This document shows positions 1-64,000 of a DNA stretch of 64,000 nt, piece after piece. Position numbers and translations under genes: made by a program. The DNA comes from Octopus vulgaris (Eukaryota), in NCBI GenBank assembly GCA_951406725.2, contig OX597818.1, positions 38,254,001 through 38,318,000 on the forward strand, given 5' to 3'. The stretch's first letter is position 1. The number at the start of each line of letters is the position of its first letter. A model generated the notes under the pieces. That model did not search any database. It saw only the letters and a list, made by a program, of their open reading frames with translations, and was not told where the DNA came from.

Positions 1-1122
1 TGCTTTGATCTCAATCTTAACACTTATCCAACATAAAATAATAAAGGAATGAGGTTAACGTTTATTTGGGAATCATGTTCTCGGTCACAACAGAAAAAAA
101 TTGTGTACTTGATTTTGTCAGGCCTTCCTTTTAAGCTCAAATGCCCAACGAAACTATTATTTTCAACTGCATATAACATATAAGGTCGAAAAAAGATAAT
201 AATAATAATAATAATAATAATAGTAAATAATAATAATAATAATAACCCAGGGTTTCAGGGTAGAATTTAACAGTTGTTAGAAGAAATGAGGCACATCATA
301 ATTCAGTGCACCATACATCGGTCATGTGAAAGTGGTTTACAATAATAAATACTTGGTTTACAATAATAAATAGTTGGTTTATAATAATAAATATTGGTGA
401 CAAGGCTGTCACCGATCTAAATTGTAACACGGGCAAAATAAAAAAATAGCTTACCTATGAAGAGCATGGCAAGTGGCAAACGCCATGCAAATAGTAAGGA
501 ATAGAAGAGATCTCATGTTTACAATCGGGTGAATCTCAAGCCAACTGACTGAAAGTAATAGCTGAACAATCAGTTTATATATGGACGGTCGCCCGGTAAC
601 CAGTATAAACCTATAACAATTACGCTCAGGAGATCAAGTTTCAAACCGGAAGAGGGTTGGTAAAGTGTCGTCTCAAGACTGAAATGAATTAAAGAAAAAA
701 GAAAAAAAAAGAATCTTAAAAAGTAAAAAGATGTAAAAGTAACGTGATTAAAAGATTTTAAAGTTACAAAGATCGTTCCGTTAGAGATAAAAAATATATA
801 TATATATATATATATATATGCCACTAATCTTTATTATTCATTTAATTATTTGTAAATTTTTATTTTTCAAAATGAAATAGATAATGATCTTAAATATAGA
901 GACAGAAAGAAAAAAAGATAATGATTATAAATATAGAGACAGAAAGAAAAAAAAGAAGAATTATTCAAATATAAGTAAATACATATTAGAAAGTATGTGT
1001 ATATATACATGTTAATATTTGCACACATAAAAGGCAGTTAGATATCAAAACCTGCAGAGACATAGGGTATTAATTAATAACATCCCTTCATGTTCTGATT
1101 TCAAACTATGCCTGAATCACTT

Positions 1123-1250
1123 TTGGACAGAGGTAAAGAATACGTACATGACCCGTTTTCGGCGTAACAAAAACCTTAACCTTAATTCTAACCTTAAACC
1201 CTAACCCTAACCCTAAACACCGGGTGTACGTATTCTTTACTTTCGCCCAA
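1123..1250. mobile_element. Small MITE-like hairpin enclosing telomere-like (CCCTAA/CCTTAA)n
   Basis: Inverted repeat gtaaagaatacgtaca (1133-1148) / tgtacgtattctttac (1225-1240) around CCTTAA/CCCTAA units. Confidence 0.55.
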
Positions 1251-1396
1251 TTTTGTTTCATATCACCTGGCTCAATGAAATATTGGATCCGACTACGTTT
1301 TTGGTCGAAGTTTGAAATGTCAGCATTATGTGTTCATACTCAATGTGTGTGTGTGTGTGTGTGTATGTGTAAATATATATAGATGTAGTATGAACA

Positions 1397-1530
1397 TGTG
1401 GTAAGTAGCTTGCTTACCAACCACATGGTTCCGGGTTCAGTCCCACTGTGTGGCACCTTGGGCAAGTGTTTTCTACTATAGCCTCGGACCGACCAAAGCC
1501 TTGTGAGTGGAAACTGAAAGAAGTCCGTCG

Positions 1531-1567
<37 letters not shown>

Positions 1568-1756
1568 ATGTATATGCTTGTGTGTCTGTGCTTGCCCCCC
1601 CCCCCCCCCCAACATCGCTTGACTTAGCTGTTCGGCAATAGAGACCGATAGAATAAGTACTAGGCCTACAAAGAATAAGTCGATTTGCTCGACTAAAGGT
1701 GGTGCTCCAGCATGGCCGCAGTCAAATGACTGAAACAAATAAAAGAATAAAAGAAA
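1397..1756 (+). mobile_element. tRNA-derived CORE-like SINE (family A)
   Basis: B-box-like ggttcagtccc, CORE-like ccttgggcaagtg, internal (TA)/(TG)n, 3' end gtcaaatgactgaaacaa; more than 10 copies in window. Confidence 0.85.
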
Positions 1757-1843
1757 ATATATATATATATATCGTTTGTAGAAAACATAAATCCGGAGAA
1801 GCACACTCTAAGATGTAGAGCAGTATATATTAAAAGTAGGGAA

Positions 1844-1925
1844 GGCCGGTTTATGGGATCACCCTGGGTTTCCTGTCCATAAAGGGTTTAGCTTTATGGC
1901 GATCGTCAGACAGCAAAACTTGTTC
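1844..1925 (-). ncRNA. Type I hammerhead ribozyme motif (GUG site, probably inactive)
   Basis: Minus strand: CUGACGA-ucg-CCAUAAAG/CUUUAUGG-acag-GAAA-cccaggg-UG-aucccauaaacc. Confidence 0.65.
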
Positions 1926-1966
1926 TAAGACCCCTTCAAAATATTAAGATATTTGAAGAGATTTTA

Positions 1967-2049
1967 GGCCAAGTTTTGGGGTCTGATGATACACCATAAA
2001 GCTGAACCCTTTACGGACGGGAAACCCATGGTAATCCCATAAACCGGCC
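1967..2049 (+). ncRNA. Type I hammerhead ribozyme motif
   Basis: Helix I uggggu/auccca, CUGAUGA (1983-1989), helix II CCAUAAAG/CUUUACGG, GAAA (2021-2024), helix III containing CCAUGG palindrome, GUA site. Confidence 0.8.
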
Positions 2050-2062
2050 TTATCTAACTTTG

Positions 2063-2114
<52 letters not shown>

Positions 2115-2214
2115 ATGTATGTGTGTGTATAGAATAAACATATATATTTGTGTGTGTGTTGTGGCCTATGCTAGGGGTGTAACCATTCCACTTATGTGTG
2201 CTTTTTCTTCGTGT

Positions 2215-2741
2215 GTGCAAATAATATTACGAACATAAACCCGAAGACATCATCGAAAATGATAATGCAAATATTCTTTGGGATTTTATGATTCGGTGCA
2301 ACCATGAGATAGAGAATAGGAAGCCAGACATAGTGTTAATTGAGAAAGAAAGCAAACGATGCTGGATCATAGATATAGCATGCCCAGCTTGACAACAAGG
2401 TATGCGTCAAGGAAGAAAGAAAAGTCGATAGATATGACAGGTTGGCGTGGAAGCTTAAGCAGTTGTGGTCGATGAAAAAAGGTGGTAGTAGTACCAATAA
2501 ATGTCGGAGCCCTGGGAACAGTGAGTAAAAATCTTGAGAATCATGGAACGAATAGGGGCTGCAATAAGGGTAGAACACTTGCAGAAAACGGTACGGCTTG
2601 GAACCACTCGAATACTCCGGATGGTGCTCGAAAAATAAGGAGTGTTTACCTTAGTTCACTGGTAGGGAACAGCTGACACTGTAGTACATCTCCAGCGTTA
2701 GAAGCTGTGCAAAGACAATTAATAATGATAATAATAATAAT
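2215..2741 (+). mobile_element. 3' fragment of R4/Dong-like non-LTR retrotransposon (restriction-like endonuclease)
   Basis: Translates ILWDF..RKPDIVLIEK..CWIIDIACP..K..RY..L..VVVVPINVGALG (PD-(D/E)xK RLE), frameshifted; (TAA)n tail. Confidence 0.8.
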
Positions 2742-3735
2742 TGACACAGCAATGAGGGCCTACGACATCGCTGATGCATGCGACCTCATCGGGTTGTATA
2801 TCCTTGATACCCTTAAGAAAAAATTCCCCTCTGTCCTCTTTGGTCTCTATAGAGATGACGCCCTGGCCATCTCTAGAGGAGCAAACGACCACACACTAGA
2901 CAAGCTTAGGAAAGATCTAATTAACACACTTGCCTCCAAGGGATTAAAAATCAACATTGAGACCAACCTCATCACTACGGACTTCCTAGATGTCACGCTC
3001 GACTTGGGCTCCGGTATATACAGGCCCTACCGCAAGCCATATGTGAGGCTAACTTACATCAACACAACTTCCTGTCACCCACCCATCGTGTTCAAAAACC
3101 TGGTGAAAGGTGTTAGTAAGAAGATCACGAACCTTTCCTTCAACCAAGAGATTTTTAATGCAGCAGCCCCCTACTATAACAAGGCCCTAGCTACTAGCGG
3201 ATTTAGGGACCACATCTCATACATGTCAGGCCCCATCATCCGTAGAAGGAAGCGCCACAGAAATATCATTTGGTCTCCCGCCCTCCGCTTCACTCATAAC
3301 GTAAAAACGTCTATAGGTAAGATATCATTTAAGTTAGTAGATAAACATTTCACTAGTTCACATAGATGCGGACGCATTTTTAACAGGCACAACGTTAGGG
3401 TCTCTTTTGGCTGTGTCCCCAATATTAAGAGCATTCTAGTTAGCACCCCTAGGCCACGAGCAGAGACAGGATGTCCATGCAGGGACCGCAACAGATGCTC
3501 AGTGAGGGGGGCCACTGCGAAACCAAGGGAATCGTCTACGAAGCCGTGTTACTCGTTGACCTTAGCAGTAACAGCATCAATTGCTCCCCTAACGGCGACC
3601 ACAGTAGCAAGGACGTCAGTACCAATAGTAACAGCAGCAGCAACGCGAACAGAACCAACAGCACCATCGCCAGCGATAACAGCAATAACAACCAGCAATG
3701 ACAGTATCCCTAACAACAGTAGCAGCAACAGCAGT

Positions 3736-4092
3736 GGAGGCGCAATGGCCCAGTGGTTAGGGTAGCGGACTCGTGGTCGGAGGATCGCGGTTTCGATTCC
3801 CAGACCGGGCGTTGTGTGTGTTTATTGAGCGAAAACTCCTAAAGCTCCACGAGGCTCCGGCAGGGGGTGGTGGCGACCCCTGTTGTACTCTTTCACTCCA
3901 ACTTTCTCTCACTCTTTCTTCCTGATTCTTGTCCCCGACTTCCTACGCAACCGCTGAGCCTGGATGCGCATTCATCCATCCGTCGATGCTCTCGGTGTCG
4001 GGGGTTGACCTGCTTTCTCTTCTGCGGGTCTTGCGAATAGCAAAGGACTAAAGTTTCGGACTTCTCCCATCTGGGACGAAGACCGTTCGCTC
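3736..4092 (+). mobile_element. tRNA-derived SINE (family C) inserted in CAG/CAA repeat of the PLE
   Basis: A box tggcccagtgg, B box gtttcgattcc; flanked by cagcaacagcag on both sides. Confidence 0.85.
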
Positions 4093-4917
4093 AACAGCAA
4101 CAGCAGCAATAGCAGCTTCCTTAACGGCTACGGCTACAGCAGCGGCAGTACCATCGCCAGCGATAACAACAATAATAGCGACGACAGCATCGCCAATAGC
4201 AGCAGATATTGCCAATGACATCTACTACAGCAATCACAGCGCTTCTATCAATGGTGATGGCCATAATAACAACAACGGCACCTTGACTAATACCAACACC
4301 ATCACCACTTCCAATGACACCAACACCAGCAGCACCAGCACCAACTGCTCCAGTTCCAGCAACAGCGGTGGCATCGATGCCAACACCAACAGATACACCA
4401 CTGCCAGCACCCGACCACAGAGTTACATCGGCTGTTCCGGGAACTCGTTCAAACATTACCTCTCCAACCACAGATCCTCCTTCAGGATACCGGAAAAGAG
4501 AGTCATCATGTCATTAGCAAGCCGTGTATGGCAGCTGATAGACGACGGGATTCCATACACAATATCATGGAAAATCCTAGAAAATCCAGGCCCCTACATT
4601 AACGGGACTAATCGCTGTAAATTATGCATAGTGGAACGAGCTAGGATCCTAAAGGACTCTCTCGACCCAGGGAACATCTTGAACTCCAGAACAGAGATCT
4701 TCGGACCATGATTACATTTCAGGAAATTCCTGCCAGCCTATTGGAACCAACGGGATAACGGTGTGACCAACAATCGATAGCCAAAGGGGTACAATCCTCT
4801 TTGTTGACATCGGTGATCGATAACAAAGGGGAGACAATCCCCTTTGTTGGCATTGAGTAACAGTGTTTCTTTCTTCTTCTATATTCTAGAAAGACGATTC
4901 GCTAAAAAGACCTTTAG

Positions 4918-4999
4918 CCAAAGGTTTTAGGATCTGATGATACACCATAAAGCTAAGCCCTTTATGGACGTGAAACCTAAGATGGTACCATAACCGGCC
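4918..4999 (+). ncRNA. Hammerhead ribozyme motif in PLE 3' pLTR
   Basis: CUGAUGA 4934-4940, helix II CCAUAAAG/CUUUAUGG, GAAA 4972-4975, ACC-uaagau-GGU-A; helix I 3' arm partly deleted. Confidence 0.75.
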
Positions 5000-5053
5000 T
5001 TATCTAACTTTGATATAAGGGTGTGTGTGTGTGTGTGTGTGCGTGTGCGCGCG

Positions 5054-6894
<1,841 letters not shown>

Positions 6895-7192
6895 TGAGAT
6901 TATGATAATTTTTTGACCAATGGATGTAAGGAAGACAGTCAATTGCTGAAAGTTACTTTGCAAAGAGTTACCTCCCCTCTCTACGTAACCCAAGAACGGG
7001 TGTTTTCAGCCGCCAGAGGAACCCATTACACATTATATGAAACATTTTAAGACTCTAAAACCATCCCTGGAAGACAAGTAATGTATGTTCCCAGTTTGGA
7101 GAAAATAAGTTGAAAATGTTGGTCCTGTAAGGATTTGAACCTTAAGTGCAAGATATTCAGTTAGGGATCACGAGGAAACTACCACAGTTTCA

Positions 7193-7755
7193 TGTAATAA
7201 CTAGTGTAGCTAGAATGTGTGCCACCCGGGATGGCCCTTCAACTATTCACCCCCGGTCCCTCACAAAAAATACATATTGCTAACAGCAAACCTAGAAATA
7301 GTGGCACTCCCATAACAGTGCCGCCCCCTCCGTCCTCCTTTAGCTACACAAGTGCACGAAATTGATCTATAAATCGATAAATCAACGTAAAACAGTGACA
7401 TGATATGACTCCTCGGATGATCAAAAATTCGCCTGTCTTTCACCCTAAAAAAACCGTTTGGCGCTTAACTCAGCCATACAGCCTAAGCAGATTGTTAAAA
7501 CCTGATGGCCTCGGACATTCGCGTAAATCACCTTGGGCACTCACAGAAGGCAAACCACTAGGACCAGACCATCTAGGGCACTCGGACAGATCATCCCGAA
7601 CAAGAGACAACTTCGGACACCCACACACAATGTACCACAGCTAGCGTTCTACAAGACACAGTCTAGTTCTCTCCTTCCAATCAGCGGTTATATTATCAGT
7701 AAATAAATATGTTGAAAGTTAAAAGTTCGTGAGTTGCATTGTGAGCACTTCGACA
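7193..7755 (+). mobile_element. Possible solo LTR
   Basis: TG...ACA ends, TATA-like ctataaat near 7367, AATAAA near 7702, near-TSD tttca/tttga. Confidence 0.35.
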
Positions 7756-7946
7756 TTTGATGCACGTTTATAGCTCTTGTTCATTAATATTATGGAACCA
7801 CTCTCTTTTGAATTGTATATACCTATTACACGTAGCAAGCTAGACCACTATAGTTGGATAGGTTGTATTCCATCTAATGTAGCTCTACTCAGAAGGCTGT
7901 AATATCATTTGACAGGAACACGATATAAAGAAATACCATGGAAATT

Positions 7947-8287
7947 ATTCAAATTCCGCCCAGGTCGACTTTGCCTTTCATCCTTTCGGGGTCGATTAAA
8001 TAAGTACCAGTTACGCACTGGGGTCGATAAAATCGACTTAATCCGTTTGTCTGTCCTTGTTTGTCCTCTCTGTGTGTAGCCCCTTGTGGGCAGTAAAGAA
8101 ATAGGTATTTCGTCTGCCGCTACGTTCTGAGTTCAAATTCCGCCCAGGTCGACTTTGCCTTTCATCCTTTCGGGGTCGATAAATTAAGTTCCAGTTACGC
8201 ACTGGGATCGACATAATCGACTTAATCCGTTTGTCTGTCCTTGTTGTCCCCTCTGTGTGTAGCCCCTTGTGGGCAGTAAAGAAATAA
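7947..8287 (+). mobile_element. SINE family B, tandem dimer (5' truncated)
   Basis: Two copies of gtcgactttgcctttcatcctttcggggtcga...gccccttgtgggcagtaaagaaata. Confidence 0.85.
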
Positions 8288-8764
8288 GAAGGCTAAGATT
8301 CATCGCTACCTTAAAATACTTCTGAGCAACTCGACATTTTTAGTTCTTGTTCATCAATATTGTGGAACCACTCTCTCCTGAATTGTATGCACTTATTAAC
8401 CTGCATTGACCGAAATTTCTGGCGGAATTTAATGTTAAGGCTCTCGTTCAACATTGGATAGCACATTATGGCACGCCTGCTACTATCACAAGGACTGGAG
8501 ACACCAGATCGAATCTTAGCCCTTTAACAAACTGACAGGTTTTCTTGGCTGTAAACGAATGCGTGCGATTATTTATCATCCTGCAGCTAGCGGCATGAAT
8601 GGGCGATTCCACTGCCTTCATTTCTCTTGGAATTCGTTCCACCGTCAAAGAAGGAATATGTTACTTGTCAGCTGAACTATTCTATAGCACTACATTGACA
8701 TTGCCAGTTAAGTTGGTAGTTAATTTTTTCCGACTTCTTGAAGATCGGCTACTTTATATATGTA

Positions 8765-9153
8765 CAAGCAGTATCGCCCGGCGTTGCTCGGGTTTCTTTC
8801 GATCCTTTAGAATTGGAATTTTTGAAAAGTAAAAATTTTGCATTATGTAGCTTGTTATTCTCTTTAAGTGAACATTTTTCTGGTTTAAATACACCGAAAA
8901 ATGGCGACACAGCAGTCGAAAAATCGTAAAAAATACGGATTTTCATAGAAAAAAAGCACCTTTTTAATGTAAATAATTTTTGGTGTTAACATGGTCCGAT
9001 TTGAATTTTTTTCTTCTGCGGAAGGAAGAGCAAGCCTTCTTCTATCATACTCTCAATTTTGGTCAACTTGGGCCGCAGGGTCTCGGAGGAGATAGTGTTA
9101 GTTGAAGGCTACCAAACCTGCCATACACAGACAACTTCAGCTTTATATATAGA
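8765..9153 (-). mobile_element. Non-autonomous Helitron
   Basis: Minus 5' TCTATATATAAAG; 3' hairpin cccgagcaacgccggg followed by ctgcttg|t. Confidence 0.75.
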
Positions 9154-10786
9154 GAGAGAGAGATGTGTGCGCACGCGCGTGTGTACTAAGCATAAACCAC
9201 TAACACGTACCCTTTTTAAGTTCGATCAACACTCTCCATGAGAAACTGGCCATCTGGATTTCATTTCTCATTACACGAGTGATATATGTTATATGAAAGA
9301 TAGAGATAACATCGCAACTAGTGTTCATATCAATGTACGACATGCCCTACCTCTGTGGAACATTATCGCCGCAAACCAGAAAGACGACTAAAGCTGTTCG
9401 AAATTTATCATCTCCATTTTGATTTCTTTCTTTTTATCTGCTGGTTCTATTTGGAAGGATATCACCAATGAACAACAACATCCATATGTTCTACAAAAAT
9501 ATAAACGCTGACCTGTTTTGTTTTGCTTTGTTTTTTTAATTACATTGCTTATCACACCCTAGCAGTACCTCTTCGCTGAAGTTGATACCAGCTCGATTAA
9601 TTTGAAAAGCATTCGCGAGTCGGCCAGGAGCTGCATCGACTTCCAGAAAACGAAATAATAGTTTCATGTGAAATCAGTCTCCAGTACATTTGAGATCGTG
9701 TATATTTCATCAACATCGTTGCACCTTTTCTACTTTGTCAAGGATATTCTTATCTTCTTAAACGTATCGACCTGGAGCAAGCAATTCCACTCAGCGAAAT
9801 CACTGCTGAAGCCATAACTAAAACATTTGTCCATCAATAGATTTCCAGGTTCGGTACATCAGTTACTATTACTATGGTTAAGGAAAACAATTTGCATTAC
9901 AACTAATGGAATTAGTCGTCACCTCAAGGTATATTTAATTATCAAGCAGGCCCGATCCGACGGTACGAATATTTGTCTCTTGTTCTCTTAGGAATTTGCT
10001 CAACATTAAGAGAAGGAATTGACTGTACAACAGTTGAGTTTTATATGGCACATCCATCAAGCCAGGAGGCTAAATGGTCACACCTAAGCGACCGACGTGA
10101 ATACCAAACCCGTCCTAGTAAGGCCATTGTTTTCGTGAACATGTAGTTGCCTTTCGATCGTAACATAAACTAATTACTGCTTCGCAGCTTCATCTGACTA
10201 GTTAAGGACAGAATCTCTACAATCACCTTAACCTGATGCTTATAAAGAATGTCAAACACCCAAGTATGTCACCATCAAATGGAACAGTGAATCTGTTACC
10301 GTAAATCGAGTGAAACCAACTTTATTTGGACGATAGCCAAAAAATCTCATCATACATAAAGGGTAAAGGATAAAGACTCCTTTTGGTCACGAATGACCAT
10401 TGGGTCGCACCTAGAAAAGTTACCCTCCGAAGCACGAATTCGGGCAAGGTTGTTTATGGAAGACCAGCAGTTGCTCATGCATACCACACATACATATATA
10501 CAATCTAGTACGTGCGTGCGTACGTACGTACGTACATTAACACAAGGAATATTGGTGAAACATTCCCATTAAAACATGTCACGTGTAACCATAACAGGGC
10601 AGATATTATCGTCTGTGACAGACAAGAAAAGTATGTACTGTTATAGAGGTCAGCTGCCCTGCTGATGCGATAGCTCTTTGAAAGACTATAACTGTGGACA
10701 ACGTACATATATACATACACACGCGCGCACGTACGTACGTACATACATACATACATACATACATACATACATACATACATACATTA

Positions 10787-11316
10787 TGTTACGACGAAGA
10801 ACACTGATATCTATTGAGATTTTTGATAAACAAAATATTTATTGGTTGTATATTTAATATCTCTGAAAATATTTATTCTTTTCGTACGTAAACGGAGAAA
10901 TGTATGGTCGTTGCTACGAACGACAAAACATCCATAGAGTTTGACGATAGCTGTTCTTGGATTGGTGTGTTGTAGAACAGTCAAAATGTGATTAGCTGCT
11001 GGTCATGCCACCGTCTTCTAATGTCTCTCTTTCGCCACCTGTTCATTGCTTTAGCTGTTATCTGCTTGGGTCAGCTGCTGTCCACCGTCCCTTCGTTGTC
11101 TGACTGCCGTCTCGTCTCTTCGTAGTAGTTAAGGTGCGCTGAGTAACATGGTGAAAGTTAGATGCAGAAAGAAACGTGCCAAAAGAAGAAATTGTTGCTG
11201 GAGCCGGTTCCAGGCGAAGTCTTGATTGGTCAAGGTTTTTTTCTATGACATGGGTAATATTCTAGCGAATCGCGACACCGGATATAGTGATCTGGTTGCT
11301 AAATATTCCCATTACA
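10787..11316. mobile_element. Possible solo LTR inserted in (CATA)n
   Basis: TGT...ACA termini, unique sequence splitting a (TACA)n array, minus-strand AATAAA near 10838. Confidence 0.35.
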
Positions 11317-11823
11317 CATACATACATACATACATACATACATACATACATACATACATACATACATACATACATACATACATGCATGCATGCATGCATG
11401 CATACATGCATACATACTTACATACATGCATGCATACGTACATACATGCATACATACATACATACATGCATGCATACATACATACATACACACATACATA
11501 CATACACACACACATACATACATACATACATACACACATACATACATACATACATACATACATACACACACACACATACATCATACATACATACATACAT
11601 ACATACATACATACATACATACATACATACATACATACATACATACATACATACATACATGCATACATACATACACACATACACACATACATACATACAT
11701 ACATACATACATACATACATACATACATACATGCATGCATGCATGCATGCATGCATACATACATACATACATACATACATACATACATACATACATACAT
11801 ACATACATACATACATACATACA

Positions 11824-11855
<32 letters not shown>

Positions 11856-11930
11856 CATACATACATACATACATACATACACACACACACATACATACAT
11901 ACATACATACATACATACATACATACATAC
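11312..11930. repeat. (CATA)n tetranucleotide microsatellite
   Basis: About 620 bp of CATA/CATG/CA units. Confidence 0.98.
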
Positions 11931-12328
11931 GCTTATCGTCACAGCTGAAAGTTGGCAGACTTAGAGAGGATCATTAATCATCACTGCCAATTGCAGTCAC
12001 GTGACGCAACTGTATACTCCTCCAGAGACCACCATCGTCCTCTCCTTGATGTCATCGCTTCACTTTTCATCTTATTTGCCCTCAAGCCCATTTTTTCACC
12101 CAGGCGCCCACTCCCAGCGGTTCTGAGCCGAGATAATGTAGTCAAATTATTGCGGTTTTCACTGTCTGACTATTGCTACCAACTTTCACTCCACTCCCAG
12201 CTCCTCCAGGACTGCATTGTTCATTCTACGAGTCCAAAAATATATAACTATATAACACGAAACCCGTTTCTTTTTATGACTTACGAAAACTTATTATTAT
12301 TTAATTGAACGCGATGCATCCATTTCCA

Positions 12329-12379
<51 letters not shown>

Positions 12380-12381
<2 letters not shown>

Positions 12382-12617
12382 AATTAGAGACAAAACCACT
12401 ATTATGCAAATCAAACAAAGAAAGACTTAAGCCAATACATAAAATATAAAATAATTTATATAAATTAAAATTTAACAAATGAATAACCACTACGATCGTA
12501 GTGATTTGCATAATAGTGGCTTTGTCTCTAATTTATTATAATATAATATTTTATTATAAAATTGGATTCAATCTTAAATCTGATTTTTCCTTGTAAATTT
12601 GGATTTATTCCCTAATA

Positions 12618-12621
<4 letters not shown>
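12380..12621. mobile_element. PLE 3'-end fold-back insertion in (TA)n (family of the 24318-25845 element)
   Basis: Minus arm 12380-12500 matches 25703-25840; plus arm carries tail ...tgatttttccttgtaaatttggatttattccctaatattt. Confidence 0.85.
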
Positions 12622-12660
<39 letters not shown>

Positions 12661-12786
12661 CGGGCAATTTAAGCTGGCCATGTGCATACGTGCATATATA
12701 TGTATATATGAGCGTTCGTATATGTAAGTATAACGTATGTTCTGTATATATATATATATATCTGTATTTATGTGCTTATCTGGTAT

Positions 12787-12845
12787 ATTCAACTGAAGAA
12801 GGCAAAGCTTCTCTGATGCAAAGTCAGAAATCCAGGATCTTGAAT
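12787..12845 (+). ncRNA. Type I hammerhead ribozyme motif at start of a pLTR-like repeat (to about 13150; homolog at 16920-17090 minus)
   Basis: Helix I auucaa/uugaau, CUGAAGA 12793-12799, GAAA 12827-12830, helix III AUCC-a-GGAU, AUC site. Confidence 0.75.
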
Positions 12846-13147
12846 TATCCAGAAAAATCTTTTGTATGTATATTGTTATAATTGTCCTTTTAGTAAATAA
12901 ATAAATTGACATAATATAATGTCTAAAAATTGATGAATACCACCTATTGGTCCCCTCCATTTTCTTATTGCTGTATAAATTAATGGTAAAATAACTCTTT
13001 ACCCTCACCCATTTATTACACTCGGTAATGTAATTGCCATGCAATAAAAAACACTTGTGTATTAATAATTGGGTATTCTACCAGCAGTATAGTGGATAGA
13101 TATTATCCCTTAGTTGGTTGGATTCACAACCTCTAACTGTCTTGGAA

Positions 13148-13191
<44 letters not shown>

Positions 13192-13231
13192 AAGAGAAAA
13201 AAAACCTTTGTTGCAGCGCACCTAATCAGTG

Positions 13232-13336
13232 TTCATCTAGCAACAGGACCTCCGTAATGCTATGATGGACCGTGAAGTCTGTCGTAGCATAGTAAATTCC
13301 ATTGTCTCGACCACGGTTGAACAATGATGATGATGA
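13232..13336 (+). mobile_element. 3' end of RTE-like LINE (same as 37093-37450)
   Basis: cagcaacaggacctccg..gaccacggttgaacaatgatgatg matches the reverse complement of 37095-37195. Confidence 0.75.
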
Positions 13337-13339
13337 GTG

Positions 13340-14815
13340 TTCAATATGAGCAAAATATAAAATCAAAGTGAATTACAAAATACATGAAAAAAAATTCATT
13401 GAGATGTTAAGTTTCAAGCGCTCCAATATTACAATCCAAAGAAACGCAGTATTACAAAACCTACGATCGTTTCGAAGAGTCGTTTGTATTGGGTGAGTTT
13501 TCAAACCGATACAAATAGTCACATTTCTCTCATCAGAGGTACAAATAAATCGATTAAAATAGTTTAAAAATTGAGAAAGCTTAAGATATCTCCTACTTAC
13601 AGAACTTAAAGTCATATGAAGTATATATATTTTTGGAATGTTATAGTATTTTTTTAAAAAGGATATAGAAAAGCTTTGTGAAGTGAAACATTTGTGCGAA
13701 TGAAAATGAAATTAAAAACATATGTAAAATAAAATAAAATAAAATGAGGACTCATCTTTCGGGTTAAGACAGTTGGTCTACTGATAGTTAAAGATAGTAT
13801 AAATGCAGAATGTTATTGAGAACGGTCTAAAAATTCACTGATATTTGTGATTTACAATTCACAAAGATCGTTAACTTGCAACTTATATACAGAAGGTTAA
13901 TAATAATAGGCTCGAATGCGACGCTAAGCTCATGAATTACTTAGATGCCAAAGTATAAAGAATTTTACGCTTAAACTTTAAGTTGATCAAATCTAACCAA
14001 AGTGGAGGAAATTATTATTTTATTAAGGTATTATTATGTTCATAAATCGGTTTCTATCCTTTCTACTTTAAAAAAAAATTAATTGTAGCTAAATATTTAT
14101 GCCTATATGCAATTATAATATCCAATATTTTTTTAATTAGAATTTTCTTCTCTGTGCGAAGTATACTAGCTGCTTCCTTCGTACATAACTTACCCCGTCC
14201 AGTATACGTTTTATAAGGGGTGGTTTCTGTTATGATCGACCAGTCTAATCTAAATTCGTTATCTCGCATTTTTAGTTTGTTAATATATGTAGCCAGCGTT
14301 GTTGCGTATTTTGTTCCTGGGTTCGAGAATGAGCTGATGTTTCCTCTATATCCTGTTTTGAAATCCGTGGTACTTCCTATATATACTGTCCTAGGTTGAT
14401 TAGAGGTTATGACCTCAGTCTTGTATACCACGTTTTTCCTTAGAGAGGAACCTCCAATGGACATGGATTGCAGTTTCGACAATTGCATGCTTTTTTTTTC
14501 TGTTGCTCACCCCTGTGTTTTCTTTATCTATGTTATTATTAATCCTACACGTATTGGGGGCTACCCATATTCCCGTTACTCCCAAGCTTGAATCTATCGT
14601 TCCCTGCGATTATCGATCCTAAATTAGGCGTAGTTGAGTATGAAAGTTTTAGACAGGATCTATTAAAGATAGAGCAGTATTTATGGCCCACAGGGAAATT
14701 CTTATCGACGATATTAAAAAATATCTTTGGGAGATTTTTAACCTGCAGAGAAAAGGGGGCGGTTAAACCATATAATTTCCTGTTTTCTCGCATTCCTACG
14801 GCCAGTTTGCCGCTG
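13340..14815 (-). mobile_element. 5'-truncated Penelope-like element (linker + GIY-YIG + HHR pLTR)
   Basis: APFS..V..IFFNIVDKNFP.GHKY..IFNR..LKLSYSTTPN; NVVYK..VYIGSTTDFK; LDWSI; YRHK. Confidence 0.9.
13459..13540 (-). ncRNA. Hammerhead ribozyme motif with extended helix II
   Basis: Minus: acc-u-CUGAUGA-GAG..uauuuguaucgg/ccaauacaaac..UUC-GAAA-CGAUCG-UA-ggu; ACGAUCGU palindromic helix III. Confidence 0.85.
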
Positions 14816-15089
14816 TTTGTTATTATTATTGTTGTTGTTGTTGTTGTTGTCATCATCATCATTATCATCATCATCAAGTTCTGATCTTTGTGTACCTTAA
14901 AATGTTTTTTGAGGCCTCCGTTAGATTTGCAGACCTTATAGCATACACGGCATTGTAAGGTATGCATAGATAAATAGGCAGAGTAGTTAGTGGAGTTTCG
15001 TTTTTCATGGATTCGCAAATGAGATATTAAACCCAGCGAAAGAAAGGCATAAATATTCATAGTGCCGCCACCCCTGACATGCCCTCACC

Positions 15090-15432
15090 TACTCAAGTAG
15101 ACATCCTTGCTAGCTATGCAGACGATACCAAAGTCTATCAGAGGATATAGGACGCTGGAGACGTCCTGTATCTTCAAGGTAAGTTGGACGCAATATACAG
15201 ATGGGCTGAAGAAAATAAAATGTAGTTTAATGCTGGAAAATTCCAAGCCCTGCGCTACCAACTCAGGAAGCTCAATGAAAACCAGAGAGGATACACTGGC
15301 GGGGTTTCAAATCCTGAACCAAAATCAGTGCGTGACCTGGGCATCGACATGAATAATGATGCATCTTTCCAGGTGCACATTACCAAGTTAGTAATAAAAT
15401 GCAGACGTTTGGCCGGATGGTTCCTTAAAAAT
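15090..15432 (+). mobile_element. CR1/L2-like RT fragment
   Basis: YADDTK, IYRWAEENKM.FN..K, RDLGIDM..SF..HI..C..LAGW. Confidence 0.75.
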
Positions 15433-15504
15433 TTCAAAACAACATATATATATATGTATATATATATGCGACGGGCTTCTTTCAGTTTCCGTCTACCAAA
15501 TCCA

Positions 15505-15539
<35 letters not shown>

Positions 15540-15540
<1 letters not shown>

Positions 15541-15848
15541 AAGAGCTGTTCTTCACTCCTGCTCCAGAGTGTCGGCTGCGGGGTCACTCCGAAAAGCTCT
15601 ATCTGCGACGATTTAATCTCAATCGAGGGAGAGGGGCTTTCTCCGTCCGGGTTGCGGATCCGTGGAATAAGCTGCCGGACGAGATAGTGAAGATACCGAC
15701 GACCGCTCGGTTCAAAGTCTCTCTTGACCAGAAATGGCGTGAACTCTTTGCATGAACACCCTCCCTCTACATAACTCCATGTCCCCCTACATGGCCTTGC
15801 TTTTTGCTTTTTGAGCCAAAAAATTAACTTAACTTATCTTGACTTAAC
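15540..15848 (+). mobile_element. CR1/L2-like LINE 3' end (family of 29277 and 38225)
   Basis: ELFF.PAPE.RLRGHSEKLY..; shared 3' UTR ccatgtccccctacatggccttgc. Confidence 0.85.
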
Positions 15849-15880
15849 ACACACACATACACATACATATATGTATAAAA

Positions 15881-16240
15881 GAATTACACCATGGAAGGTG
15901 TTTATAAGCCATTTAAAAAAACATACAAAAACTGTTAGATTCACTTCAACATTTAAATTTAATTTGTGTCAAGATATTTTCGTTGCTTTGAAACCGCGAC
16001 CTGTTCATTAACAAAATTTCGTTCTGCATCTCAGTTTTTGTCAGTGAACGAGTTGCGGTTTCAAAGCGACGAAAATATTTTGACACAAATTAAATTTCAA
16101 TGTTGAAGTGAATATAACGGTTTTTGTGTGGGGCGGGGGGGGTTAAATGGGTTATAAATACCTTCTGCGCTGCAATTGTTTTCTTTTTTCAGCACACGAT
16201 TTCAGATCAAGTCACTTGCTATGCAAGTACATCTCCTTAA
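15881..16240. mobile_element. Fold-back hairpin element with HHR-like cores and one-sided tail
   Basis: Arms 15881-16016 / 16036-16178; tail 16179-16240 (ttcagcacacga..ttgc). Confidence 0.8.
16036..16089 (+). ncRNA. Variant hammerhead motif with G3-C8 core (mirror copy 15963-16016 minus)
   Basis: Helix I ugUCA/UGAca, GUGAAC 16044-16049, helix II GUUGC/GCGAC, GAAA 16071-16074, AAUAUU palindromic helix III. Confidence 0.6.
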
Positions 16241-16256
16241 TATATAAATATATAGC

Positions 16257-16628
16257 ATGGTACTTTATCGGTTACAACGACGAGGGTTCCGGTTGATCCG
16301 ATCAACGGAACAGCCTGCTCGTGAAATTAATGTGCAAGTGGTTGAACACTCCACAGACACGTGTAGCCTTAACGTAGCTTTCGGGGAGATTCAGCGTGAC
16401 ACAGAGTGTGACAAGGCTGACCCTTTGAAATACAGGTACAACAGAAACGGGAAGAAAGAGTTGTGGTGAAAAAGAGTACAGTAGGGTTCACCACCACCCC
16501 TTGCCGGAGCCTCGAGGGAATTTAGGTGTTTTCGCTCTATAAACACTCACAACGCCCAGTCTACGAATCGAAACCGCGATCCTACGACCGCGAGTCCGCT
16601 ACCCCAACCACTGGGCCATTGCGCCTCC
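16257..16628 (-). mobile_element. tRNA-derived SINE (family C head, different tail)
   Basis: Reverse complement starts ggaggcgcaatggcccagtggttggggtagcggactcgc, as at 3736. Confidence 0.85.
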
Positions 16629-16699
16629 ACACACACACGTATGTGTGTGTGTATGTATGTATGTATGTATGTATGTATGTATGTATGTATGTATGTATG

Positions 16700-16730
<31 letters not shown>

Positions 16731-16883
16731 TGTTTTAGCTGCCAATTCTGTACAAGACATTGTAGATCTCTAGCTGGGCTAAAAAGTCACATTCGATCAC
16801 AGCACCAATAACAGTTAAGCTTCGTGCAATGGCCATATTCGATAACGAGGAGGCAGCCATCATGTAATGTATATGTGTGTGTA

Positions 16884-16915
<32 letters not shown>

Positions 16916-17087
16916 GGTTATAAAATGAGATAGGGGTTGAAAATTCAACCCACCATGGGATAATATATATCCAATATACTGCTAGATAGGTACCCAACAA
17001 AAATTAATACATAGATGTTAGAAATTGTCAAGCAATCAGTTCATCTATTGTATTAAATGGGTAAGGGTAATAATATTACCGTTTGTA

Positions 17088-17147
<60 letters not shown>

Positions 17148-17169
17148 GTGTGTGTAGAGAGAGAGAGAG

Positions 17170-17381
17170 GGGGGGGTAAAAAGTTTCTGGCTTTAAGGGT
17201 GTCGCGAAAGGCCAGGCTGGAGGCCCTAACTTCCGAGTTCTTTTACAGGGCTTAGAAAAACTGAAGGCCACTGCAATATGTGTGTGAATCTGAGGGGAGA
17301 ATATGTTGACTAAAATCATTATTAACTGATCCTCCTGTGTTTTTTTTTACCCAAAACTATGAACTTTTCAGCGCCCTTCGT
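17170..17381. mobile_element. Tc1/mariner-derived MITE (copies at 44175-44387 and 44660-45042)
   Basis: TIR-like gagggg..aaaagtt / aacttttcagc.ccctc-TA; shared internal gggcttagaaaaactgaagg. Confidence 0.65.
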
Positions 17382-17764
17382 ATATATTCACTCACGCAAA
17401 CACACATACGCACACAGACACACACACAAACTTCAAAAGTGTTTGTGTACATATATGTAATCACTACTTTTGTGCGTGCGTGTATGTATTTACACATACT
17501 GTATAATAGTTTAAATTATACATGTTATCGGCGGAGAGAAAGTAACCACATGACATTCTCATATACTCGTGACTATGCTAAGTGTCATAGAACAAACAAA
17601 CTAGATTTCTTTATCTTAAGGCTTATACTTAACTCTATTTTTGGCTTTATCAAGCCGTCTCTTGGTCATAAGTCTTTGTTAACTTGGATGGACGCATATT
17701 TTTGTCGCTGAATAGATATATAACATTTAAAAGAGATCTATGAGAAATTTGGTATAGATAAGAT

Positions 17765-17855
17765 CCGGGCTACATATATTTCATAGCGAGCGCAACCTCA
17801 GAGGTGGTAAATATCTAGGCGAGGTGTATATTGCAGGCTACTCTTCAGGCCAAGG
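17765..17855 (-). ncRNA. Hammerhead ribozyme motif in a fold-back pLTR-like repeat (about 17720-18110)
   Basis: Minus: GGC-CUGAAGA-GUAGC..GCUAU-GAAA-UAUAUG-UA-GCC; opposite arm starts at the ACAUAUGU palindrome (about 17865). Confidence 0.75.
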
Positions 17856-18160
17856 ATATTTAACACATATGTAGCCCGGACCTTATCAACTCCATTCTAT
17901 AACTCTTGTTTTCTTATTAATACACCCGGCAACCCAAGTCGCCGACCGTGAAATATAAAAAGAACTTTTTTTCAGTTTGTCCTACATCGATACGAAAATA
18001 ATACACTACATTCTGTCTCAATAAACTACTATTGTCCCCGAAAGTTGCTTTTTCTATATTAACTACGGATTGCTTGAAGCTAACTTTCTTCAACACCTCA
18101 ATCCCTGGATCTTACACACACATATATATGTATATATATATATGTGTGTGTGTGTGTATT

Positions 18161-18238
<78 letters not shown>

Positions 18239-18261
18239 GCGGAAGGCTGACTTATACGATT

Positions 18262-18398
18262 ACTTAGGTTTCCCGTCCGTAAAGGGGTCTGACGATACGC
18301 CATAAAGCTAAACCCCTTATGGACAGGGAACCTAAGGTGATCCCATAAACCGGCCTTCCCCCAGAGTGTGCTTCTCTGGATTTATGTTTTCTACAAAC

Positions 18399-18401
<3 letters not shown>
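18262..18401 (+). mobile_element. PLE pLTR fragment with degenerate HHR (family of 1772 and 4918), short inverted 5' piece
   Basis: CUGACGA..CCAUAAAG/CCUUAUGG..GGAA-CCUAAGG-UG; tail identical to 1772-1810 minus. Confidence 0.75.
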
Positions 18402-18472
<71 letters not shown>

Positions 18473-18527
18473 CACATACATACATACATACATATATTTA
18501 TACATACATACATATATATTCTTTCTT

Positions 18528-18697
18528 TTTTCCTTTACTCGTTTCAGTCATTTGACTGCGGCCATGCTGGAGCAAATCGACCCCAGAGCTTATTCTGTGT
18601 AAGCGGTCTATTTTGCCGAGCCGCTAAGTTACGGGAACGTAAACACACCAACAGCGGTTGTCAAGCGACGATGGGGGACAAACACAAACACACACGC
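18528..18697 (-). mobile_element. SINE family A, 3' half
   Basis: gtttcagtcatttgactgcggccatgctggagca... Confidence 0.8.
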
Positions 18698-19036
18698 AAG
18701 AAAAATTCAAATACATATATGAATTACATATTTGAATATTATTTGAATCTTTCTTGTTATATATCAAATTTAAACACAGGCATTTTTATTCTGATGTTTA
18801 ATTTTATTTCTCACATTCTGTATTTGACATATACTTGATTTTACATGAATGATATATATACTAATTCATATTTATAATGTATAATTTTAAAATTTTAATT
18901 CTTAATATTACAAAGTATAAGTTTTATTCTTAATTTTTATTCTTAATTTCTAATTCGTAATTTTTAATCTTTAATGCTTAATTATATTGCTTATTTTTAA
19001 AGGGATATAAAATTAGATATATATTATTTTGAAATA

Positions 19037-19170
19037 GAACCTGAAGATTATTTGGAATAATTGTAAATTTGACGATTGCAAATATGTATTTGTATATGTA
19101 TATATATATAGGTATACAGTTGTGTATATGTACATATATTGTAATCTTCCAATACTGAAACACGTAGTTC
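19037..19170 (+). ncRNA. Hammerhead motif with about 110-nt helix II insertion in AT-rich PLE-like 3' region (about 18700-19355)
   Basis: Helix I gaac/guuc, CUGAAGA 19041-19047, uauuuggaa/uuccaaua, GAAA 19157-19160, CACG, UA. Confidence 0.65.
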
Positions 19171-19374
19171 CTTCATATTTAATAAATATATGTATTAACT
19201 AAAGTATGATATAATTAATGAAGTATATTATATAGCTGGTAATCTAGATTATATCCTTTAAGTGTTATTTCATGATGTGCAAACTGATACCATGAGTTTA
19301 CTGTCAGATATACCCGGTTATCGATTAATCTCCAGAAATTGAATACTGACTTATATCAGATATTTTGTATATTT

Positions 19375-19768
19375 TCTTTTATTCTTTTATTTGTTTCAAT
19401 CGTTTGACTGCAGCCATGCTGGAGCACCGCCTTTAGTCGAGCAGTTCGACCCCAGGACTTATACTTTGTAAGCCTAGTCCTTATTCTATCGGTCTTTCTT
19501 GTCGAACTGCTAAGTGACGGGGACGCAAACACACCAGCATCGGTTATCAAGCGATGTTGGGGGGACAAACATACACACAAACATACACACACACACACAC
19601 ACATATATATATGACGGGCTTCTTTCAGTTTCCGTCTACCAAATCCACTCACAAGGCTTTGGTCGGCCCGAGGCTATAGTAGAAGACACTTGCCCAAGGT
19701 GCCACGCAGTGGGACTGAACCCGGAACCATGTGGTTGGTAAGCAAGCTTCTTACCACACACCCACTCT
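19375..19768 (-). mobile_element. SINE family A, near full length
   Basis: Reverse complement of the family A consensus. Confidence 0.9.
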
Positions 19769-19862
19769 ATATAAATATACGTTAAATAAGACCAAAGTAC
19801 GATATGTAGATGCATATAACGGTGTAGGGTTACACCTGATTGATTTGGAATTTTGTTTTCAC

Positions 19863-19908
<46 letters not shown>

Positions 19909-19915
<7 letters not shown>

Positions 19916-20510
19916 ATATTTCGGAATGGTCATTTTGCCAGTTTAGCCAATAAAAACACACGCACTATATATTTGGTGTTATTTTGCTTCAGTGTTATTT
20001 ATTTTTTACATTAATCTTAATCTTATTTCGGCCAGAGTTCTTTCGTCACACTCCTGTGACCGCATCAGTGGTCCTTTGTTTTCTTCTTTCTTATTTGTGT
20101 CTCTTCTTATTAACCGTCAGCCATTTAAGGGATAAGAATATCCGTTCTTACTACCGGTATCAATTACCTATGTTAACCCTGGGCATGGGTATGCAAGCAC
20201 ACTATGCTCATGGGGTACAGGTAATAACAAAATAAATGGCTGACGGTTAGTAAGGAGAGACACAAATAAGAAAGAAGAAAACAAAGGACCACTGATGCGG
20301 TCACAGGAGTGTGACGAAAGAACTCTGGCCGAAATAAGATTAAGATTAATGTAAAAAATAAATAACACTGAAGCAAAATAACACCAAATATATAGTGCGT
20401 GTGTTTTTATTGGCTAAACTGGCAAAATGACCATTCCGAAATATAACAATATCTGTTTCAACACACGACTTCACATAAAAAATATTGCACAACAAATATT
20501 TAAACGTACT
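19909..20510. mobile_element. Fold-back hairpin element (about 218-bp arms) with two HHR-like motifs and a tail, in (TA)n
   Basis: Arms 19909-20127 / 20233-20451 nearly identical; tail 20452-20510 (ttcaacacacga..ttgc). Confidence 0.9.
20286..20330 (+). ncRNA. Minimal hammerhead motif, CUGAUGC variant (mirror copy 20030-20074 minus)
   Basis: GGACCA-CUGAUGC-G-GUCACA-GGAG-UGUGAC-GAAA-GAAC-UC-UGGCC. Confidence 0.7.
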
Positions 20511-20529
20511 ATATATATATATATATATA

Positions 20530-21088
20530 AGTAAATAGCGTTAGCGGTTGGAATAACCATTTAAGGGATAAGAATATCCGTTCTAACTACCGGTATCAAT
20601 TACCTATGTTAACCCTGGGCATGGGTATGCAAGCACACTATGCTCATAGGGTACAGGTAATAACAGAATAAAGAAGAGTTTATCAGGAAATAAATTTAAA
20701 ATAAGCAGAAAATGGAGAAAACTTTTAATCAACAAAGAAATTGACCACCATTGATTAATTATTTTTAAAACAAAACTTTAACATCGCTTACAGCCGTTTC
20801 AGCAACCGATGTCAGTCGTTGCCTCCAAAGAAAATTATGAGAATTATATTCGTCATCTTTATACTACATCTAATCTAGTACATGGAACTTTATCAGAGTG
20901 AATACAAATACATAAAATATAAGAAGATAGAAGAGGAAAGAAGAGGGCCTCATTTTTCTTTCGAGGCACTGACTGATATTGGTAGCTGAAACGGCTGTAA
21001 GCAATGTTAAAGTTTTGTATTAAAAAAATAATTAACCGATGGTGGTCAATTTGTTTATTCATCAAAAGTTTTCTCCATTTTCTGCTTA

Positions 21089-21091
<3 letters not shown>
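20530..21091. mobile_element. Fold-back pLTR-like element with degenerate HHR 3' halves
   Basis: Arms about 20698-20845 / 20948-21091, both with CUGAYA..GAAAC-GGCU-GUA; tail 20530-20697. Confidence 0.7.
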
Positions 21092-21160
<69 letters not shown>

Positions 21161-21349
21161 TAATCAGACGTTCATGAATTTGCCTCTAGTATCCAACGAA
21201 GAACAATATTCGAAAGGTAAATTTTATTCTATAACTTTTACACCCTCTTTGAGCATCAACGTAATAATATTAACCTTCTACTATTCTGTTTTTAGTTGTT
21301 TGCTGTGTATATTTGCTTTAATATATATGTACATCCATCCATCCATCTA

Positions 21350-21882
21350 TACATGGTGGCTGCCCCCTCGTTATCGAGTATGGCCATTGCACGAAGCTTA
21401 ATCAATGTTGTTATCGAGCAATGCCTGTGCAAGAAAATTTTTTTTTAAGTGAGGAAAGGCTGTCCACTCACTAAGCAACAGCAGCCATAATCCGAAAAGA
21501 AGAACAAGTCAACATCATCGGTAGCCACTGAGCCACAGGTTTTATGTTAGAGTTATCCCAGTTACCTGAGTTACCTTCTCCTAGAAGGATGCCCTAACAA
21601 AGGCTAGGAGTCCTTCACTCCCAATGGTTTAACCGCGCGATCGCGTATTCAGTCCGATTATTTCTATGTCCCCGCGCATGATACAGCCTTAAGGCATTTA
21701 TTGGATGGCCGTTGACTCTCGAGAGTTCCTCCGCCCTTTGACGGATTTTGTTTTTCATCCCGCAGGGTGTCCAATAAACACCCTCCTCACAAAGCAAGCT
21801 TGGTGGGGTTGCCGGTTTAGTCGCCGACGACCTGACCATGTACTGGGTTACATGTTACCAGTAGCACTCGAAAGTGACCTGA
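21350..21882 (-). mobile_element. Probable bipartite non-autonomous RTE-derived element
   Basis: Minus strand has ctaggagaaggtaactc (RTE 5'UTR-like) and 3' end gtgcaatggccatactcgataacgagg, also seen at 16818-16863. Confidence 0.45.
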
Positions 21883-22492
21883 CACATACATACATACGTG
21901 TTAGTGTGTGTGTGAGAGAGAGAAAGAGAGATGTGAAATAGTGGAACAGTATATTATCTGAGAAAAAAATTAAGAAAATTATTTAAGAAACTGAGAAAAC
22001 GTCTTAAATGTTTTAGTACAAGCATAGAAGTATAAAAGATTTTCAGTTTCTATATTAAAACATATTTGTCTGATCATTTCCGAAACACATAAAATAAAAT
22101 AAATATTTTAACTAAAGTATAAATGTTCAGATTTATTTATGTAGGTGAAAAATATTACTGCATGATATTCCATGAGACGAAAATGTGTTTTAATATATAA
22201 ACAGGCAGAACTTTCTTACACTGTAATAATTCTCAATAATTCTCAAAGATTTTCTCACGGAACTTGTCAATTAATACATGCTTTCACTATCTCACATGAC
22301 TAAATATATAATCTCGTGACAGATGTCTCAATAATTAAACACTTGCATATGTCTTTGGACGACAGCCCATAGATTCACGAACAACAAAAGCACATTTACT
22401 GTAACATACGTATACTGTACATTACACACACACACACACACACACACATACACACACACATACATACATACATACATACATACATACATACA

Positions 22493-22550
<58 letters not shown>

Positions 22551-22590
22551 CATACATACATACATATATATATATAGCTAATCATCTGAG

Positions 22591-22944
22591 GGCGCACATG
22601 GCGGAGACGTAAACGGACCCCTCCCCCACTGTTTTTTTACGGAATCCCACGTTTTCGATTAGGGAGATTTTATGGAAATACTGTGACAAAGGGAAATTGT
22701 TTTTCTCCTTTGTGGATAGCCTGCTTAGAATCGGGAGGGGTTGGGGTAATTTTTCTTTTTTTAATTTACAATTTTTTCTCCGTATTTTTCTAAGTATTTT
22801 GAAAAAAAAAATTTAAATAGGGGAATTGGTGGGGGGGGGGGTGAACTTAGAAAACTTTTGGGCGATTTTTGAAAATTTTTTCAGAATCGGAATTTCCATC
22901 GCTGAAATTTTTTTTTTAAGGTTTACGTCTCCGCCATGTGCGCC
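22591..22944. mobile_element. MITE with perfect 24-bp TIRs
   Basis: ggcgcacatggcggagacgtaaac (22591-22614) / gtttacgtctccgccatgtgcgcc (22921-22944). Confidence 0.75.
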
Positions 22945-23386
22945 GAATAAATATGAAAACTGAAAAATTTAACCATCTTATTGAATCTGATAACATTTTT
23001 ATAATAAATCATACCATGCCTTTACAAATTACAATTTTCTCAAGAAAGCCAAGAGAAAAAAAATGTTTTATTTTGACACATTTTACCTGTATACGAAGTT
23101 TAAAAGTGTTTAGTTAACTAGAAATTGTGTTGAAAACTGCCGTTCAAAAGGAAAAGATCCCAAACGTCAACAAACGTGTTGAAGTATTGAATCAAAAGGA
23201 TCTAACTTTTTAATCCAATCTCTTGTCGCTACATTAACTCGATTTTTTTTAGTGGGGAGATAACCCAATTTTTTAATGGGGGTGAGTGTGAAACCGATTT
23301 TTAAGATCACCTGTAATGGATACATATACATAATACTGTGCACTATGATTAATGTGTTGTGCGCACACGTACGTGTGTGCGTGCAT

Positions 23387-23457
<71 letters not shown>

Positions 23458-23661
23458 TATATATACATACATATACATATATAAAATATGTGTGTGGATG
23501 TATATATATATATGTGTGTAGTAAATATATATATGCGTGTGTGTCTATATATATATATAATGTGTGTGTATGTATATGTATATGGAGTGTATATATATGC
23601 GTGTGTGTGTATATATATATATATATATGTATATGGGGAGGGGTATGTATATGTATGTGTA

Positions 23662-23699
<38 letters not shown>

Positions 23700-23955
23700 C
23701 TACTACATATGCGGGAAATTCTATCTGTGGGTATGTTTGTGGAGTTGTTAACTAACTCCTACAAATGTTTTATCGAATTTCATGAAACTTGACATGTGAG
23801 TGGAACTCATGTCTGGAAACCTCATAGCATACTCAGATTGTTGAAAAAAAAAATCGATAATAGGGCCCCTGAAAGGGATCCTTATATATATCTAATATAT
23901 TTTATTTTAAAAACCAAGGGAAATAACCCATTCGCCCCTTATATATATGTATGTA

Positions 23956-23989
<34 letters not shown>

Positions 23990-23990
<1 letters not shown>

Positions 23991-24213
23991 GTGTGTCTTT
24001 GTGTCTATGTTTGTTTCCCCACACTACTTGATAACTGTCGCTGGTGTGTTTGCATCCCTGTGACTTAGTGGTTCGGCAAAAGTAACTGATAGAATAAGTA
24101 CCGGGAATAAATAAGAAGAGAAGTACTGAGGTTGATTCATTTGATTCAAAATTCAAGGCAGTGCCCCAGCTTGGCCACAGTCTAATGACTGAAACAAATG
24201 AAAGATGAAAGAT
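23990..24213 (+). mobile_element. SINE family A, 3' half (diverged)
   Basis: cttagtggttcggcaaaag..ggccacagtctaatgactgaaacaa. Confidence 0.75.
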
Positions 24214-24281
24214 ATACATGTAGCTTGCTTATAATATGCCCCCATTATAAAACATGGAAATAAAAACAAGGAAAAGATAAT

Positions 24282-24317
<36 letters not shown>

Positions 24318-24320
<3 letters not shown>

Positions 24321-25839
24321 AAATATTAGGGAATAAATCCAAACTTACAGGGAAAAATCATGTCTGGAAATAAACATGCTCCTTATTACAATGAGGCCCT
24401 TAGAGAGGCAGGTTATAATAGTAATATTAAATTTTTTATTAAAAATAAAGATAAAGATATAACTAATAATATTAGAGATAAAAATATTAATAATAATTAT
24501 AATAATTTTGTTAGTAATAGTGGAAATAATATTAGAAATTATAAAAATAAAAATAATATAAATAAAAATAAGAATAAAAATAAAATTAATAACTTTAATA
24601 ATTCTTTAAATATTAATTATAAATATAAATCTGATAATAATAATATTAATATGATAAAGAAATATAATAATAACAATAATAATGACAGTTTTAATAATAA
24701 GAAGGAAAATAAGAATAAAATTTGGTTAATAGTTCCTTATGGTGCTCAAGTTAAAACGAACATTATTAAAGAGATTTTAGATATTATTGAACAATTTATT
24801 CAAGATAATCGTAAATATAAAAACATTTTCTGTAGTAATAATTTTGGAGTAGGTTATTCCACCACTAATAGTGTAGGTAACATTATTTCTTCTTTTAACA
24901 AATTTAAACTGAATAATTTTTATAAAAATAAATTATATAATAATACCAATAATAAAGACAAGACACTAATTAACTGTACATGTAGAGATAAAACTAAATG
25001 TAAATTAAATAATAAATGTGATATTAACGATGTAGTGTATAAATGTATAGTTACATTACATGATAAGAATAATAAGAATAATAATAACTCAAACGCGTTA
25101 TATATAGGGTCCACTTCCTCTAAAATAAAATTAAGAATCGCACATGTGAATTCATTTAAAAATAAAAACTTAATTAACTCCACTGGACTTAGCAAGTACA
25201 TTTAGAGACTTAAATCCCAAAATATTAATTATAATTTATCTTGGGAAATAGTAAGTAAAACTAAATCATATACTATAGGAGCGAATTTTTGTTATTTATG
25301 TTCTAATGAGTTTAAGGAAATTTTACTTTATAAGCATGATAATTTACTGAATACCTGTGATGAGCGCAAAATAAAATGCAGACACAAGTTACTTTACTTA
25401 TATAATAAATTTCTTGATAAATAATGATTATTTCTTAGCCTTAATTAGCTCCCTATTTGTTGTTTTATGTAATAGTATTATAAATATACCAGGTGATTTA
25501 TTATATTAGTTTATTTTAGTTATTTAGGTTCTGTTTTTAATTATAGTTAGATTATAGATGGTTGTTCATTTTATTACTAAATATTTTATTACTAAATATA
25601 TTTTTAATAAATATTTAATGGTTTATTGAATATAGAGTCTGATATGTAAACCACCTGAAGAATGACTGTAACTCGAAATTTTAAGAATTGAACTGCCATG
25701 AAACGATCGTAGTGTTATATTAATTATCTCTTTTAATAATTTTGATATATATTTAAATAATATAAATTAATTAATCTTATGTATTGGCTTAAGTTTTTCA
25801 TTGTATGATTTGCCTAATAGTGGTTTTATCTCTAATTTA

Positions 25840-25845
<6 letters not shown>
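24318..25845 (+). mobile_element. 5'-truncated Penelope-like element with inverted tail at its 5' junction
   Basis: APYYNEALREAGY, KIWL.VPY, CTCR..C.L...C, DVVYKC..LYIGST, LSKY, C.LC..E, CRHK; 24318-24360 is the reverse complement of the family tail; flanked by (TA)n. Confidence 0.92.
25649..25716 (+). ncRNA. Hammerhead ribozyme motif in PLE pLTR
   Basis: cac-CUGAAGA (25655-25661)-AUG..CAU-GAAA (25700-25703)-CGAUCG-UA-gug. Confidence 0.85.
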
Positions 25846-25896
<51 letters not shown>

Positions 25897-26254
25897 CTTT
25901 GTTCCTTTATACTTTTATTCTTATATATATATATATATATACTTTGGTTTGGTGTAAAGTTATATAAGTGACTCAAGGGTCAAGAGTTTTTTACATTTCC
26001 CTTATCAAACTTCGATGAGTACAATGTATGAAATTCTCAGCCTTTGGATTACATAATTTACAACTGAATCGTACATACAGACATATGAGTGTGTGTGTGT
26101 GAGTGTGTGCCTTATACACATAATGTATATTTTGGCTTACATATATACATACATAAAAAACAGAAATACCCTATTGTTGATGTTGAATCTAGGATAGAAA
26201 CTAGCTCTTTCTCTATTGGCAAGAAATCTTGAAATAGAACGGACCACATACATA

Positions 26255-26405
26255 CATGCCTGTGTGGCAAGAATATTGCTTCCCAAGCACATGGTTCCAG
26301 ATTTAGTTCCAGTGCATGGCACCGTGAGCAAGTGTCTTCTATTATAGCCTTGGGCTGACCAAAGCCTTGTGAGTGGATTTGAGAGACAGAAACTGAAAGA
26401 ATCCC

Positions 26406-26471
<66 letters not shown>

Positions 26472-27600
26472 GCATATAAAAGAGAAAAATTATCCTGGTG
26501 GATAACATATGTAGGTCAGAGATATTTAAGCAGTCGAAAAGTTTTGGATGTCAATAAATTTTCACTCTCCTCTTTGTTATCAATGGTGTGTGTGTGTGTG
26601 TGTGTGTACATGTGTATGTGTGCACATGTGCATGTGTGTTTGTGTTTGTGTTTGTTCCCACCAAGCCACATGACAACCAATGTTGGTGTGTTTACGTCCC
26701 CTTAACTTAGAAGTTTGTCTGATCAGTAAGTATCCAGACTGTTGCCATAGTAATGAAGCTAAAGCATACAGGGTGAAGCTGTTTGGTACAGATTGACTTT
26801 GAACTCTGCTGTGCATGTACACTAAGTTTTAATGTTCTAGCTCACTTCCACTGTTTACAGCAGTGCTTGGAAGGAAGGTGTGTAGTGTGTGATCATTACA
26901 TTGACCATAACAGAGAAAGCCGAGCAGAGAATCTGCATCAAATTTTGCCAAAAGCTTGGCAATGCCTGCTCAGAGGCCTACACAAAGTTTTCAAAAAGTT
27001 TCCATCGTTCTTGACACAATCAAGGAAATCTTGTGCAACTGAAACCTGAGTGTCTTTTTGGTCAGCTGAAAGCAGTTTTGGCACAAACTTCTGAGACACA
27101 CGTCTCATACCCAAATCTTCTGTGATAATGGACTGAACGGACCTGTAACTAATCTGCACATCCTCTGATAACTCATGGATGGTGATTTGAAGATTTCTCC
27201 TCAAAGCTGCATGCACATCTGCAAAGCTTTTCTCAGTTCTGCTGGTTGCAAGTCTCTCAGAAGGTTAGTCATTTTCAACATTTTTTTGGTCATCTTGTAA
27301 ACATCTGGACCACTCATGCACTTGTGTGCAGCTCATACACTCCTCTCCATACACTTTCTGCAACTTTATGTAGGCCTCTGTGCAGGTATCACCATGACAA
27401 CTTCCTCTGTCTTGGTCAATGCGATGATCACACGCTACACACCTTCCCTCCAAGCACTGCTGTAAACATCAGAAGTGAGCTAGAACGTTAAAACTTAATG
27501 CACAAGCACATCATAGGTCAAACTCAACATTCAAGGTGGTGCCCCCAGTATTGCCACAGTTTTGGCCACAGCTCATGAGCTGAAACTAGATAAAATGGAA
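26255..27600 (+). mobile_element. SINE family A interrupted by an inverted mariner remnant
   Basis: Head 26255-26410, body 26600-26720, tail 27528-27600. Confidence 0.65.
26768..27525 (-). mobile_element. Mariner remnant with inverted duplication of its 5' region
   Basis: ITIHELSEDVQISY.SV.SII.EDLGMRRVS.KFVPKLL; 26768-26990 inverse to about 27360-27525. Confidence 0.8.
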
Positions 27601-27618
27601 ATGAATGAAAAATGAATG

Positions 27619-27668
<50 letters not shown>

Positions 27669-27689
27669 GTGTGTGTGTGTGTGTGTATC

Positions 27690-27829
27690 CCTTCTCTGGA
27701 TCTTTCCTTCTCCTATGTTACCGATGAAGAAACGTTAAACCCTCCTTCTTCCCTTCTTTCCTTATTTGTTCCACGTCCTTGCATTGTTGTGTTTTTTTTG
27801 GGTTTTATTGTGTTTTCTTGTTTGGATTA

Positions 27830-27832
<3 letters not shown>
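27690..27832 (+). mobile_element. Short pLTR-like repeat (family of 47990-48147) with HHR lacking helix II
   Basis: ccgatgaa-gaaacgttaaaccctccttc; helix II deleted relative to 48094-48128. Confidence 0.55.
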
Positions 27833-27869
<37 letters not shown>

Positions 27870-28132
27870 TGTTATTTTTTATTTGCCCTGTCCGTGTGAG
27901 CTAACAGTCGTACTGGCTTTCATGGGAAACATATATTTTCGTGGTTGAAACCTTTTGGATTAACTGGTGCTAGAGTGAGCAATATAGTGACCACTCTCTT
28001 ATATTTATTTTGTAAAAATATTGTAATGTGTTATAAAATATTATAATAATCCAGGTTTCTCGTAGCACTAGGCCACTTGGTGTGGAATAAATATACTATT
28101 AAATTAGTATCTAATTCTCTCACCCTTATTAA

Positions 28133-28170
<38 letters not shown>

Positions 28171-28173
<3 letters not shown>

Positions 28174-28814
28174 GTAATTAGCGTTCAGCAAAGATTTGCT
28201 TTACCACATACCGAAGTTTAGAAATAGCTGCCAAAAAGCCTTAGCTATTTCTTCTACTTTAAAAAGGGACTCCCAGAAAAACCAAAATACTTGAAAACAA
28301 TCCACTCAGGCAGAGAGGAAAAGTAACAAAAATCAATCAATATCTGGTCACCCATGTACGTTTTCGGAATTAGATCGGTATAAAGAATATAGAATTATAC
28401 TTTACTAACCATTTTCTTCATCAGCATGGGACTCCAACAATATTAAATATTGAAATATTAAATTCGAAGGTACTGGAACAGTAAAGTATAATTCTATATT
28501 CTTTATACCGATCTAATTCCGAAACACAAGTACATGGGTGACCAGATATTGATTGATTTTTGTTACTTTTCCTCTCTGCCTGTGTGGATTGTTTTCAAGT
28601 ATTTTGGTTTTTCTGGGAGTCCCTTTTTAAAGTAGAAGAAATAGCTAAGGCTTTTTTTGGCTGCTATTTCTAAACTTCGGTATGTGGTAAAGCAAATCTT
28701 TGCTGAACTCTAATTATTAAGTATTACTTAAGTTTACCATGAAATGGTCCTTTTTCATGCCGAATTCTACTTGGTGAAATTATTGATTACTTCTTAATTA
28801 ATTTTACCCTTTGT

Positions 28815-28820
<6 letters not shown>
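28171..28820. mobile_element. Fold-back pLTR element with tail, in (TA)n
   Basis: Arms 28171-28406 / 28480-28720; tail 28721-28820. Confidence 0.88.
28347..28433 (-). ncRNA. Hammerhead ribozyme motif with long helix II
   Basis: Minus: CCCAUG-CUGAUGA-..uucc-GAAA-acg-UA-CAUGGG (6-bp helix I). Confidence 0.8.
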
Positions 28821-28869
<49 letters not shown>

Positions 28870-28905
28870 CATATATACATATATATTTATATATATATAT
28901 ACATA

Positions 28906-28941
<36 letters not shown>

Positions 28942-29276
28942 TGTATGTATGTATGTATGTATGTATGTAGAAGGTTGAAAAGGAACACACGGGGTGATAT
29001 ATATGGAAAAAAAGTCAAGGTAGAAAATGCTAAAATAATTGTATAAAAATCATTTTTCGTTTGTTTAATAAAAATTCCTCCTGCTAATGATTTTCCTTTC
29101 ATTTTGTGATAGACAGCTATCATGCAAAAAATGCCAGCTATCATGCAGAATATGCCAGCTTCCAAATGTTGCTTTCTGATTAGGTAAAATTGCTTAAACT
29201 TTAAACATCAGTAACATTTTTCTACAACTTTTCTGGAACAAATACATAGCAAATTTTAGAAATTTTGATGTAATTT

Positions 29277-29976
29277 GAAGAGGACCGATCAGGTAAAGGA
29301 CCTGGGTATCTTGGTGGATTCCTCCTTTTTGCCTTCGGCCCAGTGCATCCATGCTGCCAACAAAGCATGCAGAATTCTGTTCTTTGTTTCGACGGTCATT
29401 CGGAATGCTCACAGCAGCGATATTCCTACCACTCTATGTCACGCTGGTGAGACCCATATTGGAGTACGGGATTCAAGCCTCTTCTCCTTATCTCCTCAAA
29501 GACATACAGCATCTCGAAAGAGTCCAGAAGCTGGCTACCCGCATGGTTCATGGTCTCAAAAATTTGTCCTATGAAGAAAGGCTGAGGACGCTCGACCTTT
29601 ATTCTCTAGAAAAACGCCGCCGCCGTGGTGATCTCATTCTCGCCCACAACATCATAAGCGGAAAGTGTAACCTCTCGAAAGAGCTGTTCTTCTCTCCTGC
29701 TCCAGAGCGTCGGCTGCGGGGTCATTCCGAAAAGCTCTACCTGCGACGATTTCATCTCAATCGAAGGAGAGGAGCTTTCTCCATCCGGGTTGCGGATCCG
29801 TGGAACAAGCTGCCAGACAAGATGGTGAAGATGCCAACGACTGCTTTGTTCAAAGCCTCCCTTGACCTCAAGTGGCCTGAACTCTTTACATAAACACCAC
29901 CCTATACTTAACTCCATGTCCCCCTACATGGCCTTGCTATTTGCTTTTGAGCCAAATTAACTAACTAACTAACTAA
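29277..29976 (+). mobile_element. CR1/L2-like LINE, 3' part
   Basis: KDLGILVD, LYVTLVRPILEY..SPY..DI..LERVQ..ATR, RLRGH, WNKLP; (CTAA)n tail. Confidence 0.93.
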
Positions 29977-30077
29977 TTTCACATGGCATGAGTATCATTA
30001 ATGTAACTATGATAATTAGGATACCAGTATGAGTAATTACTATAATTATAATACAAATTATTCTCACTATTCTAATA

Positions 30078-30602
30078 ATGATGAACACTCATATTATTAA
30101 TCATAGGAATTACAATTGTACTAACTCTATTGATCTTAATACGGCTAATGCTGCACCACTCATAGCTCATGTTAAGACATGTAATTTCAGAGTGTCTATT
30201 AATTGCCCTTTGAAGGGCAATTTTTTATGTCATAATGTTATCTATAAATGTACTGTTACTACCACATGGACCCATTTCACTAAAATTTACATTAGTGCAG
30301 CTGTTAATTTTAAACTCCATTTTCTTGCACATCTAATCTCATTCTCAAATATTACAAGAAAATTATCTAGCTCCCTGACCACCCACATTTACCACCTCAA
30401 AGCCAACAGCATTCCCTATGACACTTTCAGGTCTGCAATTAATAATGGAATTCTATACACGGAAAGCCAACAACCATGTAACTTATGCTGTCATGATTCC
30501 CTCAGTATATTATGTGATAATGAGATCTTTCTCCTCAACTGCTTCTCTGACGTAATAACTTGTTGCCACAGACATTGCAAAACTTTTCTCTCAACACCAT
30601 AA
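30078..30602 (+). mobile_element. Degenerate Penelope-like GIY-YIG endonuclease fragment
   Basis: CNFR...CPLKG, NVIYKC..IYIS, CNLC, CCHRH. Confidence 0.82.
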
Positions 30603-30757
30603 ATCTTTATGCTCTCACTGATCTAATTACACCTTCCTTTCCACTCTACTCTTCACTATAATACATTTTCTTTAATGACTATATTCCTCCGACTAAATTC
30701 AGTTACACTTAGGCAGCCCACAACCATCAGTTTTTACTCCTGCCTTTGACTTTCTCT

Positions 30758-30824
<67 letters not shown>

Positions 30825-31129
30825 CCTCACTTGCTTGTGTGCCATTGCATTTCCTGTCTTCCCTTTCCATTTACTGGCATTTTACTGACCATCTATCTTT
30901 GTGTACATTAGAAACTGCATTGTTCAATATAGTCTTTTTACAAAACTATAGTTTGTATGATGTGAGAGAGACTGGCTGAGTATTTTTCTTTCTATATATA
31001 TGATGACCTTCTATCTGAAAGTCAGTAGGATTTGTTGTGTAAAGCCTTTTATCCATCATTGTGTATATCTGGGTGTACATGGCATAATATCTCTTCTTTT
31101 TTAACAATGTAGGATGTGTGATACTCTCT

Positions 31130-31342
31130 TTCTCTCTTTAACTTGTTTTAGTCATTTGACTACGGCCATGCTGGAGCACCGCCTTTAGTCGAGCAAATCA
31201 ACCCCGGGACTTATTCTTTGTAAGCCCAGTATTAATTCTATCGGTCTCTTTTGCCGAACCGCTAAGTGACGGGGACGTAAACATACCAGCATCGGTTGTC
31301 AAGCAATGCTAGGGGGACAAACACAGACACACAAACACACAC

Positions 31343-31376
<34 letters not shown>

Positions 31377-31535
31377 GCTTCTTTCAGTTTCCGTCTACCA
31401 AATCCACTCACAAGGCATTGGTCAGCCCAGGGCTATAGCAGAAGACACTTGCCCAAGATGCCACGCAGTGGGACTGAACCCGGAACCATGTGGCTGGTAA
31501 ACAAGCTAGTTACCACACAGCCACTCCTGCGCCTC
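31130..31535 (-). mobile_element. SINE family A, full length
   Basis: Reverse complement of consensus; head ggcgcaggagtggctg duplicated at 31540-31556. Confidence 0.9.
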
Positions 31536-32025
31536 CACCCAGCCACTCCTGCGCCTGAAGAACTTTTTTAACAAATACCTACCAGCCATCTTTGTAAATC
31601 TGTGTGTGTATGTGTGTGTGCAATAACATGCACTAATTAATCACCATATACCAAATCCAATGTCAATGTCAAATAGAGACAAAATTCACACAAGTATTTA
31701 TAAATAGAAACCTTTAATAAAGTGACATGTTCACTGCAGGTCTTCCAGCTGCCAGGCAGTCTAATCTCTCTATTATTGTTATTATTAGCAGTGCCTGATA
31801 ATATTGTGTAAACAGCAAGACTTATTAATTTCACTAATCTGTAATTATTGTTTGTGTTATCCATAACAACATTGGTAAAACTTCGCTATCAACAATATTA
31901 TTTACTGATAGTTGCACCAAGCATAGTAAAAAATATCCTGTATTTGATGGTATAAAAGATGCAAAGGCATATTAGACACACCCAGTTTCAGCAGTGCATA
32001 TCAAGGGGAAAAGGTGCTTAATGCA

Positions 32026-32255
32026 TTAACCCTTTTGATACCAACCCGTCTGAAACTGCCTCTGGTTCTGTAGTACAAATGTCTTGTTTTCAAAAGTTCT
32101 GAATTAAAATCCTCCACCAAACTTTAGTCACAATTTATGCTTCTAACACTAGCTTAATGATAAATTAAATTATTTTACTAATTCTTTGTTATATTTAAAA
32201 TTAATTGAAAGAAACACAGAGTATCTCAACAGAAATATGGTAACAAAAGTGTTAA
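32026..32255. mobile_element. piggyBac-like MITE (TTAA-flanked)
   Basis: ttaa-cccttttgatacca ... tggtaacaaaagtg-ttaa. Confidence 0.6.
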
Positions 32256-32384
32256 AGTTTATAGAAGGCCCAACTTTGCATATAGGAACTGGGTGATTTT
32301 TTGAGACATTTTTGTGGAAAACATGTGCATTTTGTATGCCATGAAACACAGTAGTTCATACACTGCAAATTAAGTTTGCAATCT

Positions 32385-32506
32385 AGGTGCAGGTGTGGCT
32401 ATGTGGTAAGAAGCTTGTCGCCCAAACACATGGTGTCTTCTACTATAACCTCAGGTTCACAAAAGCCTTATGAGTGAATTTGGTAGACCAAAACTGAAAG
32501 AAACCC

Positions 32507-32546
<40 letters not shown>

Positions 32547-32775
32547 CGTGTGTCATTGTGTCTATGATTGTCACCCCATCACCACTTGACAACCAGTACT
32601 GATGTGTTTTCATTCCCATAGCCGAGCAGTTCAACAAAAAAAATTGATAGAATAAGTGCCAAATGTTTAAAAAAAAGTAAGTACTTGGGTTGATTCATTC
32701 GACTAAAGATCCTTCAAGGCAATGCCCCAGCATGGCCACAGTGAAATGAATGAAATAAATAAAAAATAAAAGATT
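32385..32775 (+). mobile_element. SINE family A (diverged, internal deletion)
   Basis: ggtgcaggtgtggctatgtggtaagaagc..ccagcatggccacag. Confidence 0.75.
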
Positions 32776-33160
32776 AAAAAATAATCTACTTAGACTTTCT
32801 GCTTTAAATACTTTCACTTTACTTTTGTCACTAATTCTCTTGGGAAACTGCTTCAGTGTCACAACATACCATTTCTCCTTCCCATCTTCTCATCCTTTAT
32901 TCAAGTTTTCATGCTGTTATGAGCTGGACAGGTTATTTGAAGTTATTACTTCCTAAGATAGCTCAAAGTCTACATATCACTTGTATGTTTAGCTTTTGGC
33001 ATGATGCCCTTCTTAACACAGACCACTTTACAGTGTACTTGATGTATCTTTGTATCTTTTCTTTCTGAAGTTCAGTATCCAGAAATAATCTTCATCACTT
33101 TTTTTTCCATGTTTTCTTAAGTCTTCTTCCACAGGTTATATTGACTTTGTGTACTCAGCA

Positions 33161-33410
33161 CATCCTCACTGTTTGAGAGATATATTAGAAATGATCTCGT
33201 GTTAGATAGCAACCATCTTCGGCTATTTTGATCCTGTTGTGTCCATTGCTCTGATTGGTTGGCATTGGCGCAGTTTGTCTCTTGACTTATTTCGCGCCAG
33301 TGTGTAAGCCAACCAATCAGAGCAGTGGACACAACAGGCTCAAAATAGCCGAAGACGGTTGCTATCTAACACGAGATCATTTCTAATATATCTCTCAAAC
33401 AGTGAGGATA
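33161..33410. mobile_element. Palindromic MITE (about 100-bp arms)
   Basis: atcctcactgtttgagagatatattagaaatgatctcgtg.. / ..cacgagatcatttctaatatatctctcaaacagtgaggat. Confidence 0.85.
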
Positions 33411-34610
33411 TCACCCATGCTACAATACAACTAATATTCTCTACATAAATCACATGCTGGACCACACCAGTGCAGTCATCCCTCCTGTATACTACATCTG
33501 ATTTATCTTATATCCATCTTTCCGCTCAGCTTATTTGTACTCTGTTGTTCATGCATGCTAACATTAGACAACCAGTAGAGCATACTTGCTTCATTTCTAT
33601 CTAGTTTTTCCAAATCCTCTGTATTCAAACCCCATATCTTGCTACTATGCAACATCACACTTTGTGCATGAGCATCATGTAATCTGCTCTTCATTCTGAA
33701 AGAGAAATCTTTGCCATTAACAGAGATGGCATTTCTTTGAACTTTTTCTACTCTGTTCCTATTCCAGCTGCTGTTCTTTCAGAGCACCCACCTCCACTTG
33801 CTATTAAAGTCATGTAAATAACAAAGGCTATAAACTACTTCTAATGGCATTTGAGAGAATCTGTTTTCAGTGTGCTCTCACTGTTTGCATCTCCTGTGCA
33901 TGTGCTGCATATGAAGTCTGCCTTCTCTGTTAGTCTGTCCATGATCCAACTACACCTGTTCATAGTGTACACTGATTACACAGTATAGAATTTCTAACAA
34001 TTTCTTTTTCATATCTAACCTGAGCATTTACCTGAACATGGTAGGATCCTATCTTCTTCTTACTAAAACTTGAATATTTGTTAAGTTTACTTTGAGACAT
34101 CTCTGTTCTAGGTTTTTCTTCTATATCAGGAATTTTTTCTCTAAATGTACAATGGATTCCACTATAAGAAGTAGGCCATCAGTATACAGGAGTCCTCATG
34201 GACAGCTACTCTTAAATTCCTCATTCACAGCCAAGAGAACTCTATTAAACATAAGAGAACTGAAGACTGAACCCTGTGAAATCCCCATTCCTCCCAGCAT
34301 GCCACACACACCCACACACACACACATTTGCATGTTAAAGTTGTCACTGTACACATTCATTGATAATTCTCACCTTACTACTACAACTCAGCACATAGTT
34401 TGCATTGCTCTGACAAGTCATTCATGAAGTCCTAATTTCTTTAGCAACCGTCCTATCAAAAGCCTTCTCCAGGTTGTCAAATGCTAGCTATGATGGCTTA
34501 CTCCAAGTTAAATACTTCTCTTGTAATTGTCTCACTTGAAAGAGGGTATTAATAATATTACTTCCTGGCACAAAGTAAAGCTAATCTTATCTAGGTTAAT
34601 TCTCTTACAA
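33411..34610 (-). mobile_element. Old degenerate RTE LINE RT region
   Basis: Remnants: RQLQEKY, EKAFDR, GVPQGSVLS.LLF, L.RNEASML.W. Confidence 0.65.
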
Positions 34611-34679
34611 AGATAATTCATTATACTTAGTTATGTTTAAAAAAAATCAATTATACTTTACTTTTGATACATACATGGT

Positions 34680-35372
34680 CGTTCCCAGAACTGCCTGACT
34701 GGCCCCTGTGCCAGTGGCATGTAAAAAGCACCCACTACACTCTCGGAGTGGTTGGCATTAGGAAGGGCATCCAGCTGTAGAAACTTTGTCAGACCAGATT
34801 GAGCCTGGTGCAGCCTCTGGCTCACCAGTCCTCAGTCAAACCGTCCAACCCATGCCAGCATGGAAAGTGGACGTTAAACGATGATGATGATGATGACCCT
34901 CTTTGATACTGTCTTTTCACAAGTCTTTATGTCTGAGGCTATATATATTTAAGTTATGCTAGGCAAGTATCGCTAAAGTACAATAATGAATTTCTCGTTT
35001 TTAAAAGAAGTGTTTCTTTGCAATTGGATTTTACTTATTTCACCAAATAAATACATTCTATCATACTCTGCCTTTCAACAACTGGCATAAGCCACCTTCT
35101 TCAATACTACACCTTGCCTCAATGAAGGAGTCTGGTTTTGCAAGCTACTTCACAACCTCATTAGTGCTGGCAATATGAAAAAAAAACTTCCAGTACACTC
35201 TGTAAAGTGGTTGGTGCTAGGAATGGCATCCAGGCATAGACACAATGCTAAAACAGACACTGGGGCTTGGCACAGTCCTCTAACCTATAGGATCCTGTCA
35301 AACTGTTCAACTCTTACCAGCATAGAATCATCATCATCATCATCATCATCGCCGTCGTCGTCGTCGTCGTCG

Positions 35373-35405
<33 letters not shown>

Positions 35406-35655
35406 CCATCATCATTATCATCATCCTCACCATCATCATCGTTTAGCATCCGCTTTCCATGCTGGATGGTTTGACTGGAACTGGTAAGCCGGAGAGCTGC
35501 ACCAGGTTCCAGTTTGATTTGGCTTGGTTTCTATGGCTGGATGTCCTTCCTAATGCCAACCACTCCAAGAGTGTAATGTGTGTTTTTAATGTGCCACTGG
35601 CACGGGTGCTTTTATGTGCCTCTGGCATGGATATGGATGCTAAATGATGATAATG
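34680..35655. mobile_element. Cluster of RTE 3'UTR fragments (family D) with (GAT)n tails
   Basis: gtggttggcattaggaagggcatccagctgtagaaac..ccatgccagcatggaaagcggacgttaaacgatgatg on both strands; further copies at 42715, 42920, 43700, 47065, 49625, 58800, 63110. Confidence 0.85.
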
Positions 35656-36113
35656 ATGAATAAATGCATCGCATCTCATAAGAGAAATAAAGAAATCCAA
35701 AGGCAAAAAATTCTATACTGTACTTCAGAATTTTAGAAATCTTGATAAGGAAACAAAGAAACAGTCATAATCAAACCATGAACCACTGCTGCAGATAATC
35801 CACATGCCAAAAAGATAGTGTGCTGAGAATCCAATACACAGTCAATGAATATCAAAATTGTGAAATCCTAGAATATTTAACAGACATTGTTAATAATTTG
35901 TCTTTTTCTTTCTGCTAATTCAAAATAGTATTTTAAAATAAGGATGCAGTGCTCATTTTCATTTCAGTTGCAGTAAATATCCTCCTCCCCCATCCATCCA
36001 TCTCCTCCTCCTCCTCCTCCTCATCATCATCATCATCATCATCATCATTCATCATCATCATCATCATCATCATCACCACCACCACCACCACCATCACCAT
36101 CATCATCACCACC

Positions 36114-36144
<31 letters not shown>

Positions 36145-36340
36145 CCACCACCACCACCACCACCACCACCACCACCACCACCACCACCACCACCACTACC
36201 ACCACCAAAGGTCTCAGTCACTTGTCATTGCCTCTGTAAGGCCCAATGTTCAAAGGATGCTTTTTACATTCCACCGGCAATTAGGAATTAAGTATTTTAA
36301 AATAAGGATACAGTGCTCAATAGCTCATTAGCCACAAGAG

Positions 36341-36390
<50 letters not shown>

Positions 36391-36393
<3 letters not shown>

Positions 36394-36560
36394 GGTCCCG
36401 GGTTGATTCGGGGTTAACCACAGTAAGTAAGGTACTCAATACATAGCAGAGTAAAATTAATTTATTATATAGAAGGAGTTTACAGGACTAGTACTGTTTC
36501 ATTCAAGAGAAATCTTCAGGAATGAAACAGTACTAGTCCTGTAGAAGCTCCTTCTATATA

Positions 36561-36566
<6 letters not shown>
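36391..36566 (-). mobile_element. Short fold-back pLTR insertion in (TA)n with 5'-truncated HHR
   Basis: Minus: CUGAAGA (36513-36519)-uuuc-ucuu-gaau-GAAAC-aguacua-GUC; arms 36470-36504 / 36520-36566; tail 36391-36469. Confidence 0.75.
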
Positions 36567-36596
<30 letters not shown>

Positions 36597-36743
36597 CTCT
36601 TGTGGCTAATGAGCTATTTTGACTCTTATTTCTAGCAATGCTGGTACCACTTTGTACCCTCTGTCACTTTAGTGATGTCTTTAAATTTGCCTTTAGGTAG
36701 TTAAATTGTTAACAAGCAACCCATATTATTTATATATATCTGT

Positions 36744-37497
36744 AGGCACAGGAGTGGCTGTGTGGTAAGTAGCTTGCTTACCAACCACATGGTTCAGGGT
36801 TCAGTCCCACTGCGTGGAATCTTGAGCAAGTGTCTTCTACTATAGCCCCTGGCCAACCAAAGCCTTGTGAGTGGATTTGGTTGATGGAAACTGGAAGAAG
36901 CCCATCATATATATGTATATATATATGTATGTGTGTATATAGTTTGTGTTTCTGTGTTTGTCCCCTACCATCTCTTGACAACCGATGCTTGTGTGTTTAT
37001 GTCCTCGTAACTTAGTGGTTCGGCAAAAGAGACCGATAGAATAAGTACTAGGCTTACAAAGAGTAAGTCCTGGGGGTTGATTTACTCGACTAATCATCAT
37101 CATCATTGTTCGACCGTGGTCGAGACAATGGAATTTACCATGCTACGCCAGACTTCACGGTCCATCATGGCATTGCGGAGGTCCTGTTGCTGGATGCCTG
37201 TATCCCTGGAGATTACATCAGGGTAGGAGAGTGTGCGCCCTCTGGTATTGCGAGTAGATGGCTTCCAGAGGAGAAGAGTAGAAATTACCTCTTTTTCAGC
37301 TCTACAACAATGTCCAGCAAACTGGACTCTCTTACCTTTCACAAGAGATGACACAGGTGGTAGTTTCCCATATATTTGCATTTTGGTTGGATGGCGCTTC
37401 CACGAGAGATTTTGAGCTCTCATAAGGAGGCGAGTGTAGGTTCCATCCAACAGCATGGCCGCAGTCAAATGACTGAAACAAGTAAAAAAGTAAAGAG
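36744..37497 (+). mobile_element. SINE family A interrupted by an RTE-like LINE 3' end
   Basis: SINE 36744-37092, resumes at 37451. Confidence 0.85.
37093..37450 (-). mobile_element. RTE-like LINE 3' fragment
   Basis: LDGTYTRLL..NLSW..H....IYGKLP......R.QFAGHC.R..L.W; (ATG)n tail. Confidence 0.8.
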
Positions 37498-38192
37498 TTA
37501 TACACACACACAATGAATCCTAGATGTGAATAAAGTTATAATAGATCAACGTTACTGTTGATCTCAGTGGAAGATTAGTCAAGTACTGTGGTGGTGGTGG
37601 TGGGGGGGGTTTGATTTATACATCTACAATGCATTAAGGATGTAGATAGAATTATGATAGAAGACAAGTGGCATGTGTTGCTTTGTCAGGTTGTTAAGGT
37701 TCTTGATAAGACCTGAACATAGTTCAAAAGCCAACTCTTTTTTGTAACATACTCAAACAAGAAATAATATCTTGGCATAATGGGTCCACTTAATGCGATA
37801 AACTGAAAAGGAATATCATCAAGTAAAAATGTACTAAATAGATTATTTCTCAACAGTGCAGTGGTAAGTTATCAACACCAGCCATAATTGTTGTTGCCAT
37901 TGTCATCATTATCACCACCACCACCGCCATACCATCGCCCCATTCCCCCCCTCCTCCTCCTCCTCCTTCTCGCCAGTGTCATCATTATCATGAAGAGTAA
38001 GAGGAGTAAGAGAAGAAAAGTGAGAATAATGAAGAGAATGAGGCATCCATCATATTTACTATTATTATTATTATTATTATTATTAGTAGTAGTAGTAGTT
38101 ATTATTATTATTATTATTATTATTGTTGTTGTTGTTGTTGTTGTTGTTGTTATTATTATTATTATTAGTTAATATTGTTATTATTATTATTG

Positions 38193-38224
<32 letters not shown>

Positions 38225-38225
<1 letters not shown>

Positions 38226-39512
38226 GTTAGTTAGTTAGTTAGTTAGTTAATTTGGCTCAAAAGCAAATAGCAAGGCCATGTAGGGGGACATGGAGTTAAG
38301 TACAGGGTGGTGTTCATGTAAAGAGTTCAGGCCACTTGAGGTCCAGGGAGGCTTTGAACAAAGCGGTCGTTGGCATCTTCACCATCTCGTCTGGCAGCTT
38401 GTTCCACGGATCCGCAACCCGGACGGAGAAAGCTCCTCTCCTTCGATTGAGATGAAATCGTCGCAGGTAGAGCTTTTCGGAATGACCCCGCAGCCGACGC
38501 TCCGGAGCAGGAGTGAAGAACAGCTCTTTCGAGAGGTTACACTTCCCGCTTATGATGTTGTGGGCGAGAATGAGATCACCACGGCGGCGGCGTTTTTCAA
38601 GAGAATAATGGTCGAGCGTCCTCAGCCTTTCTTCGTAGGACAAATTTTTGAGACCATGAACCATGCGGGTAGCCAGCCTCTGGACTCTTTCGAGGTGCTG
38701 TATGTCTTTGAGGAGATAAGGAGAAGAGGCTTGAATCCCATACTCCAATATGGGTCTCACCAGCGTGACATAGAGTGGCAGGAATATGGCTGCTGTGAGC
38801 ATTCCGAATGACCGTCGAATCAAAAACAGAATTCCGCACGCTATGTTGGCAGCATGGACGCACTGGGCCGAAGGCGAAAAGGAGGAATCCACCAAGATAC
38901 CCAGGTTCCTTTACCTGATCGGTCCTCTCCAGCAGCAGACGACCCGGCTCGAAATCAAGTTGAGTTGCAGGAGTAGAGCCGACAGGCAGATGACAGCACT
39001 TTGACACGTTCAGACACAGGTCCCAATCGTTAGACCACTTCCAAATTTGGTGGAGGCATCGACGAAGATCCTCTATACTACCGCGAGGAGTGACCAGTTT
39101 GATATCGTCGGCAAATAGAAGGGTGTGTTGCGTGAGGTCGTCGGGCAAGTCATTTATGAAGACTAAGAACAACAAGGGCCCAAGCACTGAACCTTGAGGC
39201 ACGCCACTGCTCGCACTGGAGACGTCGGACCGCGAACCATTAACTTGAACTTGGAAGGAGCGATCTGAGAGGAAGGCACCAACCCATCATACAATATCCG
39301 GATGGAAACCCTATGCTTGAAGCTTGACAAGTAGTAGGCGGTGGTTTACCGAGTCAAAAGCTTTGGCAAAGTCCAATAAAACGATGTCAACAGCATCACT
39401 ATCATCGAGGATGCGCGTCACCAATTCTTCCATTACTAGTAAGTTGGTCAAGCATGATCTCTTCGGCACGAAGCCATGTTGGGAATCAGTGATCGAGGCT
39501 GTGTTTAGGAGG
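38225..39512 (-). mobile_element. CR1/L2-like LINE, 5' truncated RT and 3' UTR
   Basis: QHGF, DFAKAFDSV, PQGSVLGPLLFLVFINDL, LFADD, RPILEY, WNKLP; (CTAA)n tail. Confidence 0.95.
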
Positions 39513-39563
39513 TGGAATTATTATTATTATTATTATTAGCTGTTATTATTATTGTTGTTGTTG

Positions 39564-39595
<32 letters not shown>

Positions 39596-39705
39596 GTTGT
39601 TGTTGTTGTTATTATTATTATTATTATCATCATCATTATTATTGTTATTATTATTAGTTGTTATTATTATTATTATCATTATTATTGTTGTTAGTATTGT
39701 TGTTG

Positions 39706-39739
<34 letters not shown>

Positions 39740-39740
<1 letters not shown>

Positions 39741-39895
39741 GGCAGGAGTGGCTGTGTGGTAAGTAGCTTGCTTCCCAACCACATGCTTCCAGGTTCAGTC
39801 CCACTGCGTGGCACCTTGGGCAAGTGTCTTCTACTATAGCCTCGAACAGACCAAAGCCTTATGAGTGGATTTGGTAGATGGAAACTGAAAGAAGC

Positions 39896-39901
<6 letters not shown>
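39740..39901 (+). mobile_element. SINE family A, 5' half
   Basis: gcaggagtggctgtgtggtaagtagc..gaaagaagcccatc. Confidence 0.85.
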
Positions 39902-39960
<59 letters not shown>

Positions 39961-39965
39961 GTGTA

Positions 39966-40003
39966 TCTTTCTGTCGAAGAGTGTAGGCTCGAAACGTAAA
40001 AGA
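39966..40003 (+). ncRNA. Minimal hammerhead motif (A6 mutated) in a short pLTR-like repeat (to about 40097)
   Basis: ucuuu-CUGUCGA-A-GAG-uguagg-CUC-GAAA-CG-UA-aaaga; ACGU palindromic helix III. Confidence 0.65.
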
Positions 40004-40250
40004 CTTTTTCTATTCCTGAGCGCTATACTAATACATTTGTTTGCTTATTCTCCACCTGCCTTCGTCTTTTGTTTATTTTCATAAACTTTCCCTTTATATA
40101 TATATATACATATATATATATGTGTGTGTGTGTGTACATGTATATATAATAGAAATATGTTTAAAAAAGAAAATAGAAACTACACGTGGAAAAGGTTTGG
40201 GGAAAGTAAGAAGAAAAAACCGTGAAAAATGCACATTGGATTTCAAAAAA

Positions 40251-40495
40251 TGGCACTGTCATGCCTTTGGTTGTCAGAAGTGAAAGTAGTCAACTTCGTG
40301 TATTTCCGTCAGGTTTATACCTTCGTTAATTTACGCCGTTTATTTATGTACCACCACGCTGTTAGGTTTATAAAACAATTGAAGTTCAGTTTAAAGTTTA
40401 TAAATAAATACATTTCATGTGTAATGTATACACATGTGTATATATATATGTATACACATGTATATATACACATGTATATATATATATGTATACAC

Positions 40496-40582
<87 letters not shown>

Positions 40583-40908
40583 GTATAGACACATCTTTAA
40601 TTAAACTATTGACCGCCTTAAAGCGTATTTCAACAGAAAAATATTACTATAATGGATAATATAAGCATATAACTACTTATACACACATAAAAACAATAAT
40701 GAATAATGCAAGAATATATTTATTTATAAACAGAACATGGAATGAAATGTATTTATTTATAAACTTTAAACTGAACTTCAATTGTTTTATAAACCTAACA
40801 GCGTGGTGGTACGTAAATAAACGGCGTAAATTAACGAAGGTATAAACCTGATGGAAATATACGAAGTTGACTACTTTCACTTCTGACAACCAAAGGCATG
40901 ACAGTGCC
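40251..40908. repeat. About 170-bp inverted repeat pair around (TA)n
   Basis: 40251-40417 inverse to 40742-40908. Confidence 0.85.
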
Positions 40909-41229
40909 CAAAAAATAAATAAGGGCTTTTTTTATGAAAAGTAACATTAAATATATACAATGTGGAAGCGGATTTGTAATTTAAACGCGGATATCTAATT
41001 TTTTATAAATGGGAGAGAGATAAATAGAGAAAGATAAAGAGTAAGAGAAAGTGAGGGAGAGTCCGAGAGAAAGGAAGAGTAAGAGAGTGGGAAAGTGAGA
41101 AAGGATAGAGAAACAAAGAGGGAGAATGTGGCGATAAGAAACAGAAAGGAAACAACAGACAGTAACAACCACACCCCCACCCGAGCATAGAGCGGGTCAC
41201 CTTAAGCTAGTTAATATATATAATGCATG

Positions 41230-41463
41230 AAGGTGGCGAGCTGGCAGAAACGTTAGCACGTCGAGCGAAATGCTTTGCTGTATTTCGTCTGCCGCTACGT
41301 TCTGAGTTCAAATTCCGCCGAGGTTGACTTTGCCTTTCATTCTTCCAGGGTTGATAAATTAAGTACCAGTTACGCACTGGGGGTCGATGTAATCGACTTA
41401 ATCCCTTTGTCTGTCCTTGTTTGTCTCCTCTGTGTTTAGCCCCTTGTGGGTAGTAAAGAAATA
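41230..41463 (+). mobile_element. SINE family B monomer
   Basis: ggcgagctggcagaaacgttagcac..gagttcaaattcc..gccccttgtggg; other copies 47188-47415 (minus), 50008-50228. Confidence 0.88.
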
Positions 41464-41589
41464 AACATATATAATGCCTTTTGCATCCCAATAAACTGAG
41501 ACTATCACTTTCCCAGAATGGACAATGGACATTAAATGATGATGATGATGATGATGACGATGATGATGACAATGATGAAATGACCTTCA

Positions 41590-42125
41590 CCTTCTCTGGA
41601 CCAGGTGAGGAGAGGTGTTTCTACTGCATGGATTGTCTCTTTGTCACTGACTCAAAGAGATAAAGCCAACACTCATCCTGGTTTAGGAAGTTTTCAAGAA
41701 AACCATCTGGATCTACTTCAAAGAACGTCAGATTTTCCCATGTGATAAACCTGGTGTGCTTTTGATCAGGTGTTAGAAGATATGGCACCCACCGAGCAGA
41801 AATGTTTGTCATGACAAGTTCATGGTGCAGAATATTCTCAACTCTCCTACAGGATGTGCTAACAGCATTGGCTGTTTGATTTATAGTCAACCACCTGTCA
41901 TCCCTCACCATGTGGTGAACAGATCGATATTTTCCTTAGTGGTGACAGTTGCAGGACACCCAGATCTTGGATCATCTTCCTCTTAAATTCAGCTGTTCAC
42001 TTTTGTACTGTTGATAAAGCTGGAGTATTACCCTGTAATGTAGCAAACCATATCAACATGAATGTCATTGGGGGCTAAACCCTTTTTTTGTAGGTACTTG
42101 ATAACACCTGTTACTACCAGTTACT
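41590..42125 (-). mobile_element. Mariner transposase remnant
   Basis: DDR.LTI..TA.AV..S..RV.NILH.EL.M..ISARWVP.LLT.DQK..R; DE.W. Confidence 0.8.
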
Positions 42126-42282
42126 TCTGAAGTGTTCTTTGAACAGTGAGATGTCAGTTTACCGGGGAAAGAAACAATACAGTTATTAATAAGAGAAGTT
42201 AGAATTAACACATACAAGATTTCACAGCTCTCGCCTCACTCCTTCATAGTCACTCTCATGTGTGTGTATGTGTGTGTTTGTG

Positions 42283-42317
<35 letters not shown>

Positions 42318-42322
42318 GTGTT

Positions 42323-42374
<52 letters not shown>

Positions 42375-42500
42375 TGTGTTTGTGTGTGTGTGTATGTGTA
42401 TGTTTGTGTGTGTTTGTGTGTGTTTGTGTTTGTGTGTGTTTGTGTGAGTGTGTTTGTGTGAGTGTGTTTGTGTGTGTGTTTGTGTGTGTGTGTGTGTTTA

Positions 42501-42531
<31 letters not shown>

Positions 42532-45500
42532 GTAATATCTCATCTGTTAGCATGTATAAGACTACATTTTCCTATAAATCTATTCTTAATTTAAGACACT
42601 GTAATGTGACTTGGGGGAAATTTGACTACTATATCTAGCAATTAATGTACTCATGTTGTGACTTTCATTTATTGATTTGAAATAAACATTTTGTTATCTT
42701 GTAGTTCCCAGATCATCATCATCATCATCATCGTTTAGCATCCACTTTCCATGCTAGCATGGGTTGGACGATTCAACTGGGGTCTGGGAAGCCAGAAGGC
42801 TGCACCAGGCCCAGATGCAAATCTGTGAAGAAAAGTGCTTCAATCATGACGATCTTGTCCTTTGTCTATCAAGAACTATATTGTTCGATACAGACTTTAA
42901 GGGACTTTAAGCATCTGGTATGCTCTGTAAAGGGGTTGGTGTTAGGGGGAGGGGCACCTAGCCATAGAAACCATGCTAAAACAGACAAAAGGAGCCAGGT
43001 GCAGCTCTCTAGCTGGTTAACTCCTGTCAAACCATCGAACCCATGCCAGCAAAGGGAATGGGCATTAAACGATGATGATGATGATGATGACGGCGGCGGT
43101 GGCGGTGGCGGTGGTGGCGGTGGTGATGGTGGTGGTGGTGGTGGTGGTGGTGGTGATGGTGATGAAGAGGAGGAGGAGGAGGATAGGAGGATGAGGATAG
43201 GAGTGGAGGATATTTACTGCAATTGAAATGAAAATATTTTGATAATGTATATCAAGCAAAATATGTGATATGACGAGTAAAGAGAAAAAAACAAACTCAT
43301 TGTGTATTAATAAATAAAAAGAAATAACAAGTTTGTCATGTTTTTAAGCAATTTTACACCATCCTTGTTTTGGTATGGTTTCTATAAACGGATGTCCTTC
43401 CTAATGCCAACCACTTCATAGAATTTTACAAGGGAAAAAGTGAGAAGTATGAGGTCACGTGCACAGATTACACAACAAAACACTAATTTATCATATTTAG
43501 TTTTGTCTCCTTCAGGTCTAAGTTCAAAATTCCACTTTTATCTAAACAATTATTGATAATATTACTATTACTGCTATCGAAACAAAGAAAACACTTATGA
43601 TAGGTGTTATGTTGTTAAGAAGATGGAAGACAAATCTTTCCTTTGTCTGTTTCAGACAAAATTCCTAAAAGATATGGTACCAATTTTCAAGTAGGCATCA
43701 TCACCATCATTATCATGATCATTTAGTGTCTGCTTTCCATGCTGGCATGGGCTAGACAGTCGGACTGAAACTGGTAAGCAGGAGGGATGCACCTGGTTCC
43801 AGTCTGATTTGGCATGGTTTCTACAGCTGGATATCCTTCCTAATGCCAACCACTTTACAGAGTGTAACGGGTGCCTTTCTCGTGCCAGTTTTGTGACACA
43901 AGCATCGACCATGACCATGATTTCACTTGGCTTGACAGGTCTTCTCAAGCATAGCATATCACCAAAGGTCTCGGTCACTTGTCATTGCCTCTGTAAGGTC
44001 CAATGTTCAAAGGGTACTTTTTACGTTCCACCAGCAATTAAGAATTAAGTTACTACCCAAATAAACAACAAAATGCTTGTAGTTAATTTGTACTCAAGAC
44101 CTTTGAGCTGGTAAATTAATACAACTTCCACATTGCTCTTATGCAAAGTGATAATTTTAAAAGAGAAATATGTATGAGGGGTTTGCTGTAAAGTTTTTTG
44201 GTTTTGGGTAAAAGAAAACATAGGAGGATCAGTTAATTATGATTTTATTCAACATATCCCCATCTCAGATTCACACACTGCAGCAGTCCTTCAGTTTTTC
44301 TAAGCCCTGTAAAAGAAAGAAGATTAGATCTCTAAGCAAACCTTTTACAATAACCTTAAAGTCAGGGACTTTTCAGCATACCCTCATAATATGGTAATTA
44401 GCTCTATGGTTGTAGAGTCTACTCGTAGCAGACTATTTAGAAGCTATGTGGAAAACAGTGGTGGGTCAGCAATTATAGAATGTTAGCAAGTCCAGATTTG
44501 CTTACTCAGCAGAAAGCTTTATTTAACAGAATCAGTTTGCTGGGTAAATAATTAGGTAATTTCCGATTTTGAGTCAAGAGGTTGTCACATGAAAAAATTA
44601 CGAAGAATGAGAAGGTCTGCAAAAGATTAGTGTGAAAACCTGAAGATGCATTTTATTATAAGGGGATGCTGAAAAGTTCCTGGTTTTAAGGGTTTTGCAA
44701 AAGGCCTGATTGGAGGCCCAACCTTCCGAGTTCTTCTACTATAGCACCAGGCCAACCAAAGCTTTGTGAGTGGATTTGTTAAACAAAAACTGAAAGAAGC
44801 CTGCTATGTATGTGTGTGTATGCAGATATATGGGGTGCTGGAAAGGTCTAGGTTTTAAGGGTATTGCAAAAGGCCTGGTTGGAGGTCCAACTTACCAAGT
44901 TCTTTTATAGGGCTTAGAAAAACTGAAGGCCACTGCAATAAGTGTGTGAATCTGAGAGGGAAAGATGTTGAATAAAATTGTAATTAACTGATCTTCCTGT
45001 ATTTTCTTTTACCCAAAGCCAGGAACTTTTCAACACCCCTCATAGAATTGTGTAAATAACCTATGACACTTTGAACAAGTAATTAAAATAGTAAAAAAAA
45101 ATCCTTTTTTTCTTTTTTTCTCTTTGATCTTTTTCCTGAAAACAAAAGAACTAATGATGGATTTAATATAATTATGAACTTCATGATTCAAACATGTCTT
45201 GTCACATCTGATCAATCATTTCAGCTATTTTATAATTTGGGAGTTTTTGAATGTGAGGTTTGATTGTGAGAAGAATAAAAAGTGACATATATCTAAGATG
45301 ATAGTATCGGTCACCTCCTTAGCTGCTTTGAAAAGAGTGAGAGCTACAGTCTATTTGCTGCAAAGCATACTCAGCACATAACTGGAAAAACTCCAAATAG
45401 ATTCTATTAATATACAACATGTTAACAAGCATATTAACAAGCTAATATAATATACACACACTCACACATACACTGTAGATTTCTTTTCTGTTCTATTCTA

Positions 45501-45937
45501 AAAGAAAAAAATAATAAACTTGAGGTCAAAGACTTACACAAACCTTGAATGTAATGAGGATATTGCTATCATAGGAATTAGCTATTTGTTGATAAAAAGA
45601 AAAAAAACATTAACAAGCTTTTTGCTCAAACACTTCTGCTTAATTTAATCTTCACCACAAAGTCTTATAGAATACTTTTGCGAAAAATAAAAAAAAAAAA
45701 CTGTTACTTTCAATATTTGAAATGTTTGTTTCATTTACACATGGAATCCTTTTTAGCATAAAAAAAGCACAACTTCCTTATTAATTCAATGATTTAATTA
45801 GTTGCAGACAGAAATGTTTGAATATTTTATTACAATTTACCATTGAACTTAAGACTAACATTTTGTAAGAGAAGGGGACACTAAAATGAATTGATACTAT
45901 TATATTACTGATATTTTAGATTACTGGTTTTGTGGGA

Positions 45938-46351
45938 CGGCGGCGAGCTGCCAGAAACGTTAGCACGCCGGGCGAAATGCTTAGCGGTATTTCGTCTGTC
46001 TTTATGTTGTGAGTTCAAATTCCGCCGAGGTCGACTTTGCCTTTCATCCTTTTGGGGTCGATTAAATAAGTACCAGTTACTGGGGTCGATATAATCAACT
46101 TAATCTGTTTGTCTGTCCTTGTTTGCCCCCTCTGTGTTTAGCCCCTTGTGGGTAATAAAGAAATAGGTATTTCGTCTGCCGTTACGTTCTGAGTTCAAAT
46201 TCCACCCAGGTCGACTTTGCCTTTCATCCTTTTGGGGGTCGATAAATTAAGTACCAGTTACGCACTGGGGTCGATATAATCAACTTAATCCGTTTGTCTG
46301 TCCTTGTTTGTCCCCTCTATGTTTAGCCCCTTGTGGGCAATAAAGAAATAA
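45938..46351 (+). mobile_element. SINE family B tandem dimer
   Basis: Full head plus a second unit joined at aaagaaata|ggtatttcgtctgcc; agattactggttttgtg duplicated on both flanks. Confidence 0.9.
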
Positions 46352-47144
46352 GATTACTGGTTTTGTGTAATGATGAGCATAGTTGATTCCAACAGACCTT
46401 CAGCTCAGAATAATAACAACATATTATATTACTTATAATTCTTCAAATCAAATATAACCACTATTTTACTATTTTTTAATAATATCACTGACTAATTATG
46501 ACACCACTGCTTGTTCTGGCACTGCTATTCTATATATCACTGACCAGGGATGAATTGCTGTTATCTCTAGTGGTCAAGCATTGATAAGACTAAAGAAGGT
46601 CAGAGGTCAAGGAGATTTATTTCCTCATTTGCAATATAGACAAGAGTGTATTTTGCACCAAAAACCAATATGGGAGTTTCTCTCATGCTAACCACCATAG
46701 TATAGTTTGTTCTAACAGATCAACCACATTTAAGTGGGGATAAATATTACCTCTCACTATTTCAACTATTTCTACTTGCTTTTAATTATTCACTTTAATT
46801 CCGCTAATTCTGAAGGAGTATAATCCAGATGTTAATAATAATAATGAAATTATTAGGTATAGTGCTCAGGGGCACTACAACTCATCAAAAGTGCATGTAC
46901 AGTACATAGAATTATGTACAAAAGTCAGGAAAGTGAACAGTGTATGAGTCATGATATACATGTGTGCATGTGTATGGAGTAGAGGATATCAAGTGTAGTG
47001 TTGGTGAATTTCAGGAAGCATGGAGGTTTTAAAGGAAGCACTGTTTTGGAAACTAACAACTGATGCGGCCTGGTGCAGCCATCTGGTTCTCCAGTCCTCA
47101 GTCAAATTGTCCAACCCATGCTAGCATGGAAACGATGATGATGA

Positions 47145-47188
<44 letters not shown>

Positions 47189-47486
47189 CTTTACTATCCA
47201 CAAGGGGCTAAACGTAGAGGGGACAAAAAGGACAGGCAAAGGGATTAAGTCGATTACATCGACCCCAGTGTGAAACTGGTACTTTATTTATCGACCCCAA
47301 AAGGATGAAAGGCAAAGTCGACCTCGGCGGAATTTGAACTCAGAACGTAACAACAGACGAAATACCACTAAGCATTTCACCCAGCGCACTAACGTTTCTG
47401 CCAGCTCGCCGCCTTAATGAAAAGACAGACGAAATGCCGATAAGCATTTCGCCCAGCATGTCTGCCAACTCGCCACGTTAGAACAT

Positions 47487-47521
<35 letters not shown>

Positions 47522-47574
47522 CTAGCCCATGCTAGCATGGAAAACAGATATTAAATGATATGTAGTCAGTGCAG

Positions 47575-47937
47575 TAGTAAAGAATCATATTTTATCACAA
47601 AATATAAACCCCTTTTGAATGCATCCACCACAAATGACACTATTACAAGGGCCTTAGAATAATACCCATGCAAATATTAAAACCAATATATTCAGAATAG
47701 CCACTACCCATGAATTTATTCAGAACAATTTCAATCACTACTATTACAACCACAAGGAGTCACTTTTAGGTCACTTGATCATTTAAGAGGATTCCACCAA
47801 CATCCTTTCATTTAATTTTTCCACAATTTAATTGTTTTTCATGCTTTACTCTAAGTTGAAAAAAGTTGCAAAGGCTGAAACCGGTACTAAAACATTCTTC
47901 ATGATAAAATTATTTTAGCATTTTCTACCTTGTCCTA
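47575..47937 (+). mobile_element. 3' end of a second PLE type (endonuclease C-terminus + HHR)
   Basis: KESYFITKYKPLLN (E..hI....P.LN GIY-YIG C-terminal motif); 3' end attattttagcattttctaccttg also at 29015-29042 minus. Confidence 0.6.
47852..47890 (+). ncRNA. Minimal hammerhead motif, U3-A8 variant
   Basis: ag-UUGAAAA-a-AGUU-gcaa-AGGCU-GAAA-CCGG-UA-cu; ACCGGU palindromic helix III. Confidence 0.6.
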
Positions 47938-47948
47938 TATATATATAC

Positions 47949-47992
<44 letters not shown>

Positions 47993-48093
47993 TTAATCCA
48001 AACATGAAAACACAAAGAGAAAACACAACAATGTGAGGATGTGGAACAAGTATAGTATTATTGGACGCTCAGGAAAGGAAAGAAAGAAGGAGG

Positions 48094-48128
48094 ATTTAAT
48101 GTTTCGAGCGGAGCTCTTCGTCAGAAAC
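48094..48128 (-). ncRNA. Minimal hammerhead motif in a short repeat (47990-48147)
   Basis: Minus: guuu-CUGACGA-A-GAGC-ucc-GCUC-GAAA-cau-UA-aauc. Confidence 0.75.
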
Positions 48129-50439
48129 ATAGAAAAAGGAAAGATCCTATACACACACACACACACACATATCTATGAATGTGTGTGTGTGTGTATGGAT
48201 GCATGGAGTTTATATTGCTGGATCTTTCTCCTATACTCCAGCCTATTAGTTTGGGGTCAAAAAAGTCAGGGGTTTTTTCTAGTATCCATGATTAAACTAA
48301 CTGTTGCTATTCTCACCCATTAAATTTTGATAATAATGCCCCATTGCTTTCTTCTGTCATGTTCCACATAGAGGTTACATTTTACACACCACCACAATAC
48401 CTCCTACTAAGGAATCAATGAGCAAGCTACTGCATGGCTGCTCAGTCTGCCTAAAACAGCAGCTAAATTTTACTCAAATCTCATCCCACCAACCTAGAAT
48501 AAAACACATACATTGGGTAATGTGTCCTGATTGTTCAATAATTGAGAAAAAGACTGGAAGGTTATGTTTGGAATGACTTTGACAATATATCCCCTTGATC
48601 AAAGTTGGCCACTAAACAATAACAACAACAAACCTCTGCTATATTTATACATCTTCTTTGAATAGGACCGATTTTTCTCAGTGTAGGATCTTTTGTAATA
48701 ATTTGTTTTCATAGCAATATATTTTAAAAGATGATAATTCAGCTTAACATAATTTTATATTAAACAGCAAAAAAAAAAAAAAATAAATAATAAATGCTAT
48801 CAAAATATTTCTTTGTTCTTGCTTGCCTTCTGACAATGTGGCAAATAAAATCAGGTGACAAAATAATTGTTTTTATATCATATCCACATGCCCCCATTTT
48901 CTGTTTCCATTTTTATTTTTGTGTACTATTTGTACAGGATGGGTGTGAGACAAGTTATTTTCTTTTTCAGAATCAAACACAATTAACCACTTGAAATACA
49001 GTATATTCTAAATGTTCAGCTGACTGACTATAAAGGAACTATTTATAGGATTAAAAGTATTACCAAGGTTGCCATTATAATAAACTGATGTGTCACAGAG
49101 TAATAGGTGCATTGCTAAAGGCCTGAGTTTCTGACATGATTTCAATTCCTGCAGAAACATTTTTAAATAACTTGCACAAATATTGTTTTTATGAGATTCA
49201 TTAATTTCTGACTTCACTTAGGAGTGGTAGTGCACACATGGAAAGCAGGGCCATATTATGAGTGCTTCAAGTTCCCAGCATTGCAGTGAGCTAAACTCAA
49301 TGCTGTGACTCAGTAAAACATTTTCTAGCTTTGTAATTCTGCTATGGCTTAAAGCAGGAAACATTTTATTATGTGGTATTTACTAACAGCTGTTTGAAAC
49401 TGATTCAACTGCCCATAGCTAACTGTATGGTTCACTGACTTCAATAACAGGATATAAAGTGGCAAACCTACAGCTTTTTGTCAAATATCCTATCAAATCA
49501 GCCATCTGCAGCTGTTACACTTGATAAAAGCATGAATCTAAAAATTTCTCATCCGCTTCCCCTGAAGATATATGGCTTCTATGCATTGTTACAGGTTAAA
49601 AGAAACCTATGTATTTTATTGTGTCATCATCATCGTTTAGCGTCCGCTTTCCATGCTGGCATGGGTTGGACGGTTCAACTGGGGTCTGGGAAGCCAGAAG
49701 GCTGCACCAGGCCCAGTCTGATCTGGCAATGTTTCTACGGCTGGATGCCCTTCCCTAACGCCAACCACTCCATGAGTGTAGTGGGTGCTTTTTACGTGCC
49801 AGGCAAGGCTGGCAATGGCCACGATCGGATGGTGCTTTTTACGTGCCACCGGCACGGAGGCCAGGCGAGGCTGGCAACAGCCACGTTCAGATGGTTCTCT
49901 TATGTGCCACTGGCACTGGTCATATACAAAAAAAATGGTTGGGTTACTCCAACACCATAAGATATGTGTGATGTCCCTAACTGGACTGAATCAGCCTGGC
50001 AGAATCTGGGCAGAAATGTTAGCACGCCGGGCGAAATGCTTAGCGGTATTTCGTCTGCCACTAAATTCTGAGTTCAAATTCCGTTGAGGTCAACTTTGCC
50101 TTTCATCCTTTCGGGGTCGATTAAATAAGTACCAGTTATGCACTGGGGTCGATATAATCGACTTAATACCTATGTCTGTCCCTGTTTGTCCTCTCTGTGT
50201 GTAGCCCCTTATGGGCAGTAAAGAAATATGAATCTGATGCATGGCTTGTGTAGTTAACTATCAGGTTAAGTAAAAAGTAAGCAAAGTTTTGAACCATGAA
50301 GAATTTGTACTGGATTTTTGCAGAGCTTTGAAATTTTTTAAAACATTTTTTTTACAATTGTCTGATAATACAGACACAGACTTGCCCAAATGCATCAATA
50401 AATTAACATTGATATTTTTTCCACCATTGTTACAATCAT

Positions 50440-50684
50440 CTGAAACGGAACTGTCAAAGCACAATATTCAAACAATTTTGCAATTCAGCTTCAAAAAAAA
50501 AAAAGGATGTAAAGCAGCTGAAACTACTTCTGATATCAAGGAAACGTTTGGTGAGGAAATGACCAGTGAGTGGTCAGCTTGAAAATGGTTAAAACAATTT
50601 CACAGTGGAGACCTGAACCTTGAAGATCGTGAGCGTAATGGATGTCCATCTGTCATTGATGACAGTCAATTAAACACCATCATT
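50440..50684 (+). mobile_element. Mariner transposase N-terminal remnant
   Basis: F..G.KAAET..DI..TFGE....W...F.SGD.NLED; appears to resume after the SINE near 51397. Confidence 0.7.
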
Positions 50685-51197
50685 ACTCTTTTACTTTTTT
50701 ACTTGTTTCAATCATATGACTGTGGCCATGCTGGAGCACTGCTTTTAGTTGAGCAAATCGACCCCAGGACTTATTCTTTGTAAGCCTAGTACTTATTCTA
50801 TCGGTCTCTTTTGCCGAACCGCTAAGTTACAGGGATGTAAACACACCAGCATCGGTTGTCAAGCGATGTTGGGATAACAAACACAGACACACAAACATAT
50901 ATATATATATATATATTAATTAGAGACAAAACCACTATTATGCAAATCAAACAAAGAAAGACTTAATCCAATACATAAAAAATTTTATATAAATTAAATA
51001 TAATTAAGATTAATTAATCTTAATTATATTTAATTCATATAAATTTTTTTATGTATTGGATTAAGTCTTTCTTTGTTTGATTTGCATAATAGTGGTTTTG
51101 TCTCTAATTAATATTATATTATATTTTACTATAAAATTGGATTCAATCATAAATCTGATTTTTCCCTGTAAATTTGGATTTATTCCCTAATATTTAT

Positions 51198-51248
<51 letters not shown>

Positions 51249-51395
51249 TACAGCAGGCTTGTTTCAGTTTCTGTCTACCAAATCCACTCACAAGGCTTTG
51301 GTCAGCCCAAGGCTATAGTAGAAGACACTTGCCCAAGGTGCCATGCAGTGGGACTGAACCCAGAACCATGTGGTTGGTAAGCAAGCTACTTACCA
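50685..51395 (-). mobile_element. SINE family A with PLE hairpin inserted in its internal (TA)n
   Basis: 3' half 50685-50900, 5' half 51250-51395. Confidence 0.88.
50914..51197. mobile_element. Near-perfect PLE 3'-end fold-back with tail (family of 12380 and 24318)
   Basis: Palindrome centred in aagattaattaatctt (51006-51021); tail 51113-51197. Confidence 0.9.
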
Positions 51396-51679
51396 CGATC
51401 TACATAAAACTACTTGAGAACTGGCAAAAGAACTTCAAGTTAGCCAGAAAACTGCCTGCAAGAAGTCTATATTGCACAATGATGACCCTAATACAAAAGA
51501 AAGTACAGTACTGGTTGAGAACACCTTCAATCATACATCTATCAACTCAGAGCTGACCTGGAGACAAAAAACAACAACCTACTTTAAAATTTGGGTCAGT
51601 ATGTGACTGTCTGAAAGAAAACTGGAGATAAAAGCTGGCTAAATTGATGCTTGATAAATGTGGATCATATCTGGAAGGC

Positions 51680-51899
51680 TATCTTTTACTCTTTTACTTG
51701 TTTTAGTCATTTGACTGTGGCCATGCTGGAGCACCGCCTTTAGTCGAGAAAATCAACCCCAGGACTTATTCTTTGTAAGCCTAGTACTTATTCTATCGGT
51801 CTCTTTTGCTGAACCACTAAGTTACGGGGACGTAAACACACCAGCATCGGTTGTCAAGCGATGCTGGAGGGCCAAACACAGACACACAAACACACACAA

Positions 51900-51951
<52 letters not shown>

Positions 51952-52082
51952 TTACCAACCACATGGTTCTGGGTTCATTCCCACTGCATGGCACCTTGGG
52001 CAAGTGTCTTCTACTATAGCCTCATGTTGACCAAAGCCTTGTGAGTAGATTTGATAAACGGAAACTGAAAGAAGCCCATCAT

Positions 52083-52116
<34 letters not shown>

Positions 52117-52167
52117 TATCATCATCATCATCATCACGGACGCTAAACGATGATGATGATGATGATG

Positions 52168-52198
<31 letters not shown>

Positions 52199-52343
52199 AT
52201 GATGGGCTTCTTTCAGTTTCCGTCTATCAAATCTACTCACAAGGCTTTGGTCAACATGAGGCTATAGTAGAAGACACTTGCCCAAGGTGCCATGCAGTGG
52301 GAATGAACCCAGAACCATGTGGTTGGTAAGCAAGCTACTTATC
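51680..52343 (-). mobile_element. SINE family A with inverted duplication of its 5' half
   Basis: 51950-52136 inverse to 52149-52335. Confidence 0.88.
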
Positions 52344-52804
52344 ACACAGCCACTCCAGCACCTATCAATTTTTCAGTGTACTATCGATTCTCATTTTAAT
52401 TATAATTTTAAAACATTTAACTATATTCACCGAAAATATATACTTCAAATAAATGACTGTGCATTTGACATTAGTGGTCCCTCATTATAGTCATCATCAG
52501 CATAAAACTTAACATTATACCATCATTGTTTGGTAGGAAATGCAGGAGATATTAACCGCTAGGTGGCTCACATATAGCTAACTAACCTTGTTGATGAGAT
52601 AAAAGTGAATTAATTAAATACCAGGATAACAAGGCAAATATGTAATGTTACAGACATCTTGGCATACAAACTTAGAAATAAGTAAACAAAACTGCATACA
52701 AAACGATACACAAACAAACATCAAACTATGTATACATACATGCACACACAATCACCAAACTATACACATACATACAGATTCCTAAATATATACACTCACA
52801 CAGG

Positions 52805-54999
<2,195 letters not shown>

Positions 55000-55281
55000 A
55001 CACACATAAGGTCATTAGAATGAAGAGTAAAATAGCCTGGCAGCATTTGTTTCAGTACTCAGTGTTTTGAGTTCAAATTCCACCAAGATCAACTTAACCT
55101 TTTATCTTTTGGAGCTTGATAAAGTTAAGTACCAGGTCCCGTGCAGTGGATTGGCACATGTATTAGAGTATTGGACTAGATAACATTTTATATTTGTACT
55201 AGATCTTTGCATTCGGAGTTCTTGTGTGCTAGACTTAATCTGTCATCTGGTTTATTACCACCACCTAATCATAAAGTGCCT

Positions 55282-55781
55282 TTAACCCTTTAGTGTTCAG
55301 ATTATTCTGTCAAATGTGATGTTTGTTTATTTAAAATGGTTTGAATTAATCCTGCATTATCTTGTAGTTTAGATATTTCAGTGATGTGATTTTTTTTTAG
55401 TTTTAGAACAGCATGGTAGGGCTGAGGTGAGAGGTGAGATCTGGTCAGTTTCAATGACTTCAGGAAACATTTTTTCACGCTGAGAGTTGCTGAAGCGTGG
55501 AACAAACTGCCGGCATCGGTTGTTAGTTGTCGGAGCACTGCATCCTTCAAAACCTCCATGCTTCCTGAGATTCGCCAACACTACACTTGATTTTCTCCCC
55601 TCCATACACACATAAGCATGTTCACTTTCCAGACATTTCTACATTACTGCATGTACTTTATATGCACTTTCTGACAAGTTGTGGTGCACCTGAGCACTGT
55701 ATACAATAATTTCATTATTATTTTATAAAACAGGCTAAATATTTTGGCCAGATATGGCCAGTTTGAATGCTAAAGGGTTAA
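55282..55781. mobile_element. piggyBac-like MITE interrupted by a CR1-like 3' end (55455-55722)
   Basis: ttaa-ccctttag..ctaaaggg-ttaa; insert translates FFTLRVAEAWNKLP; its 3' UTR also at 46835-47060 minus. Confidence 0.75.
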
Positions 55782-55925
55782 TGGAATTCACTTTGATATA
55801 TGGACTACATCAAAGGTTTGAGGATAAGGTCTTCCTTCTACCAGTCATGAAGGCTCTTGGTTTGAGGATGATATGCCAATAGGCATTTTTGCCTGGTGTG
55901 TTAACAGTTCTATCAGCTTACTGCC

Positions 55926-56486
55926 TTAACCCTTTAGCATTCAAACTTGCCATATCCAGCCAAAATATTTAACTTATTTTATGCCCAAAGTGGCCAGATC
56001 TGGCCTCTCACCTTAACCCTACAATGTCGTTCTAAAACTAAACAATCACATCATTGAAATCTCTAAGCTACAAGATAATACACGATTAATTCAGAAACAA
56101 TATAAACATTGGATTAGACAGAATAATATGAATACTAAATTCTGTTGTGTCTGGGGAGAGTCATTTTCTTTTTGTGCCTTATAATGTAACACACTCACCA
56201 GTAAAATTTCCACTTATTTCTTATTTTTATTTTCCTAAAATTTTTGTTGCGTCTTGCAACCTTTTCAATAGTCTTGACTCTTGAAAATGTTGCAAGACAC
56301 AACAAAAATTTTAGGAAAAATAAAAATAAGAAATAAGTGGAAATTTTACTGGTGAGTGAGTTACATTATAAGGCACAAAAAGAAAATGTCTTGCCCCAGA
56401 CACAACAGAATATGCTTCAACACATGAGCTCATATAAAGAATCTTGCAAACCAAATCCAAAAACAAAATGAATACTAAAGGGTTAA
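55926..56486. mobile_element. piggyBac-like MITE interrupted by a hairpin element (further copy 63509-63720)
   Basis: ttaa-ccctttagcattcaaac..gaatactaaaggg-ttaa. Confidence 0.75.
56140..56467. mobile_element. Fold-back hairpin element with U3-A8 HHR-like cores, tail and 12-bp TSD
   Basis: Arms 56140-56273 / 56276-56411; UUGAAAA-G-GUUGC-aagac-GCAAC-(A)AAA-AU-UU-uag; TSD atgaatactaaa at 56128-56139 and 56468-56479. Confidence 0.85.
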
Positions 56487-56931
56487 AGCAATTTTAATAC
56501 TAAAACCCTAACAGCTGATTGGTTAAAGTACAAGGCTACTGACTCTAAGATCATGAGTTCAAACCTGATGCACATTTTCCCACATATTTCTAGTTAGCCC
56601 TCTTTATTCTTTCAATGATTCTGGGATGTGACCAGGCCATTCCAGAAAAGATATTTTTTGTAAACCAGTTTTGTGTTTAAAGAAGAAATTTGCCACCTAT
56701 TTGTTTAATGCTACAGATGCCAGAGGTGTACTTAGATCCTTGTAGATTTAATAAAAGTTGGTAGGTATCAGTGTAGCTGAGTGGTTAAGAAGTTTGCTTC
56801 TCAACTATATGGTTTCAAGTTCAGTTCTGTTGTGTGATGCCTTGGCAAGTGGCTTCTACTATAGTCTCAGTCTGACTGAAGCCTTATGAGAGGATTTAGT
56901 GAATAGAAACTGAAAGACACTTGTCATATTT

Positions 56932-57590
56932 ATCATCATCATCATCGTTTAACATCCGCTTTCCATGCTAGCATGGGTTGGACGATTTGACTGAGGACTG
57001 GCAAACTAGATGCTGCACCAGGCTTCAATCTTGATCTGGCAGAGTTTCTATAGCTGGATGCCCTTCCTAACACCAACCACTCCGAGATTGTAGTAGGTGC
57101 TTTTATGTGCCAGTCAGGCGGCACTGGCAATGACCTCGCTCGAATCTTTTACACATGCCACCAGCACAAGTGCCAGTAAGGCGACTTTGGTAACGATCAC
57201 GCTTGAATGGTGCCTTTTACATGCCACCGGCACGGAGGCCAGATAGCTGCTCTGGCAACAATCACGCTTGGACTTTGGTTTTAGCTAGGTTGACTACCTC
57301 TACCCTGAATTCTTCAGTGTACTCGTTGCCAACCCTTACCTTACTTACAGCGTCCCTGTACATGGCTTACACAGCTCTCACTAACCATTCATCTATCCCT
57401 AGTTTCCTCATTGACCACCAGCTAAGGGATTGGGAGACCCAGTCAAAGGCTTTCTCCATGTCAACGAAAGCCAGGTACAGGGGCTTATCTTTAGCTAGGT
57501 AGTTCTCCTGCAGCTGTCTTACCAGAAATATGGCATCGGTGGTGCTTTTCCCTGGCATGAAACCAAACTGCATCTCATCCAAGCTGACTC
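56932..57590 (-). mobile_element. Internally deleted RTE LINE (RT fragment + family D 3'UTR)
   Basis: DEMQFGFMPGKSTTDAIFLVRQLQE.YL...LYLAFVDMEKAFD; (GAT)n tail. Confidence 0.9.
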
Positions 57591-57942
57591 TATTTTATAG
57601 TATTAAGTATCCATTATAGCTGGTCTTGCCGATCAGTTTTGCACAAAAAATACAATGGAATGTTAGATAACAATCTAATTATATAAATACACTCATCAGA
57701 GATGGCGGACATGGAAGGGACTATGGCGAATTATGTTCCCTTCCATGTCGGCTAACTATGATGAGCGTATTTATACAATTGGATTGTTACCTAACACTCC
57801 ACTGTATTTTTAGCGCAAAACCAAAAGGTAATACCAGCCAGGATGGATACATAACACTATAAAATTCAGATAATATACCCATTCTACTAACAGTTATATG
57901 AGTGCATCTTCTCCCTGACTTATGGTCCCCCTATATATAAGG

Positions 57943-57948
<6 letters not shown>
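57591..57948. mobile_element. Fold-back pLTR element with degenerate long-helix-II HHRs and tail
   Basis: Arms 57591-57721 / 57736-57866; minus CUGAUGA (57693-57699)-GUG..GC-(A)AAA-cugaucgg-CA; tail 57867-57948. Confidence 0.75.
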
Positions 57949-57981
<33 letters not shown>

Positions 57982-60444
57982 ATATAATATATATATATAT
58001 ATACATATATGTACATACTTACATATATATGTATATACATATGCATATATGAACACAGAACGTCACAGAACATAAACAATATGAAATATGAATACATGGA
58101 ATATGAACTTTTTTCGAACAACGAAAGAAACAACTGGAAAACAAAATGAGCAGCATAAAGAACGACCCTTCATCAGTTGTTGGCTGTTTTTCTATTCGTA
58201 TTTCGAGCAATTCACGACAAGATGCACCTTCAACAAAACAGTTGCTCCCGCAAAGCGAATTAAATAAAATCTGGGATTTTGCGGAGGGTCAAAATTGGTA
58301 ACAAAAACAGGAGAGTGAAAACAAACAGGAAGGGCTGCTAAGCCTAAATGAGGTGAGGCAGCGAATGTGGTGGAACAAGCTTGGACAGGAGACAGAAAAG
58401 AATGCATCTGATCCCTGCAGCTGAATCAGAAGGAAAGAAAGAAACTCAAGTTAGGAAAAGGAAAGATGGCCGATGGTCACGTGTGAGCAACGAGAGGGCA
58501 AAAGAGGAAGAGTGAGGGAGAGAGAGGGACAGAGAATGGCGAAGGGGAGAAGAAAAGAATTAGAGAAAGGAAGAGAGGAAACAAAAGAGTAATAGAATAG
58601 AATAGTGTCACAGCAAAATTAAGATAAAACTTACTTGCAAATGGATGCATGGCATTGGACACAGGACATCACAGAATGTAAACAAAATGAAATACATATA
58701 CATGGAATATGAACTTTTTTCAAACAATGAAAGAAACAAATGGAAAACAAAACAAGCAACATAAGAACAACCCTACACATGCATATACATATGCATGTGT
58801 GTGACTAATGTCTTCTTTTCTTGACATTACATGATAGTTGTAAACAAGCATCTGCACCACACAAGTGTTGCCATTTATTTCCAGTATTCTTTAAAAACAT
58901 GTCTGGCCATGAGGAAATATCACCTTGCTTGAAAACTGGTGAGGGTTGGTGATAGGAAGAACAACCAGCTGTAGAAAAATCTGCCTCAACAAATTCTATA
59001 TAACCCATGTGAGCAAGAAAAAGTGGACAATAAGATTCACTTTTATTTTCAAGACATAATATTGAAAAAGCTCAGAATTCAAATTATGCCAAGCCATTTT
59101 TTTGTCTTTCATCCTATTCAGAAACAATAAAATACTTTACTGGCAATGTACAAGCTGAATTATAATTAATTAATTGAACCCTTCTGTATCAAAAGATTTA
59201 GCATTTTACAAAATGAGAAGCATAGCTGGCTGAATAAAATATTCAGTCAGACCATTGCTGGTAAGGTATTTAAAAAGTTTCTTATATTTTTATATAAAGA
59301 AAGGCAGAAATCGTTTTCACCTCAATAGACATCATTGATCGGTTGAAATTGCCGAAATGCAAGAAAATAAACAACAAATATCTTACAAACTACAGAATTT
59401 TCTCAAGAAAGTCAAGAGAAAAAAATGTTTTATAAACACATTCTACCAGTATACGAAGTTTAAAAGTGTTTAGTTACAAAGATATTATTTTAAAAATCTG
59501 CCAGTCAAAGCGAAAAGATCCAGGTAATTCACTAAACATGCTTTGCTTAGTTTTTACTCTTTGCAATTTGATCTAAAATCCCATCAGCGTGAAGGATACT
59601 TTAAAATTTTCTAGGTCAATAGCGTGAAGTTCCTGTCAAGTACTTAAGTCAAATTTTATGACTTCACACTCCTTCAAATTGTTCTGTCTTGTGCCTATTT
59701 TAGCAATCAATATTTTACAGACAGAAAATATGAAATTATTTACTTTTCTCTAAAAACAAAATGCTTATCTGCAACTATGTCTGTGGACATGGATGTGTAT
59801 ATGCATGTGAAATGAGCAAAAAATAAGGAAACAGATATAAGAGAAAAAGCAAGTGAATAACAGATATAGAGAAAATGTCTTTAGAAATCAGAGAGAAAGA
59901 AAGAAGCCAAAAAAAGAGGAGGAAAGGGGGAAAAAAGGGAGAGGGAAAGGAGAATAAAATTGTGGCTACAGAAATGAATCTACTTATATATTCCTAACTT
60001 TCCCATTGATCATGCACTGAGGACACTTCACATTATTACCATAATACTTTTAACTAATGTTTATTTTAACATTATATGATGAAAAGCTAGCAAATTTTTT
60101 ATTACTGTGGTTTGATGACAATAAGCTGTATATTTGCAACCACATAAATAATAATGTGTTTGAAATTCATTCTAGATGCTCATATTTTATGCAAATATTC
60201 ATAGTCAAGCTAAGCTATTTCTAATGATGTGCACTCATGGAATCAGTAGCCTACATCATTACCAAACAATTGTGTGATGTGATAGTAGAATCTGAACAAC
60301 CTGGAGGTTTATTTTAAACTCATAGTCTTAATTGTTGTCAACTAACAGTTTTAAGAACCTATAAATATTCAGAATTGTAAATCAAAAGTGAAACAACCAA
60401 ATAATTATGAAGAAAAATGTTTTAATAAAGCAAAAAAAAAAAAA

Positions 60445-60813
60445 TCATTTTAAAAGTGATCGTTTCTCTTGAAGTTTAGCAGCAGCCTTCTTCTTCATCA
60501 GTTGTAATCTTTTATCAGCATTAGCCATTTGCATACCACTAGAAGTTTTAGAGGAGCCTTTGGTGCTGACTTTAGCAGCCATGGTTAGAGCAGCTGCAAA
60601 TAGATTTTTCTCTGAAAGGTCAAGTTTTGATCCTGAGTTACTACTGGGCTTTGATTCTTTCGATGAAGATGAGGCAGAACTGTGTTTGGTCTGTTCGGAC
60701 TTGGTCAGTGAAGATTTTGACAACAGTACATCAGATGTTGTCTTTCCTGACAAATTAGCTGCAAGACTGACCAGACCACTCATAGGCTTGGCTGCCATGC
60801 TGCTGGATGATAC
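60445..60813 (-). CDS. INTS12: Last coding exon, probable Integrator complex subunit 12
   Basis: Acceptor ttttctcacttcag|GTA; Ser/Lys-rich ORF ending ADKRLQLMKKKAAAKLQEKRSLLK*, resembling the INTS12 C-terminus (KRLQMVKKKAA) as recalled; SGL..LAA motif. Confidence 0.75.
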   Translation of the reverse strand, partial: VSSSSMAAKPMSGLVSLAANLSGKTTSDVLLSKSSLTKSEQTKHSSASSSSKESKPSSNSGSKLDLSEKNLFAAALTMAAKVSTKGSSKTSSGMQMANADKRLQLMKKKAAAKLQEKRSLLK

Positions 60814-60926
60814 CTGAAGTGAGAAAACCAAAGATGAAAATTATTAATTAAAAAAATAATGTTCTAATGATTCTTGGAAATCTTTTCTGTCAATCACACT
60901 TTACTACTTCATTTTTATTGGTAATA

Positions 60927-62612
60927 GGTGCAGGTATGGCTGTATGGTAAGAAGCTTGTTTTCCAACCACATGGTTCCAGGTTCAGTCCCATTGTGTGGC
61001 ACCTTGGGCTGGTGTCTTCAACTATAGCCCCAGCCAACTAAAGTCTTGTGAATGGATATGATAGACGGAAACTGAAAGAAGCCTGACATGTATCCATGTA
61101 TCGGGCCATCACATAAATAATGCAGTTTTTTCAATAGCATGATCTAAAATTCAGAGGGGGATGGGATAAACTACCTGCATCAACTTGCTATAAAAGTAGG
61201 TAATAATTTTACCGTCTTAATCTTAGTGTAAGTTTTGAAGAGTGCATTCAATTTTAACAGGTACTTTTTTCAAAGCTATAATGGAAGTGACAAAGGAGCA
61301 TATTTGGCATATTTTGTTTCAAGAGTTCAATAAAGGTAACAACGCAACGGAAAGTGCGACGAATATTAATGCAGTATGTGGGGATCAGACAATAAGCATA
61401 ACCCAGTATCAACGGTGGTTCCAGAAATTCTGAGCTGGAAACTACAGCCTAGATGACGAATTTTGTCCTGGAAGATCTGTAGAACTCAACAAGGACGTCC
61501 TGCAAACCCTGGTGGAACAAAATCCCATCACAACTGTTGAGGGACTAGCAGAGAAGCTTGGATTTGGTCATTCAACCATTCATTGAGACCTGTGTGTCAT
61601 CAGAAAGTCAGTAAGTTGGGTCAATGAGTTCCTCACAAACTTTCTGAGTCAAATCACATGCAGAGAGTGAATGTGTGTTCTTCTTTGCTGTCACATCTCA
61701 CAAATGAACCTTTTTCAGACCAAATAGTAACTGGTGATGAGAAATGGGTTCTCTATAAAAATATTGAGCGCTGAAGACAGTGGGTAGGGAAAGGAGGAAC
61801 ACTGGTACCCCAGGCTAAAAAAGGTCTTCATCCATGTAAGGTGTTGTTATCTGTTTGGTGGAATATGAAAGGTTTAGTCCACTTTATACTTTTAAACCCA
61901 AACCAAACAATAACGCGAGAGATCTACTGCAAGCAGCTTGAGCAACATACGTCAACACTAGAAGGAAAACGACCATCTTTGGTTTCAAGATGGAAGGTGT
62001 TCTTCCACCAGGATAATGCTTGGCCACATACAGTGAGGATGACATTCCAAAGACTGGAGCAACCTGAATGGGTAACGATGCACCACCCACCATATTCATC
62101 AGGCATTGCCCCATCTGATTATAATTTATTCTGCAGTCTTCAAAATCATTTGGATGGTAAAAATATGAATTCTGTAGACAAGGTCCAAACAGTACTGGAG
62201 GAATATATTTCATCACAGACAAATGAATTTTGAAAGAGGGGCCTTGCAAGTCTACCAGATAGATGGAAGAGCATTGTAGAAAATTAAGGAGAGTATATTT
62301 TAGATTAAAAAGGAACTTCACTTTAATTTTGAAAAATAAAAAGAAGTATAAAAAAACTGCATCATTTATGGGACGACCCAATATATGTGTGTGGGGGTGT
62401 CTGTGTATTTGTTTGTCCCATAGCACTACCTGATAACCAGTGTTAGTTTGTTTTTGTCGTTGAAACTTATTGGTTTGATAAAAAAGACCAACAGAAGAGG
62501 TACCAGGCTTAAGGCAAAATAAGTACTGGAGTCCCTTTGTTCGACTAAAACCCTACAAGATGGTGCTCCAGTATGGCCACAGTCCAATGACTGAAACAAG
62601 TAAATGATAAAA
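60927..62612 (+). mobile_element. SINE family A split by a full-length mariner (intronic)
   Basis: Head 60927-61090; 3' half 62385-62612. Confidence 0.8.
61101..62381 (+). mobile_element. Full-length defective mariner transposon (about 1.28 kb)
   Basis: TA-flanked about 30-bp TIRs (tcgggccatcacataaataatgcag / ctgcatcatttatgggacgacccaa); transposase from ATG 61281 with TGDEKW, HQDNA.PH, PYS..IAPSDY; stops and frameshifts. Confidence 0.95.
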
Positions 62613-63771
62613 GATAGTAAAAATAGATTGCATCATATGTAAACAAATATAAATTTGTTTTTGAAGCATTGAAATGTATAGTAGAATAAGTAGAAAGATA
62701 TATTTCCAACGCATAAATACTGAACAGTGTATATGCAGGATAAAATCCTTTTAAGGGCAGAAAAAAATGCATCAAAAATATATCTACTTGTTCTATAATA
62801 AAAATAGTCAAGAATAGTTTGAGTGATATTTGTTACAAGTCTTGATTACAGAAACTTGTATTTTCCTTTTGTAAAGTTGTATTGTCCAAGAACTAACTTG
62901 ACTAAAAATAAATCCAAATTTTAGTAACACCCAAACAGTAAGTGTAATAGCTTCACTTTTAAAAGAGGTAATTTAAATTACATAAAATACACAGGAGAAA
63001 TAGGCTGGCTGTATCTTGCTAAATGAACTGTTATAGTGTTAAGAAAGTATATGTGACACCAAACCAAATCCTCAACCAAAGTTCAAAAGAAAGAAGTATG
63101 AAGAAATCAGTGGACGCACCATTCAAGCATGATCGTTACTAGCATCGCCCTACTGGCACTTGTGCTGGTGGCATGTGGAAATACATTCAAGCGAGGTCAT
63201 TGCCAGTGCCGCTGGACTGGCTCCTGTGTAGGTAGCATGTAAAAAACACAATTTGAGTGTGGCTGCTGCCAGTACTGCCTAACTGGCCCTCGTAAAGCAT
63301 GTAAAAGCACCCACTACACTCTCAGAGTGGTTGGCATTAGGAAGGGCATCCAGCTGTAGAAACTCTGCCAGATCAGATTGGAGCCTGGTGCAGCCATATG
63401 GTTCACCAGTCCTCAGTCAAATCATCCAACCCATGCTAGCATGGAAAGCGGACATTAAATGATGATGATGATGACATGAAGTTAAGACAAATAGAAACCT
63501 TCAAGTTTCAACCCTTTAGCATTTAAACTGGTCATATCTAGCCAAAATATTCTACCTGCTTTGTGTTCAAACTGGCCAATCTGGCCCCTCATACCTATCA
63601 TAAAATAAAGTATGTCATCAGAATCTCGAACCTACAAGAGAGTGCATGATTAATTCGAAACAATATGAATAAATAAGTATTACCTTTAACAGAATAATCT
63701 GATCTGAACCCTAAAAGTGGGTCACAAAAAAAAAAAAAATTAGTGAGTAAAATTTGGCAAAATCATCTTAC

Positions 63772-63921
63772 TTTTGATTCAACACGACGAAATGGAAGGA
63801 CAGTGTCTGCTGAGTCAGTTTTACTGGATTTACTGCTACTTGATGCCATTACAAAACTCTTACTGCTTTCCATTGTGTTTGTGAGTGAAGAAGACTTGAT
63901 AGGCTTTGGAGGTTTAGTGGC
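63772..63921 (-). CDS. INTS12: Penultimate coding exon (150 nt, phase 0), probable INTS12
   Basis: Acceptor tctctttacatttcag|GCC, donor AAA|gtaag; ATKPPKP...VLPFRRVESK splices in frame to 60813; FRRVE resembles INTS12 FKRTE as recalled. Confidence 0.75.
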
Positions 63922-64000
63922 CTGAAATGTAAAGAGAAATTATAGTATAAAAACACCAATTCTAAATATATATATAAATACAATATATAAATATATATGT

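Follow-up and report, generated by a model that had tools for sequence, protein, structure and literature searches.

Several PLEs (Penelope/Poseidon, Neptune, Nematis and Naiad) carry an inverted, 5'-truncated copy in head-to-head arrangement, with palindromes at the junction, and a tail that is often present at one end only and overlaps the ORF start; their target-site duplications (TSDs) are variable (PMC8557442, PMC3846280). All these features are also found among the insertions described here. In the rotifer element Pen2a, the pLTR comprises 12 codons, or 22 with the tail (PMC8557442, PMC3846280). How PLEs make tandem and inverted pLTRs has been named as an open question (PMC8557442, PMC2377424).

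The anole Poseidon element PAc, studied in vitro, uses two fixed start sites that bound the tail and lie internal to the RNA, inside the ORF start. Its target is AT-rich, both strands are cleaved and extended, target and RNA share no homology, and hammerhead cleavage is not used, all of which resembles what we describe below (PMC11167929). The strands did not differ in start site and the two-ended product was not reconstituted, whereas every two-ended insertion found here is mixed; strict asymmetry is not predicted by the in vitro result alone (PMC11167929). In Schistosoma, minimal hammerhead pairs lying 100-700 bp apart on opposite strands, with a U3-A8 core as seen here, have been attributed to truncated PLEs; the accessible text of that report gives no end mapping, tail asymmetry or mechanism, and does not mention the G3-C8 and A9C cores that occur here (PMC4209133).

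Asymmetric insertions in the window

We have analysed a window of Octopus vulgaris DNA (the whole 64-kb stretch), in which an unbiased inverted-repeat census returned 21 clusters. Eleven were asymmetric hairpins and two were symmetric and MITE-like (33162 and 40252), the rest being one SINE pair, one mariner TIR pair, one simple repeat and five opposite-strand pairs of dispersed repeats. Twelve insertions (A, B, C, 1772, 18238, 15881, 19909, 56140, 20530, 28171, 36391 and 57591; Table 1) point the element end outward on both sides, and in 12 of 12 a short end on one side is combined with a tail on the other. They occupy 5.5 kb (8.6%) of the window, and RT/EN sequence is recognisable in only one of them. 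The first-pass annotation had reported this asymmetry for copies A, B and C and for eight further sites in other families. All eight were found to be asymmetric hairpins, but 15881, 19909 and 56140 are mutually related and thus not all sites are independent; 18238, of the same family as 1772, was absent from that list. At least two insertions, 2743-5017 and 39959-40098, have no inverted arm.

Table 1. Positions of the insertions and of their annotated parts within the window
Feature	Position	Strand	Description
Family 2 hairpin 1772	1773..2063		56-nt tail left; hammerhead in both arms
Family 2 coding copy	2743..5017	+	RT 2743-3513, EN 4268-4732, pLTR hammerhead 4934, short end
Copy A, family ABC (Hydra-clade PLE, by sequence)	12380..12621		sits in (TA)n
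Group 3 hairpin 15881	15877..16244		62-nt tail encoding part of ORF start
Family 2 hairpin 18238	18238..18399		40-nt tail right (27-nt internal deletion)
Group 3 hairpin 19909	19909..20509		arms 99% identical; 57-nt tail
Hairpin 20530	20530..21091		169-nt extension; only 3' half of hammerhead recognisable
Copy B left arm	24321..24360	-	distal 40 nt of tail only
Copy B ORF, 5'-truncated	24361..25430	+	HMM of PLE homologues, E 4.7e-39
Copy B 3' pLTR with hammerhead motif	25431..25845	+	core 25655, 12/200 shuffles; stops at short end
Hairpin 28171	28171..28815		canonical hammerhead left arm, core 28424, 2/200 shuffles; 95-nt extension to (TA)n
Hairpin 36391	36391..36560		left arm starts exactly at hammerhead core 36519 (by eye); 69-nt extension
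Copy C hairpin	50916..51197		arms 96% identical, 84-nt tail
Group 3 hairpin 56140	56140..56466		55-nt tail; 12-bp target-site duplication
Hairpin 57591	57592..57948		decayed hammerhead core, 33/200 shuffles (weak); 83-nt extension to (TA)n

The extension could be recognised as element sequence in 8 of the 12 insertions by homology to the tail of another one (A, B, C; 1772, 18238; 15881, 19909, 56140), with 0/1000 shuffles for the tested pairs, B being left out. Those of 20530, 28171, 36391 and 57591, each present as one copy, had no significant partner among 55 tail pairs (the likeness of 1772 and 57591, at 17/1000 shuffles, is not significant over these pairs), and every one of the four stops at a (TA)n run. 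Tails range from 55 to 95 nt, compared with 30-40 bp in the published PLE descriptions cited above, the exceptions being 18238 (40 nt, deletion) and 20530 (169 nt, unverified), the least certain member of the set. Folding gave no structure common to the tails, only that of 1772 reaching a z of -2.1, and a clear ORF start is absent from the ABC, 36391 and 57591 tails.

Flanking (TA)n is not universal, with none at 15881 and 56140 and one at 57591; as background, 2.6% of window positions lie within 12 nt of a (TA)6+ run. At the four short ends outside (TA)n, target and template share 0-1 nt, which matches non-homologous initiation. No two insertions in the window share an inner junction, and the end positions are conserved across diverged families. 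The proposal that the outer ends fall at two fixed positions while the inner junctions vary is supported by the data within the window.

Families, hammerhead motifs and class assignment

Copies A, B (24318-25845 as a whole) and C represent a single family. As had been proposed, all three sit in (TA)n, their six ends lying 0-5 nt from a (TA)6+ run, and in each one side stops at ...ctctaatt (A left, B right, C left) and the other at ...ccctaatatt (A right, B left, C right). The left, short arm of A reaches inward to the hammerhead stem-III palindrome at ~12490-12505, and its right arm consists of only ~34 nt plus an 85-nt tail. Copy C is centred on a natural TTAA palindrome near 51014 and inserted into the internal (TA)n of a SINE. 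The junctions of A and C differ, each has private changes in both arms, and ABC arms cluster by locus. No fold-back exists at copy B, whose left arm, 39/40 identical to the C tail, abuts ORF sequence directly and has nothing in common with the right arm. Since the arms do not overlap, neither could be a copy of the other. The earlier description of the same end pointing outward on both sides, with a tail of about 70-85 nt, thus applies to A and C (85 and 84 nt) but not to the left arm of B, which holds only the distal 40 nt.

The B ORF contains, in this order, the RT-thumb end, an Asn-rich insert, a CxCX5C linker and a GIY-YIG endonuclease, with one in-frame stop near 25203. It was placed by an HMM built from 25 of 26 PLE homologue proteins (a fused Octopus gene model was left out), which aligns over positions 448-700 and joins the C-terminal GIY-YIG endonuclease to the PLE RT (thumb end); the RT core is missing because B is 5'-truncated. 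A homologue search with the B endonuclease region gave no match, and Pfam returned no RT or GIY-YIG match for seven ORFs, B included. Published marks of the Hydra clade are a C-terminal GIY-YIG, the CxCX5C linker, CxxC and CxH around E/N in place of CCHH, RWK and DKT in the N-terminal RT, a length below 3 kb, (TA)n insertion and a canonical hammerhead (PMC8557442). The full set of CxCX5C, CxxC and CxH around E and N is present in B and the linker in family 2; homologues of the family 2 RT carry RWK and DKT, both coding copies here being 5'-truncated, and both families insert into (TA)n. On these sequence features, ABC and family 2 are linked to putative Hydra-clade coding sequence. They share clade features with Hydra-1_Obim of Octopus bimaculoides, which is annotated as 'no pLTR' and has a different hammerhead (PMC8557442); ABC and family 2 are distinct families. 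By eye only, RT 2743-3513 is very like the Hydra-1_Obim RT, and the family 2 tail end resembles the 5' end of the Hydra-1_Obim consensus, upstream of its ATG.

In family 2, the coding copy is 5'-truncated and its left end has no inverted arm. The two arms of 1772 are different haplotypes: the last 13 nt of the short arm show 0/13 differences to the separate coding copy at 4934 and 5/13 to the partner arm. Among the four arms of 1772 and 18238, three informative sites pair tail arms against short arms and one pairs by locus. The junctions of the two hairpins differ, that of 18238 lying at a 4-nt microhomology.

Group 3 tails read as roughly codons 9-27 of an ORF whose ATG lies inside the arm, which places the tail end within the coding transcript, close to its 5' end. 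Both 19909 and 56140 have the short end at nt 26 and the tail end at nt 81-83 after the ATG, and their tails are ~77% identical. The third-position excess in group 3 is weak, mismatches by codon position being 8, 6 and 13. A search with the peptide gave six matches; two were long repetitive proteins and were dropped, and the other four are short external proteins that align to the same part of it, three having a Met at the same place. No full-length group 3 protein was found and the link to an RT/EN ORF is limited to the ORF-start peptide, whose motifs are absent from the Naiad/Chlamys/Hydra supplement. The 19909 loop (20121-20236) duplicates the flank at 20557-20672 (113/116 identical), with microhomologies of 7 nt and of 4-5 nt. 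Hairpin 56140 sits inside a repeat, and the paralogue of this repeat at 55262-55460 has the site empty.

Six of the 12 insertions carry an outward hammerhead motif at no more than 12/200 shuffles, using a descriptor relaxed after the strict version had matched 19909 only. The ABC motif lies on the sense strand of the pLTR, stem I being completed by the copy A arm. Group 3 members have a minimal fold (0, 0 and 6 of 200 shuffles) with non-canonical, hammerhead-like cores (G3-C8 in 15881, U3-A8 in 56140). An Rfam scan of the window showed no hammerhead among the matches listed (150 of 230), with chance miRNA-type matches only. The inner ends lie 0-60 nt 5' of the core in all eight non-ABC hairpins in which a core can be recognised (core-to-end distances, 59-253 nt); A and C depart from this pattern. 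Hammerhead self-cleavage is excluded as the cause of the inner ends, since arms that reach the motif always extend 5' of the cleavage site.

Altogether, the coding sequence in B, the RT/EN beside family 2, the hammerhead motifs and the inverted 5'-truncated ABC copy with its one-sided tail, as in EN+ PLEs, make the suggested PLE origin of the insertions almost certain. Non-LTR retrozymes, which are head-to-tail tandem monomers with canonical hammerheads (PMC7229834), were rejected, given that the copies lie head-to-head and that the window yielded no tandem array. Target-site duplications are limited to the 12 bp of 56140 and a TA-like 6-mer at 15881; none was found at 1772 and 57591, and they are unreadable in (TA)n.

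Priming of both target ends and its alternatives

We consider it probable, as the first-pass annotation had proposed, that both target ends are primed, the hairpins being two independently primed PLE cDNAs from both sides of a double-strand cut. As shown in vitro for the anole PLE, a GIY-YIG endonuclease would cut both strands of AT-rich or (TA)n DNA, and each target 3'-OH would prime RT at a short or a tail site of the RNA, 55-95 nt apart; the ends are fixed, and the anole work suggests that they are initiation sites. The short site would be used on one side and the tail site on the other, in line with the pattern in 12/12. The tail site lies 3' of the upstream pLTR, within the ORF start or the 5' UTR (seen in group 3, and by eye in family 2), and is thus not the RNA 3' end. 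Priming of one end at the RNA 3' end is contradicted by the group 3 codons and by the internal anole start sites. A cDNA begun near the 5' pLTR would copy 60-270 nt to the RNA 5' end or to a stall upstream of the hammerhead, and one begun in the 3' pLTR could extend into the ORF, as in B. Because same-sense cDNAs cannot anneal along their length, host end-joining would link their 3' ends via short palindromes, microhomology or templated filler, features that are present at the junctions. The product would be a hairpin of head-to-head arms with a tail on one side, which is the inverted-pLTR-plus-tail layout in its minimal form. In L1 twin priming, the second target strand likewise primes a second cDNA and the inverted segment is joined by microhomology; one primer starts at the poly(A) end, the other by base-pairing at a variable internal site, and the segments do not overlap. 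Here, in contrast, both sites are fixed, pairing is unneeded and the arms overlap into a palindrome.

Two cDNAs are supported by the non-overlapping arms of B, the two haplotypes of 1772, the templated flank filler of 19909, and the TSD and empty site of 56140. The same-position inner ends and 0-4 nt loops of 1772, A, C and 56140 fit equally well a snap-back, in which a cDNA begun at the tail site folds back and is copied, after which the endonuclease cuts or stops it at the short site. These loops are centred on natural palindromes, from which self-priming has been read (PMC3846280); the inner end is often common to both arms, the 19909 filler is explicable in cis, and EN-mediated resolution of the tail has been proposed in the literature. 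Furthermore, the haplotype signal is confined to one family, includes several CpG-type sites and could be mimicked by gene conversion. The clustering of ABC arms by locus and the insertions without an inverted arm likewise speak against two cDNAs. However, snap-back would need a 1.5-kb palindrome at B that later lost nearly one whole arm, and it conflicts with the different haplotypes of the 1772 arms and with the mapping of both ends to RT start sites in vitro (PMC11167929); we regard it as unlikely. A unit formed once, transcribed and moved by PLE proteins and later subject to central deletions would explain why the tail arms of 1772 and 18238 are nearer each other (6/74 differences) than their partners (11/74 and 11/47), and a single central deletion would derive 18238 from a 1772-like unit. 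Such a history is improbable in view of the differing junctions and private changes of A and C and of the lack of any junction common to two insertions in the window; moreover, the 1772 short arm matches the coding copy, so its origin would still need two templates.

The insertions are short and non-coding with long inverted repeats, like DNA-transposon MITEs with terminal inverted repeats. This origin is very improbable and largely refuted: the ends are asymmetric in 12/12, junctions differ within A/B/C and between 1772 and 18238, TSDs have no fixed length, and hammerhead motifs and the RT/EN link are present, whereas the MITE-like 33162 and 40252 are symmetric and lack an outward hammerhead, 40252 having an 8-bp TSD. 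The earlier view that the hairpins look like MITEs without being so is therefore sustained. Assembly or read fold-back artefacts come to mind with sites in (TA)n and one suspect low-complexity block in the window (52970-54762), but are scarcely credible: the two arms of a hairpin carry private substitutions and differ by 1-24%, the flanks do not mirror each other, and a TSD and paralogous empty sites exist.

The hairpins had also been called abortive, a general label that we find doubtful. The position of the inner ends, immediately 5' of the hammerhead, is suggestive of run-off at the RNA 5' end and not of abortion; it is also as expected from a fixed stall. It is conceivable, and we hold it tentatively, that the hairpins are complete, normal products: an RNP dimer would always use one short and one tail site, one per strand, run-off cDNA would build the pLTRs and the inverted 5' copy, and a full insertion would arise if the short-site cDNA began in the 3' pLTR instead. 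This may be argued from the asymmetry in 12/12, the inner ends in 8/8 and the D. virilis start site, which is separated from hammerhead helix I, downstream of it, by 46 nt plus a 75-nt intron. If true, it would supply the missing mechanism of pLTR formation.

Novelty and significance

The bulk of the first-pass inference is already in print, namely the inverted pLTR with a one-sided tail (PMC8557442, PMC3846280) and the two initiation sites with extension of both target strands (PMC11167929). What is new here is the short-plus-tail combination in 12/12, the conservation of end positions across diverged families, the two-haplotype hairpin and, in 8/8, inner ends that lie 0-60 nt upstream of the hammerhead. 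In our search, neither coding-free PLE hairpins of strict asymmetry nor twin priming of PLEs was the subject of any paper, which is weak evidence given that subscription papers and older Penelope reviews fell mostly outside it; the accessible text of the O. vulgaris repeat annotation (PMC13282606) does not discuss hairpin structures.

Annotation pipelines may classify these hairpins as MITEs, and an outward hammerhead with a one-sided tail would be a simple discriminator. The layout itself is known; being so numerous and so small, the copies are well suited as a natural test of how PLEs insert. If the density in this window is even roughly typical, the genome would hold minimal reaction products in very large numbers, and their outer ends, inner ends and arm haplotypes could be used to test twin priming against snap-back without new biochemistry.

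Asymmetric ends of the insertions and their PLE origin

The three insertions of family ABC, a Hydra-clade Penelope-like element (PLE), lie in (TA)n and stop at ...ctctaatt on one side (short end) and at ...ccctaatatt on the other (tail end), with a one-sided tail of 84–85 nt. The first-pass annotation had described this asymmetry correctly and put the tail at about 70–85 nt, but its fold-back applies to A and C and not to B. A, whose right arm measures only ~34 nt, has at its centre the 8-bp palindrome that forms hammerhead stem III. C folds into a 96% perfect hairpin about a central TTAA, and B has no hairpin, 40 nt of distal tail being fused to 1.5 kb comprising ORF and pLTR. The inner junctions, which that annotation had named as the test against MITEs, all differ among the three.

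We have then taken a census of inverted repeats in the window (35.5% GC, with abundant microsatellites, SINEs and LINE fragments). Among the 21 clusters, 11 were asymmetric hairpins and two were symmetric and MITE-like; neither of these two carried an outward hammerhead above chance with a shuffle-tested descriptor. The asymmetry was recovered at all eight additional sites of the first-pass annotation, and 18238 was a twelfth insertion. The tail was confirmed by homology in eight of the twelve and is single-copy in the remaining four. With independent end choice, one end of each kind would have a probability of 0.004 for 8/8 insertions and 0.0002 for 12/12, presupposing that symmetric PLE hairpins are detectable, which the census makes likely. 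Arm divergence of 1–24% and flanks that are not mirrored argue against an artefact. Insertion 56140 is flanked by a 12-bp TSD, and its empty site is present in a paralogous copy; C occupies a SINE microsatellite that is unbroken in other SINE copies.

Features in the window (positions are window positions)
Feature	Position	Strand	Remarks
Insertion A	12380-12621
Insertion B	24318-25845
Insertion C	50916-51197
RT/EN coding copy	2743-5017
Decayed PLE coding fragment	13455-14790	-	hammerhead with long stem II at 13536
Decayed PLE coding fragment	30066-30590	+
Single-arm pLTR fragment	39959-40098		minimal hammerhead (core 39971); a (TA)n run on either side
Related hammerhead-like motifs, group 3	16008/16044, 20068/20292, 56268/56281
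Symmetric MITE-like hairpin	33162-33409		without TSD
Symmetric MITE-like hairpin	40252-40908		8-bp TSD; GG-starting ends, which we take to be Merlin-like
Terminal inverted repeats	26793-27527		around a transposase remnant, presumably mariner-like
Perfect inverted repeat, 25 bp	36319-36343 / 36594-36618		encloses the (TA)n of hairpin 36391
Inverted SINE halves	51949-52332		94.6% identical; flank (TA)n-(TCA)n-14 nt-(TGA)n-(TA)n; may be an inverted duplication or a very small insertion with two ends
(AT)n block, ~1.8 kb	52970-54762		includes T229 and A66; possible assembly artefact

The insertions are real and correctly attributed to PLEs. The B ORF matched an HMM built from PLE proteins (E 4.7e-39) and has the CxCX5C linker and endonuclease motifs diagnostic of the Hydra clade, which PMC8557442 records in Octopus and as targeting (TA)n. 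The RT/EN copy shares its pLTR with the family 2 hairpins 1772 and 18238, and the best named homologue of a window RT is an Octopus bimaculoides protein (60% identical), which makes an octopus host probable. At 24430-24720 the B ORF has ~90 in-frame codons rich in Asn/Lys, resembling the N-rich inserts of rotifer Penelope elements.

A strict hammerhead descriptor matched 19909 only and was relaxed. Outward motifs were then obtained at ≤12/200 shuffles in 1772, B, 15881, 19909, 28171 and 56140; 18238 and 57591 gave weak matches, and for A, C, 20530 and 36391 the outcome was negative or spurious, the last having a core at its junction recognised by eye. Among the related hairpins 19909, 56140 and 15881 (group 3), core positions 3/8 differ (C-G, U-A, G-C), with further changes in 19909 (A9C) and 56140 (G12A), and these motifs are possibly non-cleaving folds retained for protein binding.

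Source of the tail

A conserved peptide opens at an ATG within the arm of 19909 and 56140. Counted from this ATG, nt 26 marks the short end of both hairpins and nt 81–83 the tail end; 15881 has the same peptide, frameshifted. Four short external proteins match this stretch and are unrelated beyond it, as expected of tail-truncated copies. The codon signal is modest, and a search for a full-length group 3 protein found none. By eye, the family 2 tail end resembles Hydra-1_Obim sequence lying just before the ORF, upstream of its ATG. Together, the ORF-start peptide and this likeness indicate that the tail is the sequence following the upstream pLTR. Hence the tail end is internal, and priming at the RNA 3' end, as first proposed, does not hold. 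An internal end agrees with rotifer Pen2a and with the anole PLE, for which PMC11167929 places both start sites internally, bounding the tail.

Number of cDNAs and position of the inner ends

Each insertion probably derives from two independently primed cDNAs, one per target end. The two arms of B do not overlap, which counts for two cDNAs; the terminal bases of the 1772 short arm are identical to the separate coding copy at 13/13 positions vs 8/13 to its own partner arm, and family 2 tail arms cluster with each other across loci. Extension of both target strands in vitro is described for the anole PLE (PMC11167929). Target and template have 0–1 nt in common at four short ends that lie clear of (TA)n. 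A single cDNA folding back on itself, a self-priming interpretation already present in PMC3846280, would be compatible with tiny loops sitting on natural palindromes, inner ends common to both arms and the clustering of ABC arms by locus, and we consider it unlikely. In 19909 the loop matches, at 113/116 positions, flanking DNA that starts ~45 nt past the insertion, and the loop has microhomologies at its borders; this points to host end-joining, compatible with one cDNA or two alike. Movement of the hairpins as whole units seems improbable. At least two PLE insertions have no inverted arm, among them the single-arm fragment, which starts 12 nt upstream of its core.

Outside ABC, eight of the hairpins considered have a recognisable core, and in all eight the longer arm stops 0–60 nt 5' of the hammerhead, the core lying 59–253 nt from the short end; A and C depart from this pattern. 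If truncation were memoryless and arms had the mean length observed, such clustering would have a probability of ~2e-4; this is a crude null, using hand-set positions and visible-core hairpins only, with 20530 left out. In D. virilis, 46 nt and a 75-nt intron separate the transcription start from hammerhead helix I, which lies downstream. Together these make cDNA run-off at the RNA 5' end plausible; alternatively, the inner ends could reflect stalling where a protein occupies the motif, or long palindromes having been lost. Run-off combined with paired use of the short and tail sites is, as a joint reading, somewhat doubtful.

Relation to described PLE structures

Strict one-of-each asymmetry, arms of two haplotypes and run-off near the hammerhead were not found in the accessible literature. 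Earlier reports already contain inverted pLTRs with a one-sided tail of 30–40 bp (PMC8557442, PMC3846280), shorter than the tails here, hammerhead pairs on opposite strands 100–700 bp apart (PMC4209133), and a pair of internal start sites together with extension of both strands (PMC11167929). The insertions are a known kind of PLE structure with longer tails, and the mechanism first proposed is right in part and mostly foreshadowed in the literature.
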